A stretch of DNA of 64,000 nt from a virus. The DNA lies in the IMG/VR virus record IMGVR_UViG_3300036770_008166, positions 51,247-115,246 of that record, one strand, 5' to 3'. A program made the position numbers and the translations under genes. Shown here piece by piece: positions 1 through 64,000 of this stretch (positions within the stretch are counted from its first letter, which is position 1; each line of letters starts with the position of its first letter). The notes beneath the pieces were generated by a model. The model saw only the letters and a list, made by a program, of their open reading frames with translations, had not been told where the DNA came from and searched no databases.

Positions 1-86
1 ATCCACGCTATAACGAACGTAGCAAAACTGCCCGTGAACCGCCAGGTCAAGGCCTTCGCTATGCTACGACCACGTGTGTCATTCAA
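1..86 (-). CDS. Partial (runs off window) small membrane protein, DUF2061-like
   Basis: Manual translation from TTG at 86: MNDTRGRSIAKALTWRFTGSFATFVIAW..., resembling the RSxxKxxxWR + hydrophobic helix pattern of DUF2061. Overlaps the stop of the upstream gene. Not in the ORF track. Confidence 0.6.
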   Translation of the reverse strand, partial: MNDTRGRSIAKALTWRFTGSFATFVIAW

Positions 87-912
87 GTCCCATCTCTTTT
101 CTTATCTTCGTGGCGGAAATAGCGTGTGTAGCATCGTCAAATCTTTCTTGCTCTATCCGGTAACCCACGTCTCTACCGTAAGTTATATTGACGATGTTGG
201 GCACTACCTGGATCTCATATTGTCCTTGATAGAGAGGGTCCAGGTCTCGCCTGATAGCGTCTTTTACTGTAGACCACGAAAAAGGATTTGACTGATTCCA
301 GCCCTGGCAATCACGGATCATGATACAGACTTGTCCGGTTTTCGCTATGGCTCGCTCAAACAATGCCCTGTGGCCGGCATGCCAAGGTTGCCAGCGACCC
401 AACATCTGTACAGTTTCTTTCTTCCAGTCAAACACCGGCCTGCGGCGCCGTTCCAGGATATGCTCGCCCACGAATTCTGCCCACTTCTCGGCACGCTGTT
501 CCGTGATGCGGAAGTCATACACTTCAGGTGGCACAAACATTCGGTTTGTGTCCACAAATCTGCCAGCATCAATGGTATCCATCCATATAGTCCAATCGGC
601 TTTGAAATTGTGACGCATCTCGGCCAAGGGTGCCACGAAGTCCACTACAACAAAATCGGCCCAACTTTTGCCTGCCAATTCACGCATGCGATGGCTCTGA
701 CGTATGCGACCGTCTTGGCTGAAATCCCAGTCATTGAATCTTTGCCGGACCTCGTCGGCATTGAACCGTTCCACTGTTGCTCGACTGTCAAATAGACTTT
801 CAGACTCGGAATGGTAAAAATCACTGTGAGCCTCGAGATATTGTTTGAGGTGGTCCGCAAAATAGGTTTTACCTGATCCTGGCAGACCCATTACTAGTAT
901 TTTTTGTGTCAT
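79..912 (-). CDS. Adenylylsulfate (APS) kinase-like P-loop domain fused to an HxGH nucleotidyltransferase domain
   Basis: N-terminal GLPGSGKT Walker A and CysC-like FNADEVR...DFSQDGRIRQ. C-terminal GRWQPWHAGH and ISATKIR, typical of cytidylyltransferase/NMNAT-like folds. Confidence 0.8.
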   Translation of the reverse strand: MTQKILVMGLPGSGKTYFADHLKQYLEAHSDFYHSESESLFDSRATVERFNADEVRQRFNDWDFSQDGRIRQSHRMRELAGKSWADFVVVDFVAPLAEMRHNFKADWTIWMDTIDAGRFVDTNRMFVPPEVYDFRITEQRAEKWAEFVGEHILERRRRPVFDWKKETVQMLGRWQPWHAGHRALFERAIAKTGQVCIMIRDCQGWNQSNPFSWSTVKDAIRRDLDPLYQGQYEIQVVPNIVNITYGRDVGYRIEQERFDDATHAISATKIRKEMGLE

Positions 913-2393
913 GAAAATACCTTTACGTTATAAAGTTGTTGAAATTTGTCAGCATCCTCGCGATCATTGACCATGGGTTCGCCACGGATGTTGAGGCTGG
1001 TGTTCAGCAGCATGGGACAACCAGTGAGCGCATACCAAGCTTCCAGCAGCCTTCGTATGCCAGATCCATCCTGCGGCACAGTCTGCACACGCGCTGTACC
1101 ATCCGCATGCGTAATTGCTGGGAATGATCGCGCGTCTCGTACCCGGGCCACGGTCTGCATGTATCTGCTGGTGGTAAAACCGCGTGGCATGTCAAAATAG
1201 TCCGTGACATGCTCTTCCAGGATGGCAGGAGCGAAAGGTCGGAACTTTTGCCTGCGTTTGATCTCGTTCACTCGATCTTTGATTTCCGGTCCTCTGGGGT
1301 CTGCGAGCAGACTGCGATTGCCCAATGCGCGCGGACCAAACTCAGCACGGCCGCTAGCCACACCAGCAATAGCATGGGCACAGAGATGATCAACAACAGC
1401 ACGCACAGGATAAGGCCCAGGGATATCATGGCCAAGATAAGCATGGCGCCACCTAAGTCTTCCGCCATGAGAAAGAGCCGCTGCGCCCAAGCTTGACCCT
1501 GCGTCTCCGGGGTTGGGCATGATCCAGATGTTTTCATAGATATCTCCTATTCTTGCGTTGGCCACACAGTTCAGGGCCACTCCGCCCATGTATACCAGAT
1601 TATCACTGCTCACAAGGCTGCGGGCCCGTATCATGACATTGCGTATCATCTGTTCCGTGAGATGTTGTGCAGCCGCGGCCAAATCTTCGGGCTTGTAGAA
1701 ATCAAGTTCGTACTCGTCAAATCCTATGTGCAGATTGCGTCGCATGGTCAGATCGATCATGCTTTCCACGCATTGATCTCGCAGCCAGGCAGTGCCGAGA
1801 CCATTGCCATAGGCTGCCATGCCCATGGTGATGTATTCTTCTTCCATGGGTTTAAGTCCCACAGCCCGGGTTATGGCGCTGTAAAACAATCCAATGCTGT
1901 GCGGATAACCTTGGCGCCACACGCGCCGATAATGTGCGCGACCACGCTCATCATACCAGGCTCGAAATATACTGATGGTGTCCATCTCTCCGATGGCATC
2001 TATGACCACTACCGCAGCATCTCGGAACGGCGAAGTTTGGAATCCTGCAGCGGCATGGCTGAGATGATGCGGCCACGAGCGTTCACGATTGGCCGCACGC
2101 TGATACCAGGCACCTAGATGCCGTCTGATGGCTTGACCGGTGGTCCAAGGACCATACTGTCTCTGGCCGCTGCGCCATTGTTGCCAGTTGTGCAACCATG
2201 GACGTTCATAGAATGCCACATCGTTTATGTCAAAATCGCAGCATTCACGCAAAAGGTCTGGATGTATGTTTGGATCATTCTTGATCTTGCTGTATCTCTC
2301 TGAATGGCCGGCAAATAGGATATCCCCTCGATCACTCAGCACAGTCACGGCAGCATCATGAAATCCTGCGCTGATGCCTAGTATGGTTTTCAT
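909..2393 (-). CDS. Carbamoyltransferase, NodU/CmcH/TobZ family
   Basis: HDAA, HHLSHAA, DAIGE, GGVALNC, PGDAGSSLGAA, EFGPRALGNRSLLA, FRPFAP and LNTSLN motifs. Confidence 0.95.
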   Translation of the reverse strand: MKTILGISAGFHDAAVTVLSDRGDILFAGHSERYSKIKNDPNIHPDLLRECCDFDINDVAFYERPWLHNWQQWRSGQRQYGPWTTGQAIRRHLGAWYQRAANRERSWPHHLSHAAAGFQTSPFRDAAVVVIDAIGEMDTISIFRAWYDERGRAHYRRVWRQGYPHSIGLFYSAITRAVGLKPMEEEYITMGMAAYGNGLGTAWLRDQCVESMIDLTMRRNLHIGFDEYELDFYKPEDLAAAAQHLTEQMIRNVMIRARSLVSSDNLVYMGGVALNCVANARIGDIYENIWIMPNPGDAGSSLGAAALSHGGRLRWRHAYLGHDIPGPYPVRAVVDHLCAHAIAGVASGRAEFGPRALGNRSLLADPRGPEIKDRVNEIKRRQKFRPFAPAILEEHVTDYFDMPRGFTTSRYMQTVARVRDARSFPAITHADGTARVQTVPQDGSGIRRLLEAWYALTGCPMLLNTSLNIRGEPMVNDREDADKFQQLYNVKVFS

Positions 2394-2531
2394 GTTGCAA
2401 TCTTTTCATGATATGCTGTCTTTCTTGATCGCTATAACTGGTCCACGATGCGATTTCTTGCAAGGTCTTTCCTCCACATCCGAGGCAACGATTGTTGGCA
2501 TTTGAAAGAGCTTGATACACGACGTGATCAT
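2356..2531 (-). pseudogene. Frame-disrupted DUF1289-like small Cys (Fe-S/Zn) protein
   Basis: ATG at 2531 reads MITSCIKL..., while the adjacent frame reads ...NANNRCLGCGGKTLQEIASWTSYSDQERQHIMKRL. Together they match the DUF1289 pattern (PCxxxC...CxGCxRTxxEIxxW...E), split across two frames. Confidence 0.55.
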
Positions 2532-2629
2532 TTATAGATGAATGGATCTCGTTTGCGCAATTCCTTCAGTTTTTTGCGATACCGTATTTCAAGACGTATA
2601 CGATCTATGATTTTTTTGATCCAATTCAT
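2528..2629 (-). CDS. 33-aa basic peptide MNWIKKIIDRIRLEIRYRKKLKELRKRDPFIYK
   Basis: ATGA overlap with the upstream stop (2626-2629), AGGAG SD upstream, and ATGA overlap at its own stop. Below the ORF-track length cut-off. Confidence 0.75.
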   Translation of the reverse strand: MNWIKKIIDRIRLEIRYRKKLKELRKRDPFIYK

Positions 2630-3759
2630 TTCTGTCTCCTCAGGGCCATTTCCTGTATTTGCCGATGCTGATAATCTCGATCACTCCAGTGATACGGATA
2701 CTCGTTTGACGCATCATTGGTACGGATAGCCAACACGTCTGTGTAGTTAGTCAACATTTGCACTATGGTTGCATGATCCTGGGTACCAAATGACGCTACA
2801 AGATCCACCTGGCCGATCTTGGGATGACCAATGGTGAGTTCTGGATCACCTGGATCAAAACCATTGTGACTCAGCCAAGATCTAAAGTTTTGCAGCTGGG
2901 TTTGGCGCCACTCAAATTTTTGTGGATTCCGGCCCCATTCGATATCAAAGTCACCCGCGGCTTCGGTCTGTCCACGCATGGTGGTACTGACCAATTCAGC
3001 AACGTTCCGTCCCTCATCACAGAAGACTTCCCAATGGTGTTTTCCAACAGCTTTGTTGACGCCAACATATACTGCTCCAGTATCGCGATTTAGGGTGCCA
3101 ATACCGAACAGTTCAAAATCCTGTGAGTCAAGCGCAAATCTGGGTGCTTCTAGCCAACACATCAGTTGGCTAGGGCATAACCAATCTGGAGCTTCGCGCT
3201 GTTTTCGATAGCTCAGTGCCCAGGATTCAAATTCGTGACACAACAAATTCAACTGTCTGATATGCCATCTGGTGTCATCGTTGGCACGTAGATAAAATTT
3301 GCTGGGATTGCCACTGATACCTTGTAGATCTTCGAAATATCGATGCAACCAGTTAAGACGATCTTGTATGACGTTTCTACCGCAGGCACGTCCGTACCTG
3401 GGATCATCACTTATGGTGTTGGCCAGTAAAAATTCATCATCAATGCGATACCCTATGTCAGCTTGGTTGATGGCCTGGATGCTCTGATTGATCCGGTCAC
3501 AGATGAACGCACCATTTCTATCACTGTCTGGGAACCCCATGAAGCAAAAATTTTTTTCAAGATGGAAATTATCTCGCAACAAATGATTCAAAGCCTGCAA
3601 CCATTTGCCGGCCAGAGAATTATCTGCAACATCTATGAAAATCGACAGTGGCACCGACTGCCTATTACGCAGCACCATTTCGATTCTATCTAATGTTTTG
3701 CCACCATCCATATATGTCCTGATCTTGTTGTAAAATATCTTGCATGGTATATCGGTCAT
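2626..3759 (-). CDS. Hypothetical protein in the radical-SAM cluster (start may be 3711)
   Basis: 377-aa ORF coupled to its neighbours. Two related helical motifs, LNWLHRYFE and LNLLCHEFE. Confidence 0.75.
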   Translation of the reverse strand: MTDIPCKIFYNKIRTYMDGGKTLDRIEMVLRNRQSVPLSIFIDVADNSLAGKWLQALNHLLRDNFHLEKNFCFMGFPDSDRNGAFICDRINQSIQAINQADIGYRIDDEFLLANTISDDPRYGRACGRNVIQDRLNWLHRYFEDLQGISGNPSKFYLRANDDTRWHIRQLNLLCHEFESWALSYRKQREAPDWLCPSQLMCWLEAPRFALDSQDFELFGIGTLNRDTGAVYVGVNKAVGKHHWEVFCDEGRNVAELVSTTMRGQTEAAGDFDIEWGRNPQKFEWRQTQLQNFRSWLSHNGFDPGDPELTIGHPKIGQVDLVASFGTQDHATIVQMLTNYTDVLAIRTNDASNEYPYHWSDRDYQHRQIQEMALRRQK

Positions 3760-5017
3760 CGCGGATCGACTCTAGCCGCAAAATCCGGGCTTTGCCTCGA
3801 CGCAATGCCTGCTCATAATCATGGGGCCATTGTTCTGCGAAGGTAGGTCGTGTTTTCAATTGCTGTAGGGTATCACGCAGGGCACCCGTGACATAGGCCG
3901 ACAACGAATCTACTTTTTGATCCAGCACGGTCCTGGGCAAGGCCAACGGACTCAAGATGATGTCGGGTGAAAAACTGAATATGACCTTGCTTAACACATC
4001 AACACCAAACCGCTGAGCCAGTGCCTGTACGTTCCTGACTTCGAACAGACCTGGCAAAGTCAGGGTAAAATCGATCCTCATCTGCCGGGGGGATTTTTGT
4101 TGGTCCACGCCTCGTTGGAAATTCTCACACCAGTGCGCAAAATCAAGCCCTGTGCGTATATATTCACCTGTTGCTCCGGTTCCGTCGAGGCTGGCACAGA
4201 TCTGCCAGTCCCGTAAATGCGAGAGAATATCCTGGTAAAGATCCAGGCCGCGATAGCGCACACGGCTAAGATTAGTGTTGTAACGAGCATAAACATTGGC
4301 ACCATCCCCCAGTTCTATTATGCGGCGCATGTACCGCCAGTGCTGTTCATACATCAAGGGTTCGCCGCCTACCCAGTACACTTCTTCCACACGATGCTGT
4401 TCTACTGCTTCAGCAAATTCTTGTTCGACCTGTGTGTCTTGGAATTTGCTGATTTGGTCTCGCACTTCGGGCATCATCCAGGCATTCTTAGGATTGCTCC
4501 AGTCGATCATGTCATGCTGACGTTGTTCACTCTCCCAAGCGCTGCTCAACATGTCCCCGCACATGCGACATTTGAAATTACAAAGATTTGAGAAACGATA
4601 GTCCCAACTCACTGGCAACATGGTTGTATAACCATCTGGTTCGGTAGCTGCCATGGCATCATGATATTTGTGGTCGAACAGACGATTAAAATACGTGCGA
4701 TATACATCGGTATTGAGCAGTTTGTTGTTGCACACATCGCATTCGGGCAATGTTTCACCTGCCATCATGCGACGACGCACACTGCGCATATGATCGCTGT
4801 TCCAATGTTGCACGAGAGTCATGGGGTGATATCGACCCGTGCCAGATTCAGTATCAATGTATTGACGGAAATTCTGCGCTGGCTCACGACTGGCACAGCA
4901 CATTCTACGCTCGGTCTGGGGGCTGAGATAGGTATGTGTCCAGGGTGCCATGCACAGAGTTTCGGGTCTACTGGCTGTCAAAGTCGTATCCGTATATCTT
5001 GGCCAGCTCGGGCTCAA
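3686..5017 (-). CDS. Radical SAM protein with N-terminal twitch/SPASM-like Cys domain
   Basis: CNFKCRMC, GGEP, YNTN, SLDG; N-terminal CMAPW...MCC...CDVC. Confidence 0.9.
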   Translation of the reverse strand: MSPSWPRYTDTTLTASRPETLCMAPWTHTYLSPQTERRMCCASREPAQNFRQYIDTESGTGRYHPMTLVQHWNSDHMRSVRRRMMAGETLPECDVCNNKLLNTDVYRTYFNRLFDHKYHDAMAATEPDGYTTMLPVSWDYRFSNLCNFKCRMCGDMLSSAWESEQRQHDMIDWSNPKNAWMMPEVRDQISKFQDTQVEQEFAEAVEQHRVEEVYWVGGEPLMYEQHWRYMRRIIELGDGANVYARYNTNLSRVRYRGLDLYQDILSHLRDWQICASLDGTGATGEYIRTGLDFAHWCENFQRGVDQQKSPRQMRIDFTLTLPGLFEVRNVQALAQRFGVDVLSKVIFSFSPDIILSPLALPRTVLDQKVDSLSAYVTGALRDTLQQLKTRPTFAEQWPHDYEQALRRGKARILRLESIRDDRYTMQDILQQDQDIYGWWQNIR

Positions 5018-6188
5018 CTAGGGCCATGTTCTGATTCCGTTTGCGATCTAGATCGCGTATCTTCATGCGCAGCATGAAGCCATCGGTACTGGCACCGGCC
5101 TGCATGAAGTCTATCACACGATCAAATTCTGCTTTGAACTGTTCCGGTACAGCAGACGATCTAATTTTGTGTTCGATAAGTTTTTTAGCATGATCAGGTA
5201 ATGTAGCGATACTGAAATACCATGCATCATGCATCATGTTCCAGTGAACGAAATCAAACTGTTGCTGCTGTGCCCATTCGGCAAACTCCGGCAAATAAAA
5301 AACATTGAACACATTGATGGTGCAGCACGCCTGCAATGTAATGTTGTTTGATCGGGCCTTGAGTTCCTGAAACCGGTGTATGTTGTCGAGCACCACGGAC
5401 CACTCAGCATTGGTGCGTTGATATTCAAATCGCTTGCCGAGATCGTCAAGGCTGAATGCTATTTCTACCAGGCGGAAATGCGGCCAGATCTCTAGAGCTT
5501 GCTGGGGGAAATGTGTGCCATTGGTGTTGTAATGTATCTCGATGTTGCCGGCAACACCTTGGTCCACCAGGCTTTTCAACATGTCGAAATGTTCGGATAT
5601 CATGAAAGGCTCGCCACCGGTAAATTCGATGTATTTTATGTCCTTGGATATTCGTGCAATCTCGGGCCAAAAATCTGAATTCTCGCGCGGCCAGGCCCCG
5701 GCTCTGAGCATCTGATAAGCGAAGGATTTTTTCCTATCGGCATCTGGCGGCATATCATTGATTTCTTCTGCGGCAATCTGGCTGCTGCTCCATGAACCAC
5801 AGATGCGGCATTTGAGATTGCAGATATTGCCCAGTTTAAGATCAAGAAACATCAAGGGCTTGGCCTCGGTGCTCCACTCTTGATCAGTGATCATGTGCTT
5901 GAGTCTGTCCAGAGTGTGCATGCGCTTGCTGGTACGACCCGAGCGTTCTTCGTTCCAGCATTTTCGACAGGTCTGGGGGCGTTGGCCGGCCAAGAACTGC
6001 GATCTAAGATTTTGCATGTAGGCACTGTTGCGGATACGATCAAATTGAGTATTCTGCAGTTGGAACTTGTTGCCATCTTCGTCGGTGATTTCGTCATCGG
6101 TCAAACAGCAAGGCCTCACTGTGCCGATGGGGCTGGCCTCTAGGCTGACCCAGGGCAGAACACAGAATTTATCGTTGGGCAGTTTCAT
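4968..6188 (-). CDS. Radical SAM protein with N-terminal twitch/SPASM-like Cys domain
   Basis: CNLKCRIC, GGEPF, YNTNG, SLDD; N-terminal CVLPW...PCC...CRKC. Confidence 0.92.
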   Translation of the reverse strand: MKLPNDKFCVLPWVSLEASPIGTVRPCCLTDDEITDEDGNKFQLQNTQFDRIRNSAYMQNLRSQFLAGQRPQTCRKCWNEERSGRTSKRMHTLDRLKHMITDQEWSTEAKPLMFLDLKLGNICNLKCRICGSWSSSQIAAEEINDMPPDADRKKSFAYQMLRAGAWPRENSDFWPEIARISKDIKYIEFTGGEPFMISEHFDMLKSLVDQGVAGNIEIHYNTNGTHFPQQALEIWPHFRLVEIAFSLDDLGKRFEYQRTNAEWSVVLDNIHRFQELKARSNNITLQACCTINVFNVFYLPEFAEWAQQQQFDFVHWNMMHDAWYFSIATLPDHAKKLIEHKIRSSAVPEQFKAEFDRVIDFMQAGASTDGFMLRMKIRDLDRKRNQNMALVEPELAKIYGYDFDSQ

Positions 6189-7444
6189 AACAAGGCCTCT
6201 AGCTCCGGTACAGCATCACGCCAGTTTTCACGGCGTAGATTATCTAATTGATTGGTCTTTTTCCAAAATGTTTCCAGCAACCTGGTGTTATCTGTGGCCA
6301 TGAGAAAATTGATCGAGGATTCGAACCCCACAGTGGCACGAGTAAGTCGGTCCTGAGGTCTCAGCCATTCCAGATGCTCTTCAAATTTGACACGTAATCT
6401 CTGTTTGTATTTCATGGGTGCGATATCTATGCGATAATGCACCGGATCTTGCAAAAGATTCACATTGAGATCTTGTGCCCGTATCAATCCACGTTCTGTC
6501 CAAGCTCGATGAAAGTCCGGCAGGTGCCAAGCATTCATGATTGACAGCGTAGGAGAGATATAAAAATCTACGTTGGGGCACATATCCAGCATCCTGCGAC
6601 GATTATCCTCTACCACTACCCAGTCCGTACCCTTGCGGATGTATTCGGCTCTTGGTCCCATGGCGTCCAGACTGGCTCCAACTGCCACGCTGTGGAATTT
6701 CCGCCAGTAATCAAACACCGAACGCTCTTTGAGTTTCGTCTGTGTGAAGTTGGTATTGTAGATCAAGCGTACATCAAATCGTTCTCTGCGTTCCAGTTCT
6801 TCCAGGATGCGATAGTGCTCGTCCATCATGAGAGGTTCGCCGCCAGCGAAATAGATCTGTTCCACATAGTCAATGTGGGGCAACAACTGTTCCCACATGT
6901 CGGTCTCTGTCTGTCCGGCATAGTTCAAGGGAACATTGTTGCCGCGCCATTCTGGTCCGGCCAATCGTGCTTGATCCTGATACCACGAACTGGAAAAAAT
7001 ATGACCACAACTGCGACAACGTAGATTGCAGAGATTACTGAAGCGTATGTCCCAATAGGTCATCTCGAACGGAGTGGTAGACAATTTCTTGATGTGATGT
7101 CCATGATGCTTGTTGGCACTGCGTCGTCCGCTGAAGAAACCCGACTGCTCTTGTTCGTAGCATCTGGTGCAGGCAGCATTAGGCGTTTCTGATAGCATGT
7201 CCTGCCGCAACTTTTTCATGGCGTCGCCATGCCATATCTCCTCCAATGTGTTTTCTTTGCAGTGTCCTACTGGGTATGCCATTTCGGCGTGGCAACAAGG
7301 ATAGGCTTCCCCAGTGGGATAGGCATGAAGGTGTATCCAGGGATAGATACAGAATGTTTTGGATTTTTTTAGCAGGAACTCTTCGCGTTCGGTGAGTTCT
7401 ATGGGTTTCACTAAATCACTGCTGTTGTAATTATAAGCTATCAT
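6185..7444 (-). CDS. Radical SAM protein with N-terminal twitch/SPASM-like Cys domain
   Basis: CNLRCRSC, GGEPL, YNTN, SLDA; N-terminal CIYPW...PCC...CTRC. Confidence 0.92.
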   Translation of the reverse strand: MIAYNYNSSDLVKPIELTEREEFLLKKSKTFCIYPWIHLHAYPTGEAYPCCHAEMAYPVGHCKENTLEEIWHGDAMKKLRQDMLSETPNAACTRCYEQEQSGFFSGRRSANKHHGHHIKKLSTTPFEMTYWDIRFSNLCNLRCRSCGHIFSSSWYQDQARLAGPEWRGNNVPLNYAGQTETDMWEQLLPHIDYVEQIYFAGGEPLMMDEHYRILEELERRERFDVRLIYNTNFTQTKLKERSVFDYWRKFHSVAVGASLDAMGPRAEYIRKGTDWVVVEDNRRRMLDMCPNVDFYISPTLSIMNAWHLPDFHRAWTERGLIRAQDLNVNLLQDPVHYRIDIAPMKYKQRLRVKFEEHLEWLRPQDRLTRATVGFESSINFLMATDNTRLLETFWKKTNQLDNLRRENWRDAVPELEALL

Positions 7445-8771
7445 ACCATTCTTTCAGTCGGGGAAACGTAGACGTGAAATCTTTGTCTCTGCGATTGTCA
7501 TACTGCTGATAGAACTCCCTGAAATCATTATGCAGTTTCGGCATTTCAAACGCGTCCGAATGTGGAGTTTTCACAGTGTCAAGATAGTCTATCAAACGTT
7601 GCACATGATTGATCTCGTGCTCCTGTAATACAGGATCATCGCGATTGAGCTCCAGCCAGGTTATGAGATTGATACGATGACGATCTCGTATCTCTCTTGG
7701 CAGCACCAACGGGCTCTGGAAGCTGGGAAAACGCAGGATGTTCAAGGTAAAGTTCACCCGATTCCGGCCGTAGATTTTTTTCAACAGCAACAGGTGGTCG
7801 AGATATTCGGGGAGGCTTTCCAAACACAGCGCATTGATGGTACACATGCTGTGTACTGCCCGCACAGGTGAATCCTCTGCCATGAGGATGTTCTGCACAT
7901 TGTGATTCCAGGTCTGCCAATCCAGACCATCTCGGATGTATTCGGCCTGATCACCTACAGCTTCATTAGAGGTGTAGATATCTAGTTCGATTCCCTGGCA
8001 GCTGTCCAGGAGCCTCTGCACTGTGCTCCAATCCAGGCTGAGATTACTATTGATAGCAAGACGCGTCTTGCTTCGGCCAGGATTCGCGCGGAACCAGTCC
8101 AGGAGCTGCCAGGTGTAGCCAGACATGAGAGGTTCCCCACCGGTGATACGCAGTTCCTCCAGCGTGCGATGAAGATCGGTTTCCCACCACGCAAAGAAAG
8201 CATCCACGTACGGATTAGGTTCTCCAAAACGAAAAAGTTGAGCACTATCATGACTGTGAGTGAAATGGTTTCGGCCATCAGAAATGAGATTCTGGTAGGG
8301 TCCACGGTTCCTGATGTCCTTAACCCATGTGCTAGAAAAAGCAGGATTACAGTAAGAGCAAGCGAGCTGGCAAGTGCGATCAAAGCTGATCTCCAGGGTC
8401 TTGAGATCGATATCCTGATCTGCTGGCGTGCCAGCAGCCTCGCGTAGGTCATGTATTTCATAGATCTTTGATTTATATATGCGATCGCTCACAGCATCGC
8501 GGCCCATGTCTTCGATCTTCCAGCAGTATTCGCAACCAGCAGGTCTACGCCCGGCCTGCATGTCCGCTCGATCCTGTTTCTTTTGTGGTGTATTGTGCAG
8601 CAGTCGAGGATTGGTTTTCACTGCTTCGAGGTCCACCTGGTGTGCCGGTGGATGATGGCAGCTGGTGGTCTGACCAGAACCCAGCCAGATAGTGGCATTG
8701 TACCATTTGGCTGCGCAGAAACTGGCGGAGATAGGATCCAGCACCTGCTGGCGGAATTCAATGTCTTGCAT
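7431..8771 (-). CDS. Radical SAM protein with N-terminal twitch-like Cys/His domain
   Basis: CQLACSYC, GGEPL; N-terminal CAAKW...SCHHP...CEYC. Confidence 0.9.
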   Translation of the reverse strand: MQDIEFRQQVLDPISASFCAAKWYNATIWLGSGQTTSCHHPPAHQVDLEAVKTNPRLLHNTPQKKQDRADMQAGRRPAGCEYCWKIEDMGRDAVSDRIYKSKIYEIHDLREAAGTPADQDIDLKTLEISFDRTCQLACSYCNPAFSSTWVKDIRNRGPYQNLISDGRNHFTHSHDSAQLFRFGEPNPYVDAFFAWWETDLHRTLEELRITGGEPLMSGYTWQLLDWFRANPGRSKTRLAINSNLSLDWSTVQRLLDSCQGIELDIYTSNEAVGDQAEYIRDGLDWQTWNHNVQNILMAEDSPVRAVHSMCTINALCLESLPEYLDHLLLLKKIYGRNRVNFTLNILRFPSFQSPLVLPREIRDRHRINLITWLELNRDDPVLQEHEINHVQRLIDYLDTVKTPHSDAFEMPKLHNDFREFYQQYDNRRDKDFTSTFPRLKEWYDSL

Positions 8772-9867
8772 CTAGGAAATCAATGATTGTTTGGGGTAAA
8801 ATTGCGCGCTCTCTTTGATTGTGATAGCGCAAGTGCTGTTGGTTATATTTACAGGTTTCCTCAGTAGCGTCCAAAAAACTGGCAGCACCATTGGACACGA
8901 TGTCTTTGATCACTTTCACAATGTCTTGCATACGCTGCTCTGGATCTGTGACAGAATCGAAACTTTCGTCAATCAGATGTCCAAATGTGCGAAATCCTGC
9001 ACGGTGCAGATCGCGATAATATCCGGCATTGGCCGCTACCACAAAGGGATGCGCCATAATCATGGGTTTCCAGATTTTTTCGGTGCGAAATGTGTAAGGA
9101 TAATCGTAAATGGTTTCCGTGACTACACTGAAATAGGTATCGGTATAAGCCTGCGGATTGATTATGGCATCACCCCATGTGTTATTGAACAGTTGGTGCT
9201 TGACAAATCCACCATCTAGTAGATTTGCAGTGAGATTAGGGCGAGCTCGTTCTATTTCGTATTCAGGCGGGAGCAAACGTATTGGTTCGAGTTTTGTAGT
9301 TTGCAATGTGCTGGTAAATTGCATCTCTACACGACTGCCAAGATTGGTCCACAGCGCTCGCTGCAAGAGTCCCTGATCTCGTAGCACATCGATGAGATAT
9401 TTCCTGTGTGGGCGCAAACGACCATTAAGAAACAGGAAATCATAAGGTCGGCCATGGCCGTGACGAACATCCTGTTGTGCAGCCGCGAGATTTTCTGTGT
9501 ACTCACAAATATTGCTGAAATAACAATCGGTTTTGATGTAGTCAAATTCGCATGCCATGTCTCCCGATGTTAACAGCAAGATCTGCCCCGCACGCACCAG
9601 ATTTTCTATCCTTAGTCGCTGGAGTTGCAAAAGCACAGTTTCGCTTCCTTCGGCAGGATTACAAAACACGATGCGTCCTGGATATCGCTCTGCGAGCTCA
9701 CACACTCGATACCAATTTTCTTTGATTTGTACGCGACCTAGTATGGTCACGCTATCAGCATCGAATTCCAGTTCAGAAAACCGCCAAAATTCAACATCGG
9801 CGTAGTGTTTGAGTAAATCGTAGACTTCACTCCATTGATCTAACACAATGCGATGATTACCTAGCAT
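8758..9867 (-). CDS. Putative GT-B glycosyltransferase-like protein (GT10-like TEK motif)
   Basis: FLNGRLRPHR and YFSVVTET...TEKIWKP...HPF...GFRTF...DESFD. Start placed at 9867 (MLGNH) because the track start at 9915 overlaps the upstream gene by ~60 nt. Confidence 0.65.
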   Translation of the reverse strand: MLGNHRIVLDQWSEVYDLLKHYADVEFWRFSELEFDADSVTILGRVQIKENWYRVCELAERYPGRIVFCNPAEGSETVLLQLQRLRIENLVRAGQILLLTSGDMACEFDYIKTDCYFSNICEYTENLAAAQQDVRHGHGRPYDFLFLNGRLRPHRKYLIDVLRDQGLLQRALWTNLGSRVEMQFTSTLQTTKLEPIRLLPPEYEIERARPNLTANLLDGGFVKHQLFNNTWGDAIINPQAYTDTYFSVVTETIYDYPYTFRTEKIWKPMIMAHPFVVAANAGYYRDLHRAGFRTFGHLIDESFDSVTDPEQRMQDIVKVIKDIVSNGAASFLDATEETCKYNQQHLRYHNQRERAILPQTIIDFLDARH

Positions 9868-11260
9868 GATACTCACATTGTTGCCACCAGTCGCGCATTT
9901 CTGGAAACGTGGCAAGAAAATCTGTATTACGACGCCTATCGTGCTCAGAGAAAAATCTGTAGAAATCGGCTCGGCACCGTTTGAGATATTGTGCGTCTAG
10001 TTTTGCTCCATCTCTCATCCAGGCAATGTCTCGTTCTAATCTTTGTATCTCGAAATCTTTGAATCCTTGAAACGGGGCGTCAGGCCGTTCATGTTGACGT
10101 ATCATCCAAGCCCAAAGGTGGTCCAGCCGATCTGCATAACTTTCTGGCAAGATCTGTAGGCTCTGCCATTCGGGCTTCCTCAGTACCGGAGTATCAAACC
10201 ACACACGTTGATATGTTTGATTATAGGTGCGGCGGAGTCCTAGTATACCGGCAAACAGTTTGTCTAGGCTGGTCACAGATAGATTGTTCATGGTCACGAT
10301 AAAGGTCAGGCTATTTCTGTATGGTATCTCATTGAGAAACTGATTCACTCGATCCCATAAAAGTTCAAAATCCAAACCGTGCCGCATATACTCGGCTTGC
10401 AGGGCCCATCCGTCGATGCTGACATACTGCATAAAATGTTCAAGAATCGGTTGGTCACACAATCGCTTCACGTAGTCTTTGTAGCGTTGCCACAATTTCT
10501 CTTCCACAGAGAAATTGCTGGTCACACAGAGATGCAGATCAAGTTTAGGATTGGCCAGCACATAATCAAACACACGGTAGGTATTGCGATCCATGAGTGG
10601 TTCTCCGCCTGTCATGCGAAAGTGTGTTAGTTCAGGATACAGGTCGGGCCACCAATCCCAGAAAGCTTCGACCCAGGGATTATGTTCACGAGCAGGAATA
10701 GGACGGCGGTCGCCTAGAAAATGATCTGGATGATTGTGCGGGGTGCTGGTAGGATAAGCACCTAGGCGTTGAATTTCGTCTTGCCAGGTGGATGAAAATT
10801 GTGGACTACAATAGCTGCACCGGAGATTGCAAACATGATTGAAGTTGACTTCTACATAGCTGGGTGTCACATCATTCTCATCTCCGGTGAAAGCAATGAT
10901 CCGATCAAAATCTCGACTCGCCCAGGGTTCTCCTGATCTGTAATGACGATCACTCATCTGTCCAAGATCTTCCATGTTCCAACAGTATTGGCATTCAGCA
11001 GGACGCTGGCCCTCTAGCATCATCTTTCGCTGTAGTTTCTTGTGTGTGGTATTGTGCAAAGCGCTGGGACGACGCCCGATTTCGGTCACGGGTATACGGT
11101 GCAGAGGCGGATGATAGCAGGAATTGTTAAGACCGGTTGGGAGATGGAGACTGACCTGCTTCCATTTGGCTAAACATAACGCAGATCCTAGTTTCTCTTT
11201 CATTACATGTGCAGCAGATAGAAAATCACTGGATTTTGTTGGCGAAGCAAGATCAGACAT
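9857..11260 (-). CDS. Radical SAM protein with N-terminal twitch-like Cys/His domain
   Basis: CNLRCSYC, GGEPL, SIDG; N-terminal CLAKW...SCYHP...CQYC. Confidence 0.9.
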   Translation of the reverse strand: MSDLASPTKSSDFLSAAHVMKEKLGSALCLAKWKQVSLHLPTGLNNSCYHPPLHRIPVTEIGRRPSALHNTTHKKLQRKMMLEGQRPAECQYCWNMEDLGQMSDRHYRSGEPWASRDFDRIIAFTGDENDVTPSYVEVNFNHVCNLRCSYCSPQFSSTWQDEIQRLGAYPTSTPHNHPDHFLGDRRPIPAREHNPWVEAFWDWWPDLYPELTHFRMTGGEPLMDRNTYRVFDYVLANPKLDLHLCVTSNFSVEEKLWQRYKDYVKRLCDQPILEHFMQYVSIDGWALQAEYMRHGLDFELLWDRVNQFLNEIPYRNSLTFIVTMNNLSVTSLDKLFAGILGLRRTYNQTYQRVWFDTPVLRKPEWQSLQILPESYADRLDHLWAWMIRQHERPDAPFQGFKDFEIQRLERDIAWMRDGAKLDAQYLKRCRADFYRFFSEHDRRRNTDFLATFPEMRDWWQQCEYHAR

Positions 11261-12434
11261 AGGCTTTACCCATCTCTTGATTTATTAAAGCATTCCATGT
11301 TCGGTAGATTTGGTTAGGTATTTGTTTGCATATTTCATCCATTTTCAGACAATTGTTTGCAAATCTGTCTTTTTTTGCTTGCCACAATTTGTCAAGATCT
11401 GTGGAACCATCCAGCAAGTGCAAGTTATCATCCAACGCCTTCAATAACCTAACGCCCGGATCCTTGATTCGATCGTACTCATGATTGATCACATCATCAA
11501 ACGTATCTATTCCGAGATCCCGCAAATATTGCACCGTCCCTGTGCAGTTAATATGGATTAAAAAATTACATCCATAAACGGCCTGCAATTCTTTTTCCGT
11601 GACAAACAACCCCGGTTCACCAAACAGCGTGCCTGTCACTATTTCTAATCTGGTTTGCTGTCGGATCGGCGCTAAATGTTTTTCTCCGTTGATTCTAACG
11701 GCATCGGTCAATCGAATGTTGTCGAAGATTGCAGAATCCCCAAACGGTGGAAGTCGTGACCTGTTGAACGAATTTTGAATCAAACGCTGATACCCTTGAT
11801 CTAGATATTCATAGACATCTCGGTCCCATGTGTATGTGAGAAAATTATATATGTGTTCGAATTGTTGGCATCTTTTTACGAAGACATCGCTGGCGGTAAT
11901 AAAAGCCATACGGTCCAGTTGTCTGGCTAACAAATATGATAAAACTCCTACACGATGCCACCAGATGTCGTTGTTGCACATCACATAGGAATATTGATTT
12001 GGCATTTTGTCGCAGGCGTACATAGGTACGGACTTTCTTGCAAGGCCATTCCACCAATAAGGGCCTGCTACTACCTTGAGATTATTGACATCAACCATGG
12101 CCTGCGTGATGAGATGTTCCGTAAGCAGCAAAAAAGTTTTATCCGGATTCGCGCTACAGATCTTTTCAAGTTCCAAAAGACCGAGAGGTTTTGAATCCTG
12201 ATACCAATTATATTCACGATCGATACACAATGCATCACTGGTGATAAGGATCACGATTGGTTTGCAGAAAGCCTGTCTGCACAAATTCGGCCAGACATCT
12301 GTGCCTGGACCGTGATGCACAGCATAACACTCAGCTTTTGTCCAGTCTACCCCTGCCAGCAATAAGTCAATGTCCAATGAGTCCTCGATCGTGGACATCA
12401 CCGCACTATCAATATAAGTGCAATCTATTTTCAT
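11253..12434 (-). CDS. Putative glycosyltransferase-like protein (divergent TEK family)
   Basis: LEIVTGT...FVTEK...YLRDLGIDTFDDVINHEYD, homologous to the C-terminus of its three paralogues. Confidence 0.6.
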   Translation of the reverse strand: MKIDCTYIDSAVMSTIEDSLDIDLLLAGVDWTKAECYAVHHGPGTDVWPNLCRQAFCKPIVILITSDALCIDREYNWYQDSKPLGLLELEKICSANPDKTFLLLTEHLITQAMVDVNNLKVVAGPYWWNGLARKSVPMYACDKMPNQYSYVMCNNDIWWHRVGVLSYLLARQLDRMAFITASDVFVKRCQQFEHIYNFLTYTWDRDVYEYLDQGYQRLIQNSFNRSRLPPFGDSAIFDNIRLTDAVRINGEKHLAPIRQQTRLEIVTGTLFGEPGLFVTEKELQAVYGCNFLIHINCTGTVQYLRDLGIDTFDDVINHEYDRIKDPGVRLLKALDDNLHLLDGSTDLDKLWQAKKDRFANNCLKMDEICKQIPNQIYRTWNALINQEMGKAYV

Positions 12435-12435
12435 A

Positions 12436-13476
12436 TCAACAAAAAATCTCTCTTAGTTTTTCATACCTCAATTGCATAAAAATCTCATAATTATGCTCCA
12501 GCACAGATTGCATATCATTTAAAATGACACGACATTTTTCATGATTCCAATCTGCAATTTCATCCAAGAGCTCAACTATCATCTTGATCCTGGTTTGATC
12601 CGTCTGTCCATCATAATCTTCAGACCACCACCGACCAAAAGTCTGGAATCCCAATTTTCGTAAATGATACAAATAACTACCTGTACCTAGCACTATGAAA
12701 GGACGACGCGCAATGATGCAGCGCCAGAGTTTTTCTGTGACTAAAAAATTATTGCCAGAAACATTGGGTTCAGTCACTATATCCACAAAAATATCGTAAT
12801 AGAAATTGATCAGATTTAGATTGGCCGGTACCTGTATTGGATAATAACTACCGGGATGTTGGAAAATAGATTGGCTGGTGTCTGCATGCTTGAGAAAATC
12901 TAGATCGATGGTGCGAGGACAGTTTGTCAAAAACGCAGCGCATTCTGGTATTATATCACAATCACGTTGAAAAAGATCATCTAACCCCACATATCCGTTG
13001 CGGTTGTAGTTTTCTCTTTGCCTATCGTAATGATATGTCTGCAAGGTGCGATCTCGATGTCGCAGATCGAGATAGGTAGCAATCCATAATCGAGCCCAGG
13101 TGGTGCGACTCACGAAACAACCAAAATGTCGTGTAGGATTGTCGCCTGTGTCTACACTGTTGGAGCGATGCCAATCCTGCACTTGTTGGACTTCATACCA
13201 GTAGTCTGGACATCGCACTACACGATAATCGGAATGAGCTTCTAGCATGTTGGCGGTTTGTATCGTCACGCGAGTCCGGTCAAAAGCCAGTCGGTCACAA
13301 AATTCGTCCAACATCCTGTAAAGGCCAAGTTGTTCTGCACAGCTGCCTTCGGGATAAAAATCTATCACAACGTCACGATCCTCTTGGGCAGCTTGACACA
13401 ATGTAGCAGTCAATCTATCTTTGCGATAAATTTTGCGGTCTTGTGTTTGAACAGATATCGTCAATGGCTTATTCAT
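12436..13476 (-). CDS. Putative glycosyltransferase-like protein (TEK family)
   Basis: FVDIVTEP...LVTEKLWR...RPFI...LRKLGFQTF...WSEDYD. Confidence 0.65.
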   Translation of the reverse strand: MNKPLTISVQTQDRKIYRKDRLTATLCQAAQEDRDVVIDFYPEGSCAEQLGLYRMLDEFCDRLAFDRTRVTIQTANMLEAHSDYRVVRCPDYWYEVQQVQDWHRSNSVDTGDNPTRHFGCFVSRTTWARLWIATYLDLRHRDRTLQTYHYDRQRENYNRNGYVGLDDLFQRDCDIIPECAAFLTNCPRTIDLDFLKHADTSQSIFQHPGSYYPIQVPANLNLINFYYDIFVDIVTEPNVSGNNFLVTEKLWRCIIARRPFIVLGTGSYLYHLRKLGFQTFGRWWSEDYDGQTDQTRIKMIVELLDEIADWNHEKCRVILNDMQSVLEHNYEIFMQLRYEKLREIFC

Positions 13477-14324
13477 ATTTTGGTCTTTTGTCGTTTGACA
13501 TTGGCCAGATGTTGAATTCGCGACGCGAGGTCTCGACTACTGGGACACTGTCTGCATACAGCATCAGGGCGACCGAAATTGCTCAGGAATTGATCTAGAT
13601 CTTGATCACTGCAATCCGGAGCGATGCCATCTCTGAGAAAAGGCTGCCACAGTTCCGCATTGGGCATGCCAAATTTGATCAATATGTCTTTCAATAGTCC
13701 CACGGTGCTACATTTGTACACACGACCTTGATAGAGCAAAGGACAAGTTTGCTGGCAACATACCTCAAACGCGGCTTTGGGCTCGTTGTCATGTGGTCGC
13801 ATGTTGATATAAGAACCTTGGAAAGTCTTCCAAAATACATCAGGCCTGCTGACCTGGAATCTGAATCTATTGCCAGTTTCGAACCTATCGATACCGTATT
13901 CTTTGACAGGCCGCCAGTTGAACCTGTTCATGATGTACTGGATGGTGTTTTCTAAGGCCTGGTCATTGACATGAACACCGATCTTGAACACTATGTTGCC
14001 CACATCTGCTGCCAAATCCACAATGTCGAGATTGCGTTCTAAAAGCAATCCATTGGTTGTGAAACGTATCTGAGCTGTTGGCATCAAAGACCGGATTCCC
14101 TGTATCCACTGTCGGATTTCGGGATTGAGCAAGGGTTCGCCACCCAAGATACCAAAATCTGGTATGTCTACTCTGACCAACCAGGCCTGTATCTCTTTCT
14201 GGGCTTGTGACCATGGAATCCATCCTTTGTGCGCCACATCGCTGTAGTTGGTACAACCTGAGCATGCAAGATTACAAGACTGGGTAGCCATCATTTCTAC
14301 AAATGGCAGCAAGGGTAGATTCAT
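13473..14324 (-). CDS. Radical SAM protein with C-terminal Cys-rich (SPASM-like) region
   Basis: CNLACSGC, GGEPLL, TTNG; C-terminal CCQQTC...YKC...CRQC. Confidence 0.9.
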   Translation of the reverse strand: MNLPLLPFVEMMATQSCNLACSGCTNYSDVAHKGWIPWSQAQKEIQAWLVRVDIPDFGILGGEPLLNPEIRQWIQGIRSLMPTAQIRFTTNGLLLERNLDIVDLAADVGNIVFKIGVHVNDQALENTIQYIMNRFNWRPVKEYGIDRFETGNRFRFQVSRPDVFWKTFQGSYINMRPHDNEPKAAFEVCCQQTCPLLYQGRVYKCSTVGLLKDILIKFGMPNAELWQPFLRDGIAPDCSDQDLDQFLSNFGRPDAVCRQCPSSRDLASRIQHLANVKRQKTKI

Positions 14325-14331
14325 CTCGAGC

Positions 14332-15342
14332 TCAAAACAATTGTTGGGTCCATGCCGCCGGAGTTTTATTTGATCTGATTTCTATCGGCAAATGATACAC
14401 AAAAGGTTTGCTCCCTTTTTTCTTGATATAATCTACCAACTTTATTAATGAATTACGAATCGGCACAGTTTCCTTATAGCCAAAATACTGTCTAATTTTG
14501 TCGGAAGAACATACCGCATGTTTTACTTCCTGGGGGCGTGGTGCTACAAAAATGGGATCCAGGTCGATTCCGATAATTTCCGCCAACAGGGTTGCCAAGT
14601 CCATTATGGTGATAGGATCTCTGTCTGGACCAATGTTAAAAGTCTGGTTGATAGACATTTCATCAGTCGCCAATCGCCCCAGACAATCTACGGCGTCTGC
14701 TATGTCAGTAAAACATCTGGTTTGCGATCCATCGCCATAGATTATGGGTTGGCGACCTTGCAACATGAGATTGGTCATTATGCTGGCCACATTGCGGAAA
14801 GGATCATCATATTTTTGCCTGGGACCAATGATGTTGTGCGGTACTGCGATCACCAGATCAAGACCGTGTATGGTTGATAGATTTTGTAACAAAAGTTCAG
14901 AGCTGTATTTGGCTATACCATATGGATCTTGCGGACGACACATCATGTGTTCTTGAAAAGGCTGGCCATCAAAGTTGCCATATCTAGCCATGCTGGAACA
15001 ATGCACGAACCTTGTCACTCCGGCCATGATCGCAGCAGTAAAAGCATTCACCGAAATTTGCACTGTATTTTCCACGATCAAACTAGGTGAAAACACAGAC
15101 AATCCTTCGTACGCTGTACACGCAGTATGATAGACAATGTCACAGTCATGCATCAACTTATCGAGACCTGACAGAGATCTGAGATCGTGGTCATAAAATT
15201 CCACGTCATCGCTTACATTAGATCTATATCCGCCCAGCAGGTTATCACAACCGGTTACCTGATGTCCTTGTTGCAAAAAGTGATCCGCAAGATGACTGCC
15301 TACAAATCCGGCTACACCCGTAATAAAAATTTTCTTGGTCAT
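14332..15342 (-). CDS. NAD-dependent NDP-sugar epimerase/dehydratase (extended SDR)
   Basis: TGVAGFVGSH Rossmann motif, SSMARYG, catalytic YGIAK, GDGSQTRCF. Confidence 0.93.
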   Translation of the reverse strand: MTKKIFITGVAGFVGSHLADHFLQQGHQVTGCDNLLGGYRSNVSDDVEFYDHDLRSLSGLDKLMHDCDIVYHTACTAYEGLSVFSPSLIVENTVQISVNAFTAAIMAGVTRFVHCSSMARYGNFDGQPFQEHMMCRPQDPYGIAKYSSELLLQNLSTIHGLDLVIAVPHNIIGPRQKYDDPFRNVASIMTNLMLQGRQPIIYGDGSQTRCFTDIADAVDCLGRLATDEMSINQTFNIGPDRDPITIMDLATLLAEIIGIDLDPIFVAPRPQEVKHAVCSSDKIRQYFGYKETVPIRNSLIKLVDYIKKKGSKPFVYHLPIEIRSNKTPAAWTQQLF

Positions 15343-16295
15343 GTACCTATTTCTAAGATCTGTAAGTTGTAGTCAAAGTTCTTGGCTACCATGTAGTTAT
15401 GTTCCAACTGGAATCGCATGCACATATACAATTCTTCCAGTTCTTCACGAGATTTCGAGGCCAACCAATCTATCAAATTTAGGATTTTGATATATCTGTC
15501 GCCTTCTGCAAATCCATCATAGTCTTCGTTCCAAAATTCATTGAATGTATAAAATCCCAACTGTCTTACATATTCTAGATAATTTTCCGAAGCCATCGCT
15601 ATAAACGGTTTTTTCATCAGAATAGGTCGCACCAATTTTTCGGTAGGAAAAAACGTTCGCCCCTTGATATTGGGTTCGCTAATGATGTCAACAAAAATGT
15701 TGGCATACAATTGTAAAAGACCTTTATCGTAGGTAAAGAGATGTCCGTGAGGTTGATAACCTAGATTTTTTGGTTCGTGCATGTCGATCCAGTTAGCTAG
15801 ATAGGTCAAGCTGTCGGGGTCATATACAAACAATTTATTGACTTCGCATAGCGCACGCTGATCTGGATCGCGGAAATCTACAGGAAATATTATTTCAGAA
15901 TCGGCTCTATATTGATTGCACAGATAGGCTGCAATGCCTAATCTGTTGGCCGTTGGGCGGCCAAAAAAAGCTCCAAATATCTTGGTTTGATTCCATACAC
16001 CCGACGTGTTGAGATCGTATTTTTCAATGTCCAGAAAAAATCTACCTACATTGACTTTTGATATACCATATCGATCATGCGCTTCCAATTGATTATGTGT
16101 CATGATTTGCACTGAGGTGAAGTTGAATTTATCAAGTATGTCATAGAATCCTGACGCTCTAAGACAGTGTGCTTCTGGGTTGACTATGATACAGATATCA
16201 CTGCCTTGATTGTCATTCAAGAACGCAATCAGATCTGGGATGTTCCACAGCATATCATTGGTTACTGTGACAGTGAATTCTTTGTGATCTACCAC
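15339..16295 (-). CDS. Putative glycosyltransferase-like protein (TEK family)
   Basis: FVDIISEP...FPTEKLVRP...KPFI...LGFYTF...WNEDYD; paralogous to 12436-13476. Confidence 0.65.
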   Translation of the reverse strand: MVDHKEFTVTVTNDMLWNIPDLIAFLNDNQGSDICIIVNPEAHCLRASGFYDILDKFNFTSVQIMTHNQLEAHDRYGISKVNVGRFFLDIEKYDLNTSGVWNQTKIFGAFFGRPTANRLGIAAYLCNQYRADSEIIFPVDFRDPDQRALCEVNKLFVYDPDSLTYLANWIDMHEPKNLGYQPHGHLFTYDKGLLQLYANIFVDIISEPNIKGRTFFPTEKLVRPILMKKPFIAMASENYLEYVRQLGFYTFNEFWNEDYDGFAEGDRYIKILNLIDWLASKSREELEELYMCMRFQLEHNYMVAKNFDYNLQILEIGT

Positions 16296-17215
16296 CCCTC
16301 TTGTCTCCGTATCACATCAATCTCTCTTACCATGATACCTTGATTTTGCCAGTTTGAGCGATAGTGGCGCTTGAAAAAAGCACTCTGTTCGGCCTCCAAC
16401 ATGGCTACTGGAAGGTCCAGCTGATCATGCAATTCGACGCCGATCTTGCCGGCCATGACTCTGGGGTCCGACGTTTCCACCGTGGTCCATAGAGCCTGCA
16501 AAGAATCAAAATCCTGCACTTCACGATGATCCCAATTGGTCAACATGGTCATGTAGGTACCTTGACGAGCTCCGGCTATGGCCCAGATGCCATGCTCCAC
16601 GTCAGTACCTACGTTATGCCATATGGTGAGATGATCAAGATTGCGTTGGTGCACGCGGTCTCGGAATTCTGCTGCAGAAGGTCGTCGACCTTGGTCTAGG
16701 CACATCTTGACACCCTCTCGGAATCCGGCACGCCAGGCCTGGAAGGCGGATCCATTGGGATAAGTCACTGACCAACAGTCGTGCATGGCCCAATAAAGCG
16801 GATCGAAACAGAATTCTACCTGTGTGGCATCCGATCCGTCCGTGTTTTCGTGGGTGGTCATGTTGGCAACAAAGGTACGAGTCCATGAGCTGAGGCCGCC
16901 ATTGCCATACATGAGGCCATTGATGGTGTTGTAAGCTCTCCAACGCAGCACAGCAGATTCCCAGGTCACATCTGGAAACTCTAGCACCTGATTGAAAAAC
17001 ACCGGATCTGGCAGGTTGTCCCCATCAATCAAGATAAAACGCTCTGTGGCACTGGCCTCGCCGGCTGCCTTGTGTGCTGCATCTGATCCTTTGATGCCAT
17101 GCACTCTCTGAGCCCAAGGTACCATGTTCCGGATGGTGATCCAGAACTCTTCACACTGAGGCTCATCATAGGTCAGATAGATACAGTCTAAATCTGCCAC
17201 GTCAATCTTGGTCAT
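16289..17215 (-). CDS. GT-A-fold glycosyltransferase-like protein
   Basis: N-terminal beta-strand YLTYDEP, then AHKAA helix and FILIDGDN (DxD) in the GT2-like position. Confidence 0.6.
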   Translation of the reverse strand: MTKIDVADLDCIYLTYDEPQCEEFWITIRNMVPWAQRVHGIKGSDAAHKAAGEASATERFILIDGDNLPDPVFFNQVLEFPDVTWESAVLRWRAYNTINGLMYGNGGLSSWTRTFVANMTTHENTDGSDATQVEFCFDPLYWAMHDCWSVTYPNGSAFQAWRAGFREGVKMCLDQGRRPSAAEFRDRVHQRNLDHLTIWHNVGTDVEHGIWAIAGARQGTYMTMLTNWDHREVQDFDSLQALWTTVETSDPRVMAGKIGVELHDQLDLPVAMLEAEQSAFFKRHYRSNWQNQGIMVREIDVIRRQEGW

Positions 17216-17537
17216 AGGTTTTCATGCTCCACTTTTGTACGTCGCCATGCGATCTCACGATCATGACATCGTAAACATCACAACTTGTGCCCTGTTCGCT
17301 TGGCACCAGTTTGGCGGGTTGTAGCCAAGGATGATACTGGTGCAGCCGTCCGTCTCTTACTCGAATCCATTTGCTGCCACGTGCATAGGTGGCTTGATCG
17401 ATGTCTATGTATGTACCAGGCAGATCCTCCATGCTGTAGCATATGAGTCGACCACGGTCATCGTGATACAATCGATAAAACACAGGCTGAGCCGTGGGTG
17501 CTGCATGCAGGATCTGCCAAAATTCTTCGGGGGTCAT
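17202..17537 (-). CDS. Hypothetical protein
   Basis: Start moved to MTPEEF (17537), which gives an ATGA overlap with the upstream stop. Confidence 0.7.
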   Translation of the reverse strand: MTPEEFWQILHAAPTAQPVFYRLYHDDRGRLICYSMEDLPGTYIDIDQATYARGSKWIRVRDGRLHQYHPWLQPAKLVPSEQGTSCDVYDVMIVRSHGDVQKWSMKTYDQD

Positions 17538-18298
17538 GGTAGCCAGTTCTTTTCGTGGTAGTGAAAAGCGCCCCATTGCACCACGGTATCAATGCGCAGT
17601 CGTCCGTTATCATGTTCCCATACCAGATTTTTTGACCAAGGTCCCACGGTACCAGCAGTGCGAGGTTTCATATGCACTATCTGCGGATACGAAGCAAAAG
17701 GCATGGTCACACGTTCCGGACCCATGACAGCTGCAGCTATGGCGTAGACCAGGTCGGTGCTGGCCTGATCTTCCGCGAATCGCAGGAGTTGTTTTACCTG
17801 TGGCCAAGTCTGGAATATCTGCCGTACCAGATCAAAAAATTCTTTGGCTGTGGCAGACAGGCGCCAATAGGTCACAGCATTGTACACATCTGGCAAGTGG
17901 TTTTCACGGAAACATCTACGATACGGAGAATTCGTTACTAGCTGATCGTGCCAATCTCGGCATCCTGTGCTGATCACTAGATCACGATGCCGGAGCATGT
18001 TCCACCAATGATCTATGGCGCTGACAATCAGCATGTCAGCTTCCAGCTTGATGGTCTCGCGGAAAGGTGTGTGTCGGAATACAGCAGCATCATTGGCATA
18101 GGCCGTGGCGGCTGGATCTATCAGGCGCACATGATCAAATTCAGGCGCCGACACTATCTGGTCTGTGATCAGACAGGTCCGGGCTGCTGGGTGCCACGAT
18201 TTCAAACTGGCAAACAGGCGCTGTGCCATGGACACATAGTCCGCGGTGTCGGTGTTCACTGCCACACACACATATCCCTGCTCTTCAATGGGCCGCAA
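17534..18298 (-). CDS. GT-A (GT8-like) glycosyltransferase
   Basis: LITD, TPFRETIKLEADM (DxD variant), STDLVYA and late HMK/HYH motifs. TTG start at 18298 with GGAG SD preferred over the track start at 18439. Confidence 0.65.
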   Translation of the reverse strand: MRPIEEQGYVCVAVNTDTADYVSMAQRLFASLKSWHPAARTCLITDQIVSAPEFDHVRLIDPAATAYANDAAVFRHTPFRETIKLEADMLIVSAIDHWWNMLRHRDLVISTGCRDWHDQLVTNSPYRRCFRENHLPDVYNAVTYWRLSATAKEFFDLVRQIFQTWPQVKQLLRFAEDQASTDLVYAIAAAVMGPERVTMPFASYPQIVHMKPRTAGTVGPWSKNLVWEHDNGRLRIDTVVQWGAFHYHEKNWLP

Positions 18299-19070
18299 CG
18301 ATGTCTCCCAGCTGGCGCTTGCACATGGCATGGAAATCTTGATCCTGCAGCGAGCATCGGCGCGGACGGTCCGCTGGACCATATTGCACAATAAATTGGT
18401 CCTGATCTTGTTGCACGAGTTTGTGTTCAGGCAACACATTTATCATGGCACACACTCGAGGCATCACAGGATCTACATGCCCGTTGACCAAAGGCAGTGC
18501 CATGCTGAGTGCATAATCATTTCGATACAGGGGCGAGTCTACGTGGAAAAGATCTCGATAGTGCTGCCAGTTATCGCGTATCATGCGCATGCTGTCAAAT
18601 ATGAATCGAGCTTGATTGTCACGATTGAACGCTACCACCGTGGCCCAGTATTGGGGGTGGTGATGCCGGCCAAATGTGTTCCAACTGTGAGAACCACCTG
18701 CAGCGATGGCATGTCGGAAACACCACAATCTGTCATGATCCATGATGACTCTCAGTGCATCGCTGGCGATAACATAGTCAGCATCCAACAACAGTGTACG
18801 ATCATAAGGAGAAAGATCAAACGCATCACAGCGATCACGATTGTGCCAGGGCACTGTATGACCTAGATCTTCGAACCATCTGTCACGATGGCCCGACGGC
18901 GCTGCTATCTTGATTACCCGATCAAATACTGCGTCATTGACATCTTGATCGGTAATCAGCGTGGTAGGCAGATCCAAGTGCCTGAGGATGCGCTGTGCGC
19001 TCCAGGCCGCCATGGCCACATAGTCCAAGGCGCCGGCTCCTACAGCGAAAATCACTGCGCCCTGTGTCAT
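18285..19070 (-). CDS. GT-A (GT8-like) glycosyltransferase
   Basis: TLITD, SPYDRTLLLDADY (DxD), RNDYALS and late HAMCK; paralogue of 17534-18298. Confidence 0.7.
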   Translation of the reverse strand: MTQGAVIFAVGAGALDYVAMAAWSAQRILRHLDLPTTLITDQDVNDAVFDRVIKIAAPSGHRDRWFEDLGHTVPWHNRDRCDAFDLSPYDRTLLLDADYVIASDALRVIMDHDRLWCFRHAIAAGGSHSWNTFGRHHHPQYWATVVAFNRDNQARFIFDSMRMIRDNWQHYRDLFHVDSPLYRNDYALSMALPLVNGHVDPVMPRVCAMINVLPEHKLVQQDQDQFIVQYGPADRPRRCSLQDQDFHAMCKRQLGDIVAAH

Positions 19071-19372
19071 CGTTGACTACGCAGGCCTTCTGATTCAGTC
19101 AACCAGGCTGCCAGTTGTTCTTGCCAGCGCTGTTGGCTCAGCTGCATAAGTTCTGTCACTGTCACACGCACAGGATTTTGGTATAGATCCAGCAGCACTG
19201 CCTCTGTATCAGGACAGGTCAGCAGCGTGGTCTGCAGTTCGGGTCCAGCTCGCCACATACCTCCGGCATGGGCGAACAGCATCTTGGCTTCGTATTTTTC
19301 TCGCAGGATGCGTTTCTGGCTTTCATGATCGAATCGGCTGCGGATGTGTTGGGTCAAGGCATCAGTATCCAT
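19067..19372 (-). CDS. Hypothetical protein, first gene of the modification operon
   Basis: 101-aa ORF, ATGA overlap with the next gene, directly downstream of a sigma70-type promoter. Confidence 0.75.
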   Translation of the reverse strand: MDTDALTQHIRSRFDHESQKRILREKYEAKMLFAHAGGMWRAGPELQTTLLTCPDTEAVLLDLYQNPVRVTVTELMQLSQQRWQEQLAAWLTESEGLRSQR

Positions 19373-19377
19373 GCCTT

Positions 19378-19406
19378 ATTATATATGGTTTTTTTGGCTA
19401 GGTCAA
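19378..19406 (-). promoter_or_regulatory. Sigma70-type promoter TTGACC-N17-TATAAT for the modification operon
   Basis: Minus strand: TTGACC (19406-19401), 17-nt spacer, TATAAT (19383-19378), then AAGGC and the ATG. Confidence 0.8.
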
Positions 19407-20372
19407 CTAGACTGTGGTGGCTGCCACAGTGGGCGTGCCCCAGGTATTGCTGAGATAGGTGGTACTGGGTGGGAAATAGGTAACGATGGTACAGGGCGCT
19501 GTGCCCGGAGTGGCACCAGATGCGGCTGTTCCACCCGAGATAGCATCTCCGTCTGATGCAGACCAAAGCGTGGTTATCACCAGCTCAGTGGATGCTGCGT
19601 TTTTGGCCAGGCTATGCTGGATGAAGTTTGCGGTATAAGGTGCTGTGTCCGCAAACTGCTTATACACTATGGTGGCCGCAGCACCCGCGGTAAGATCAAA
19701 CCAGCCAGTGGTAGTCAGCAGGATATCAGGTGTGCCAGTACCGCCGATCTTGGTGGTTCCGGTGTAAGTTGTACCTGCGATGGTCTGGCTGTAGTCGCCA
19801 CCGGTGATGTAGATGTCACCACAGAGAGTGTTGGCCAGATCGTTCCATTCAGGATCTCCGACGTCACCAGTGGCTGTTTTGCTCACGTCGATCTTGATGG
19901 TGCCGCCGGCGTTGAAGAAATAACGGGCGGCATCGGCTGAAGCAAAAGTCACGGTGTTGGTAAAAGTGATGGTCCAAGTGGCGCCTGAAGTGGCAGTGGT
20001 CTTGGAGTTGGTACCGGTATAACCAGTGAATTGGCTGCCCTGAGCAGCAGCATTTCCACGATTGTTGTAGCAGTTGGTGATGTCTGTGTTCACAGCAGCC
20101 AGTATGGTTATTGTATCACCTGTGATCGGGGCAGAACGACTGGTGATGGTGGTTCCCTGATGATTAGCCATGGCAGCCACGGTGTTGACCAAGCTGGCCC
20201 ACTGTGTGGCAGTGACTGTGCCTCCGGCAGACACAGTGGCAAGAGCAGTCTGGCCATAGCCTGCGCTGGTGGTGCCGGTGCTCCAGGTAGCATTGATATT
20301 TGCCCCTACCGTGGTACTCACAAAGCCGTTGTAGTCGGTGGCTTCGATTAGGCTGCCTGAAGTGTATGTCAT
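19407..20372 (-). CDS. Thr/Ala-rich virion (tail/baseplate) protein
   Basis: Very Thr/Gly/Ala-rich, at the end of the structural operon; GYGQ...TATQW and ARYFFNAGG motifs seen in large-phage tail proteins. Confidence 0.65.
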   Translation of the reverse strand: MTYTSGSLIEATDYNGFVSTTVGANINATWSTGTTSAGYGQTALATVSAGGTVTATQWASLVNTVAAMANHQGTTITSRSAPITGDTITILAAVNTDITNCYNNRGNAAAQGSQFTGYTGTNSKTTATSGATWTITFTNTVTFASADAARYFFNAGGTIKIDVSKTATGDVGDPEWNDLANTLCGDIYITGGDYSQTIAGTTYTGTTKIGGTGTPDILLTTTGWFDLTAGAAATIVYKQFADTAPYTANFIQHSLAKNAASTELVITTLWSASDGDAISGGTAASGATPGTAPCTIVTYFPPSTTYLSNTWGTPTVAATTV

Positions 20373-20381
20373 GAGTCGCTC

Positions 20382-22184
20382 TTACTTGATAGTTACCACG
20401 GCTTCTACCGGACCCACATCTTCTGCGTGCTTGGATTCCAGTGCTCGACCGATCACGTTGAAAGGAGTGGCTTCGCCTGGTCGTGCAGCACGTGCTATAC
20501 CATCTCCGGCGGAGACCAATCTATCACCTTTGGCAACTGTACCAATGACCTTGACCGGAACCCGGCCTGTCATGGCCACTGGAGGATGCGTATCATCCGC
20601 ACCGGCACCACCATTCATGAGATAGGCAGCCCGGGTGCTGATCACACCAAACACTTCATCGCTGAGTTCTCGGCGGGCACGTGTGATTTCTTGTGTGCCG
20701 CCCAGTTCTACCACTGTGCCTGGCTCCAGATACTCGTCCGCAGCGAAGCGTTCAGCCACGTCAGCGTACAAGGCAGATGTAGAAGTGGCGAATACCCTGT
20801 TGAAATAGTTAGAGGCCGATCCAATGTTGCCCACTGCATTGGCGCCGGTCTTGTCGATGCCGGCCACGGTGACATTGCCCACACTGAACACTGGTCCTGT
20901 TTGAGTGAACACAGCCACGTTTGATACGCCACCGATGGTGATATTGGCGTTGCCACCGGGTGCACCAATGTTGCCTTCTGATGTACCATTGGAGAATTTG
21001 GTCACTGATACAGCAGCACTGAGTCCGGTGAGCTGGCTGCCGTTGCCAATGAAGAAAAACCCTGACCCTGCGGTGATGTTGCCTGCACTGGCTGTTATAC
21101 TACCAGCGGCAGATACGAGTCCAGCTGTGCGTATGTTTCCGCCCTGCACATTGCCAGTGGCACTGATCACGGTGCCGTTAACAGTGGCACCGGTCACATT
21201 AGCCGCTGAGGTAATAGCGCCTGTGGCAGTGACCTGACCGGCCGTGATGATGTTGCCGCCGGTGATGTTGCCTGTGACTCCCAGTGTGGTACCCACTGTG
21301 GCAGCATTGCCTACAGCAAAGGTGCCGTTGCTGCCCAGGGCTTGGGCCACATTGTGTACGGTTCCGCCTACATTGGCTCGGAATACAAGATTGCCGCCGG
21401 ATATGTTGGCCCCAACCAAGGCATCATTGCTGCTCTGAGATACGCTGACTGCATTGGTTGCACCCACAAACAGGCCGGAATTGTTCAACACACTCAACAC
21501 GCCCGTGGTGCTGGTGGTAGTATCGCTGCGCATGAATTGGCTGCTGGCCAGGCTGTTCAAGAACGAAGCGTTGTTGGCAGTGCCTTCGTAGCGTGCACCA
21601 GACACCGAAGAACTCAACGTGATGCCGGGATAAATGGTTGGGAATGCGGCCAGCAGGCTGACCTGTGGTACGAATTGCGCTTCTTTGGAAACCATGCCCA
21701 CTCTGATGTTGTCCACATAGAGGCTGGTCACTTCCTTGTCGGCTCCAACTGAGTCTTGTATGGTCTCGGGTATAGCACCGCTGACGCCTTGGCTGGCACT
21801 GTAGGCAGGGCCAATCACTATGAATGCGGCTCCGGTCCAGGCCTTGAGCTGTTGATTGGTGGTGTCATACCAAAGATCACCTGTGACGTTGGATGTGGGC
21901 GCTGATGCTGACGCTGTAGCAGCTGAAATTGTCTTGAATGTGGAACCGTTGTAGACTTTGAGCAGACCATTGGCCTTGTCCCACCAGAGCTGGCCGGTCA
22001 AGGGTGCGGGCGGTGCTGTGTTGTTGGAGCTGTTTTCCAGCAGATGTATGAAGTTGGTATCAAGGAAGTCACCATAACCTGCGTAGTTTTTACCTATCAA
22101 GGTCATGGAACTGCTGGTGTTGACAGTGCCATCTGCCACAGTAGCAAAAACTGTGCCGTCGGTCAGTGTGATCGTATATGCCAT
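20382..22184 (-). CDS. Tail fibre/short fibre with beta-helical TGN repeats and C-terminal chaperone-like domain
   Basis: N-terminal GKNYAGYG...NFIHLLEN...GQLWWD anchor; GNITGGNI repeats; C-terminal YADVAERF...PGTVV...GVIST...GRVPVKV...KGDRLVS. Confidence 0.8.
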   Translation of the reverse strand: MAYTITLTDGTVFATVADGTVNTSSSMTLIGKNYAGYGDFLDTNFIHLLENSSNNTAPPAPLTGQLWWDKANGLLKVYNGSTFKTISAATASASAPTSNVTGDLWYDTTNQQLKAWTGAAFIVIGPAYSASQGVSGAIPETIQDSVGADKEVTSLYVDNIRVGMVSKEAQFVPQVSLLAAFPTIYPGITLSSSVSGARYEGTANNASFLNSLASSQFMRSDTTTSTTGVLSVLNNSGLFVGATNAVSVSQSSNDALVGANISGGNLVFRANVGGTVHNVAQALGSNGTFAVGNAATVGTTLGVTGNITGGNIITAGQVTATGAITSAANVTGATVNGTVISATGNVQGGNIRTAGLVSAAGSITASAGNITAGSGFFFIGNGSQLTGLSAAVSVTKFSNGTSEGNIGAPGGNANITIGGVSNVAVFTQTGPVFSVGNVTVAGIDKTGANAVGNIGSASNYFNRVFATSTSALYADVAERFAADEYLEPGTVVELGGTQEITRARRELSDEVFGVISTRAAYLMNGGAGADDTHPPVAMTGRVPVKVIGTVAKGDRLVSAGDGIARAARPGEATPFNVIGRALESKHAEDVGPVEAVVTIK

Positions 22185-22210
22185 ATCGGTTTACCTATTC
22201 CTGTGTTGCG

Positions 22211-22218
22211 TATTTATA
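22211..22218 (-). promoter_or_regulatory. T4-type late promoter TATAAATA
   Basis: Exact T4 late consensus, 26 nt upstream of the fibre gene start; overlaps the previous stop codon. Confidence 0.75.
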
Positions 22219-22819
22219 CAGCATTGATGTTGCTCAGCGTTTGGATGCGCAGAGTGTAGTCAATCTGTATCTGCCTGTTGAGGCTCTTTTGTACCGGGTG
22301 GAAGATCACATGTGTGATCAGGCGCAGATCTGTGACGCTGCCGTTCCAGGCCTTTAGGCCCAGCTCGTCAAACACAAATTCACCGTTGAAATTGGTTGAA
22401 TTGTCAAAGGCCTGCTGCTGCGGAGGTTCTCCGTAGTCCAACAGGCACTGCACCAGGATGTCAGTGTAGACTGTGCCCGATGTGTGCAGCACAGTCATTT
22501 TATTGTTGAGCGGATCTGTGTCTGCGGCCGAATTATCGTTGACCACTTTGGCATAGGTTTCGTTGTAGAGATCCGCGTTCTGACCAGTGGTATTGGGTGG
22601 CAGATACGTGATCACACCAGTGGGATCAACCGAACTTCCGCCGTTGCCGAACGCCATTTCGTAGATGTAGCCCACATTGCGATCGCCGAGAGTCTGTGCC
22701 AGCGCGATGCTCATGTTTTCGTAGTGTATGGCATTTTTTTTGTCTACCAGCACTTCACCGGTGTTTGGGTCGTGGATGCGCACGAAACCCTCTATCTTGC
22801 ACAGTCCTGGCAGGATCAT
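22214..22819 (-). CDS. Baseplate/tail structural protein
   Basis: 201 aa between the giant baseplate protein and the fibre; FVFDELGL and THVIFHPVQKS motifs. Confidence 0.65.
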   Translation of the reverse strand: MILPGLCKIEGFVRIHDPNTGEVLVDKKNAIHYENMSIALAQTLGDRNVGYIYEMAFGNGGSSVDPTGVITYLPPNTTGQNADLYNETYAKVVNDNSAADTDPLNNKMTVLHTSGTVYTDILVQCLLDYGEPPQQQAFDNSTNFNGEFVFDELGLKAWNGSVTDLRLITHVIFHPVQKSLNRQIQIDYTLRIQTLSNINAV

Positions 22820-22965
22820 GCCCGACCCTCCACGATGGTGCGCTGGGTCTTGGGGTCAAAAATGCGGAAATGCGCTTGCACAGCGATCACACCCGCGTCG
22901 TTGGGGCGTGCCTGTGGTGACCCGGCCGGGCTGTTAGGGTGTTGACTAGGTTGTTGATGTGCCAT
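22816..22965 (-). CDS. 49-aa protein resembling the N-terminus of the next gene
   Basis: MAHQQPSQHPNSPAGSPQARPNDAGVIAVQAHFRIFDPKTQRTIVEGRA; ATGA overlap with 22819; TAAATA 7 nt upstream. Not in the ORF track. Confidence 0.7.
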   Translation of the reverse strand: MAHQQPSQHPNSPAGSPQARPNDAGVIAVQAHFRIFDPKTQRTIVEGRA

Positions 22966-22972
22966 GATCGTT

Positions 22973-22980
22973 TATTTATC
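22973..22980 (-). promoter_or_regulatory. Late promoter-like GATAAATA
   Basis: TAAATA core in a short intergenic gap, 7 nt before the ATG at 22965. Confidence 0.6.
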
Positions 22981-22985
22981 CTGCG

Positions 22986-25900
22986 TTATCTGTCGGTCAA
23001 GAACCTGGCTGCTGCGCTTGGATTTTCTTGCAAGGCCTGCTCTCGTTCAGCCTGGGTCCTGATATCATACCACCAAAGGCCGCGGCGCTGCAATATGGTG
23101 ACTTCCACTCCCGATGGTGGAGCCAAATCTGGATCCACTGGGCTGTCATCTGTGATGAATTCCACAGCCAGCGGCCCAAAATCTGTCACGATCCAGGGGT
23201 ATTCGCTCACAGTGCCGGAACCGAATCTGTACTGTCTCACACCACCCACAAATACCTCGATGCTGTCTACATAGGTAGTGCTGCTGTCTCCGTAGTCAGT
23301 GATATCAATGCTGGGCGCATAGAATATGGTGGTGCTGCCATCGCCCACAGATGCGTCGCTAACGACCTGATCTTGATATGCACCATTCAAGAGATTGCCG
23401 TTGCCGATGTTGTACACCGTGGAGCCTGTGGCATGGTCCGCGATGGCAGTTCCAGATGCTCCCCTGCGCAGGCCAGACAGCGTGTTGGTTGCCTGGTCTC
23501 GCACACGATAGGTTATGCGTTCTGCACCAATGGTGATCTGACCGAACACGCCCACACTCAGCTGTGGTTCGGTCATGCCTAACACGGACACAACATGGAT
23601 CACATCATCTGAGATGCTCAAAGGTTGTGTGAGCTGGGTAGTGGTGGCCGCTGTCATACGATAAGTGGCCTGTAGGCCTCGCATGTCCTGGAATATACGG
23701 AAAGCAGCTGCCTCGGGCACTATGGAAGGGGTAAATTCTGTCACCACCAAGATCTGATCGCTGGCGATGGCACCAGAGGCCAACACCAGCTCTGTGCCTA
23801 CCACGGTGAAATCCTGGCCTTCATACTTTCGCAAACCATCCAACGTGACCAACAAGCGGTTGGCCGTGATGTCAGATCTGCCTAGATCGAATCGATTTTG
23901 TGTGGTGACAGTTGCGGTACTGAAGTCAAAAGAGCCCGGCGTGTTGTTGGTGTTGGCCGCATCAAAAGGCTGGCTGTCGTAGGGTTCCACGATGGGGAAA
24001 GAAGTCTGCACCGGCCCGTAGAACACCAAGGTCACGATGTCTTGCTCTGCGGTGTCGTTCCAAGTGGTCACTGCGTAAAGATCACCCAGATTGGGTCGAG
24101 TCACCAATACCAAATCATTGCCCACGATGTTGTAGTCGGCTTCGGTAGACACTGTGATCAAGATACGGGCACCCGGCGTGGGAGGTTCGGTGAACACAAC
24201 CTGGCGTCCAGGTGTATTGCTGCCCGTCCAAGGTGTCACGCTGTAATCGCCGATAAATGCTCCAATGCTCTGGGTCTGCAGCACATCATCCACCCAGACC
24301 TGGATGTCGGTTATGGCATTGATCGAGCTCTGCAAGAAGGATTCACCAAGACGCTGGGGTAATCCATATGAAACATTGAGGGTGCTGTCGTCCTGAGGTT
24401 CATCGTCTGCCCGCCACTGTATGCCTGCCGGAGGTGTCAGTCTCTCGCCATTGCGTGTGACGATCATGTTGGCAGGATTGGTGCCGCCGATGTAGTTTGA
24501 CAGTTCAAAACCAAAGTTGGTCACAGTGGCAGCAGTGGCCACATGATACTGGCGCTGCGGTGTGCTCCAAGAGTAGACACTGGTGGCTGTGCCAGATCCC
24601 GAACCGGGTCCAGTGGCCACAAATGATTCGCCCACTGTGTTGGTAGCAGCGCCTACAGCAGTAAAATCTGTGTTGCCCAAGCTCTCTATGGTGTAACTGC
24701 GTCCGGTGACGAAATCTCCCGCGGTAGTGGTCTGGGCACCCAACACTACCACAGCGATGCCATCTGTGGCTGCAGGCGGCAGCGCCATGATCACTTCGCT
24801 CTGTAAGGTGGGCACAAAGTTCAGCCAATAGGCCGTGTCTGTGATGACTTCTCCGGCGGGCACGGCCTGGACGGATCTGTAATACTGACCTGCGTTGTTG
24901 ACCACGGTGTTGCGTGGATAGGCCACCAAGATATTCCAGGCCACAGAATCGATGTAAGGCTGCCAGGTAGCCGGGGTGATCACTTCTTCACCGTTCTGCA
25001 GTATGGCCACTGACTGTATCTGTTCGGCATCCACGGGTACCAGGAACCTACCTGTGGGTATTTGGCTGCCCACGTAGTTGGCACGGTACAGCTGGCTTCC
25101 ACCGCCTAACTCGAACGCTATCACATTCACCAGATCGCCATCCAGAACACCGGCTCCAGCGATGATGTCCACGGTCTGCGCTGTCCAGTCTATGGTATAG
25201 TCTACATCCAAGGCCAAGGCCAGGCCAGTGGTCTGATTGCTGACCAAGACCTGTGCTGGAAATTCCACCAGATTGGCAAAACTGATGGATGACGCCAAGA
25301 TAGCATCATACACTGCGTTCACCGCTGACAGCTGGAATCCGTGACCATCCAACTGCCAGTCTGAACCTGGTCTGGTAAACACGCGTATGTCTACAGTGTC
25401 GTATTCGCTGCCGTTGACCAGTTCTTCGGGTGCATGCCCTTCATAGGGTCCGATGAATTCGCCTCCGTTCACGTTGATGTCAGACACCCTGGTGCCCAAC
25501 AGTTGATCAGTGAAGCTGCTGCGATAGTCTGCATCCAACAACAGATCATAGTAGTAGATCTGCCAGTATTCCTGATCGGTGGGCAGGCGTGCCGGTGGTA
25601 CTTCGCGCAGACTGAGATAGTACGAACCCAGATACAGCACTATGGCACGCGCAGGATAGCTGTTGGCCGGATCGTAAGCGGGTGCATTAATGGGAGCGAA
25701 ATGACGGCCAAAGACCTGTACTCCAGGATAATCCACGCCGGTGATCAGTTGTGCCAGCTCCAGGCCTGGTGAATTCACACCTGGCTGATACAGTCCCATG
25801 GTGCGATCTGGGCCTGTGATATAAGGAGTTATGGGCAGGCCTGTGTCAGGATTGATGGCCAATTCATAGTAGTTTTCCTGTGCATTGAAAGCCAATACCA

Positions 25901-28900
25901 GCTGAGCCGGGTCTACCAAGGTCCAATCCTCTAGGCTGAATTCCGGACCGATCACAGCGCTGCTGCCGTCCGCACTGTCGGCGCGCCAGATCTGATCTAG
26001 ATAACGGGCCAAGGTGCCATTGATATAGAGCTGATCTGGACTCCATTCCTGTATCAAGGACAGATACTGTATGCGATCGTAGCGCATAGTGGTGCGGAAT
26101 TGTCGGATCACTGCATTGCTGAGACGCGCATAGGCGGCTGCACCCGAGCCGTTGCCGCCCGTGAACGTTATCACAGGGCTGTCACGATAGCCAGATCCTG
26201 TGGATGTCACGTTGACCGCTATCACTTGACCACTGCTGTTGATCACGGCCACTGCCGTGGCCGGTACCGTGGCGTCGCCGGTGATCGAAACCACCGGCGC
26301 TTCGGTATAGCCCGATCCACCGCTGGTCACGGCTATGGTATCTAGATCCAGCAGATAGTTGTTGAACCACTGGGTATAGGGCCAGGTCTGCCATACTGAG
26401 GATGTGGCAGGTGTGTCGCTGAGGTTGTTGCTGACCTGTGCAGTGCCGGCCTCATAGGGCAGCAAGATAGGGCTGGTAAACTGCGGTACCGTGAGACTGG
26501 TATTGAAATAGGCCGGCACATCAAAGTCAGTGACATCGCCTTGATACTGGTCAAATCCAAAATATTTGAGATTGAATTCACGAATCTGTACATGATAGGG
26601 CTTGACTTCCTGGATGTAGTCCAGCACGAATTCTTGGTTGTCTCTCACGAAATTCTGGAACGGAAACAGTTCACGTATGCGATGGTCAACGTCTATCAAG
26701 CTGGTTTTTACCAACCATTCTGGCGCAGCAAATTCTGTGAGCACATAATTGAAAGTCAGGGTCAGCAGGCGATTGCGTTCTATCAACAGGTCATCGATAA
26801 AGATCTCCTGATTGAGAGCCTGCAGTATGCGACGCGTTTCTGTGGTGGGTTCTGCATCAAAATACTGCAGATCAAACACTTCGGTGTCAAAACCAAACAC
26901 GTTGGTACCGTTGCCGCCAAAACTGTAGTCGTAGATCACGGGCGATATCTCGATGGTACCTTGTTCCAATCCTACCCTTTGCCAACCAGTGTCGGTGCGC
27001 AGATAGATTTCAAACCGGCCCTGCGCGTTGGCCGTGACCTTGACGCTGCTGCCGGTGGGCACAGTGATGGTTTCCAGGCTGGCAACATTGGGCACTTCCA
27101 GCACAGGTTTGATCGATGAGTTGTAGCCGGGTTGATACCAGTCAATGAAGTCCCAATAAAACGGTGTATAGTAGTTCTGCACCTTGGTCAGCGTGAGCAC
27201 ACGATTGCCGGGCACAGAGCCGGAATCCACAGTGTAGATGGTCCACAGTCCACGCTGGCTGCTGTCCGACTCTACCAGATAACGATAGCCCAGCGGCACG
27301 GCATAGATGTCCTGGAAACCCAGGATCTCGAGATTGGCCACCCTTTGGTTCCATTCGCCCGAGCTGGCAGTGGGTTCAGGATCGGTGCTGTTCAACAAGG
27401 CCAGAGAACGCGTCTCAGTGATGGGATAGCGTCGCATCACTTCGTTGGCCCTGGTGATATAGTTGCGCAAGGCAGCAAATCGATCAGTGAACATGCTCTG
27501 GCGAGGCCGGAACTGCACCCCATATCTTTCAGCCGGACTCAGACCAAGATCAGGCACTCGGTTGCCCGCGGTGTCGAATCCAGTGAAACTGTCCAGCAGC
27601 TTGCGATAGAGATTGTCACTGAGGAATCCGTCGGCGCGATCCTGCGGTATCAGTTCGTATTCCACATGCACATTGTCGCTGTTGAGTTCGCGATCAAATT
27701 CTATGTGCAGCACAGTGTCCTGTGCTTCGATCAAGGTCTCGCAGTTGTAGATGGCCACAGTGCTGGCGTTCAATGGAGCCAGGTAAGCGATACCGGTGGA
27801 TCTTGGATCTTGGATGTAGCGAGCCACAGTGTCCACGCTGAGGGTTTTTCCTTGCCGGGTTGCCACGGTGGTGAGACCTCGCACCCAGAAGAAATATCTG
27901 GTCAGGAACGTGCCCTCTTGGCTCAGCAGGGTTTTGACACTGAAACTTACGGTGCTGAAAGGCGTTCCGGGACCGGTGTATTCTGCCGGAGATTGATCGC
28001 TTTCGATCCACTGGTACACATCTATGCTGCTGCCGGGGAACACCTGGCCCCAGCGTCGCGCTGTATAGGTGATGTTGTCTTGATTGGGATCAATGAACCG
28101 CACACTGGAAGTATCCCACCAGACTTGTCCAACATTTGTTTCGGACCAGGTAGTGCCCAACAACCTGGCGGGTCCTGCGTTGTATGAAGCAGGATCTACG
28201 CTGCCGATGTAGTCAATGTTCTGGCGCGCAGCGCCCAGGATCTTGCCCTGCAGCGGATTGAAAAAGTCCAGGAATTCTGTCGTGGCCGAGGTCACACGAT
28301 CGTACAAGAAAACAGAATTCAGCAGCCGTATGTCCACTGTGTCCTGCTGTACATAGATAGGCACCCAGGCCGCTGACCTAGACGCATTCTCGAAAATGTA
28401 TACCTGGCCAAAATCTGCCTGTTGCGAATCACCGATGTCGCTGCCCGGCGCACCCACCCACAGCAGACCATCTCGGTAGTCTAGCGCGGTGCCAAATTCT
28501 GCGAGATAATCCACGCTGTTCACGAAGATCTGCTGCGCGAAAACCAGCTGTGCTGGATTGGTAATACCTGGTGCCACACTGCCGGCGAGATTGAACACAT
28601 AGACCACGCCGCTCTGATCTATGTCAGTAAAGAATTCTGTGGCGCCCAGATCGAAAACAGTGGTGCCGTCGTCGAAGATCTGGATGATGTACATGGTGCC
28701 GGCGGGCGTTCCCACTGCCAGTTCGCTGGCATCCGAGGACACCGAAAGGCTTGAACCAAAAGCCGCATATTCTCTGGCATAGGGACTCTGCACAGTCTGT
28801 GTGAAATAGTAAACTTCAAAGCCGAGATCGTAGAATGCGGTGCCTTGGCTGCCGGGCAGTACCTGCAGTTTGTTGAAAGGCTCAGCGGCTGACACATTGG

Positions 28901-31900
28901 TCACGCTGAGCTGCAGGAGACCGTCGATCACGCTGGCAGTCACATTGGGCACATCTTCGTTGATCACGGCGGCCAGGCCAGCCACAGTATTCGATGGCGC
29001 AGCGGGCACTGCTACATCAATATCATTGATGCGTATGGTATCGCCTGCGCCAAGACTGGACACCGACACAGTGGAACGGATCACACCGTACAGCCTGGCT
29101 TGATTGACATGCCTTTCGATCACACCACCTTTGTAGATCTGGAGACTGCTCTGCGGCGCTGCGATGTAGAGGCTGCAGTTATTGGGGCAGATCTCCAAGG
29201 CCTGTCCAAAGTTGCTAAATTCAGCTGGCACGTCCTGCTCTATGGTCTGGATCGGTCTGAACTGATTGGTTTCGATCTCGATCACGTCACCGATCGAGAG
29301 ATCGGTGTTCAAGGTCACGATGTTGCCATTTACACTGAATGTTTCCGGAGCATTAATCAAACTGTCCTGTTCGTTCACCAGGAATCTGCTGTTCACGGAC
29401 ACAGACACCGGCTCAGTCACGGAACCTAGCACAGTGAACTGCACTGAGCTGTCGGAATTGGGATGCTGACCATACACGAATTTCTGCACATTCCTGTCAA
29501 ACACATACACTGTACCGGCTTCTGTCTCACCGTTGACTATGCGATTCGGTGTGCCAATCATGACCTGGCGACCATCAGTAGTGCAGCTCACCATGGTACC
29601 AAAGGCAGCATCACTGGCCAGACCTGCCACTGTTATGTCGGTGACCTGCTGCCAATATGCCTGGGCGCGCACCAAGATCTCAGAACCGATGGGCGGAACC
29701 GTGATAAAAGTGAGATCTTGTCCCACCGAAGAATCGTCCGCATTGAAATCGTAATCGATATTGGGCCTGTAGAGTTCGCCGTCGACCACTACAGAAAAAC
29801 TGTCAATGGATCCCAAGGTAAAGAAATATTCATTGAGAGACCAAGTGTTGATCAAGGGCGGTGGATCGTACAGCACAGAAGCGCCTAATATTCCTGATAT
29901 CACGCCGGTCGTGGCCGTGACGTCAAATACCAAATCATTGGCAGGAGTGGTGCCATTGGGCCATATGTCATCACCTGCTATGGTCAGCGTTTCGCCGTTG
30001 ACATAACCAGTACCGCCGGCCTGCACTTCCACAGACACTGTGCCGCGCCGGCGTGTCACAGTAAACAGTGCACCTGTTCCAGATCCTCCTGTGGCCGTGA
30101 CGTCCAAATAGATTTCACTGTCTAGATTGACCTGCTTGATGCGCTGAATGATCACAGCCGATGCTGCTGCAGGTGCCGACACAAAAGTCACGGTTCCAAA
30201 ACTGCTGTCCACAGTGTAATCCGTGCCCAATGTCTGCAGTTGTCCATCCACAGTCACCGATATCTGCGTGGCTTCGTCAATCTGTATGCTGTTGTTGATC
30301 ACGAACTGGGTAGTAATACCGTCTCCGGTGGCTTGGACCACTTGATCTTCATAATTCACCCGACCATAGGCGTAGACCCGGTTGGCTCCTGGTGCACCCA
30401 CGTACAACCATCTTTCGTCTTCGCTCATGGCTACACTGCGACCAAATTCAGCAGCACCTGCTGTGACTCCTCCAGGATTGGTCAGCAGCTGCCAGTTGCT
30501 GTAAGGATTGGTGTTGGGTAGGTAGCTGGCAGTGTCTCGGTAAATCACTGACACATAACCTGTGCTGCTGTTGGTGTCTATGCCCAGTGCAGTGCCCGAC
30601 CCAGTGCCTGGGCCCGACGCTGTGAATTGCACACCCACCTCCATGCCAAATATGGTCGTGCTTCCTACAGTCTGGCTGGGATAGACATGATATGTTCCGG
30701 TGAGACCTGTGCCTGACACAAATTTGGTAATATAGGTTCCTGCTGTGACTCCTGACCCCGACAGCACTGTGCCCAGCGACAACGATCCTGATGTGATACC
30801 AGTGACTGTGAGCGTGGAGCTCGCGATGGAACCAGTAACTTCTGCTGTGGGTGCAGCTCCTATGGCTGCAAAGTCAGTGGTGCCCACTGACTGTACGATG
30901 TAATCGGCACCGGGCACAAAATTGCCGGCGAAAGTGACACCCAGACTGAAATCCGCACCTGCCGCAGCCCAGTCTTGATAACCAAAGGTCACGGCATTAC
31001 CAAAGTTCCTGGTGCCCAGATTTGCCAGTTTCAGGATGGCATCTGCTTGATTTACAGGGCTCACAGGATCATATTGCTGTGTGTCTGATCGAACATAGGT
31101 GTACACCGCTCCCTGTCTCACAGGCTCAGTGTCACGGAAATAGCTGGGACTGCCTACCAAGGCTGCAAATCTATTGGCAGCTTGTGCTACGCTGCTACCA
31201 AAGGTCTGGGTAGCATCAGGATCTCTGGGTTCTAAGGTCAGCAGCGCATCGTACACGGCCTGTTTTTCCAGCACCGTCCATCTGCCATCACCGCGATCGT
31301 CGATCCAGACTCTGGCACCGGGGCCCAGCTGATTGGCATAAGGCAGATCAACGATGTCGCTGAACTGGGCCACACGCATGGTTTCCAGCGTAAGACCAAT
31401 GCCCACACCATTGGCCACGGTTCGATCACCGCTAAAACTGAATGCGATGGTGACCTTGGTCAGAGAAGGAACAGTAAGCACTTCATACACTCCGTTCACT
31501 TCCGAATCAAAACCCTTGATGATCAACTTGTCGCCTGCAGACAATCCATGCTGTTGGGTGAAAATCACCAGGCTGGTGCCGTTGAGGTTGTCGCAAACAT
31601 GATTGATGAATCCTGGCACAGCATCTGCACGGTATATGTTCCAGTCATATTCATTGACTCTGGCAGCCCAAATAGTGGTGTCCACTTCAATGTCGTCTAT
31701 GACATCGTTGAGAACGCCGGGTTCGTTGATGTCAAACACCGTGACGTCAGCGTCTTCTATGTTCACATAACCCGCGGTAGGCAAAGAAATGTCTGTGGGC
31801 AGTTCATTGGTCACAGGCAGTATGTCTGGCGAATTGATGCGGAAACTTTCGCGCCAGATATCACTGACCAACACTGTCTGATCTGCCTGGCTGGTCTGCT

Positions 31901-34900
31901 GCGGAACCACGACCTGTACGGTGCTGGGATTGGCATCCAGCAGCGCACGATTGAGACGCAGTTCAAAAAAGCTGCGGTTGGCATTGGCACCGTAAACTGC
32001 GCGTTGTACCGCCCAGTTTTCGTAGATGTCGTATTCTGCGGCCTCCTTGCCAAGATCGGCCTGGCTAAACACACGCGCACTCTGGATGGTGCCTTTGTCG
32101 CCCAGGAACTGTCGGTACACATTGACCTGGCTCACATCGTCGAGATTGAGCGATGTCATGTACTGGCGAGGCCGGAAACCAATGAGACCATAGCTCAAGA
32201 GATCGTTGTCTGTTTCCAGATTCAAAGAATTGATGTCATAGCTATTGGTCAGCTGGTTGGCCTTGGTGGCCAGATTGGGCAACAGACCCAGCTGTATCTT
32301 GGTGTAGTCGCTCTGTATCCAGGCGTTGTAGTTGAATTCCACCGACGGCTGCACGATGGTAGCAGCGCTCCAGTAGTTGCCTTTGTAGAGCACAATCTCG
32401 CCCTTGGCATAGCTGCGATTGCCATCCCATTCCTGGATGTTGTCTTGATTGAGGATGAATCCTTGGGCATCAATGCTGCCATTCCATTCCGTGGTGGTAA
32501 AGGCCACTAGATCCAATCGGCTCTGCCGCGCACCGGTCACAGGATCGTAGATAAGATCGCCAAACACACTGCTGTTATCCAACACGATGATGTGTTCAAA
32601 CGCAGTGTACTTGAGATCTATGAAACTGAGGGTCTGATCAGTGGCCGGTTCTACTGTGAATGTGTTGTCTAGGCGCGTGATGTTGAGATTGCGCGCCGGC
32701 AACTCTCTGCGATTTTGATCCAGCAACACATTTTCGCTGGTCTGCACGTCGATGCTGTCCACCACGGCCTGCGGTCTAGTCACAGACAGACGGAACGCCA
32801 AAGGATTCAGTGCTATGATGGCCTGTTCGTCCCATCCCTGTTGGCTCCAGTACAGGAACTCATTGGCCATCTGTGTCCAGTCCAACACAATTCCGTTGTC
32901 GGTATTGGTAAAGATCAAACCTTGGGTGTCAAGGAATTGGCCATAGCTCAGCAGGAAGTCAGCCACAGCAGTTTCGTTGGACAACACAGTGCCATAGGGT
33001 ATCTGCAGCACCCTGTCAGTGTAGGCTGTGGGCACCTGCACCGTGATACCGGGCACTGAAATGGTCTGCAGCCGGCCGCCTGCCTGGCTCTGCAGCGTGT
33101 TAAAATAGGGCTGGTATGTGCTGTAGCCAAACACTGCATACCCGCCGGCGGTTTTTTGTACCAACACAGCGCTATAACTAGCTCTGGCAAAAGGTTGGTT
33201 TTTGTACAGCAAGAGATCGTAGCTCTCGTCGGGGATCAAGAACGAAGTGTTGGTGCTGCGTGGGCTGGTCTTGTCTGTGAAAATCTTGATGTACTGTTTG
33301 TCGCTGTACGAAGCCATGCGATAGGCCAATCTCACATCCAGGCTTCCCAGATTGTCCTGCAGATCCTGGGTGCTGTCTTGTCCACTTTCGCGGTTGTAGT
33401 CCACAATCCAGTTAATAAAGCTGGCCTTGCTCACACCATTGCCATAGACCACCACACCATCTGCGTCTAGACGATACCTGTCGTCCAGCAGATACTGTTG
33501 GAACTCGGTGTTGAAACGATATCGATCTCGGTCGGCAAACAAGGAAAAGAACTGCGCTGGTCTGGTCACGGCCAGCAGCCTCATCACGGCAAAAGGATAA
33601 GAACTGGAATTCCACCAGGACGCTTCCACTGGGCCACCATCACCGATGCTCCATGACCGACGGAACGAATTGTTGGCGAAGGTACCTACCACAGAGTTCA
33701 GCGGACTCAACAGATCTCCTTGAGGCCCTACTGGCAGTACCCGAGTCAGGCCCGGACGTGCAAATTCGGGTAGCACGTATGCGCCCAGAGGATCTCTCAC
33801 GATGCCGGCTTCTAGATCATCCCACAGCACCAGGTTGCCGTCAGTGTATGGTGCGGTACCATAGGTGTCTTCCCACCACAGTGGCGGTTCAGTGAAGCCC
33901 AGCATCTCCCAGGGTGTCAGTTGAGGTTGTTGGGTATCAAAAAAGTAGCGATTGATACCGCGCCAAGCACCCAGTAGATTTTGGTTGTCCAGTCGATTAG
34001 TGGATCGGCTGTAGTTGTAGGTGAACTCGTTGGCCGCACTGAAATCCTGGGTGCGATAGTCCAATTTGTTCCAGGCCACATAGGCCAAGAAATCCTGCGC
34101 CAGGATGGAAGTGATTTCCTGGAAACTGTATCCAGTGGATCTGAACTGGCCGGGCAGCACATCATACACAGTCAATGGCACAGGATTGCCGTCCAGTTTG
34201 AGATTGTTGTATATGCGTGTTTCAAATTCCAACAACACTTCGTCTCGGATGTCTCCAAACACCGGCGTAAGGCTGCCATCGTGCCCTTGCACAAACTGCT
34301 GCGTGCCAGTGGTAGTGGCTTCAGTGATCAAACCAGGCCTCCAGGCCGGATAGAGACCCAGTTTGGTAGGTGTGTTTGGAATGAAACTGCCTACCGTGGT
34401 GGTGTATTCTCGTATGGTCACTGTGTTGCCTGGAACCAGCGACACCAGCACAGTGATCCTGGGTCCATCAGTGGCTACCACATAATCTCTGCCTCGTGTG
34501 AGTATAGAGCCATTGACATAAACGTTCATGCCCAGATAGTTTGCGGATTCGTAATCATAGACCTGCACAGTGTCAAAGGTCTGGCCTGTGGTCACGCTAA
34601 CTGTGTAGGTGTTCTCTATGTAGACTGCGCCCGAAGGCAGCATGTCGCTCCAGTAAAACGGCTGTGTTTCTCCGCGACCCTGCGTGAGAGTGTCTATAGC
34701 AGTGTCCAGTATGGCAGCAGCGGTCTGGAAATTTATGGTCTGCTTGGTGACATCATCCAGGATGAGATTCTTGATCTTGGTGTATTCTCTGCTATTGAAT
34801 GTCAGGCTGTTGAACACATTGTACTGCTCGCTGCGCATGAAATAGCCGGCCAGGGTCAGGGGAGCGCTCTGTTGTAGGATGGTCAATCCATAGGGCACGA

Positions 34901-37900
34901 TGTTGCCAAGATCTCGGGTGTTATTGGCACCGTTGATCGTGCCCTGAAGTGCGGGCAGATTTTCACAGATACTCTGATAGTGTTGGCGCATGGTGCCCAG
35001 CGTGAATTCGCTGCTGTTCACATTGAATGGGTTGTTTTCAAGATTGATTGGCACCTGATAGAAAGCCACGCGACTGGTCTGGTCGCTTAGGGCTAACACC
35101 TCAATCACCTGGCCTGCGGCCGTGGCGGTTGACAAAGTTATGGTGGTAGAATCTGTGCCAATTTCGTATGTGTAGCTTCCGGGATCCTGGAACACTGATC
35201 CCACGTAGACCTTGACACTGGGCACTGTGCGCTGCCCAGACACTGCCACATCCAGCACCAGCGGAGCACCGTCGTACTGGAATTTGAACTGTTGATATAC
35301 CTGCGCCGCAGTGACAGCAGTTTGCCAACCCAGTAAGCGGCTGAATTGTGTGCGCGATCTGTACTGTCTTGGAGTGCCGTTGCTGATAGATTCAGTGGTG
35401 CTGGCATTCTCACGCGTGTACACGAATTGATCTGTGTAAAGGTAGTTGTCAAACACGATATCGCCGATGTTGGCAATGTTGAGATATTCAAGAGGAATCT
35501 GCAGCACCGAGTCGATCACACCGGCATCATTGACCGCATATCCAAACAGCCGGCTTCCCCGGAAATCTGTGCTGGGGTACTTGGTGGGGTCGCCGAAACT
35601 GACTCCGTCACTGTCATACACATTGAACAGCGGTGCCTGTTGCACACTGGTTTTTTGTTGAGCCAGCAGCCATGCACTGCCATCGAACCAGAAAGTTTTA
35701 CCAGCATTCTCGTCACCAAACAGGCACACAGTGGCCTGATCGGCCAAGACCACACCGTCGGAGGCCAAGGTCAGATTGATGATGGGTTGACCAGTGAACG
35801 GCGGATCTATAGGCGGGTCTGAATCCGGAATCACAAATTCTACCTGCCATATTTTGTTGGCCACATCTGGATCTTCATCAGCGGCAAAGATCACTCGAGT
35901 TCCGTTGACAAAACTGTAGCCATCCACAGAATAGCTGGTACTGCCTTGGATGTCACTGAAGGCATCCGTGGCCGAAAAATCAATGATATCCACTGGCTGT
36001 TTGCCCTGGGTGCCCATGTCATAGAGTCGTAGACCGGCACGGAACTGTACAATGGGCCGTTTGGCACGGAAACGATTGTCCAGCACCGGTACAGTTTCGT
36101 TGTAGTCAGCAGTTGCGTTGATCACATCAATATGGAACCATCGATTGCTGCGGCTCCAGGCATTGAGATCTTGACCAGCTCTATCGATAGTGATATAGTC
36201 AGGATCAGCCGGTTCAGACGCCACGGCGCTGTCATCCTCATCAACCACATAGGCTTCTGGAGTGATGAAATCAGTGACCGGCAACAGCTGGATGGCTGTG
36301 CCAACTCCGGCCACGTAGTATTCGCGATAGTTTATGGCAGTGGCCGACATGGTGCCCAGACCATTCTGCAACGACACGGCCGAGCCCGAAGGTGTAAGAC
36401 TCACAGTGAACTGGAATCCATTCACAATGGTTTGAACGTAGTAGTCTGTGCCGGCCGTGAGACCCCCCAGCGTAGGAGCAGCGAACACGATGCGCTGTCC
36501 CACGTAGAGATCTTCCGTGGTAAAGGTCGTTATAGTATCGAACTCGCTGTCGGTCTGGGTGCAGTCGAATGAAAAATTTCCAGAACCAAAACTGGCAGGT
36601 ACCACATCACCTTCAAATATCACTTTTAGGCCGTTGGTGAATACCACTCCGTTGGGCGATGTGTAGTTGGTGCTGTTCAGGATGTCTTCAACAAAAATCG
36701 TTTCGCTGTCAGAAGGCTCAATGATCTTGAACACGCCGAAGATTTCTGGATCTGTGCCGTCCTGATAATACAAGGTATCCAAATTGGCGGTCAGCAAGGG
36801 AATCTGTTGGAACTGGTCTTGATCGGTCTTGAACCATCCGGTGTTGCTGAACTGATTGCCGTATCTAATGGTGAACTTGTTCAGCACCGGGATTGTGGCC
36901 ACAGACGAAAGATTGATATAGGTTATGCCATTTATCACTGGCAGAGTGATCTGCCACAGCTGACGGCGCTGGTCCAGGGGTATTTCAGTGACTTGGTCAA
37001 ACAGCGTGGTATCATAGCTGCCGATTTGGCCATTGTTGGCTGTGATCTGTGCCAAGGGATCAAAAAAGGTGGTTCTCAACCAACCGCCGGCCACGGCATC
37101 ATCCACGGGCACATCAAACACCAAGGTTCGGTTGGCCAGGTAGGTTATGCCATCTATGCCTCCGTACTGGGCGATAAAAGTATCCAGGCGCTGATTGTTG
37201 ATCTGATCAAATTTTAAATTGGTTATGAGATCGACCGGAGTCGCGAATTCTGCGAGATCGAAATAGAACTGCTGCGCTGTCTTGGTTGGTACATCGAAGG
37301 TGACTGTGCCAAGATCTGTGCCGTTGTTGATCACACCAAACACGTCTCGGCTGCTGATATTGGGTGTGGTAGGAATGCGTCCGCTGATGCCAGGATTGGT
37401 CTGGATCCAGAATCCTGGCCCTGTGCCGCTGTCTCCGTCCACTATGTTCAATATGCCTTGCATGTTGCTTTGATTTTGGCTCACATAGTACAGGGTGTCT
37501 GGAGCGTCTTGGGGTACCACGAAAGTGACCAGCCCTGTGATGCTGCCGTTGCGCGTGACTCCTACTGAGTAGGCATCCTGTGTGCCCAGTGTGGGCGCTG
37601 TCTTGATCCAGAATGGGAAATCACCGCGCAGGGTGAGATTGAACACATAGGTATTGCCGCGCGCCAAGGTCAAGGTAGGATTGGGCTGTGCATCTATGAG
37701 ATAGGCCGCGGTCTGTTGATTGGTCACACGGTAGTTTACAGTCTCCTTGGCATTCTGTGCCACGGAAAATGTGTAGGTTCCTCCGCGCACCAGTTCGATC
37801 TGAGGATTTTCTCCGGGAACACCACTGAAGGTGTACACACCATTGGCCCTGGTCACTGTAAAGTTGTCAGTGATGGGCACCCCTGTTGAGCGCACAGACA

Positions 37901-38327
37901 CTGCATCCGGCCCGCCTGGCAGCCAAAAATACTGACTGTAGTTGATCAAGGTATCAAAATCAACCATGGGATCCCAGGCATAATATTCACTGGTGAACAG
38001 TCGGTCTGGTCTTGTCTGGGTGCCGCCTTGATAGCCAATGGCATCCAGCAAACCGGGATAGGTGATGAGATCCTGCACATCATCGGTATCAGGTTTGAGA
38101 CTGATCACTGCCGGCTCAAGCTGATAATCGGCGCGTGTTTTGTCAGGCTCTACGATGTAGCGATCATCTGGATCAACGCCTGGTCCCACCGAGCGTCCAA
38201 TGTAGCCTTCACTTTTGCGGAACCTGGGTTCTTGTATCAGTGTGTCCAGAGTGGCAGCCAGGAACTGTCTGTTGGCCGGTGTCTGGAAAATCTCTGGCAG
38301 GAAATCTACTGAACGGGTGCGAGCCAT
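22986..38327 (-). CDS. Giant (5113 aa) baseplate wedge/tail-associated multidomain protein
   Basis: Uninterrupted ORF directly after gp6-like. YIQEVKPYH wedge-type motif, FG-GAP-like repeats, CBM5/12-like modules and Ig-like VxVDG...DY repeats. Confidence 0.85.
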
Positions 38328-41300
38328 TAAATCACTCCACTGCCGGGCGCAGTGCGTAGATTGGTGCTAGTCAAGGCCTCTATCACATCAATGTTATCAA
38401 CCGTAGCTCCATTGGCGAAAATCTCGTTGGGTTGGCTGCGTATCTCGTAAAGGTCTCCAAAGGATTTCTGCGGATCCAGAGGCACCAGCACCACCGATGA
38501 GATGATGCTGCCCAGCACGCGATGCAGATAGCCAGCCAGCTCTGAAAAGTAAAAAGTATCCCCAAAGTTCCACTTGTCTATGCTGAAATAACTGTTCATT
38601 TCTGCCAACACTGAACTCTTGATCTCTGAAGAACTGGCTGTGGAGTTCTGGGCTCGGATGACCTTGATGGTGGCCCGCAGCTCCGGTGACGCCTTGGCGC
38701 CGAACAGGGGCTTGAAATTCACAGAGTTCAATACCACATTGTCCGAAATCATCTTAAAGTCCTGCAGTCCTTGATAGGCTGTGGTCAGTTCCGAGATGGT
38801 TGGTTGTTGGGGCTGAGGCACAGTGCCCGTGGTATCTCGCAGCCAGTTCTGATACGCTGTGTAATATTGCTGTGTGACCACGTAGATATCGATGATGTTG
38901 GTAGTGCCTGGATCGATGCGATTGGTCAAGGGAGCATTGTGTCGATACTGATAGTAGAGAGCCTGGCGACCAGTGCGTGCGATCCAGCCTGTGACCGGTA
39001 TCACGTTGAGGTCGCCTGTGACTGCCAATTCCAGTTCATAGAATGCTGCTTCGTCATAGGCATAGAATACCTGGCCCGGAGTCCATTCTGATTTTACCAG
39101 TTCAATTTCGTCCAAGGTAGCATAGTCACTGGTCACGCGACCAGGTTCGGCCAATAGATAGCGTTGGAGATTGTCAAAGTCTACTGTCTGCTCCAGGAAG
39201 ATCAGTTTTTGATTTGGGTTGACATCCGGTGCCACGATTTCTTCAAAGAAATCGGGATCATCCGGTATGCCGTCACGATCCACATCTCTGTAGCTGACCA
39301 AGACTTGGAAATCATCCACATAGCCGTCGCTTTCCACTGGCTGGCCAATGATGTTCATCACGATATCGCTGGGCAAGTTTTGTGTGCTGTCGGGCTGTGT
39401 GTTCACGGCCAACACATTGATGAAATCCTTGATAACAGTGGCAGTGCGACTGTCGTAGATCAATTGCCCATCATAGAAGAAAAAGCGTGTCTGCAACACG
39501 CTGCCAAAATAATAGGTCAGGCCACGGAAGGTGATGGTGTAGTTTTGATTCTGCACCGTGAACTGCACCATCCAACTGGCGTCAAGGTTAGCGCCAGATT
39601 GGTTGCCGGCGTACTGCTGACTCCAAGGCGCATCTTGATCTAGATTGTTGCTGTTGATCAAGTACCAGGTGTAGGGTGTACCGGTGATAGCGCCATCGTT
39701 GTCGTAGCCCAGTCCAAAACTGCGGAACAGCACTATCTGCTCGCTCATCTGCTGGATCACCGACAAGGGCAAATCCGTTATGAACAAGGGTATGATGCTG
39801 TCCACTATGGCACCAGTGGGCACGAAGTTGTTGAGACTCACCGGTCCAACACCAGTGCTGAGATTGCCTATGCCACCGTTGCTGCCATCTCCTGTGACAC
39901 TGAGCGGTGAAGCCCATATCGTGAGTTTTTCGTCGGCTCGGGTAGGAGCACCGAGCTGCAAGCGATTGTTGGCATCGAAAAAATATCCAGCTGGTGCCAC
40001 AAATTTTATCAAGGCTCCGACCACTGCATACTGGAATACCGAAGTGGTGGATGTGCCCACAGCGATGGGAGCACCCAGGCTGTTGCGGAAATAGCCCGTG
40101 GTTTCGTTGGTCAGCGTGGTGCTCTGATTCCAGGTGGTGTTGTAGGTGGCCAGATTGGCCGTGGCCTGCATGGTACCAGATGCGCTGGTCAGTGTCACGG
40201 CTGCTCCGTTGGGAGCAGTGCTCACAGAAAACTGCGAGTTCACGGAATCTAGGCTGACCACGTAATAGGGCAGACCTGCTATCAGCCCACCAATCACATC
40301 CGAAAACACGATCTGTTGTCCCAGGAACGCAGTGGCAAAAAACTCTGAGCTGGCTGTGGTGATCAAGTTCACAGTGGCTGTGGTGGCTGTGCAAACGAAC
40401 TCCAGCTGGTTGGCCAGCTGGCGAGGAAAGTTGGCATAGTAAAACTGTCGCACCGTGGCGTCAGCGATCTGTGGTTGCACCTGATTGGTGATCACATCCG
40501 CGATTTCGTTGCGATTGGTCCAGCTGAACAGTATGGTGGGCAAGACATTTTCTCGCCAGAGTCCACCATCACTGCCAAAGGTATTGGTGCTGGAATACTT
40601 GCCGGTGTTGTCCACGAGATCGAGATAGCGGCTGGTACCGATGCTGGCACGGTTCAGTGCCTTGCTCTTGATGATGCTGTTGTAAGTGGTAAATGGAAAG
40701 AGATTGTAGTCCTCGCCGTTGACCATCCTGTTCTGGGTATAATAGCGTGCAGGTGCGCGCTGTTTGATGGCTTCTATGGGTTCACGGCTCTGGGCGTTGC
40801 TCACAGGTCGGGTGATACCGCAGGTAAACGTGATAGTTTCAAGATTGCCGTTGCGGCTGATGTAGCTGATGGGCAGCACCACGTTCTGCATCTCTTCCGG
40901 ATTGATGATGTACTGCAGGCCATTGGATGCGCGCACATAGGCGCGAAAAGTGCCCACCGGAATCTCCGAAAACACCCCGTCGCCAAACACCATGGTGATC
41001 TGGTCATTGGCACGGCTGGTAGTGGTATAGATAGCACGCAGGCCGGGTTCTTGTTCGGCTGCTGCGGCATAGATATTCTCCACATAGTCCCATTCGCGAG
41101 CCACTGTGCCCACATCGTCCAGCTGAAACAGCCAACGATCTTCGTTGTTGATGCCCTCGATGTTGATGTTCACTGTGCGATTGGCGATGCGTTCGGCCAA
41201 GTTGAAGTCCTGGTTCTGCAGGCTACCCTGTTTGAACAGGAAAAAATATCCTGTATCGGCACTGTTGAACCCCAGCTGATCGTTGCGGAACAGCACATTG

Positions 41301-42007
41301 AAACTGGTGCTTGGCACCGGTGCCGGTTCGTAGATGTAGTCCTCAGCCACGGTGGTGCTGGTCACAGCTTCAAACGGCATGTTGATGCCATCCACTGTGG
41401 CTGTGTAAGGGATCACAGGCAGGAATCCTGGCACCAGATTGATGGCGTATTCGTCGGTGCGCACACCCAGGATGGTCTGCCTGTTGCCAGGACGTCCGAT
41501 CTTTTGGCTGTCTACCAAGGCAGCATTCAAGATTGCAGTGAACTGTTCTTGCCAATCAGGGTTGGTAGGGTCTGCCCAGTCCACAGTGACATTGGAGAGA
41601 TTTACGCCTTGGTAGTCCACTACATTTTCTGTGGTGGTCACATTGAATACCTTGAGCAGGCCCTGGGCTGCTGTGTTGCGCTTGGCAGTGTAGCTCACCA
41701 AGTTGGCCAAGCGCACCACTGAATCTCGGCGCTCGGCGGTGTCGATGTAGTTTTCTCTCGTGTTAAGGTCGGTACGGAACGCCAGGCTCTGGCCCATGAA
41801 TGCGATCACGTCCAGGAGTGCGATGAATTCTGACGATTCTATGTAGTCGTTGAATGTTTCCGGGTAGTACAGGCGGAGATAGTCCACAAAACTCTTGCGC
41901 AGCGTTTCAAAATCGTAGCTTTGGAAATCCGCTTCGCGATAGGTTTGGTAGATCTGTTTCCAGTCTTCTACGCCAAATATCGCGGTCTGTCTTGTGGTGT
42001 TTGCCAT
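38327..42007 (-). CDS. gp6: Baseplate wedge protein, gp6-like
   Basis: YDFETLRKS...LLDVIAF...[28 protein letters not shown] and [11 protein letters not shown]...[10 protein letters not shown]; follows gp25. Confidence 0.85.
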
Positions 42008-42029
42008 GCGTCTGAGCCTCTGTGTGTTT

Positions 42030-42037
42030 TATTTATT
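42030..42037 (-). promoter_or_regulatory. Late promoter-like AATAAATA
   Basis: Intergenic, upstream of the gp6-like gene, which has a GAGG SD. Confidence 0.6.
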
Positions 42038-42056
42038 TGCTGCGAAAACGGCTCAG

Positions 42057-42431
42057 TTATACGTAGGTAGCGCGTCGCTGCTGCAGGTCAAAAAAGATAG
42101 CCAATCGTTCAGCGTTGGTAGATGGTACCACGGTGATCTGCAGTTGCAACAAGATGCCATTTTCCTGCGGGTAGGCCTGCACATTGCTGATGGAGATGCG
42201 AGGATCGCCGCCGGCCACACGTTGCACTTCGTTTTCTATGGCGGTCTGCAATTGCTCCACTTGGTTTTCAAACAGTAGATCCCACAGTATGGTACCATAA
42301 CCTGGGCGACCCGGCAAGGTACCCTGGCGTATGTTGAAAGCATTCAGGAGATCGCGCTGGATCAATGCAAAATCAGTGAGCGTGAACTTTTTGAATCTAC
42401 CAATGGTGCTGAAGCCGATGAACGTGGTCAT
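42057..42431 (-). CDS. gp25: Baseplate wedge subunit/sheath initiator, gp25-like
   Basis: IQRDLLNAFNIRQG...PGYGTILWDLLFE...DPRI, the GPW/gp25 pattern. Confidence 0.85.
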   Translation of the reverse strand: MTTFIGFSTIGRFKKFTLTDFALIQRDLLNAFNIRQGTLPGRPGYGTILWDLLFENQVEQLQTAIENEVQRVAGGDPRISISNVQAYPQENGILLQLQITVVPSTNAERLAIFFDLQQRRATYV

Positions 42432-42435
42432 GCTG

Positions 42436-42443
42436 TATTTATT
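42436..42443 (-). promoter_or_regulatory. Late promoter-like AATAAATA
   Basis: TAAATA-CAGC-ATG of gp25. Confidence 0.6.
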
Positions 42444-44010
42444 GGTTCACTGCTTCCACACCGCGGCGCTTCAAGCCATCGATGGCTCCTTCATAGGCCT
42501 TGATCAATCTGGCCACAAAAGTCCTGGCTTTTTCTATACGAGCAGCCAGCGATGTGTCTGGCGGCTCTAGATTTTCCGCGCGTCTGATCAGACCCTGCAT
42601 GGTGGTGTCCAGCACTTCAAGATCGCCGATGAGATAGGATATAGCTACGATACCTTCAGCGATGAGATCAGGATCTTTGGTATTGATCAAGGGTTGAGAT
42701 AAGGCCTTGAATTTGTCCGCGATGGCACCAAAAGTATCGGCTGCCTGATTGAAAGCTTCTTCGATTTCTGCGGATGAAACAGCAGGCACAGCATTGGAAT
42801 AGCTGACTGCAGGAATCTTCTCGTCGCCTACCACGCGCGAACTGGCCGCATCCACGGTCTGCCGATCAACCGTGTCTTGCACCGGCTCGCCAGGAGCAGT
42901 CTGTGTCATGGCATCGGACAGCTTGGTATCGGATAGATTCACCGCGAACGCTGCGTCGCGAGACACTGCGTCCAGTGCTCCTTTGACGCCGCTGGGCAGC
43001 GGCAGGCCTTGGGCCCATGACAGCGCATCAGCTGGCGATTTGGCCGCGTTCAGCAGGGCTCCGCTGAGACTGCTGGCGCTGAGAGAATCAACAGGTACAC
43101 CAAACTCTTTCAGCGTAGACAGCCCCTTGCTCATGAGATCCTGCTGTATTAGGTCCTGCTTGGGTGCCGATGCCAACAAATCTGTCACACCAGACACACC
43201 ATTTTTGCCGGTCCACACCGCCGGACTCTGCAGCACAGAAGTGACAGAATTAGCGGCCTGACCAAGATAAGCGGCTGCTGTGCCGGGCTTGACATAGCCG
43301 GCACGTTCCAGTTGCGTGGTATCTAGGCCATACTTGCCTAGGCCCTTGGTGTCTGACAACACAGCAGCACCTTGGCTGACCAGTTTGGCGGCCTGACCGG
43401 CAGCGGCTCTGACCTGGGTGGTGTCCAGATTGCCGATGTCTTTGACAGCAGGTATCTGCTTGGCAAAGTCTGCGATGTTGATACCGTCGGTCACTGGCAG
43501 ATTCTGTGTGAGATTTGACAGTCGCGCGCCCACAGAAGACAGTCCAGATCCCAGCTGATCTCCGATACCGGCGATGTTGGTACCAAATCCTGCACCAATG
43601 TCCGGCAATTGTAAGCCTTGTCCCAACTGTGCCAGAGCACCAGGCACTCCGTCGCGAGCCTGTGTGAGACTTGATATGGTGGCACCGGGCTTGAGGCCTA
43701 CCAGGCTGCCGGCCTTTTGCTGTTGTTGAAAAATTTCAAAGGCCTGTTCGCGCGTGAGGCCAGGAGGTCCTTCCACAGTGAATTCTTGGCTGCTGCCAGC
43801 AGTGGACACATCGGCAGTTTCTTCTGGAGGCCTCGGAAATCCCAGCGTGGTAAGGCTGTCCAGACCTCGACGCACACGCTCGCTGTTCACACGGTCCCAC
43901 ACGATGGAATCATCTCCGGTGTAGGTCAGTTGATCGTCGGGTGTGTTAGAGTAAACAGACCGATCTATCAAAGAACCAGTGCTGGCCAACGAAAAAGTGA
44001 ACTTGCTCAT
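42439..44010 (-). CDS. Baseplate-associated protein with possible lysozyme-like segment
   Basis: Between gp5 and gp25. GLGKYGLDTTQLERAGYVK...WTGKNG...LLASAPKQD resembles the GKYQF motif region of lysozyme-like folds (weak). Confidence 0.55.
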   Translation of the reverse strand: MSKFTFSLASTGSLIDRSVYSNTPDDQLTYTGDDSIVWDRVNSERVRRGLDSLTTLGFPRPPEETADVSTAGSSQEFTVEGPPGLTREQAFEIFQQQQKAGSLVGLKPGATISSLTQARDGVPGALAQLGQGLQLPDIGAGFGTNIAGIGDQLGSGLSSVGARLSNLTQNLPVTDGINIADFAKQIPAVKDIGNLDTTQVRAAAGQAAKLVSQGAAVLSDTKGLGKYGLDTTQLERAGYVKPGTAAAYLGQAANSVTSVLQSPAVWTGKNGVSGVTDLLASAPKQDLIQQDLMSKGLSTLKEFGVPVDSLSASSLSGALLNAAKSPADALSWAQGLPLPSGVKGALDAVSRDAAFAVNLSDTKLSDAMTQTAPGEPVQDTVDRQTVDAASSRVVGDEKIPAVSYSNAVPAVSSAEIEEAFNQAADTFGAIADKFKALSQPLINTKDPDLIAEGIVAISYLIGDLEVLDTTMQGLIRRAENLEPPDTSLAARIEKARTFVARLIKAYEGAIDGLKRRGVEAVNQ

Positions 44011-44012
44011 GA

Positions 44013-45515
44013 TCAGTTGGCCCTGATCTGCACACCAGCCGGTATCACTGGTGCGCCTGGCGGAGATGATGTGGGGCCGGGTTCAAAGTTTACCTTGACA
44101 TCCACGCCCTTGTTGTGATACGGATAAGGTTCGTGGGTAGGAGCACGACTAACGATGCTCGTCAGCGCATCTTTTTGCACTTGCCAACCAGTGCTGGTGT
44201 TGAAAGTGGTATCGTCGCTGACTATTTTTTCTATGGGCTGCGGAGCAGCCACTGAGGCAGCAGCAGGACCATTGAGATCGATGCCACCTGCAGTGGCCAC
44301 TAGACTGGAACCTGCGTTCCAAGAACCTGAAGAGCTCTGTATGGCCAAGCTGCCATCGGCCTTGACACCTATGGTGTTTTTGCTGTAGATGGCCAAATTC
44401 TGTTGAGCCGTGACTGAAAAATCCACATCAGCTTCTATGGCGATGTTGTTGCTGGCCTTCATCTTGATGTCGCGTCCAGCAAACATGTTGATGTCACGGT
44501 CAGCGTGCAGATTGATGTCGCCCTGGGTACGGATGTTCACACTGTTGGTGCTGAATATGTCTACTGTGCCTTCTGCGCCAAATTCTATCCAGACCTGGCC
44601 GTTGGCATGGATCATGTAGAAGAAGTTTTCGCTGTCGTTCATCATGATCTGATGGCCTTTGGCCGTGCGCAGGCGGAACAAGGCATTGCGGCCGTCAATG
44701 TCGCCGTCGTCCATGACCAGGCTATGGCCGCCCATGCGGCCTATAACCTTGACGTCCTGGGGTCGTACCGTGCCACTGTTGAGCCTACGGCGCGTGTCGC
44801 GTGGGCTGAGTCCGCCTTGATAGATGGGTACGCCCGGAGTCAAGATGCCAAAACAGGAAGAAGGACTTTCTCGCTGGCTGGAACTGCGTATGGGTCCACG
44901 CTCGGTATCTTTAGCCAGGCCCTGTTGGAACAAGGAAGCTGCCACCACGCTCTGGATGGGTTTGGCAGTGTCAAAGAATCGGCCTGCGTTGTCTATGCGT
45001 TCGTTGTTGGCATTGATCTCTGTGACCGGCATCAAGGCAGCATTTTCAAAGTAGGCTTCTTGATTGGCGTTGGTAGGAATGTAATTGGGTTCAGCGCCCA
45101 CAGCCGGTATCATGTGTGTGATGCCGTTCTGAGGTACAGCGCTGATGTAGTAGCCTTGGCTGCGGTCTCCGTCCACGAACCAGCACACCACAGTGACTCC
45201 GATGTCGGGCGGGGTGAACCACATACCGTAGCTGGTCTGATTGCCGGGATAAGCACCAGGTCCTGTGTCCGCGGCTCCGGCTATCTGGGTGGCACCATAG
45301 AACGGAGGTAGGTAATTCACAGTGGTCCACTTGGTGTCGTCATCCATGCTGCCGTCAGCAAAGGCTTCGATATAGACCTGCAGGCGACCGCTGCGCGTGG
45401 GGTCAACATTGTTCATGACCACGCCAAAATAGGGGCCGTATTCAGAAGGCACCCCACCGCGATCTTGGCGGTAATTTGATGGTCTACCTCGGCTTCTTTG
45501 TATCTCTTCTGCCAT
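44013..45515 (-). CDS. gp5: Baseplate central spike, gp5/VgrG-like (OB-fold + beta-helix)
   Basis: GVVMNNVDPTRSGRLQV, PPDIGVTVVCWF, GHSLVMDD, RTAKGHQI and beta-helix repeats. Confidence 0.85.
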   Translation of the reverse strand: MAEEIQRSRGRPSNYRQDRGGVPSEYGPYFGVVMNNVDPTRSGRLQVYIEAFADGSMDDDTKWTTVNYLPPFYGATQIAGAADTGPGAYPGNQTSYGMWFTPPDIGVTVVCWFVDGDRSQGYYISAVPQNGITHMIPAVGAEPNYIPTNANQEAYFENAALMPVTEINANNERIDNAGRFFDTAKPIQSVVAASLFQQGLAKDTERGPIRSSSQRESPSSCFGILTPGVPIYQGGLSPRDTRRRLNSGTVRPQDVKVIGRMGGHSLVMDDGDIDGRNALFRLRTAKGHQIMMNDSENFFYMIHANGQVWIEFGAEGTVDIFSTNSVNIRTQGDINLHADRDINMFAGRDIKMKASNNIAIEADVDFSVTAQQNLAIYSKNTIGVKADGSLAIQSSSGSWNAGSSLVATAGGIDLNGPAAASVAAPQPIEKIVSDDTTFNTSTGWQVQKDALTSIVSRAPTHEPYPYHNKGVDVKVNFEPGPTSSPPGAPVIPAGVQIRAN

Positions 45516-45520
45516 GTCAG

Positions 45521-48500
45521 TTATGTATCTTTGGCCATGAGCTGGGCTTCGTTCTCTACGCCGCGGTTGGGCAGCTTGGGCACACCAAACACACCTGTGA
45601 GCGCACTGTTGAGCCTGCGATTGCTGGCTACCTGTTCGGCAGTGATGGCTGATTCATCACCGGATTCTCGCTGTATGCGCTGGGCTTCGGCGATGTCGCG
45701 ATCTGTGACACCCACAGCTGAGCCATCGCTGGTGGGAGCAGCGGGCGGAGCAGCAGCAGAGATCTGATCGCTGGCCGTGGGTATCAGGCTCACAAATTGG
45801 CCAGATGCGGCACCTGGGTTCAACAACGGTCCTGGTGGCACTACTCGGGCACCACCGGTCATGGCCGTGCTCATCCTGGCAGCATCGATCCTGCCGTTGA
45901 CGTCTGCCACAACTCCCGTGGTGCCCAGTGCGTCGGCGCGCAGGCCAGTGCCCGAGGGTCGCTCCAGTCTGAGGCCTTGTCCAGATTCACGGCCCTGCGC
46001 ATCTGCAGATTCGGCTGGAGCTGCTGTTGTCGCTGTGTTGGTTCCTTCGGGTATGGGGAAATTGTACAGGGTACCATCCAAGACCTGTTCAAATCGTCCG
46101 CCGCGGAACTCGCTCACTATGGTGCGTGCCCGATATACCACGCTCTGCAGGGGTTGACGCTCACCAAAGGTTTTTTGGGTGCGCGAGTAGGGATCGGCCA
46201 CACCGGTCTCGAGATTGTAGTCTTCGGGCCGTTGCCACACGATCTCAAACAACACATCATTGGTGTCAAAGTTGATGCAGCCGTCAGGTTCAAATGGTGC
46301 ATAGCTGAGGCTGCGTGCATTCACACCACCTGTGACACTGCCCTGTTGGATCCAGGCCGGATCACCGATGATGCGTACCTTGGCATTGGCATTGTCACTG
46401 GGATTGTAGAGATACTCAGCGGCATTGGCTGCCAGTTCGTTGGCCTTGGTACCAGCACCCTGGCTGCTCTCGGTACTGCGAGTCTGGTACTGCAGATAAG
46501 CTATGTCTCGCATGCTGGAGGTCTGCAGCTGGCGTTGCTTGGCCAAGGCACTGTCATCCAGAGAACTGCCGCTCACAGTCAGACTGTACAGTTTGTTGAA
46601 CGTGGCAGTGTAGTCCAGCACCGCGATATTTTCTCCGGTGAACCACCAGGGATAACGCTTGTGTACACCACGGAACTGGGTGGGGCCAAAATACAGGCTT
46701 TCGAAGTCAACGGTGGTATAGGGTGCGATGATGTATTTCACACGGTAGGCAAAATCGTTACGCTTGGGATCATAGGCCAACTGTGTGGCCTGCAGCATGA
46801 TGGTGAACCAGCGGAATCCCTTGCTGTTGCTCTTGGGATTGGGCTCCAGTTGGCCGGTAGTTTCGTTGATCACAACATTGGCCTGGTCAGTGATGTAGTT
46901 GCTGTTGCGTATGATGAGATCTATGACCTGCACCATCTGCATGCCGGCGCTGACTCCAAAATTGCGTGACGTCACATCCATGCTGTTCTTGTCAGGGCTG
47001 CTGAGAGATGGGTTCTGGCTGGGTGCCTGTGCCATGGGTGTGGCGGATTTGTTGGTCTTGCGCCCAGGTTTGGTCACGGTAGCATCTCGTATGGATTCTG
47101 CGCCCGATGCGAATTCAATCTCGTAAACATCGGCCACAGAATAGATGCCGTCTTTGACCAGGCGCTGCTGCTCTTCGTTCATGGCCGCGATCAAGCCCTG
47201 TCTCAGGGTTTTTTTGTTGGTGGGCGCTGCCGTGGCCTTGGCCGGAGCAGGCTGTGTGCCAGGTTGCGCGTATCGATTGAGCCTGGCTGTTTCGGCCGCG
47301 GATTGATCTGCTGAGGCTGTTGTGGCTGCACCTGGTGTGGCTGCGGCTGGCTGAGAAGAACTGTAGATCACGTCTCCGGCCAGCATGTCTTTGACCGTGG
47401 CGCCCGACAGTTCTACATCGGCCGGAATCGATCCACGGCGTGTGCCGCCAGCGATCATCTGACCGATAGGTGCACAGTCAAATTCATAGGTGACCAATTT
47501 GCTGCTCACAGACCAATTGATATAGCGTATGCGGAATGGTATGAATTTTTCTACCACGGCATTGGGATCGGTAAGTCCTGTTTCTCCGTCAGCAGGGCCT
47601 ACTTTTTGGATCACACCGTTGGCATCATAGCCGTAAAACCTGATTATCATGAGATACACCGCAGCAGCATAGTTCACAGCACCGTCTGCGCCGCGAGGAG
47701 CCATGTCCTGTACAGCACGATACATGCAGTCCAACAGCGTGATGTTGGCAGGCTCGATTACAGTAAACTTGAGTTCCGCCACGGAGTGTGCAGCCATGGT
47801 GGCCTTGCCTTGCAGCCGATTTTCAAAGGTTATGGTATCAATGTAAAAGTCATTGGGGAAAAACGGATTGCGGCCATCCTGTATGAAACGATTCGAGTCG
47901 TTGAGACTGACCGTGGTATCCGGGCTTTCGCCCACGTCAGCCACACCGGCCTGTGGTGTGATGTCTTGACCGGTGCCTTGAGGACCAAACTGATTGATAG
48001 GTGCGCCGCCGCTCTGGAACAGGAGATTGTAGCCGTTGACGTTCTTGCGTTGCTGGGTCTGGAACGCTTCAAACTGCGCCGGTGTCAGCAGATACACTCC
48101 GGCCGACCAGGTATAGGATGAAAAACGATCCAAGACATTGGGCTGTGGTTCGATCTTGGCGTCGCTGTACAAGGTATTGGCAGCATCACCTTGCGCATCT
48201 GTGGCAGCCTGTGTTTGTGTGGCATTGGGTGTGCCCGCATCATCGTCGGCTCCCACACCAGGATCGGTGACCACCTGTGTCGAAACCTCTTCCGCTGCTA
48301 CCGAGTCTGCGGGCAACAGCTCTCCGGTGTCAGGATCGTATACGAAACCTGGGTCCTGCTTGGGTGTACCAGACTGTTGGGCCTGATATTGGTCAGTGGC
48401 CTGTGTCTGTTCCAGAGGTTTAACGGGCGGGTCTGTGTTTTCATCCGCGGCAGCATCTGCCTGTGTGATCGGCGTCTCGGCCGTGGTAGGTCCGGTGTTG

Positions 48501-48898
48501 GTAGGCGTGGTCACGGTACCTGCAGCATCCACAGTCTGTACCGGCGGTGCGGTAGGTCCTTGGGCCTGTTGGGCTATGGCCTGTTGGGAAGGTGTCTGGG
48601 CTGGCTGAGGCTGTGGTGTCAGCTGTGATTGCAGGCGCAACAGTTCGCGATTGATGCGGGCTTGTTCTGCATCAATCTGCTCGCGTTCAGCAAACAAGGC
48701 ATCTCGCCGCGCTCTCAGTGATTCCTGCTGCTGGGCCAGGGCCTGCGCTGTGGCGGCGTCCCCGCTGGTGCTGGCCAGAATGCGCTGGCGATTCAGCCGA
48801 AAAAGTTCGCTGCGGATGGTATCTACTTCCGCATCGAGTTGATCTTTGCGCGCGGCCAGCTGGGCCAGTTGATTTTCAAGTTCGGCTACTGTGGCCAT
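45521..48898 (-). CDS. Baseplate hub protein (gp27-like position)
   Basis: Between gp53-like and gp5-like. PNVLDRFSSYT, FTVIEP, IIGDPAWI and YRARTIVSEFRGGRFEQVL; N-terminal coiled coil plus low-complexity linker. Confidence 0.65.
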   Translation of the reverse strand: MATVAELENQLAQLAARKDQLDAEVDTIRSELFRLNRQRILASTSGDAATAQALAQQQESLRARRDALFAEREQIDAEQARINRELLRLQSQLTPQPQPAQTPSQQAIAQQAQGPTAPPVQTVDAAGTVTTPTNTGPTTAETPITQADAAADENTDPPVKPLEQTQATDQYQAQQSGTPKQDPGFVYDPDTGELLPADSVAAEEVSTQVVTDPGVGADDDAGTPNATQTQAATDAQGDAANTLYSDAKIEPQPNVLDRFSSYTWSAGVYLLTPAQFEAFQTQQRKNVNGYNLLFQSGGAPINQFGPQGTGQDITPQAGVADVGESPDTTVSLNDSNRFIQDGRNPFFPNDFYIDTITFENRLQGKATMAAHSVAELKFTVIEPANITLLDCMYRAVQDMAPRGADGAVNYAAAVYLMIIRFYGYDANGVIQKVGPADGETGLTDPNAVVEKFIPFRIRYINWSVSSKLVTYEFDCAPIGQMIAGGTRRGSIPADVELSGATVKDMLAGDVIYSSSQPAAATPGAATTASADQSAAETARLNRYAQPGTQPAPAKATAAPTNKKTLRQGLIAAMNEEQQRLVKDGIYSVADVYEIEFASGAESIRDATVTKPGRKTNKSATPMAQAPSQNPSLSSPDKNSMDVTSRNFGVSAGMQMVQVIDLIIRNSNYITDQANVVINETTGQLEPNPKSNSKGFRWFTIMLQATQLAYDPKRNDFAYRVKYIIAPYTTVDFESLYFGPTQFRGVHKRYPWWFTGENIAVLDYTATFNKLYSLTVSGSSLDDSALAKQRQLQTSSMRDIAYLQYQTRSTESSQGAGTKANELAANAAEYLYNPSDNANAKVRIIGDPAWIQQGSVTGGVNARSLSYAPFEPDGCINFDTNDVLFEIVWQRPEDYNLETGVADPYSRTQKTFGERQPLQSVVYRARTIVSEFRGGRFEQVLDGTLYNFPIPEGTNTATTAAPAESADAQGRESGQGLRLERPSGTGLRADALGTTGVVADVNGRIDAARMSTAMTGGARVVPPGPLLNPGAASGQFVSLIPTASDQISAAAPPAAPTSDGSAVGVTDRDIAEAQRIQRESGDESAITAEQVASNRRLNSALTGVFGVPKLPNRGVENEAQLMAKDT

Positions 48899-48899
48899 G

Positions 48900-49199
48900 T
48901 CAATATCCCAGCGTGGATTTTAGGGTGCTCTCTTTGGGCAGATATATCCTGGTGCCTGTGCGGAAGTCCAAGGGCGGAGCAGTGAGTGTGTTGGGATTGC
49001 GCTGATAGAACACCCACCACAGCGCACCGGTGCCATAGAGGTCAAAGGCCAAGAGATCCGGCCGGTACTGATAGGTGAGATTGATCACGAATGGCAAGTC
49101 ATCGCTTTCTTTGGGTATGGGCCGGTTGACCATGACATCCAAGAAAAACTGGCTGTAGGGCGTGGTGTAGTAGGGGCTGGTGGCATCATAGTTGGCCAT
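48900..49199 (-). CDS. gp53: Baseplate wedge protein, gp53-like (LysM-like)
   Basis: YQYRPDLLAFDLYGTGALWWVF...N...IYLP. Confidence 0.8.
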   Translation of the reverse strand: MANYDATSPYYTTPYSQFFLDVMVNRPIPKESDDLPFVINLTYQYRPDLLAFDLYGTGALWWVFYQRNPNTLTAPPLDFRTGTRIYLPKESTLKSTLGY

Positions 49200-50569
49200 T
49201 ACCAGAATCCTCCTCTCAAGAGATTGCCATTGGCAAATTCTCGTAGGCTGAACAGCTGGCTGACCTGCTCGCGTGCCGTGGTGGGCAGCAGCACTATGGT
49301 AAGTTCGATCCGGGTAGGCACATAGGTGGTCTGTCCGGTACCGTCCACGGTCTGGGCCACAGTGCCAAGGTCCACAGGAGATCCTGTAGCGCCGCGCGGC
49401 AGGCCTGCATTGGCCAAGCGATTGATCACGCTGCTGACCGTGGGCACAGCACTGCGCGAGCTCAGTGACTGACGAGGAGTGAGATTGAGTCCTTGGTTGT
49501 TGGGATTCACGCGGATATAGTCCACATTGTTGGGCAGATTATAGGTGAACTGGCTGACCAGGCAGGGATGATTGTTGAACTGATACTGTCCCAGCCCGCT
49601 GAGTTCTACCAAGGGAGGAGGCGTGCCGCGTTCAGGGTCTTGTCCGTAGAACATCTTGGTCACGCTGCGGAAGAAGTGTATCACTGCCAGGAGATATTCG
49701 GCCTCACGGGTATCTTGCGCGGTAAATGTGCCAGTGATGGCCACTTCGTTGACCAGGCTGTTCTTGTAGAAATAACCACGATAGTTGCTGTGGGTGAGAT
49801 CGTACCGATCATACATCGCAGAATAACTGGTGTTGATGGTGGGCATGTAGGGGAAAATCACTCCACCGGCTGCGGCCAAGGGTTTCAAGATGCCAGGATT
49901 TTCACTGGCATAGAGATAGTTGGCTCCGGGTGCCAAGCGGAGGCGCACACGCCAGTCGCCCTGGGTGGTCTGATTGTAGCGTTGCTGTAGGGTGGCCTGG
50001 GATCGAGCCTGGTTGGCCTTGGCCAGGGTATCGGCCTGGGCCTGTGCCGCAGCCTGCGCTTCCACCTGATCCGGCAGCAGCCCAGTATCGCCTCCGGCCG
50101 TGATTTCGGCCAGTGTCTGGGTGGGATAGCCACCGGTGTCAGTGACATCATCTGGCCCAAAGCTGCGGGGTTCTTCGGGGTCATCTTCTTCACCAAAGGG
50201 GCTGATGCCATCAACCGGTCCAGTGATGCCCACGCGATCGTCCGGTTCAAAAGGGTCATCTTCTTCGCCATAGCCAGGATTGGTGGCAGAATCTACCGGC
50301 TCAGCCGAGAATGTGGTTGCCGATGGAGGCGGAGGAGGAGGCGGAGGAGGTGCGGGTACCGGTTGGGGTGCAGGGGCTGCTACTCTGAAGTTTGATGACG
50401 ACTCGATGCGGCCAAAATTGGGATTGTCGGCTGGTGTGCCAACTTCATCCACTGTGTAAAAGGCCGCATCATCAGCAGGTATGCCCAGCTGATCAAAGGC
50501 CTGTTCAGGGGTCAGGCCTTGGGCTATGAGCTGATTGAGCGCGTTGGCAGTTGCTTGAGAATAGGCCAT
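49199..50569 (-). CDS. Tail tube initiator/baseplate-tube junction protein (gp48/gp54-like)
   Basis: GVIFPYMPTI, THSNY, FFRSVTKMFYG, PPPLVELSGLG. Start moved to MAYSQ (50569), just after a TAAATA motif. Confidence 0.7.
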   Translation of the reverse strand: MAYSQATANALNQLIAQGLTPEQAFDQLGIPADDAAFYTVDEVGTPADNPNFGRIESSSNFRVAAPAPQPVPAPPPPPPPPPSATTFSAEPVDSATNPGYGEEDDPFEPDDRVGITGPVDGISPFGEEDDPEEPRSFGPDDVTDTGGYPTQTLAEITAGGDTGLLPDQVEAQAAAQAQADTLAKANQARSQATLQQRYNQTTQGDWRVRLRLAPGANYLYASENPGILKPLAAAGGVIFPYMPTINTSYSAMYDRYDLTHSNYRGYFYKNSLVNEVAITGTFTAQDTREAEYLLAVIHFFRSVTKMFYGQDPERGTPPPLVELSGLGQYQFNNHPCLVSQFTYNLPNNVDYIRVNPNNQGLNLTPRQSLSSRSAVPTVSSVINRLANAGLPRGATGSPVDLGTVAQTVDGTGQTTYVPTRIELTIVLLPTTAREQVSQLFSLREFANGNLLRGGFW

Positions 50570-50574
50570 GCGTG

Positions 50575-50582
50575 TATTTACC
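50575..50582 (-). promoter_or_regulatory. Late promoter-like GGTAAATA heading the baseplate operon
   Basis: TAAATA-CACGC-ATG. Confidence 0.6.
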
Positions 50583-50613
50583 GCGGTCATAAACGGCTGT
50601 TTTTAAGCCAAGG

Positions 50614-50646
50614 TTGACACTGTGTCAAAGACTGTTATAATAAATA
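50614..50646 (+). promoter_or_regulatory. Composite promoter of the late-sigma gene: TTGACA-N16-TATAAT overlapping AATAAATA, with palindrome TTGACAC-T-GTGTCAA
   Basis: TTGACA 50614-50619, TATAAT 50636-50641, TAAATA 50641-50646, perfect 7-bp inverted repeat 50614-50628. Confidence 0.8.
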
Positions 50647-50665
50647 CTCTTCTTGGGAGAAAAGT

Positions 50666-51556
50666 TTGACCATTCCATCATCGACTGCCAAAGTCAACTA
50701 TCTAAACAATCGCGACATCCTCAAAGAAATACACCTCAGCAAAAACACCTACTGCACATTCCTGGACCCTGTGCAGGATCATCAGTACGACATAATCTTG
50801 CCTTCAGTGTCAAAGATCAATCAGCGCACCATCGCTGAAGCACGCAGGAACCGTGCTGCGCGTCTCACTCGCGAAACCGGCGAGGCCGTTAACGAAAAAC
50901 GTATTCCACACACCGATCTGGTGTTCCGTATAACCTGCTGGGATCACATACCGCAGGCGCCCAAAAAACAGCCCAAAGTGGCCGCCAAAAAACGTACCTT
51001 GGACGTCATCCTAGAGTTTGAAGATGCGGAAGATGACATCGCTGATCCTGCCCTAGACGAGCCCATGCTGGATCCTGTGCATGTGCGCGTAAACTTTCCT
51101 CCGTTCTGGCACTATCGCTTGGATGACAACAAGGTACCCTATGTGGTGGGCAAGAGTCATTGGCAAGGCGATCTTGAGTCGGGATCATACAGCCGTGATC
51201 ATGGCAACATGACTCGCCGACTGGCCCAGATGTTCATGAAACTGTGCGAACGCTATGCTACCAGATCCAACTGGCGCGGCTATACCTACAACGAAGAAAT
51301 GCGAGGGCAGGCGCTGTTGCAACTGAGCCAGATTGGTCTGCAGTTTGACGAGTCAAAGAGCCAGAATCCTTTTGCCTACTACACAGCAGCCATCACTAAC
51401 TCATTCACCCGTATACTCAACATCGAAAAGAAAAATCAAAACATCCGAGATGACATCCTGGAGATGAACGGTCTCAATCCTTCATGGACACGGCAATATT
51501 CACAGAGCGCGGTCATGATGTCCGGACCGGTCGTGAACGTCACGGAAGATCAGTAA
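50666..51556 (+). CDS. gp55: Late-transcription sigma factor, gp55-like
   Basis: NYLNN, NWRGYTYNEEM and FDESKSQNPFAYYT motifs; located before gp47/gp46 as in T4-like phages. TTG start with GGAG SD. Confidence 0.9.
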   Translation: MTIPSSTAKVNYLNNRDILKEIHLSKNTYCTFLDPVQDHQYDIILPSVSKINQRTIAEARRNRAARLTRETGEAVNEKRIPHTDLVFRITCWDHIPQAPKKQPKVAAKKRTLDVILEFEDAEDDIADPALDEPMLDPVHVRVNFPPFWHYRLDDNKVPYVVGKSHWQGDLESGSYSRDHGNMTRRLAQMFMKLCERYATRSNWRGYTYNEEMRGQALLQLSQIGLQFDESKSQNPFAYYTAAITNSFTRILNIEKKNQNIRDDILEMNGLNPSWTRQYSQSAVMMSGPVVNVTEDQ

Positions 51557-51565
51557 ACTACCCAG

Positions 51566-52582
51566 ATGGCCAATTTATTCCGCAAGGCAGCAGTATTCAC
51601 CGACATCCACTTTGGACTGAAAAGCAACAGCCTCTTGCACAATCAGGACTGTGAACGATTTATTGATTGGTTCATCGCCACTGCCAAGGAGCAAGGTTGC
51701 GAGACCGGCATGTTCCTGGGAGACTGGAGCCATCATAGAGCGTCTATCAACATGCAGACTCTTCAGTACAGTCTCAGAGCCCTAGAGAAACTGTCTGCAG
51801 CATTTGATCGATTCTATTTCATTCCCGGCAATCATGATCTCTATTATCGCGATCGGCGCGACATCTACAGCACTGAGTGGGCACGACACATTCCAAACAT
51901 CGTGATTGTCAACGACTGGTTTCAAGAAGGTGATGTGATCATCGCACCTTGGCTGGTAGGCGATGATCACAAGCGCATCGCAAAAATGTCCAGCAAATAC
52001 ATGTTCGGGCACTTTGAATTACCGCACTTCAAGATGAATGCCATGGTGGAGATGCCGGATCACGGTGAGATCCAGACTGAGCATTTTGGTGGCTTTGACC
52101 GGGTGTTCTCGGGACATTTCCATCTCAGGCAGAACAAGCGCAACATCAACTATATTGGCAATGCGTTCCCACACAACTTTGCTGATGCCGGCGACGACCG
52201 TCGTGGTGCCATGATACTAAAGTGGGGATCAGAGCCCGAATACCATGCTTGGCCCGATCAACCTCTTTATAACGTCTGGGATCTTAGCCATGTGATGGAT
52301 CATGCCGAAAGCATACTGCGGCCCAACATGCATGTGAGGGTGCAGCTGGATATCGAGATAAGTTACGAAGAAGCCAACTACATCAAAGAAACTTACATCG
52401 CCAAGCACGGGCTGAGAGAAATGGCCTTGATACCCAACAAGCGATCGGTTCTAGAAGAAGACATGGCACCCGGGGATGTTCGATTTGAGTCAGTGGACCA
52501 AATTGTGACGGATCAGATCATCAAAATTGAGTCTGAATTCTACGATCCTAAACTGCTGTTAGAAATATATCAGACACTATGA
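51566..52582 (+). CDS. gp47: Recombination endonuclease subunit (Mre11/SbcD-like)
   Basis: Metallophosphoesterase motifs DIH, GD, GNHD, GHFE, SGHFH. Confidence 0.93.
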   Translation: MANLFRKAAVFTDIHFGLKSNSLLHNQDCERFIDWFIATAKEQGCETGMFLGDWSHHRASINMQTLQYSLRALEKLSAAFDRFYFIPGNHDLYYRDRRDIYSTEWARHIPNIVIVNDWFQEGDVIIAPWLVGDDHKRIAKMSSKYMFGHFELPHFKMNAMVEMPDHGEIQTEHFGGFDRVFSGHFHLRQNKRNINYIGNAFPHNFADAGDDRRGAMILKWGSEPEYHAWPDQPLYNVWDLSHVMDHAESILRPNMHVRVQLDIEISYEEANYIKETYIAKHGLREMALIPNKRSVLEEDMAPGDVRFESVDQIVTDQIIKIESEFYDPKLLLEIYQTL

Positions 52583-53034
52583 GCACAGTGGCCTTGACTG
52601 GACACACACGCGGGTTGGGATTTCTAATCAACAACGCACTGACGTCGCGCGATCATATCATAGTAGGATTTAGCAGATCTACTGGATGCGATATCAGAGA
52701 TTACACCCAGGTTGGAAGAATGATTGAAACCGTAAAAAACTTTGATTGGTTTATCAATTGTGCTCATCCAGATTATTGTCAATCTCAAATAGCCTATCGG
52801 CTGATGAGTAATGGATTTCGCGGAAAAATTTTGAACATTGGAAGCCCTGCGGTGCACGATCCACCTTTGTGGACTGATCTATCGTTGTTAGAGTACTTAA
52901 CACAGAAAACTGCTCTTTATCATGCACATCAGGTCTTAGTCAAGCTATATCCAGATCAATTATTGATCTGGGAACCCGATCATACAGATGATCAAAAATA
53001 CGTAATCGAAAATTTAACCCGCATCGGATTATGA
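52579..53034 (+). CDS. Minimal short-chain dehydrogenase/reductase-like protein
   Basis: VALTGHTRGLG (TGxxxGxG), FINCA, ILNIGS and YLTQK (YxxxK); only 151 aa. Confidence 0.75.
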   Translation: MSTVALTGHTRGLGFLINNALTSRDHIIVGFSRSTGCDIRDYTQVGRMIETVKNFDWFINCAHPDYCQSQIAYRLMSNGFRGKILNIGSPAVHDPPLWTDLSLLEYLTQKTALYHAHQVLVKLYPDQLLIWEPDHTDDQKYVIENLTRIGL

Positions 53035-54233
53035 CACCGGAAGACTTTACCAAACATCCTGCCTTGTGTGCTTTACCTTGGCACGGCATTTACATCAATC
53101 CCGACGGCGCTGTGAAAAACTGCGCTATCAGCGCACAGACTCTTGGTAATATACACGATTCACAGTTGCCCGATATCATGAACAATGTCCATAATCGTGA
53201 GATCCGACAAGACATGTTGTCAAAGATCAAGCATGCTCGATGCGATAGCTGTTATCAAGTCGAACATAATTCAGGCAGTGACAATGAAAACGAAAGTAAT
53301 CGATCTTGGTATAAAAAAGTCACGTTAAAGCACGAGTCAGATTTCGATTTTTTTGATCGAGTTGACAATTTTGTGCCTGTGGTCTTGGATTTGAGATGGC
53401 GTAACACCTGCAATCAGGCATGCGTGTATTGCGGCCCAGATCTCAGCAGCCTTTGGGCCGAGAAGGTCAATCACCCGTTTAGAATCAACGACCAGATTTT
53501 GACACAGTCTAAAGAATGGATTTTTTCTAATTTAAAATCTGTAAAACATGTTTATCTTGCAGGGGGTGAACCGCTGTTGATCAAAGAAAATCAACGATTA
53601 CTGGAAAAATTATTAGAAGAAGTTCCAGATGTAGACATACGCATCAATACCAATCTTAGTAGCATCGACAATCCAATTTTCCGGTTATTAAAAAAATTTG
53701 CGAATGTCAAATGGACAGTAAGTGTAGATTCTAAAGAAGAACTATTTGAATACATGCGCTGGCCAGGTCACTGGAAAACATTTCTCTACAATCTTAAGGT
53801 ACTGCAGAGCATCGTGGGGGATCAAATCAACTTTAACATGGTCTGGTGTATACTCAATGACATAGACATCATTGACACAATAGATTGTCTTATTGATCAA
53901 GGTTACCATGAAAACATGTTTGTAGTCCAATGTCTAACAGATCCTTCGCCTTTGAGCATACTTCATTTACCGATATCACAAAAGAAAGACTTACAGCAAC
54001 AAATACTAGATCGCCAAAATCGTTGCAATCAAGATTGGTGGCTTTACAAAAGCCTTTGTTCAATGTATAATTTCTTAGATCGAGATTTGAAAGAACCTAG
54101 AAACATCTCGTTCCAGGGGCAACAACCTCTGTCCAGTGGGCTACAAGGAACTTTTGAATATCTGAAATACATAGACAAGATACAGAATAAAGACAGTCGC
54201 AATATTTTTCCAAGATTATACCAACATCAATGA
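53031..54233 (+). CDS. Radical SAM protein with N-terminal twitch-like domain
   Basis: CNQACVYC, GGEPLL, NTN, SVDS; N-terminal CALPW...NC...CDSC. Confidence 0.9.
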   Translation: MTPEDFTKHPALCALPWHGIYINPDGAVKNCAISAQTLGNIHDSQLPDIMNNVHNREIRQDMLSKIKHARCDSCYQVEHNSGSDNENESNRSWYKKVTLKHESDFDFFDRVDNFVPVVLDLRWRNTCNQACVYCGPDLSSLWAEKVNHPFRINDQILTQSKEWIFSNLKSVKHVYLAGGEPLLIKENQRLLEKLLEEVPDVDIRINTNLSSIDNPIFRLLKKFANVKWTVSVDSKEELFEYMRWPGHWKTFLYNLKVLQSIVGDQINFNMVWCILNDIDIIDTIDCLIDQGYHENMFVVQCLTDPSPLSILHLPISQKKDLQQQILDRQNRCNQDWWLYKSLCSMYNFLDRDLKEPRNISFQGQQPLSSGLQGTFEYLKYIDKIQNKDSRNIFPRLYQHQ

Positions 54234-55993
54234 TACAGATCCAAGATCTCACAGTCCGAAACTTCATGAGCGTGGGCAATGCTACACAGGCTATCAACTT
54301 TGATCGCAGAGATCTCACGCTGGTGTTGGGCGAGAATCTCGATCTCGGCGGAGACGGATCTAGGAACGGTACAGGCAAAACCACCATCATCAATGCTCTC
54401 AGTTACGCGTTGTATGGTCAAGCACTCACAAACATCCGCCGAGACAATCTCATCAACAAGACCAACGCCAAGAACATGTTGGTCAGTCTGGACTTCTCCG
54501 TGAATGGGCGAGATTACCGGGTAGAGCGAGGTCGCAAGCCCAATGTGTTGCGTCTCTATGTCAACAACGAAGAACAACAGGCCATAGACGATGCACAGGG
54601 CGACAGCCGCGAAACACAGGAGGCCATAGAATCTGTGCTGGGCATGACACACGATATGTTCCGACATATCCTGGCGTTAAACACCTACACTGAACCGTTC
54701 TTGAGCCTCAAGGCCAATGACCAACGTGCTATCATTGAGCAACTGCTGGGCATCACACTACTAAGTGAACGTGCTGAGAAGATCAAAGAACTCAACCGTG
54801 CTACCAAAGATGCTATCAGCCAAGAAGAGATGCGCATCCGTGCTGTGCAGGAAGCCAACAAACGCATCGAAGAGCAGATCGCCAGTCTCGAAAAGCGTCG
54901 CACCTTGTGGCTCAACAAGCAGGCCGAAGATGTCAAAGGATTTGCAGATGCTATCTCTGCATTGGAACACATCGACATCGAGGCCGAAGTGCAAGCGCAC
55001 AGAGATCTCGAACTCTACCACGGACAAAAGAAGCAGATCGACGAGCATCACAAGTGGATACGGCAGATCGATCAAGACAACTCAAAATTAGAAAAAGACA
55101 GTGCCAAACTCAAACGCGACATCGATGCGCTAAAAGAACATCGATGCCATGCCTGTGGTCAAGAACTGCACGATTCAAAGCAAGACGAGATCCTGGCAGA
55201 GAAGCAAAAGAATCTTCAAGAGATTGGCCTGCAACTCTTGGCCAACGACACACAGCGGCATGAGCACCTCAATGAGATCGACGATCTTGGCGAATTGGGT
55301 ACTGCACCCACGGTGTTCTATGACGATCTCGAGCAGGCGCTCAACCACAAGAACAGCCTAGATGGATTGCGCCGAGACCTTGCTAATCGTTCTGCGGAAA
55401 CAGATCCTTATACCGAACAGATTGATGACATGCGTGGGCAAGCCCTCCAGGAAGTCACATACGACACTGTCAACGAACTTACCCGTGTGTTCGAGCATCA
55501 GGACTTCTTATTGAAACTGTTGACCAACAAAGATTCATTCGTTCGCAAGAAGATCATCGAACAGAACTTGAGTTATCTCAATCAGCGTCTCACACACTAT
55601 CTAGACAGGATCGGATTGCCACATCAGGTGATCTTCCAAAACGATCTCACGGTGGAAATTACCGAGTTGGGTAGAGATCTAGACTTTGATAATCTTAGCA
55701 GAGGTGAACGCAATAGATTGATACTATCAATGAGCTGGGCGTTCCGCGATGTATGGGAGAGCCTGTATCATCCTATCAATGTATTGTTTATCGACGAATT
55801 GGTAGATTCTGGGATGGATACACAGGGTGTAGAAAACAGTCTAGCCTTGTTGAAGAAAATGAGCAGGGAACGCAACAAGAGCATTTGGCTTGTTTCGCAC
55901 AGAGATGAGCTGGCTGGGCGTGTAGAAAACATCCTGCGTGTGGTCAAAGAGAATGGATTCACTTCATATAATACGGATATCGATATCGCGTGA
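54230..55993 (+). CDS. gp46: Recombination ATPase (Rad50/SbcC-like)
   Basis: NGTGKTT Walker A, coiled coil with CHAC zinc hook, LSRGE signature, FIDE Walker B, SHR. Confidence 0.93.
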   Translation: MIQIQDLTVRNFMSVGNATQAINFDRRDLTLVLGENLDLGGDGSRNGTGKTTIINALSYALYGQALTNIRRDNLINKTNAKNMLVSLDFSVNGRDYRVERGRKPNVLRLYVNNEEQQAIDDAQGDSRETQEAIESVLGMTHDMFRHILALNTYTEPFLSLKANDQRAIIEQLLGITLLSERAEKIKELNRATKDAISQEEMRIRAVQEANKRIEEQIASLEKRRTLWLNKQAEDVKGFADAISALEHIDIEAEVQAHRDLELYHGQKKQIDEHHKWIRQIDQDNSKLEKDSAKLKRDIDALKEHRCHACGQELHDSKQDEILAEKQKNLQEIGLQLLANDTQRHEHLNEIDDLGELGTAPTVFYDDLEQALNHKNSLDGLRRDLANRSAETDPYTEQIDDMRGQALQEVTYDTVNELTRVFEHQDFLLKLLTNKDSFVRKKIIEQNLSYLNQRLTHYLDRIGLPHQVIFQNDLTVEITELGRDLDFDNLSRGERNRLILSMSWAFRDVWESLYHPINVLFIDELVDSGMDTQGVENSLALLKKMSRERNKSIWLVSHRDELAGRVENILRVVKENGFTSYNTDIDIA

Positions 55994-57018
55994 TAGTCTG
56001 GGACCATTGGCACATCGAACCATCAAGCATCTGTACACTGAAATGTCCTAGATGCCCTAGAGCCGAAGTACCCGAGAGCCTGCTGAATCGACAACTGACT
56101 CTAAAATTTTTTCAAGATCAGATTGGAGCCGACGTCGTGAGTAAAATACGCAAGATCACGTTTTGTGGCAACGATGGTGATCCCATCTACTGTAAAGAAT
56201 TACTGGAAATATGTGTTTGGCTCAAGACCGTGAATCCCGATATCCATCTCGTCATAATCACCAATGGCAGTTATAAAACAACCGAATGGTGGCGTGCGTT
56301 GGGTCGCGTGCTGGATCATCGAGACGAAGTCAACTGGAGTATAGACGGTTGGGATCAAACCAGTAATGAACAGTATCGTGCGAACTGCAATTGGGATTCG
56401 ACCCTGTCAGGCATGCAAGCATTCTGCAAAGTCAATCAGTCTACCTACCGCGTATGGGCCGCTATCGCTTTCCGCTTCAATCAAGATCGATTAGGGGATA
56501 TGCAGGTCATGGCACAAGCATTAGGCATGGATCTGTTCCAGATCACTAAGAGCACCAAGTTTGGTAGCCACTATCCTGAGACCTACGGAGTATCGGATCC
56601 TTTGTGCCCAGATCGTGCGGATCTGGTGAGTTCTACCCATAGATTTGAAAGAGTACTGGAGCCCATAACTGATCGTGCTCGCCCAGGAGAACTGCTCAAA
56701 GAAATTTTCTGGAGCCGAGCACAAGATCTAGATAAACACAAGCAGTATTCAGGTATCTGTCTCATAGGCAACAAAGGTGTATTTCTCAACAGTCAAGGCG
56801 AATTCTATCCCTGTTGTTGGACAGCCAATCGCTACCCTCACAATAGCCGATGGCATGAACAGGCCAAAGAACGTTTCAATCTTTGGTACAGGAATTTCTC
56901 AGACATAATAGCAGATAATTTTTGGCGGACAGAATTTTTGGCGTTTAACAGTCAAGAGTGTGCAACGAAATGCACATCCGACAGATTAAAAGATAGAGAG
57001 CATGTAACAGAATGGTAA
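55990..57018 (+). CDS. Radical SAM protein with C-terminal twitch domain
   Basis: CTLKCPRC, GNDGDP, TNGS, SIDG; C-terminal C...PCCW...CATKC. GTGA overlap with the gp46 stop. Confidence 0.9.
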   Translation: MIVWDHWHIEPSSICTLKCPRCPRAEVPESLLNRQLTLKFFQDQIGADVVSKIRKITFCGNDGDPIYCKELLEICVWLKTVNPDIHLVIITNGSYKTTEWWRALGRVLDHRDEVNWSIDGWDQTSNEQYRANCNWDSTLSGMQAFCKVNQSTYRVWAAIAFRFNQDRLGDMQVMAQALGMDLFQITKSTKFGSHYPETYGVSDPLCPDRADLVSSTHRFERVLEPITDRARPGELLKEIFWSRAQDLDKHKQYSGICLIGNKGVFLNSQGEFYPCCWTANRYPHNSRWHEQAKERFNLWYRNFSDIIADNFWRTEFLAFNSQECATKCTSDRLKDREHVTEW

Positions 57019-57021
57019 TTA
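57014..57021 (+). promoter_or_regulatory. Late promoter variant GGTAATTA
   Basis: TAATTA-CACAGC-ATG, the same geometry as the TAAATA sites before gp25 and the tube-initiator gene. Confidence 0.4.
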
Positions 57022-57027
57022 CACAGC

Positions 57028-57468
57028 ATGACATGGCTGTACGAATCCAACGAAATCACAGCGATACCGGAAGAATATGCCGGGTTTGTGTATCTCATAA
57101 CCAATACACAGACTGGCAGGATGTACATTGGCAAAAAATTATCAAAGTTTAGCAAGACCACATACCGCACAGAGAAACTCAAGAACGGCAAGAAACGACG
57201 CAGAAAAATCAAGGGCAAGATCGAAAGTGACTGGCAGACCTACTATGGATCCAGTCCAGAACTCACCAGAGACGTACAAGCATTAGGCACAGAAAATTTC
57301 CGACGCGAGATATTGTATTACTGCCGAAGCAAGGCTGAATGCAGTTATATAGAGGCTCGAGAACAATTCCGCCGCAGGGTACTTGAATCAGACGAATACT
57401 ACAATGGTCACATACAGGTTCGAGTGCATGGCTCACACATCAAAGGCAAACTAGGCACTAACGGCTAA
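57028..57468 (+). CDS. Stand-alone GIY-YIG-family nuclease-domain protein
   Basis: GFVY-N10-YIG, YYGSS, conserved Glu (YIEAREQ) and YYN; basic insert KLKNGKKRRRKIK; no C-terminal DNA-binding repeats. Confidence 0.8.
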   Translation: MTWLYESNEITAIPEEYAGFVYLITNTQTGRMYIGKKLSKFSKTTYRTEKLKNGKKRRRKIKGKIESDWQTYYGSSPELTRDVQALGTENFRREILYYCRSKAECSYIEAREQFRRRVLESDEYYNGHIQVRVHGSHIKGKLGTNG

Positions 57469-57955
57469 CACCGGCCAACATCGGGTGTCCTAGACCTGGA
57501 TCTCAGATCACAGGGACGGAAGCCTCGCCGCGCCAGCGAGCACTCAACCACTACCCCCCGGGATGACGACGTCTTTAAGACCTGACGTTTGGTTGTTGGA
57601 AAAGGATAACAGGCAAAATGAGAGGAGAAAAACCTCAGGCACTCAATCTGTGATAGCGTATGGATTGTGTGTTGCCGTTGTGATAAGACGGAACGAGCAG
57701 GTACCGGACAACCGCCTGCGATTGCACAAAAAAAATGTGTGGCTAGCCAAAATATTTGGGCTAGTTTGTATAGATTTTTGTGTGAATAGTTCTAACGCTG
57801 TGTGACTGCGCCACTCGGATGATGCAGAATATCTTGGCCCGTTCGCGGGCTAAGTGTGACCACTTGATCTGGATGATACTGCATACTCGCTTCGCTCGTT
57901 TGATTAATATCATCGATGAACGAAGTGACATCGATAGACTTGCGCAGCAAGTCTC
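57469..57955 (+). ncRNA. Candidate ~490-nt structured non-coding element (RNA or ssDNA structure), family unknown
   Basis: The only large gap in a gene-dense window. At least 10 hairpins, several needing G-U pairs on the + strand, a UUCG-capped stem (57833-57854) and two GTGTGAC-N10-GGATGAT units. Confidence 0.6.
57800..57877 (+). repeat. Two direct copies of GTGTGAC-N10-GGATGAT (period 54 nt)
   Basis: 57800-57823 (spacer TGCGCCACTC) and 57854-57877 (spacer CACTTGATCT), separated by the UUCG hairpin. Confidence 0.85.
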
Positions 57956-58288
57956 CTAGAACTGATCGGGCCAGTCTCTCCAAAGTGCGTGTTGAATGTT
58001 TCCTGCAACGAACTGATTGAAACTTTTGTGTTTTTCTTCAAGTTCGCCTTCTAATGGAGCGACACGACGGAATGCCTCGTCCATCTGTGCCATGTCACGG
58101 AACTCCATAATAATAAGCCATTCTGGCATGTCCGCGATGCTGCGGAATCCCATCTTGCAACGCGTGATCCTGTAGCTTTGCATCTTGCCTTCTGAGATCA
58201 AGTGATCAAAGAATTGTTTCATTCCATTGACCCAGTCAATGTCAGAAATGTCGCCTTGTTTGTCAGCCCATATAGTGTAAAGATCCAT
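57956..58288 (-). CDS. Small dimeric alpha/beta-barrel-like protein (DUF6614-like)
   Basis: 110 aa; TRCKMGF...EWLIIMEF...DEAF and ALWRDWPD pattern (family recalled, not searched). Confidence 0.55.
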   Translation of the reverse strand: MDLYTIWADKQGDISDIDWVNGMKQFFDHLISEGKMQSYRITRCKMGFRSIADMPEWLIIMEFRDMAQMDEAFRRVAPLEGELEEKHKSFNQFVAGNIQHALWRDWPDQF

Positions 58289-58723
58289 CTATTTCATCCT
58301 TCCTAAAAGTTCAAAACCTTCGAGATCCAACATGTAAGGTTCTACTGACTCAAAATACATCCAACGGAATCCTCGGTCTCGATATATTGCACATTCGGTT
58401 TCAATGCTGCGGATGCCTAGGCGCAGGCGCGGATCTCGATAATCCCATGCAAAATGATCGCTGAGAATGTTGTCCTTGTCCCAGATCCGGTACATGCTCC
58501 ACGCCACCAAGCGGCCATGATCATGGTAGCCTATGATTTCTGTAGCAGCATCCGTGAGTCGACCTGGTATCATGGGTATCACGCTCTGGAAATGCTTGTG
58601 CAGGCAGTAGTCGCGATAGACACGGAGCACATCATTCACCGGCACCGGCTGCAACAGTTGCCATTCAAGGTCAATCTGATATTGGGTGCGTTCGAGATCT
58701 ATGCGCCCAAATTGCCAACTCAT
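58289..58723 (-). CDS. GNAT-fold protein resembling the C-terminal domain of Arg/Leu-tRNA-protein transferase (ATE/Bpt)
   Basis: GYHDHGRLVAWS...FAWDYRDPRLRLGIRSIETECAIYRDRGFRWMY parallels ATE_C (GkLvAv...yDP...sLG.ys.l.EI..ar..g..y.Y). Confidence 0.6.
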   Translation of the reverse strand: MSWQFGRIDLERTQYQIDLEWQLLQPVPVNDVLRVYRDYCLHKHFQSVIPMIPGRLTDAATEIIGYHDHGRLVAWSMYRIWDKDNILSDHFAWDYRDPRLRLGIRSIETECAIYRDRGFRWMYFESVEPYMLDLEGFELLGRMK

Positions 58724-59217
58724 GATCTTGGATCCGTACGATTTTCAAACAAGATTTTCAAGTAGCTTTCGGGCCAGTCTTGATAGTACCCTTTTTCGGC
58801 CAGCATGCGAGCATGGCTGTCCAACTTGCTCAAGGACTGCACAAACGCTATGGCCCAACGGCCCTGGTTCATGATCACTCCGTTTATCACCTCTGGATCA
58901 TCAGGGTGGTCGGCCAGAGCTATGAGATTCCTGGGCCTAAGAAAACCAGTGTTCACTGTGCGCACTTCGTGATTGAAATCTGCACTGTCAAAATCAGCAG
59001 CATCATACACAAAGGCCAGCACATCAAGATCGCCAATGTCGACGTGCATGAGATCTATGTAAGGTCCAAGTCGTCCGGCCTGGATCTCTAGTTTGTTGTC
59101 TAGGCGTGCCCGACGGGCATAAGGGCACGGTGCCCAACCCGTGAGTTTAGGATGCGGCTGCTCCACGAACGTGGTCAGCCATGTCATAATGTCCTGTCTG
59201 GCCTGTTCGATGTCCAT
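58720..59217 (-). CDS. Hypothetical protein (DUF1415-like CP[FY]A motif)
   Basis: WLTTFVE...PCPYARRA...DHP; coupled to its neighbours. Confidence 0.55.
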   Translation of the reverse strand: MDIEQARQDIMTWLTTFVEQPHPKLTGWAPCPYARRARLDNKLEIQAGRLGPYIDLMHVDIGDLDVLAFVYDAADFDSADFNHEVRTVNTGFLRPRNLIALADHPDDPEVINGVIMNQGRWAIAFVQSLSKLDSHARMLAEKGYYQDWPESYLKILFENRTDPRS

Positions 59218-59220
59218 ACT

Positions 59221-59397
59221 CTAGAACCAAGGTAAGTTGGTTTTCTTTGTTGTGTCTATGTTTTCTTTGGCAAGATCTGATATCATCTTGCGTTCTGCGA
59301 CACTAAGTTGCATAACCTGTTCGTAGGTGATGCCACCGCGCATGTACCAGGCTAATCTTAGACTGTCGCTGCGTATGTTGTTGGCCTCCTGATCCAT
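59221..59397 (-). CDS. gp51-like hub/tail assembly ORF, probably expressed as a -1 frameshift extension of gp26
   Basis: MDQEANNIRSDSLRLAWYMRGGITYEQVMQLSVAERKMISDLAKENIDTTKKTNLPWF; the frame stays open upstream to the TTTTTTC site; no clear SD. Not in the ORF track. Confidence 0.75.
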   Translation of the reverse strand: MDQEANNIRSDSLRLAWYMRGGITYEQVMQLSVAERKMISDLAKENIDTTKKTNLPWF

Positions 59398-59435
59398 GCC
59401 GGTGAGATATTCTTCTATGGCTTCTGCGGACAGGC

Positions 59436-60278
59436 TCAGGAGGCGGGTCCGAAAAAACTTGCGGTGTCAAGATTGATCTGCTGTTCATACTGATGTGAGC
59501 AGCCTTGGCAGGTGATCTGCAAGGGCCGTATTTCGGTCTCCTGTCTCAACTTCACAGCCGTGTCACGGATCTGATCAAACACCTGGCGATCGCAGTTGTT
59601 GAGAAACTCGTCGATGAATTCTGGTTCGGATACTATCGCATCAGGTGTGCGTATGCTGGCCACGCTGTATTTCAGCGCTTCCACAGTGAGCCTCGTGATG
59701 TTTTTCATGACCTGGGCCATCTGATTCAGCTTTTCTTGATCCTCTAGATCTGATTCTGGTATGAGATTGATCATGCGCTGGTTTTCGAACTGCTGCACAT
59801 TGATGCGATTCTGTTGCTCGTAGTCCATGCTGCGGAACACGATTTCCAGATCTCCGTAGTTGACTTTTTGATTGTAGTCTGGACATTTTAGCTGATCAAT
59901 CACGCTCCTGAGATCCAGAGAGTAGTCGTCGGTGTTCTGGCAGGCTGGACAGGTCACACCAACATCGATGTTGTGGCCATAGCTGGCGATGCGTATGGCC
60001 ACGAAAACCGCTGTAAGATCCACTGTGGGTATCGACCAGGCATTCTTGATGGCCGGAATGCAGCTCTGGATCACATCTATCACGGCCTGGCCACTGAACA
60101 AGGCATCTGGCGTGCGATAGGTTATTTCGTCCACTGCGGTCATGGGATACACCGGCAGTTCACGATTTTGCGGCATTTCCAGCGCGCCATCTTTCCAGAA
60201 ACGCCCATCGCTGGGCAGTCTGAGATAGATCGCAGGCTGTCGGAAATAGCGCTGCAGAGGGTTGATGTTCTGGGTCAT
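59436..60278 (-). CDS. gp26: Baseplate hub assembly protein/tail chaperone, gp26-like
   Basis: LPSDG, VYPMTAVDE, DLTAVFVAIRIASYG, CPAC, CQGC and a C-terminal SFF. Confidence 0.8.
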   Translation of the reverse strand: MTQNINPLQRYFRQPAIYLRLPSDGRFWKDGALEMPQNRELPVYPMTAVDEITYRTPDALFSGQAVIDVIQSCIPAIKNAWSIPTVDLTAVFVAIRIASYGHNIDVGVTCPACQNTDDYSLDLRSVIDQLKCPDYNQKVNYGDLEIVFRSMDYEQQNRINVQQFENQRMINLIPESDLEDQEKLNQMAQVMKNITRLTVEALKYSVASIRTPDAIVSEPEFIDEFLNNCDRQVFDQIRDTAVKLRQETEIRPLQITCQGCSHQYEQQINLDTASFFGPAS

Positions 60279-60281
60279 AGT

Positions 60282-60313
60282 GCACCTATAAATATAATTC
60301 TACTTATAGGTGC
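60282..60313. promoter_or_regulatory. Palindromic pair of face-to-face late promoters (TATAAATA on +, TATAAGTA on -)
   Basis: GCACCTATAAATA-N6-TACTTATAGGTGC, a 12/13 inverted repeat filling the gap between the divergent gp26 and tape-measure genes. Confidence 0.8.
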
Positions 60314-60319
60314 GTTTAC

Positions 60320-63300
60320 ATGGCAGATTTAAATGATCAAGCACAAGAACTAGCAGAACTGCTGGAACGGGTGAACTATGAGATGCGCCGGTTTGGCCGC
60401 ATCAGTGAAGAAACCGCCGAAGAGCTCGCAGCCGGCGGCACCAAACGCGCCAAAGAACTCAAACAGGCAGCTGCGTCGTCGGTGCAGGCCCTGACCAGTC
60501 TGGCCGGGGCAGCCACAGCATCTGGTCGAGCCATGCTGGAAGGCCAGAAAGGTGCCACGGCATTCAATTCTGCCTTGGGCGAACTGAGCACGGCAGCTAC
60601 CGCGGCCGGCGTAGCTCTCACCTTCCTGATACCAGGTGGCCCTGCTGTCAAGGCCTTGATCGCGGCAGTCACTGTAGCCACCGGCAGCCTGTTGAAGTAT
60701 ACCCAGGCCGCCAACAAGCTCGCAGACGATCTTTACAAGGGCTATTCTGGACTGGCCAAGTCCGGTGCCGCAGCCGCCGATGGCATGACCGGCCTGTTCG
60801 AAGACGCCAAGAAACTGGGCCTCTCCATGGGCGAGCTGGGCGATCTGGTCAACATCATTGGAGCCAACAGCAAGGACATGGCGCTGTTTGGGCAAGGTGT
60901 GTTCGCAGCACGGCGCAGGCTGGCAGATGTGGGACGAGAACTGGAGTTCAATCGTGACCAGTTCATCCGCATGGGTCTGTCCATGCAGGATGTCACGGAA
61001 GCCACCATAGGCTACATGAAGCAGCAGCGCGTGGCTGGCAATCTCAATGCCCAGACCGCTGGCCAGCTGGCGGATGGCGCTCGTAGATATCTCATCGAAC
61101 AGGATGCGCTGACCAAGCTCACGGGCATGAGCGTGAAAGAGCAAGAAGCAGCCCAGGAAGCCATACGCAGCCAGGAACGTTTTGCTGCCAAGCTGGAAGA
61201 ACTTCGGCAGCAGGGACGCACCAAAGAAGCACGAGAACTGGAAAAGACCTACCTGATCTTGCAGAGCCAGAACAAAGAAGCTGCACAAGGCTTTGCTGAT
61301 ATCTCCACCAACAATGTGCAGACCGAAGCTGCGCAGAAGTCGCTCATGGGCACCCAGGGCGAGAGCATGCGTGTGGCACAGCGCATCTCCGCCGGCCAGA
61401 TGGCCGCAGCAGAAGGTGCGCAGCGAGTGGCTCGAGCGCACGGCGAAACTGCGACCCGGCTCGGCACCACCATGGGACAGATTGGCACCTACAACGAGAC
61501 CTTTGGTGACCTGGCCGGAGACCTTCGTCTACGTGGTCTGGCCGAAAAAGACATCGCAGAGGTCCTGGCCAAGATCGAAGAAGATCGCAAACGCCAGGCC
61601 GGCGATGGTGCCAAGGTCCAGGACAAGATCTTGGACAAACAAGGCACCCTGATTGCCACGCAGATCAAGGCCAACGAAGCGCTGGAGCGTTTTGTGTTTG
61701 CTGGCGTGGGCCCGGCACAGGCTGCCATGATCAAGCTGGCCGAAGCTACCCTGGGTGGCGCCAATGCGCTCAACAAGCTGTTTGGTATCACGCCTCCCTC
61801 AGAAGCCGTGGCTGGCACCAGGGGCGGAGAACGCAGTCGCACACGCCGCAGGCAACAGGCCGAAGAACGTGCAGCCCTAGAACAGGCACCGGTGCGATCC
61901 AGAGGTGGTGCACGCGAACAACAAGCCCGGCGACAGGCCGCAGCAGCAGATCAAGCGCTGGAACAGGCTCCGGTGCGATCGCGCAATGCTCGCCGACCCC
62001 AACCTCAGGTCACGGTACCTGCTGCATCGCAGGCTCCTGCTGCTCCTGCTGCTGCACCATTGGGTCCAGGCCCAGGTGCCCCTGCCGGCGCCGATGACTA
62101 TGTGATTTTTGGATCCAATACCGGCAGTCGCGAGCACTTTGGCAAACTGTTGCCATCGGTGCAGCAGGCGTTCCTGGCCATGGCCAGAGACTACAATGCG
62201 CTGAATCCAGGACAGAAACTGCGGGTAAATTCTGCCTATCGCAGTCCGCAAGAACAGGCCGGAGTGGAAGCCACCGGTGGAGCGCCCAAAGCAGCTCCGG
62301 GGCGCAGTCTGCATCAGCAAGGACGCGCTATCGACACGCAGAGCGAACAGGCCTCGCAGTTGGCACGCTCAGGTCTTTTGGCTCAGTACGGATTCAAATG
62401 GGGTCAGTCTTTTGGTGATCCGCAGCACATACACATGCGAGATGGCGGTGTGATACCAGCCACTCCAGGTGGTGTCACTGTGACAGCGGCCGAGGCTGGC
62501 AAGAACGAGGCTTTTGTGCCCTTGCCCGACGGCAAAACCATACCAGTATCGCTGCAAGGCATGGATACTGAACGCCTGATCAGCACCATAGCCACCCTTA
62601 GTGCCAAGCTCAAGATGATCCAAGGTGACGAACTGATCGATATCGCGCGCAACACCAGCGAATCTGCGCAACGCGAAATTGACAGAATGGCCAACACCGT
62701 GGCCCAGGCCACCCAAGAAGCTCTCAGCCGAGGAGTGGATGTGGTGGCCGCCACTCAGATCAAACCTCTAGAAGCCATGCAGGATCTTGCCCGCAACATG
62801 ATGGCCAAAGGTGGCATCACACAAGGTCCCAGCATCGCAGGCGAAGCGGGTCCTGAAGCCGTGGTTCCTTTGCCTGACGGCAAAACCATACCGGTCCGGA
62901 TCGATCTCAATGATCCTCAGCAGACTGGACCAACTTTTGCAGGCATGAACGAATACAAGGGCTACAACATGGGTGCCATGACCACTGATCTGGCAGCTCT
63001 CAAAGACATAGCCGGTCAGCTGGGTGCTTTTGATCAAGCCACTCAAACCATCACCAATCCTGAAACCTGGAAGAAAATATTGAACAGCGGCATGCTCACG
63101 AACTATGACATGGGCACCATGACCGTGGGCAGCAAGATGGGCGGCCCAGAGATTGGCATAGAAATCGGAGAACGCATCAAAGAAGTCATGGTCACGGAAA
63201 AAACCGATGTAGATTCTGCCCTCAAACAGGTCACACAAGAATTCCGTGATTCCATGACCAAGGTCATTGAGTCTGTGCGGGCATCGTCGCCGGAACAGCA

Positions 63301-63394
63301 GGGTGAAATGATAGAGCTACTGCGCCGCATCGCGTCGGGTACAAACAGGACCGCAGATGCCAACCAGCGTTTGGCAGCAGTGGCCACCAACTAG
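60320..63394 (+). CDS. Tape-measure/hub-like protein with internal M15 (D-Ala-D-Ala peptidase-like) domain
   Basis: Long Ala/Gln-rich helical N-terminal half; SAYRSPQEQA...APGRSLHQQGRAID...DPQHI (SxHxxGxAxD, H); two EAG.EA.VPLPDGKTIPV repeats. Confidence 0.8.
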   Translation: MADLNDQAQELAELLERVNYEMRRFGRISEETAEELAAGGTKRAKELKQAAASSVQALTSLAGAATASGRAMLEGQKGATAFNSALGELSTAATAAGVALTFLIPGGPAVKALIAAVTVATGSLLKYTQAANKLADDLYKGYSGLAKSGAAAADGMTGLFEDAKKLGLSMGELGDLVNIIGANSKDMALFGQGVFAARRRLADVGRELEFNRDQFIRMGLSMQDVTEATIGYMKQQRVAGNLNAQTAGQLADGARRYLIEQDALTKLTGMSVKEQEAAQEAIRSQERFAAKLEELRQQGRTKEARELEKTYLILQSQNKEAAQGFADISTNNVQTEAAQKSLMGTQGESMRVAQRISAGQMAAAEGAQRVARAHGETATRLGTTMGQIGTYNETFGDLAGDLRLRGLAEKDIAEVLAKIEEDRKRQAGDGAKVQDKILDKQGTLIATQIKANEALERFVFAGVGPAQAAMIKLAEATLGGANALNKLFGITPPSEAVAGTRGGERSRTRRRQQAEERAALEQAPVRSRGGAREQQARRQAAAADQALEQAPVRSRNARRPQPQVTVPAASQAPAAPAAAPLGPGPGAPAGADDYVIFGSNTGSREHFGKLLPSVQQAFLAMARDYNALNPGQKLRVNSAYRSPQEQAGVEATGGAPKAAPGRSLHQQGRAIDTQSEQASQLARSGLLAQYGFKWGQSFGDPQHIHMRDGGVIPATPGGVTVTAAEAGKNEAFVPLPDGKTIPVSLQGMDTERLISTIATLSAKLKMIQGDELIDIARNTSESAQREIDRMANTVAQATQEALSRGVDVVAATQIKPLEAMQDLARNMMAKGGITQGPSIAGEAGPEAVVPLPDGKTIPVRIDLNDPQQTGPTFAGMNEYKGYNMGAMTTDLAALKDIAGQLGAFDQATQTITNPETWKKILNSGMLTNYDMGTMTVGSKMGGPEIGIEIGERIKEVMVTEKTDVDSALKQVTQEFRDSMTKVIESVRASSPEQQGEMIELLRRIASGTNRTADANQRLAAVATN

Positions 63395-63395
63395 G

Positions 63396-63403
63396 GTTAA
63401 ATA
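63396..63403 (+). promoter_or_regulatory. Late promoter-like GTTAAATA
   Basis: TAAATA 7 nt before the ATG at 63411. Confidence 0.55.
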
Positions 63404-63410
63404 ACAGATC

Positions 63411-63926
63411 ATGGCAGAACACGATTCTCGCATATTCTATGTGTATCAATATGTAAATGAAGGCGGTCAACCGTACTACATTGGAAAAGGATCTGGCAGA
63501 CGGTTACATCGACTGCACACACGAACCCAATTACCTCCTGTTGAACGCAGGGTAATTATTCAGGACGGATTAACAAACGATGAGGCAAAAAAACTTGAGG
63601 GCGAGTTAATTTCGAAGTATAAAAGAAAAATTGATGGCGGTCTGTTAGATAATATCAAAATCAATCAATGGGCGTGCGCAGTTGGTTGGAAGCATTCTGA
63701 AGAAACCAAAAGAAAGATTTCCGAAGGCAATAAAGGAAAAAAACGAACCCCTGAGCAGTTAAAGAATTATAAAGGAACTGTGACTGCAGAGCACAGAGAA
63801 AAAGTCAGACTAGCCAATCTTGGAAGACCGTACGATCCAGTTCGAGCCAAAAAAATTTCTGACACATTAAAAAAATATTTTGCCGCAAAAAAAGCAGCAA
63901 AATTGATGGAGCAGGACAATGGCTAA
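63411..63926 (+). CDS. Free-standing GIY-YIG homing endonuclease with NUMOD3 motifs
   Basis: FYVY...YYIGKG..RR, conserved E and N; HSEETKRKISEGNKGKKRTPE (NUMOD3); AT-rich relative to its flanks. Confidence 0.85.
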   Translation: MAEHDSRIFYVYQYVNEGGQPYYIGKGSGRRLHRLHTRTQLPPVERRVIIQDGLTNDEAKKLEGELISKYKRKIDGGLLDNIKINQWACAVGWKHSEETKRKISEGNKGKKRTPEQLKNYKGTVTAEHREKVRLANLGRPYDPVRAKKISDTLKKYFAAKKAAKLMEQDNG

Positions 63927-64000
63927 GCAAGAAAATCAATCCAAATCGTGGCGTAAGTATTTCAAGGTAGCAGACACTTCGGGCGTGATGAGTCCCATAT
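63919..64000 (+). CDS. Partial ORF, possibly the portal protein N-terminus
   Basis: GGAG/AGGA SD then MAKQENQSKSWRKYFKVADTSGVMSPI...; SW[KR]KYF recalls portal N-termini of similar large phages, but only 27 codons are visible. Confidence 0.4.
   Translation, partial: MAKQENQSKSWRKYFKVADTSGVMSPI

What the first reader, a model, noticed from the sequence alone, without database searches (positions are those of the whole stretch)
79..19406. 19-kb phage operon of radical-SAM enzymes, glycosyltransferases, carbamoyltransferase and sulfate-activation-like enzyme: an uncharacterised modification pathway
Seen: about 21 co-oriented, mostly overlapping genes behind one promoter. They comprise 3 GT-A-like and 4 TEK/GT10-like proteins, 6 radical SAM enzymes, an NDP-sugar epimerase, a NodU-type carbamoyltransferase and an APS-kinase/NTase fusion. 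The operon directly follows Thr/Ser-rich tail genes. Known: epimerase + GT + carbamoyl + PAPS chemistry builds decorated glycans (e.g. Nod factors); twitch radical SAMs such as BtrN oxidise sugars or cyclitols; phage carbamoyltransferases can modify 5hmC. Inference: the phage assembles an elaborate, radical-tailored glycan on its virion proteins, the host surface or its DNA. No nucleotide hydroxymethylase is visible here, so virion or surface glycosylation is slightly favoured.
Basis: partly seen in the sequence, partly recalled or inferred. Interest (0 to 1): 0.8.

Follow-up and report, generated by a model that had tools for sequence, protein, structure and literature searches.

The report
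Jumbo-phage glycan operon with five radical-SAM enzymes
Right behind its tail-fibre genes, this uncultured giant phage carries a widely conserved, separately promoted operon of soluble sugar-transferring enzymes and five distinct, uncharacterised radical-SAM enzymes, which most likely builds and chemically edits a sugar chain on a cytoplasmic target (probably the fibre proteins), though neither product nor target has been seen.

Summary
Window 79-19406 (minus strand) holds 19 large and 2 small co-oriented, mostly overlapping genes behind one near-consensus sigma70-type promoter.

Content:
- five N-terminal-twitch radical SAM paralogues (NCBIfam NF033640, 286-392 bits against a cut-off of 170) and one small radical SAM;
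- four 'TEK' proteins with a predicted GT-B fold and an invariant T-E-K motif, as I recall for GT10;
- three GT-A-like proteins;
- an SDR sugar epimerase/dehydratase;
- a NovN/TobZ-type O-carbamoyltransferase with a near-invariant 33-aa partner peptide;
- a weak P-loop/HxGH fusion, for which sulfate activation is not supported.

The core order (fibre genes, g19, two GT-A, g16, g15, TEK, N9, N7, N6, N5, N4, g3) recurs in about 60 of 80 IMG/VR loci sampled. A reduced form sits in the cultured Ralstonia phage RsoM2USA. No protein has a membrane segment. Related genomes, one of them complete, lack lipid-carrier priming enzymes and most DNA-hypermodification entry enzymes tested.

Best reading (about 0.5): cytoplasmic assembly and radical tailoring of a glycan, probably on the Ser/Thr-rich fibre proteins.

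Rivals: a free metabolite, protein-directed radical SAM chemistry, the host surface, DNA.

This scan found the same island before on other DNA (e1-5964075).

The parts
19378..19406 (-). sigma70-type promoter TTGACC-17-TATAAT heading the operon
   Evidence: 11 of 12, best in 20 kb. Conserved in relatives: and searches also show a terminator-like hairpin in 18 of 51 gaps.
19067..19372 (-). g19, 101-aa core protein of unknown function
   Evidence: Present in 60 of 80 loci. No Pfam, PHROG or PDB-profile match.
18285..19070 (-). g18, GT-A/GT8-like transferase (DAD motif)
   Evidence: Invariant D96/D98 in alignment A2. Atlas nearest named clusters are nucleotide-diphospho-sugar transferase and GT8. 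Fold not modelled here.
17534..18298 (-). g17, paralogue of g18 (EAD variant); start probably TTG at 18298 behind GGGAGA
   Evidence: blastp; phrog_1903; alignment; start candidates.
17202..17576 (-). g16, 124-aa conserved unknown
   Evidence: 46 of 80 loci. No PDB-profile match.
16289..17215 (-). g15, GT-A-fold protein (invariant LIDGDN) with a helical C-terminal half; the most conserved gene of the cassette
   Evidence: 70% mean column identity. AF2 model pLDDT 89. Foldseek and VIA hits are all GT-A or sugar-nucleotidyltransferase folds: Z 8.6 / rmsd 3.3 / 137 aligned for 9q8z_B, and PBCV-1 A64R 2p6w at Z 7.6.
15339..16295 (-). g14, TEK-family GT-B glycosyltransferase
   Evidence: 31% identity to g11. 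TEK motif kept.
14332..15342 (-). g13, SDR NDP-sugar epimerase/dehydratase (accessory)
   Evidence: Pfam Epimerase 159 bits, GDP_Man_Dehyd 128 bits. Below every NCBIfam equivalog cut-off. Present in 18 of 80 loci.
13473..14324 (-). g12, small radical SAM without an auxiliary domain (accessory)
   Evidence: Radical_SAM 41.9 bits. 17 of 80 loci.
12436..13476 (-). g11, TEK-family GT-B glycosyltransferase (the modelled member)
   Evidence: AF2 pLDDT 91. All top Foldseek and VIA hits are GT-B: T4 BGT Z 9.5, FUT9 Z 8.8, H. pylori FucT Z 8.5. E248-K249 invariant. At least 574 relatives in IMG/VR.
11253..12434 (-). g10, divergent TEK paralogue
9857..11260 (-). g9 = N9, N-terminal-twitch radical SAM, orthogroup N9
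   Evidence: NF033640 306.8 bits. Orthogroup SH-aLRT 100. It is the only radical SAM kept in the reduced RsoM2USA cassette.
8758..9915 (-). g8, TEK paralogue (T8) between N9 and N7
7431..8771 (-). g7 = N7, N-terminal-twitch radical SAM
   Evidence: NF033640 297 bits. 34% identity to N9. Tree.
6185..7444 (-). g6 = N6, N-terminal-twitch radical SAM
   Evidence: NF033640 392 bits. In other metagenomic records it occurs fused in frame to N5; 6 of 6 checked fusions are N6-N5.
4968..6188 (-). g5 = N5, N-terminal-twitch radical SAM
   Evidence: NF033640 347 bits. N6-N5 fusions.
3686..5017 (-). g4 = N4, N-terminal-twitch radical SAM
   Evidence: NF033640 286 bits. Tree.
2626..3759 (-). g3, conserved 360-377-aa unknown that follows N4
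   Evidence: 31 of 80 loci, at locus ends. No PDB-profile or Atlas lead.
2528..2629 (-). 33-aa basic peptide gene ending ...RKRDPFIYK, overlapping the g3 stop
   Evidence: Found by tblastn in 24 loci at 47-91% identity, with a near-invariant C-terminal half. Present in 17 of 18 loci that carry the carbamoyltransferase.
2356..2520 (-). 54-aa DUF1289-like ORF (CxGCG...EIA.W motif)
   Evidence: Conserved in L004 and L010 only. The family name is from memory.
909..2393 (-). g2, O-carbamoyltransferase of the NodU/CmcH/NovN/TobZ superfamily (accessory)
   Evidence: Carbam_trans_C 169 bits and Carbam_trans_N 114 bits. NovN E 1e-52, GdmN, TobZ.
79..912 (-). g1, P-loop kinase-like domain fused to an HxGH nucleotidyltransferase-like domain (accessory, function unsure)
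   Evidence: APS_kinase 24 bits against cut-off 21.1. apsK 17.4 bits against 138.7. NMNAT models E 5e-6. PDB NMNAT E 0.009.
19407..22184 (-). g20 (Ser/Thr 29%) and g21 (fibre-like N-terminus), the conserved upstream neighbours and candidate acceptors
   Evidence: PHROG virion structural protein. Synteny in 60 of 80 loci. g20 orthologues have a median S+T of 30%, n=62.

Best explanation
The operon is the lineage-wide glycan module of a clade of jumbo myophages.

Shown:
- It is one transcription unit with its own host-type promoter.
- All its products are soluble.
- It holds three GT-A-like and one to four GT-B (TEK) transferases, five anciently diverged N-terminal-twitch radical SAM orthologues that all keep both cluster motifs, and variable decorating enzymes.
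- The core order is fixed next to the fibre genes across the clade.

Inferred:
- The transferases assemble a short oligosaccharide in the cytoplasm on a soluble acceptor. The most probable acceptors are the Ser/Thr-rich fibre proteins g20/g21 encoded immediately upstream.
- The five radical SAM enzymes (N9, N7, the N6-N5 pair, N4) then abstract hydrogen from specific sugar carbons to epimerise, oxidise, dehydrate or cross-link residues. This would create rare sugars without dedicated NDP-sugar pathways.
- The SDR, small radical SAM, extra TEK copies, carbamoyltransferase with its 33-aa partner peptide, and g1 vary the outer decoration from phage to phage.
For: - Family and motif assignments.
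- GT-B fold and TEK motif.
- GT-A fold and DxD motifs.
- Fixed synteny with the fibre genes in about 60 of 80 loci, and five orthogroups at SH-aLRT 99-100.
- Reduced cassette (g19, two GT-A, g15, N9) directly after a fibre-like gene and the tail tube and sheath genes in cultured RsoM2USA.
- Conserved promoter.
- No membrane segment.
- No Bac_transf or WecA/MraY priming enzyme in a complete relative and four partial genomes, with positive controls.
- N6-N5 in-frame fusions, plus one g15-like-GT-A/NTwi fusion that links transferase and radical SAM.
- The N-terminal domain matches the auxiliary-cluster region of BtrN, a sugar/cyclitol-oxidising twitch enzyme (E 1.7e-4).
- The closest solved relatives of g2 (NovN, TobZ) carbamoylate sugar hydroxyls (substrates from my own knowledge).
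- g20 orthologues are persistently 30% Ser+Thr.
- Low-GC accessory block between g15 and N9.
Against: - No glycan, acceptor or radical SAM product has been observed. The acceptor is inferred from gene position alone, and fibre proteins are often Ser/Thr-rich anyway.
- A sigma70-type promoter preceded by a terminator separates the enzymes from the late structural operon. That fits early functions (DNA, host takeover) as well.
- Bacterial NF033640 members sit in non-glycan contexts (ACP/ketosynthase; halogenase-like/PhyH). A Bacteriovoracaceae chromosome has eight copies in a row with no GT recognisable by the cassette's own proteins. So the radical SAM set does not need these GTs.
- Fold matches are middling (Z 8-9.5), and no TEK, g15, g17 or g18 protein reaches any Pfam GT model.
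- g3, g16 and g19 are unexplained.
- The g15-NTwi fusion is a single sequence on one 6-kb contig.
Confidence: 0.5

Rival explanations
1. The operon makes a free, soluble, heavily tailored oligosaccharide or aminoglycoside-like metabolite. It would act on the host or on competitors and would not be attached to the virion.
For: - The enzyme repertoire parallels aminoglycoside and aminocoumarin pathways: a BtrN-like twitch domain, a NovN/TobZ-type carbamoyltransferase, and a DegT aminotransferase plus SDR upstream.
- An MFS transporter lies on the same contig.
- Bacterial NF033640 members lie in natural-product-like clusters.
- A cultured cyanomyovirus paper calls a similar trio 'antibiotic synthesis genes' (PMC12801897).
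Against: - No DHQ-synthase-type cyclitol synthase in five related genomes, one of them complete.
- No amidinotransferase/ADI family hit either.
- The core is fixed inside the tail/fibre module in about 60 loci and is inherited vertically with the lineage, unlike a mobile metabolic island.
- The aminoglycoside-like genes are the accessory ones, not the core.
Confidence: 0.15
2. The five radical SAM enzymes act on protein rather than sugar. They would make RiPP-like cross-links or epimerisations in fibre or other virion proteins, and the GTs would glycosylate the same protein separately.
For: - The closest solved core is the RiPP maturase TvgB (8vpo, E 8e-10).
- SPASM/twitch enzymes are mainly peptide maturases.
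- Arrays of 5-8 copies without recognisable cassette GTs exist in Bdellovibrionota.
- Small conserved proteins (g16, g19, the 33-aa peptide) are present.
Against: - No RRE or other peptide-binding domain was detected by Pfam or NCBIfam.
- The 33-aa peptide tracks the carbamoyltransferase, not the radical SAM genes. It is missing after g3 in four cassettes that have all five.
- One natural fusion joins a g15-like GT-A domain to an NTwi.
- The N-terminal domain matches BtrN, not a peptide maturase.
Confidence: 0.15
3. The operon remodels the host cell surface (LPS, capsule or S-layer glycan) during infection, for example to block superinfection.
For: - Host-type promoter, consistent with early expression.
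- Large 'LPS-like' gene clusters in T4-like cyanophages are a known precedent (my own knowledge, not checked here).
Against: - No protein has a membrane segment.
- No phosphoglycosyl transferase of either class in a complete relative and four partial genomes, with controls positive in 9-12 of 14 genomes.
- No flippase, polymerase or ABC exporter lies in the cassette.
- Host enzymes could still supply these steps.
Confidence: 0.08
4. The operon hypermodifies phage DNA with a sugar-based adduct.
For: - The top VIA hits of the TEK model include T4 beta- and alpha-glucosyltransferases (Z 9.5 and 8.7).
- Early-type promoter.
Against: - Those Z scores tie with fucosyltransferases (Z 8.5-8.8), and the invariant TEK motif is, as I recall, the GT10 donor-binding motif.
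- No TGT/DpdA in five related genomes.
- Only ThyX on this contig.
- The cassette sits in the tail module.
- Two tests are weak. The Tet_JBP search found nothing, but its control rang nowhere, so it is uninformative. The complete relative G002 has one ThyA-family gene (352 bits), and I did not test whether it is a thymidylate synthase or a hydroxymethylase.
Confidence: 0.07

Closest known systems
NCBIfam NF033640, N_Twi_rSAM (twitch domain-containing radical SAM protein)
   Same: The five operon proteins, and a sixth at 53031-54233, score 246-392 bits against a cut-off of 170. All have four N-terminal Cys for an auxiliary cluster, CxxxCxxC and GGEP.
   Different: The family is a catalogued subfamily. 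I found no characterised member and no paper. Here it occurs as five fixed, anciently split orthologues in one operon, with N6 and N5 fused in other genomes.
Twitch radical SAM sugar-tailoring enzymes: BtrN (solved, 4m7t), and NeoN and AviX12 from the literature
   Same: They carry one auxiliary [4Fe-4S] domain plus a radical SAM core. The N-terminal domain here aligns to BtrN residues 183-260. AviX12 (Boll 2006, cited in PMC8326336) and NeoN (PMC10991966) are radical SAM enzymes that change the stereochemistry of an already assembled glycoside; for AviX12 I saw only the paper's title, and that reading of its chemistry is my own recollection.
   Different: In those enzymes the auxiliary domain is C-terminal; here it is N-terminal. 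Sequence similarity is limited to generic core and cluster motifs. No reaction has been shown.
GT10 alpha-1,3-fucosyltransferases (H. pylori FucT 2nzw/5zoi, human FUT9 8d0o)
   Same: GT-B fold (Z 8.5-8.8, 12-13% identity). Invariant T-E-K in the C-terminal Rossmann domain at the position I recall for the GT10 donor-binding Glu-Lys.
   Different: No match to Pfam Glyco_transf_10 or to any Pfam, NCBIfam or PHROG model, nor to any PDB sequence by profile. Donor and acceptor are unknown. T4 DNA glucosyltransferases score equally by fold.
Virus-encoded virion glycosylation: mycobacteriophage capsid/tail glycosylation (Freeman 2023, PMC10527164, cited in PMC12801897) and chlorovirus PBCV-1 A64R (2p6w)
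   Same: Soluble virus-encoded GT-A enzymes encoded beside structural genes. The g15 model matches A64R (Foldseek probability 0.99; VIA Z 7.6).
   Different: As far as I know, those systems use two to a few GTs and no radical SAM enzymes. Here seven GT-fold proteins accompany six radical SAM enzymes. Glycosylation of the virion has not been shown.
O-carbamoyltransferases NovN, GdmN, TobZ, NodU
   Same: g2 has both Carbam_trans domains and E 1e-52 to NovN.
   Different: g2 is 494 aa against 570-700 aa for those enzymes, and far below the NodU equivalog cut-off (132 against 1000 bits). It is paired with a near-invariant 33-aa basic peptide, which I do not know for those enzymes.

Membership tests
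NF033640 N_Twi_rSAM | Whole-protein score above the curated cut-off (170 bits) | tested here: met
   g4 285.8, g5 346.7, g6 392.1, g7 297.2, g9 306.8 bits; sixth copy 246 bits. g12 does not qualify (27.6 bits).
NF033640 N_Twi_rSAM | Auxiliary-cluster (twitch/SPASM-like) Cys domain placed N-terminal to the CxxxCxxC radical SAM core | tested here: met
   Pfam SPASM at residues ~9-97 and Radical_SAM at ~119-320. Invariant C32, C50, C92, C95, then C139, C143, C146 and GGEP in all six copies. The N-terminal domain aligns to the BtrN auxiliary-cluster region.
GT-B glycosyltransferase (TEK proteins g8, g10, g11, g14) | Two facing Rossmann-like domains | tested here: met
   g11 AF2 model pLDDT 91. All of the top 44 VIA rows (47 of the 50 shown) and all but one Foldseek row are GT-B enzymes: Z 9.5 / rmsd 6.0 / 256 aligned for 1c3j, Z 8.8 / 4.9 / 216 for 8d0o. 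Only g11 was modelled.
CAZy GT10 fucosyltransferase | Sequence match to the family model (Pfam Glyco_transf_10) | tested here: not met
   No Pfam family at E<=0.01 for any of the four TEK proteins. PDB profile search was empty.
CAZy GT10 fucosyltransferase | Conserved ...TEK... donor-binding motif in the C-terminal domain | tested here: met
   T247-E248-K249 invariant in the 4 paralogues. E248-K249 are invariant and T247 at least 90% conserved in the 45-sequence family alignment. That this is the GT10 motif is my own knowledge.
CAZy GT10 fucosyltransferase | GDP-fucose donor use | not testable with these tools
   Needs an enzyme assay.
GT-A glycosyltransferase (g15, g17, g18) | Nucleotide-diphospho-sugar transferase fold | tested here: met
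   g15 residues 2-155: all 50 VIA rows are GT-A or sugar-nucleotidyltransferase folds, Z up to 8.6. g17 and g18 were not modelled; only an Atlas lead exists, so for them the result is inconclusive.
GT-A glycosyltransferase (g15, g17, g18) | DxD metal/nucleotide-sugar motif | tested here: met
   g15 has invariant D64-G-D66. g18 has D96-A-D98. g17 has E-A-D, a variant.
NodU/CmcH/TobZ O-carbamoyltransferase superfamily (g2) | Both Carbam_trans_N and Carbam_trans_C domains above Pfam cut-offs | tested here: met
   113.6 and 169.1 bits. NovN E 1e-52, TobZ E 2e-31.
NodU proper (NF041651 equivalog) | Score above the equivalog cut-off (1000 bits) | tested here: not met
   132 bits.
APS kinase / PAPS synthase (g1) | APS kinase domain above curated cut-offs, plus an ATP-sulfurylase domain | tested here: not met
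   Pfam APS_kinase 24 bits, just over 21.1, but covering only profile positions 5-94 of 152. NCBIfam apsK 17.4 against 138.7. The C-terminal ~110 aa match NMNAT-type HxGH models (E 5e-6), and no sulfurylase model matched.
Extended SDR NDP-sugar epimerase/dehydratase (g13) | Pfam Epimerase / GDP_Man_Dehyd match | tested here: met
   158.9 and 128 bits. No NCBIfam equivalog cut-off is reached (LegB 123.6 against 475; GalE 96 against 262), so the specific reaction is inconclusive.
RiPP radical SAM/SPASM maturase system | RRE/PqqD-like peptide-binding domain and a co-inherited precursor peptide | tested here: inconclusive
   No such domain in the Pfam or NCBIfam output. The only conserved small peptide follows the carbamoyltransferase rather than the radical SAM genes. 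Structure-based RRE detection was not run.
Virion glycosylation system | Carbohydrate covalently attached to a structural protein | not testable with these tools
   Only position next to the Ser/Thr-rich fibre genes.

The most novel reading that the evidence does not exclude
The five N-terminal-twitch radical SAM orthologues form an ordered 'glycan-editing line', with N6-N5 as a physical pair. They would rewrite the stereochemistry or oxidation state of individual residues of a protein-linked oligosaccharide after ordinary host NDP-sugars have been polymerised. The phage would thus place rare, enzyme-resistant sugars on its tail fibres without encoding the matching nucleotide-sugar pathways. 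This would be a new logic of glycan diversification. It would also give the first function to NF033640 and to three families without a Pfam model (TEK, g15, g3).
Probability: 0.2. Interest if true: 0.9.

Novelty: new variant of a known kind. Interest (0 to 1): 0.72.

Why it matters
Virus-encoded glycosylation is known, but only with a handful of ordinary glycosyltransferases. This module couples seven glycosyltransferase-fold proteins to five fixed radical SAM orthologues of a family with no known reaction.

It is core to a widespread clade of giant aquatic and soil phages: at least 574 TEK-encoding stretches in IMG/VR, and contigs up to 357 kb. Four of its conserved families (TEK, g15, g3, g19) have no Pfam model.

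A reduced version sits in a cultured phage, Ralstonia phage RsoM2USA ORF348-354, where every gene is annotated 'hypothetical'. The chemistry and the target can therefore be tested directly.

If the product decorates fibres, it bears on host recognition, on resistance to host or environmental glycosidases and proteases, and on how jumbo phages diversify adsorption structures. Whatever the target, it would assign a first function to a large radical SAM subfamily that is also present in Bdellovibrionota, Bacteroidota, Paenibacillus and others.

Tried and rejected
Searches that gave nothing useful:
- Megablast of the 20 kb against 50,697 phage records: no match.
- tblastn of TEK g11 against phages: none.
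- PDB profile searches for TEK, g18, g15, g3, g19 and g16: nothing meaningful.
- Single-sequence N6 against PDB: nothing.
- PHROGs for ten unknowns: only phrog_1903 for g17.
- ESM Atlas for g3: no usable hit, poor model.
- Literature search for 'N-terminal twitch/SPASM', NF033640 and N_Twi_rSAM: zero papers. 'Jumbo phage + radical SAM + glycosyltransferase': zero.
- A six-paralogue alignment was too divergent for the search for related loci; I replaced it with an N6/N5 alignment.

Tools and caps:
Contexts therefore came from the search for related loci only.

Ideas rejected:
- A PAPS/sulfation role for g1: scores marginal, no sulfurylase domain.
- The 33-aa peptide as precursor for the radical SAM enzymes: it tracks the carbamoyltransferase instead.
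- A 41-aa alternative-frame ORF between the peptide gene and g2: not conserved.

Uninformative: the Tet_JBP search, because its control rang nowhere.

Full report
**Where the window lies.** The window is bases 51247-115246 of a 115-kb linear IMG/VR virus record that CheckV rates 33% complete. Its baseplate wedge protein is 34-39% identical to those of jumbo myophages such as Sinorhizobium phage Phosso, Agrobacterium phage Atu_ph07, Salicola phage SCTP-2 and the Rak2-like coliphages. PHROGs name baseplate hub, wedge and virion proteins at 20-50 kb. So this is a fragment of an uncultured jumbo phage. No phage in GenBank is close at the DNA level.

**The observation.** All long ORFs between 79 and 19372 lie on the minus strand. 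I number them g1 (79-912) to g19 (19067-19372).
- Junctions overlap by 4-74 nt or leave gaps of 7 nt or less.
- The 134-nt space between the small peptide gene and g2 holds a conserved small ORF.
- At its 3' end the operon meets convergent plus-strand genes of the same contig.
- At its 5' end, the 34-nt gap after the fibre-like gene g20 carries TTGACC-17-TATAAT, 11 of 12 and the best promoter-like site in 20 kb.
- The total count of promoter-like sites is at chance level. But in 51 distinct homologous gaps from related phages, 57% hold a match of 10/12 or better, against 1.7% of 1000 coding-region controls. Eighteen gaps also have a GC hairpin that overlaps the -35 box.

The unit therefore has its own conserved host-type promoter and is insulated from the fibre operon upstream.

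**Radical SAM genes.**
- g4, g5, g6, g7 and g9 score 286-392 bits on NCBIfam NF033640 (cut-off 170).
- Pfam places the SPASM-like Cys domain at the N-terminus and the radical SAM core after it.
- All copies keep four N-terminal Cys, CxxxCxxC and GGEP, so all look competent.
- A profile of the paralogues finds only generic relatives in the PDB: TvgB, viperin, MoaA and BlsE for the core. The N-terminal domain aligns to residues 183-260 of BtrN, its auxiliary-cluster region.
- g12 is a small radical SAM with no auxiliary domain.
- A sixth NF033640 copy lies elsewhere, at 53031-54233.
- I found no paper on this family.

**Glycosyltransferase-like genes.**
- g8, g10, g11 and g14 are paralogues with no Pfam, NCBIfam or PHROG match.
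- g11 has more than 200 metagenomic homologues, none with a Pfam domain.
- An AlphaFold model built on 45 of them (pLDDT 91) matches GT-B enzymes almost exclusively in Foldseek and in an exhaustive VIA search. Top hits are T4 beta-glucosyltransferase (Z 9.5), FUT9 (Z 8.8), plant FucT13 (Z 8.7), T4 alpha-glucosyltransferase (Z 8.7) and H. pylori FucT (Z 8.5). These Z values are tied and middling.
- T-E-K is invariant in all four paralogues; E-K is invariant and T at least 90% conserved across the 45-sequence family alignment. From my own knowledge this is the GT10 donor-binding motif.
- g15 is the most conserved protein of the unit, at 70% mean column identity with an invariant LIDGDN. Its model (pLDDT 89) has an N-terminal GT-A/nucleotidyltransferase fold. 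Every one of the top 50 VIA rows is of that fold, including PBCV-1 A64R and SunS.
- g18 and g17 are paralogues with DAD and EAD motifs. Their nearest named Atlas clusters are nucleotide-diphospho-sugar transferases and GT8. Their fold was not modelled.

The evidence is strong for g11 and g15 and weaker for the rest.

**Other genes.**
- g13 is an extended SDR NDP-sugar epimerase/dehydratase. No equivalog cut-off is met.
- g2 is an O-carbamoyltransferase: both Pfam domains, and E 1e-52 to NovN, then GdmN and TobZ. It is not NodU itself (132 against 1000 bits).
- g1 is a P-loop domain with marginal APS-kinase and KTI12 scores, fused to about 110 aa that match NMNAT-type HxGH models. No ATP-sulfurylase-type model matched, so sulfate activation is not supported.
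- g3, g16 and g19 have no detectable relatives of known function.
- A 33-aa basic peptide gene (2528-2629) overlaps the g3 stop. tblastn finds it in 24 loci with a near-invariant C-terminal half. It is present in 17 of 18 loci with the carbamoyltransferase. It is absent after g3 in four cassettes that have all five radical SAM genes. It is therefore tied to g2, not to the radical SAM enzymes.

**Synteny.** An IMG/VR scan with the TEK alignment found at least 574 encoding stretches, and 80 loci were fetched. I searched their ORFs with the operon proteins.
- The order g22 g21 g20 g19 A18 A17 g16 g15 T N9 [T8] N7 N6 N5 [T8] N4 g3 [Cb] recurs in about 60 loci.
- A maximum-likelihood tree places each window copy in its own phage orthogroup, N4, N5, N6, N7 and N9, each with SH-aLRT 99-100. 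The five enzymes are thus ancient, non-redundant partners.
- The SDR (18 loci), the small radical SAM (17), the carbamoyltransferase (15), g1 (3) and the number of TEK copies vary.
- In the window these accessory genes form a low-GC block (0.43-0.45, against 0.52-0.55 in the structural genes) inserted between g15 and N9.
- Several 'MAG' contigs labelled as bacteria carry the full cassette, some with the fibre genes as well, and are probably mis-binned phage.

**A cultured example.** Ralstonia jumbo phage RsoM2USA (MG752970) has a reduced cassette: g19, A18, A17, a small ORF, g15, an N9/N7-type radical SAM and a second g15-like gene (ORF354-348). It lies directly after a fibre-like gene, the tail tube (ORF356) and the sheath (ORF359). 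All these genes are annotated hypothetical. The structural assignments come from PMC8504454. Vibrio phage K566 has four NF033640 genes but none of the GT families.

**Clues to the target.**
- No cassette protein has a 19-residue window above 1.71 on the Kyte-Doolittle scale, so none looks membrane-bound.
- In a CheckV-complete relative (356,865 bp) and four partial genomes there is no Bac_transf and no WecA/MraY-type phosphoglycosyl transferase. Controls rang in 9-12 of 14 genomes. This argues against phage-driven lipid-linked export.
- The same genomes lack TGT/DpdA and a DHQ-synthase-type cyclitol synthase.
- This contig has ThyX.
- The complete relative has one ThyA-family gene at 352 bits. 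I did not test whether it is a thymidylate synthase or a hydroxymethylase.
- The Tet_JBP search was uninformative, because its control rang nowhere.
- The gene just upstream, g20, is 29% Ser+Thr. Its 62 orthologues have a median of 30%, against 10-13% for the enzymes.

These points favour a soluble cytoplasmic acceptor and make the fibres the leading candidate. The evidence is positional only.

**Clues to how the parts work together.** Longer homologues of N6 are mostly 816-850-aa proteins. All six that I checked are N6-N5 fusions in the same order as the adjacent genes, and dozens more clusters share that length. This implies a physical pair. One 1365-aa protein joins a g15-like GT-A domain (E 2e-25) to an NF033640 domain (E 6e-76) and a second radical SAM core. 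It links transferase and radical SAM chemistry, but it is a single sequence. Other fusions carry FkbM-type or class I methyltransferases, or TPR repeats.

**Bacterial relatives.** NF033640 relatives occur at 289 places in GTDB species genomes. They are usually N6-like and present in one to five copies, without TEK, g15 or g3.
- In Paenibacillus the neighbours are two carrier proteins, two ketosynthases, a ketoreductase and a GT2.
- In a Saprospiraceae MAG the neighbours are a second copy, a WelO5-like oxygenase, PhyH, a methyltransferase and an ABC ATPase.
- A Bacteriovoracaceae contig has eight copies in a row, with sisters or near-relatives of the phage orthogroups among them, and no GT recognisable by the cassette's own proteins. 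Its neighbouring genes I recognise as Obg and L27.

The radical SAM set can therefore work without these GTs. This keeps a non-glycan substrate possible.

**Verdict.**
- Glycan-type chemistry and co-inheritance hold.
- Sulfation does not.
- The target is narrowed but not identified.

I put about 0.5 on cytoplasmic assembly and radical tailoring of a glycan on a soluble acceptor, most likely the fibre proteins. The rivals are a free metabolite (0.15), protein-directed radical SAM chemistry (0.15), host-surface remodelling (0.08) and DNA modification (0.07).

The module is a new variant of virus-encoded glycosylation, built around an uncharacterised radical SAM family. RsoM2USA makes it experimentally tractable. 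This scan reported the same island on another genome (e1-5964075) with a similar conclusion. I treated that as a lead, not as support.

Noticed in passing
window 53031-54233 (+): A sixth NF033640 radical SAM (246 bits) sits alone between a Metallophos (SbcD/gp47-like, 51566-52582) gene and an SbcC/gp46-like gene (54230-55993). It is on a long branch and groups loosely with the four copies of Vibrio phage K566.
   Followed up: partly
window 22986-38327 (-): A single 5113-aa ORF lies just upstream of g22, g21 and g20, between them and the baseplate wedge gene (38327-42007). It was not analysed.
   Followed up: no
L001 (contig 31300-51299): 1337-3327, 4655-9296, 10519-13546: Left of the window the contig encodes a class I methyltransferase, an MFS sugar transporter, a MoxR AAA ATPase with a VWA/DUF2201 partner, ThyX, a second SDR epimerase and a DegT-type aminotransferase. 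Three unknown ORFs (16544-19830) converge on the operon's end and have no Pfam hit.
   Followed up: partly
window 10000-16000: GC falls to 0.43-0.45, against 0.52-0.55 in the structural genes. The dip falls exactly over the accessory block T10-T11-small rSAM-SDR-T14 inserted between g15 and N9, which suggests later acquisition.
   Followed up: partly
window 2356-2520 (-): A 54-aa ORF with a CxGCG...EIA.W motif, which I recognise as DUF1289-like, lies between the 33-aa peptide gene and the carbamoyltransferase. It is conserved only in the two closest relatives (L004, L010).
   Followed up: partly
L086-L092 (GTDB genome contigs): Contigs binned as Haliscomenobacter, Legionellales, Verrucomicrobia TMED56, Betaproteobacteria TMED41 and Rickettsiales MED606 carry the phage cassette, two of them (L090, L092) with the fibre genes. 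They are probably phage contigs mis-binned into MAGs.
   Followed up: no
L095 (Bacteriovoracaceae UBA6144 contig DIVA01000093.1) 4040-16036: Eight NF033640 genes lie in a row next to genes I recognise as Obg and L27. Sisters or near-relatives of the phage orthogroups are among them, and no GT recognisable by the cassette's proteins is present. This may be the source of the phage set, or a sink for it.
   Followed up: partly
P0200-P0319 (metagenomic proteins): Many marine homologues of g15 are 840-1200-aa proteins with two tandem g15-like domains plus an unidentified C-terminal part. This echoes the two g15-like genes of RsoM2USA.
   Followed up: partly

What the first reader, a model, noticed from the sequence alone, without database searches (positions are those of the whole stretch)
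57028..57955. Minimal GIY-YIG protein directly followed by a ~490-nt structured non-coding element: candidate nuclease-RNA system or structured origin
Seen: genes in this window mostly abut or overlap, yet 57469-57955 has no credible ORF and is packed with stems. These are 57468-57488, 57495-57514, 57524-57540, 57545-57595, 57622-57636, 57644-57667, 57697-57719, a long stem at 57721-57787, a UUCG-capped stem at 57833-57854, 57912-57935 and 57936-57954. Several pair only through G-U on the + strand (e.g. CAATCTGTG/TATGGATTG), which points to a + strand RNA co-oriented with the GIY-YIG gene and starting at its stop codon. The 146-aa protein is only a catalytic domain with a very basic insert (KLKNGKKRRRKIK) and lacks the NUMOD-type arm seen in the homing endonuclease at 63411. 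Inference: specificity could come from the RNA (a ribonucleoprotein, possibly RNA-guided), or the element is a cis-acting origin/processing site that this protein nicks. I could not match it to tmRNA, RNase P, 6S or intron cores.
Basis: partly seen in the sequence, partly recalled or inferred. Interest (0 to 1): 0.85.

Follow-up and report, generated by a model that had tools for sequence, protein, structure and literature searches.

The report
Full-length Polynucleobacter-1 twin-box phage RNA
The gene-free stretch behind a small nuclease gene of this uncultured giant T4-like lake phage encodes a real, knotted non-coding RNA of about 495 bases; only its first third is catalogued (the unexplained Polynucleobacter-1 motif), the rest shows one 7-letter word twice, and nothing shows that it guides the nuclease.

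Summary
Window 57463-57955 (+) is one conserved structured RNA. Its first 136 nt are a full-length match to Rfam RF01718, Polynucleobacter-1 (106 bits, gathering score 37).

RF01718 is itself an orphan motif and covers only a third of the unit. In 100 related phage contigs the whole RNA is 409-548 nt. It has about 15 supported helices and three pseudoknots. 85% of cells pair, against 36-45% when the partners are slid, and 88 of 111 pairs show compensatory changes.

The 3' domain carries two identical 7-nt words, 57817-23 and 57871-77 (GGAUGAU here). There are ten word variants and at least 39 switches on the tree, and the two copies are identical in every RNA. No complement was found.

The nuclease looks like a syntenic neighbour rather than a partner:
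- The whole gp46 / GIY-YIG / RNA / baseplate neighbourhood is conserved.
- Unrelated genes are inserted between the ORF and the RNA in five loci.
- One locus has a PD-(D/E)XK nuclease in place of the GIY-YIG.
- More distant GIY-YIG homologues in cultured phages lack the RNA.
- GIY-YIG sequence tracks the word least of the four proteins tested.

Function is unknown. This scan has already found this RNA family on many other phage contigs.

The parts
57028..57468 (+). 146-aa SegE-type GIY-YIG nuclease gene with no DNA-binding domain. It is the syntenic upstream neighbour of the RNA.
   Evidence: Pfam PF19835, 116 bits, residues 3-129. The GxxY, YIG, R93, E109 and N126 columns are invariant in 17 homologues. 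More than 599 relatives occur in viral contigs.
57463..57955 (+). The whole non-coding RNA, about 495 nt here and 409-548 nt in relatives.
   Evidence: Conserved end to end in 114 distinct loci. 21 helices with 111 pairs were counted on alignment A3. The 5' edge is fixed by gene insertions that fall just before it.
57463..57598 (+). 5' domain, equal to Rfam RF01718 Polynucleobacter-1.
   Evidence: 106.2 bits against a gathering score of 37, model positions 1-141 of 141. The same match lies behind the GIY-YIG gene in 18 of 20 loci by Rfam and 69 of 80 loci by my own model.
57463..57476 (+). Pseudoknot a: 57463-65 (the ORF's last sense codon, GGC) pairs with 57474-76 in the loop of the first hairpin.
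   Evidence: 90% paired, and all 3 pairs show changes on both sides (helix 1).
57639..57672 (+). Long hairpin whose loop (57653-58) forms pseudoknot b.
   Evidence: 13 pairs, 12 with double changes, 88% paired (helix 11).
57653..57801 (+). Pseudoknot b: 57653-58 pairs with 57796-801.
   Evidence: 96.2% paired, and all 6 pairs show double changes (helix 12).
57677..57712 (+). Pseudoknot c: 57677-81 (GUUGU) pairs with 57708-12 (ACAAC) inside the loop of hairpin 57697-719.
   Evidence: 99.2% paired. GUUGU/ACAAC switches to GUCAU/AUGAC (helix 13).
57700..57716 (+). Most conserved stretch of the RNA, GGUACCGGACAACCGCC.
   Evidence: 86-97% column identity. Used as a pattern, it retrieves further phage loci.
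57721..57787 (+). Variable hairpin insertion, private to this copy in sequence.
   Evidence: 76-98% gaps in the alignment. Other hairpins of other sequence occupy the same site in about a quarter of relatives.
57691..57792 (+). Helix 57691-94 / 57789-92, which closes the central domain around the variable site.
   Evidence: 94.5% paired, 4 of 4 pairs with double changes, and the top covariation score in the RNA (helix 14).
57817..57823 (+). Twin box 1 (GGAUGAU), preceded by ACUC.
   Evidence: Identical to box 2 in 109 of 109 RNAs, with 10 word variants.
57833..57854 (+). UUCG-capped hairpin between the two boxes.
   Evidence: 89% paired (helix 17).
57871..57877 (+). Twin box 2 (GGAUGAU), preceded by AUCU.
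   Evidence: As for box 1. The spacing between boxes is 47-60 nt with no period of three. At least 39 word switches are inferred on the RNA tree.
57936..57954 (+). Terminal hairpin, the likely 3' end of the RNA. No U tract follows it.
   Evidence: 92.9% paired, 8 of 8 pairs with double changes (helix 21). No terminator-like site was found.
57956..58288 (-). Convergent DUF6614 gene that bounds the RNA. It is present in only part of the family.
   Evidence: Pfam PF20319, 81.6 bits. Synteny table.

Best explanation
Window 57463-57955 (+) is a stand-alone gene for a large, multiply pseudoknotted non-coding RNA of T4-like freshwater giant phages. It is the full-length form of the orphan Polynucleobacter-1 RNA.

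Shown:
- It is an RNA on the + strand, 410-550 nt long.
- It has about 15 covarying helices and three pseudoknots.
- It sits in a fixed place, the convergent gap between the gp46 / (radical SAM) / GIY-YIG operon and the baseplate operon.
- Its 3' domain displays two unpaired 7-nt words that are always identical to each other. The word has changed dozens of times.

Inferred:
- It is made as the tail of the upstream operon and trimmed. No promoter or terminator was found.
- It acts in trans as a folded scaffold. The scaffold offers the same word twice to one reader with two equivalent sites.
- The GIY-YIG nuclease is a conserved neighbour, probably a domesticated Seg-type enzyme, and not a demonstrated partner.

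My sub-confidences: real full-length RNA 0.9; independent of the nuclease 0.7; two-site reader model 0.4.
For: - Rfam match at 106 bits. The same motif lies behind the same gene in 18 of 20 and 69 of 80 loci.
- Conservation runs 360 nt past the Rfam model.
- Structure counts on 100 sequences: 85.1% paired against 36-45% when slid; 88 of 111 pairs with double changes; covariation score 0.38 against 0.06-0.10; 0 of 500 shuffles reach it.
- G-U cells exceed A-C cells, 953 to 438.
- Twin boxes are identical in 109 of 109 RNAs, with 10 words and at least 39 switches.
- No complement lies in the RNA or its flanks.
- Five unrelated genes are inserted exactly between the ORF and the RNA.
- Synteny of the whole neighbourhood is conserved.
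- In L138 the GIY-YIG is replaced by a PDDEXK_15 nuclease.
- Cultured-phage GIY-YIG homologues lack the RNA.
- GIY-YIG columns track the word least.
Against: - No transcript data.
- The GIY-YIG gene precedes the RNA in about 98% of evaluable loci and lacks any DNA-binding domain. This is also what a partnership would predict.
- A second, unrelated nuclease at the same position (L138) can be read as 'a nuclease belongs with this RNA'.
Confidence: 0.55

Rival explanations
1. The GIY-YIG gene (and the PD-(D/E)XK gene of L138) are free-standing homing endonucleases parked beside a conserved RNA gene. The DNA of that RNA gene supplies their cleavage site in phages that lack them, as T4 segB sits in the tRNA cluster. 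On this reading the RNA has its own, unrelated function.
For: - Established behaviour of T4 Seg and Mob enzymes (my knowledge).
- A different nuclease family sits at the same position in L138.
- The junction between the ORF and the RNA is an insertion hot spot with five different cargo genes.
- The protein is a member of the SegE family.
Against: - The gene is present in about 70 of 71 evaluable RNA loci. It is conserved at 65-90% identity with intact catalytic columns, not patchy or decaying.
- It has no DNA-binding domain.
- Almost no RNA-only loci exist that could serve as recipients.
Confidence: 0.2
2. The RNA and the DNA-binding-domain-less GIY-YIG form a ribonucleoprotein. The RNA gives the nuclease its specificity (for example the twin words pair with a target) or its regulation.
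For: - Adjacent and co-oriented, with a 6-nt overlap in this window.
- Linkage in at least 95% of loci.
- The protein is a bare catalytic domain with a basic stretch.
- The same 2010 survey that reported Polynucleobacter-1 also reported HEARO (its alignment file appears in the supplement list). From my knowledge, HEARO later proved to be a guide RNA of the IscB nuclease.
Against: - Unrelated genes are tolerated between the ORF and the RNA.
- The whole neighbourhood is syntenic, so linkage is uninformative.
- The GIY-YIG can be replaced.
- Family members in cultured phages lack the RNA.
- There is no hypervariable end segment like a guide; both RNA ends are conserved helices.
- GIY-YIG columns track the word least.
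- No complement of the extended word recurs in six phage records.
Confidence: 0.08
3. The element acts in cis on the upstream mRNA or on both convergent transcripts. It would be an elaborate 3' untranslated region that blocks exonucleases, ends transcription, or insulates the two operons.
For: - It starts at the stop codon and ends in a conserved hairpin at the stop codon of the convergent gene.
- No promoter of its own was found.
- It always sits at the convergent junction.
Against: - No U tract or terminator-like site.
- Three pseudoknots, near-invariant unpaired stretches and co-evolving twin words are far more than stability needs.
- The RNA is kept unchanged whichever gene lies upstream.
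Confidence: 0.1
4. The twin words are DNA sites for a sequence-specific protein, like iterons or operators of an origin, packaging site or recombination site. The region would then work mainly as DNA.
For: - Short direct repeats that stay identical while changing between relatives are typical of iterons and operators that co-evolve with their protein (my knowledge).
- The location is a junction of operons.
Against: - The surrounding 400 nt evolve under RNA base-pair constraint with G-U asymmetry.
- Box spacing drifts between 47 and 60 bp, so helical phase is not kept.
- The bases just before the two boxes differ in a fixed way (ACUC against AUCU).
Confidence: 0.05

Closest known systems
Polynucleobacter-1 RNA motif (Rfam RF01718; Weinberg et al. 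2010, Genome Biol 11:R31, PMC2864571)
   Same: Window 57463-57598 matches the whole model at 106 bits. It has the same hairpins, the same fresh-water setting and the same position downstream of one protein family.
   Different: The catalogued motif is 141 positions and is typed as a small RNA of unknown role. Here it is only the 5' third of a 410-550 nt RNA. The remaining two thirds, two further pseudoknots and the twin boxes are not in Rfam. The 2010 survey found no instance in its purified-phage sequences; here all instances are in phage contigs.
Large ornate orphan RNAs of bacteria and phages (GOLLD, ROOL, OLE, raiA; e.g. bioRxiv 10.1101/2024.12.08.627333)
   Same: Several hundred nucleotides, many helices and pseudoknots, strongly conserved unpaired stretches, partly phage-borne, and function unknown or only recently approached.
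   Different: No sequence or model match: the Rfam search at E up to 10 found nothing else. None of those families is known to me to carry co-evolving identical words. Self-assembly was not tested here.
Nuclease guide RNAs of mobile elements (HEARO/omega RNA of IscB, reRNA of TnpB; review PMC13565253)
   Same: A structured RNA abuts and is co-oriented with a small nuclease gene.
   Different: Those nucleases are RuvC/HNH proteins with RNA-binding parts, and their RNAs end in a variable guide next to a transposon end. Here the nuclease is a bare GIY-YIG domain, both RNA ends are conserved helices, and the pair can be separated or the nuclease swapped.
T4 Seg-type free-standing GIY-YIG homing endonucleases (SegB in the tRNA / stable RNA cluster, SegE)
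   Same: Same catalytic family (PF19835). A nuclease gene sits next to a stable-RNA gene in a T4-like phage.
   Different: Seg enzymes, as I recall, carry a C-terminal DNA-binding region and are patchily distributed. This protein has neither property.

Membership tests
Rfam RF01718 Polynucleobacter-1 | Covariance-model score at or above the curated gathering score over the full model | tested here: met
   106.2 bits against 37, model positions 1-141 of 141, + strand.
Rfam RF01718 Polynucleobacter-1 | The model's hairpins are kept by compensatory changes | tested here: met
   Helices 2, 4, 6 and 7 are 81-99% paired with double changes; helices 8 and 9, also within the model's span, are weaker (77% and 71%).
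Rfam RF01718 Polynucleobacter-1 | Lies downstream of the GOS11034 / PSSM2_218-like gene family (2010 supplement) | tested here: inconclusive
   It always lies behind the GIY-YIG gene, and homologues occur in many cyanophages. Identity of this gene with GOS11034 / PSSM2_218 was not checked directly.
GIY-YIG nuclease, SegE type (Pfam PF19835) | Profile match above the cut-off | tested here: met
   116 bits against 25, profile positions 1-123 of 123.
GIY-YIG nuclease, SegE type (Pfam PF19835) | Catalytic motif residues (GIY, YIG, Arg, Glu, Asn) kept | tested here: met
   G19 F20 V21 Y22, Y33 G35, R93, E109 and N126 are invariant in 17 sequences. Their assignment to catalytic roles is from my knowledge of the family.
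Free-standing homing endonuclease | Separate DNA-binding domain that gives a long target site | tested here: not met
   Only 17 residues follow the catalytic domain, and there is no second Pfam domain.
Free-standing homing endonuclease | Patchy presence among close relatives | tested here: not met
   Present in about 70 of 71 evaluable loci that were found through the RNA alone.
RNA-guided nuclease systems (IscB/TnpB-type) | Variable guide segment at one end of a conserved scaffold RNA | tested here: not met
   Both ends are conserved helices. The only fast-changing parts are the internal twin words and a hairpin insertion.
RNA-guided nuclease systems (IscB/TnpB-type) | Physical complex of nuclease and RNA, with RNA-dependent cleavage | not testable with these tools
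   Needs co-purification and cleavage assays.
Group I intron carrying a GIY-YIG gene | Intron core recognisable and flanked by exons of a host gene | tested here: not met
   No intron family appears among Rfam matches at E up to 10. The upstream gene ends with its own stop codon, and the downstream gene is on the other strand.
Intrinsic terminator | GC-rich hairpin followed by a U tract | tested here: not met
   No terminator-like site was found in 56500-58800. The terminal hairpin 57936-54 has no U run after it.

The most novel reading that the evidence does not exclude
The twin 7-nt words are the specificity element of a new kind of RNA-directed machine. One version: the folded RNA arms the adjacent GIY-YIG, which has no DNA-binding domain (or whichever nuclease sits there), against a nucleic acid bearing the complementary word. 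Another version: the two identical words are the terminal redundancy of a template, so that a copied primer can jump from one to the other, as in telomerase-like repeat synthesis. My evidence lowers both versions but excludes neither. Linkage to a nuclease gene is near-universal. Mixed intermediates of the words are never seen. That absence fits reading by strict Watson-Crick geometry, as in a polymerase or nuclease active site.
Probability: 0.04. Interest if true: 0.92.

Novelty: new variant of a known kind. Interest (0 to 1): 0.6.

Why it matters
Large, intricately folded RNAs without a known function are rare. Past examples turned out to be ribozymes, guide RNAs or self-assembling cages.

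This one is abundant in uncultured T4-like lake phages. It was found in hundreds of contigs here, and earlier in this scan in more than 200 genomes. At 410-550 nt it is small enough for cryo-EM.

It also carries a clean evolutionary signal: two words that are always identical, across dozens of independent switches. That signal says a specific reader exists.

For genome annotation, the practical result is that RF01718 should be extended about three-fold and typed as a phage RNA.

Tried and rejected
1. tRNA, tmRNA and all other Rfam families. No tRNA in the window, and nothing but RF01718 at E up to 10.
2. Intrinsic terminator or own sigma-70 promoter. None found.
3. Coding, or an endless reading frame between the boxes. 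In this window the 54-nt unit is open in one frame. Across relatives the spacing is 47-60 nt with no period of three, and 64 of 109 units have no open frame.
4. A partner for the words inside the RNA. There is no exact complement and no third covarying column. With G-U allowed, 32 of 100 words fit the U/G-rich stretch near 57584-93. That stretch pairs with any purine-rich word, shows no covariation with the boxes, and does not fit the GCAUAAU word by inspection of one sequence (L016), so I treat it as spurious.
5. A partner in the flanks. There is no positional peak of the complement within 3-10 kb.
6. A partner elsewhere in the phage. The 11-mer ATCTGGATGAT occurs twice more in this genome, inside minus-strand ORFs. 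In five other phage records with the same word, one of them 99% complete, it occurs only as the box itself. I take the extra copies as chance.
7. GIY-YIG, o58, o280 or gp46 residues as readers of the word. GIY-YIG gives the weakest association. The others only mirror phylogeny.
8. A phage reverse transcriptase for a template-jump model. No PF00078 match in five records.
9. The anticodon-loop and start-site mimic ideas failed on inspection of the word variants. The complement would put a pyrimidine at tRNA position 37, and half the words have AUA rather than AUG.
10. Bacterial copies. 
11. Sequencing runs for expression.
12. Near-DNA relatives among deposited phages. None found.
13. The window-specific helix 57822-27 / 57879-84 is not conserved, at 41% paired.

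Full report
**What is there**

The finding covers a 146-aa ORF (57028-57468, +) and the 487-nt gap up to the stop codon of a convergent ORF (57956-58288, -). Pfam assigns the first ORF to the SegE-type GIY-YIG domain (PF19835, 116 bits, residues 3-129). It assigns the convergent ORF to DUF6614. The genes around them abut or overlap, so the gap does stand out. The window is the last 64 kb of a 115-kb IMG/VR virus record that is rated 33% complete. Upstream lie a gp46-like ATPase and two radical-SAM genes. Downstream lie a T4 baseplate protein and a 1024-aa ORF that looks like a tail protein to me, which I did not test.

**The known part**

A scan of the whole window against Rfam gives one match. 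RF01718, Polynucleobacter-1, lies at 57463-57598 on the + strand. It scores 106.2 bits against a gathering score of 37 and covers the full model. A permissive scan of 57300-58100 adds nothing credible. ARAGORN finds no tRNA or tmRNA.

The only paper in the held library that names the motif is Weinberg et al. 2010. Its supplement says that most examples lie downstream of one gene family (GOS11034, PSSM2_218-like). It also says the 3' half is not always detected and that no example was detected in any sequenced purified phage. The family itself, however, is unexplained.

**The unknown part**

More than 599 viral contigs encode relatives of the GIY-YIG protein, and I fetched 80 of them.
- Rfam finds the motif directly behind the gene, on the same strand, in 18 of 20 loci.
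- My own model, built from those hits, finds it in 69 of 80 loci.
- DNA conservation does not stop at the end of the Rfam model. It runs on to about 57955. Columns such as 57699-57718 are 86-97% identical across 54 distinct loci.
- A 17-mer from that stretch retrieved 80 more phage loci independently of the protein.

The unit is 409-548 nt long in 100 sequences that are less than 93% identical to one another. The window's copy is long because of a hairpin insertion at 57721-57787. About a quarter of relatives carry other hairpins at that site, and the rest carry almost nothing.

**Structure**

I derived helices from covariation and counted them on a fresh alignment of the 100 sequences.
- 85.1% of cells form standard pairs, against 36-45% when the 3' partners are slid by 1-3 columns.
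- 88 of 111 pairs show changes on both sides.
- The covariation score is 0.38, against 0.06-0.10 for the slid controls. No shuffle out of 500 reaches the observed values.

Three pseudoknots are supported:
- 57463-65 with 57474-76 (90% paired)
- 57653-58 with 57796-801 (96%)
- 57677-81 with 57708-12 (99%)

The helix 57822-27 / 57879-84 is not conserved (41%), and 57912-35 is weak (65%). G-U cells outnumber A-C cells 953 to 438 on the + strand. Together with the strand-specific model match, this fixes the strand.

**The twin boxes**

After I had established the extended RNA, I looked up this scan's notes. They show that earlier agents met the same family on many other contigs and reported two identical 7-letter words. 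I tested that lead myself.
- In the window the words are 57817-23 and 57871-77, both GGAUGAU. They are preceded by ACUC and AUCU respectively.
- Across 109 homologous RNAs there are ten words of the form RNAURAN, and the two copies are identical in all 109.
- In a mutual-information scan the box columns pair with each other by identity. They have no third partner.
- On a tree built from the RNA without the boxes, the word changes at least 39 times (21 times at position 1). Still, no sequence has unequal copies.

There is no complement in the RNA. There is no positional peak in the 3-10 kb flanks. The extended word does not recur in five other phage records, so the two extra copies in this genome look like chance. 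There is no conserved reading frame and no three-base periodicity between the boxes. There is no reverse transcriptase in these phages.

**Partner or neighbour**

1. The whole neighbourhood is syntenic. The order is gp46, sometimes a radical-SAM gene, GIY-YIG, the RNA, then on the other strand (DUF6614, two ORFs), a 58-aa ORF and the baseplate gene. Linkage of nuclease and RNA therefore says no more than linkage of gp46 and the RNA.
2. In five loci a different, unrelated gene of 208-341 aa sits exactly between the GIY-YIG stop and the RNA start. The RNA keeps its 5' sequence in each. This fixes the RNA's 5' edge. It also shows that the 6-nt overlap with the ORF in this window is tight packing and not a requirement.
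3. In L138 the GIY-YIG is absent. An 84-aa ORF and a PDDEXK_15 nuclease (PF24608, 104.8 bits) stand between gp46 and the RNA.
4. Homologues of 40-48% identity exist in cultured phages (Methylophilales phage Melnitz, cyanophages, Sinorhizobium phages and others). They lie in other contexts, with gaps of at most about 150 nt behind them and no trace of the RNA.
5. GIY-YIG alignment columns associate with the word less (normalised information 0.20-0.40) than columns of gp46 or the baseplate protein do (0.4-0.8). The latter simply follow phylogeny.

Against all this, the nuclease is present in about 70 of 71 evaluable loci that were found through the RNA alone. It keeps its catalytic columns, and it has no DNA-binding domain. 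I therefore rate a particle as unlikely but not excluded.

**Most likely mechanism**

I read the element as an autonomous phage RNA gene. It is probably transcribed with the upstream operon and trimmed. The mature RNA folds into a compact, knotted scaffold. Its 3' domain holds out two copies of one short word for a reader with two equivalent sites.

The complete absence of mixed G/A states, despite many switches, argues against a wobble-tolerant RNA duplex. It also argues against independent drift. It fits a reader that enforces exact geometry. It would equally fit direct box-to-box contact. These steps are inference. Nothing about expression, processing or binding has been shown.

**Novelty and score**

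The 5' third is a known Rfam family. The full-length architecture, the two further pseudoknots, the twin boxes and the firm assignment to T4-like phages do not appear in the papers I could search. This scan has already reported the same RNA family on many other phage contigs, so the present window adds another member plus the tests listed above.

I class it as a new variant of a known kind and score interest at 0.6. It is a real orphan large RNA with an unusually clear, unexplained evolutionary signal. The exciting reading offered by the first stage is not supported.

Noticed in passing
L138:8587-9551: In one related phage contig the GIY-YIG gene is replaced by an 84-aa ORF and a PDDEXK_15 nuclease (PF24608, 104.8 bits). 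The Polynucleobacter-1 RNA follows as usual. So two unrelated nuclease families can occupy the slot in front of this RNA.
   Followed up: partly
L014:3312-4238, L025:3648-4274, L057:3432-4268, L054:3426-4274, L011:3426-4451: Five different, mostly unannotatable genes (one weakly methyltransferase-like) are inserted exactly between the GIY-YIG stop and the RNA start. This junction is an insertion hot spot.
   Followed up: partly
window 22986-38327 (-): A single open reading frame of 5113 aa, very large even for a giant phage. Not examined.
   Followed up: no
window 63411-63926 (+): A second GIY-YIG gene of 171 aa. Its C-terminal half carries basic repeats of the NUMOD kind (seen by eye; no profile search was run). 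It sits right after the 1024-aa ORF.
   Followed up: no
window 53031-54233 and 55990-57018 (+): Two radical-SAM genes (one with a SPASM domain) flank the gp46-like ATPase gene. The second is present in only part of the related contigs.
   Followed up: partly
window 10723-10734, 28677-28688, 57866-57877: The 12-mer GATCTGGATGAT (box 2 with its lead-in) occurs three times on the + strand of this window. Two of the copies lie inside minus-strand ORFs. Five related phage records show no such extra copies, so this is probably chance.
   Followed up: yes
phage records (e.g. NC_015287.1, NC_027204.1): Many deposited cyanophage and rhizobiophage records label the homologue of this GIY-YIG protein 'NAD synthetase'. 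Pfam places the window's homologue in the SegE GIY-YIG family instead (the deposited proteins themselves were not scanned).
   Followed up: no
L023, L033, L035, L045, L047, L049, L078, L079 (downstream of the GIY-YIG gene): Loci whose RNA no longer matches the Polynucleobacter-1 model or the conserved 17-mer still carry the twin boxes, including a new word, ACAUGAA. The 3' domain is therefore the more durable hallmark of the family.
   Followed up: partly
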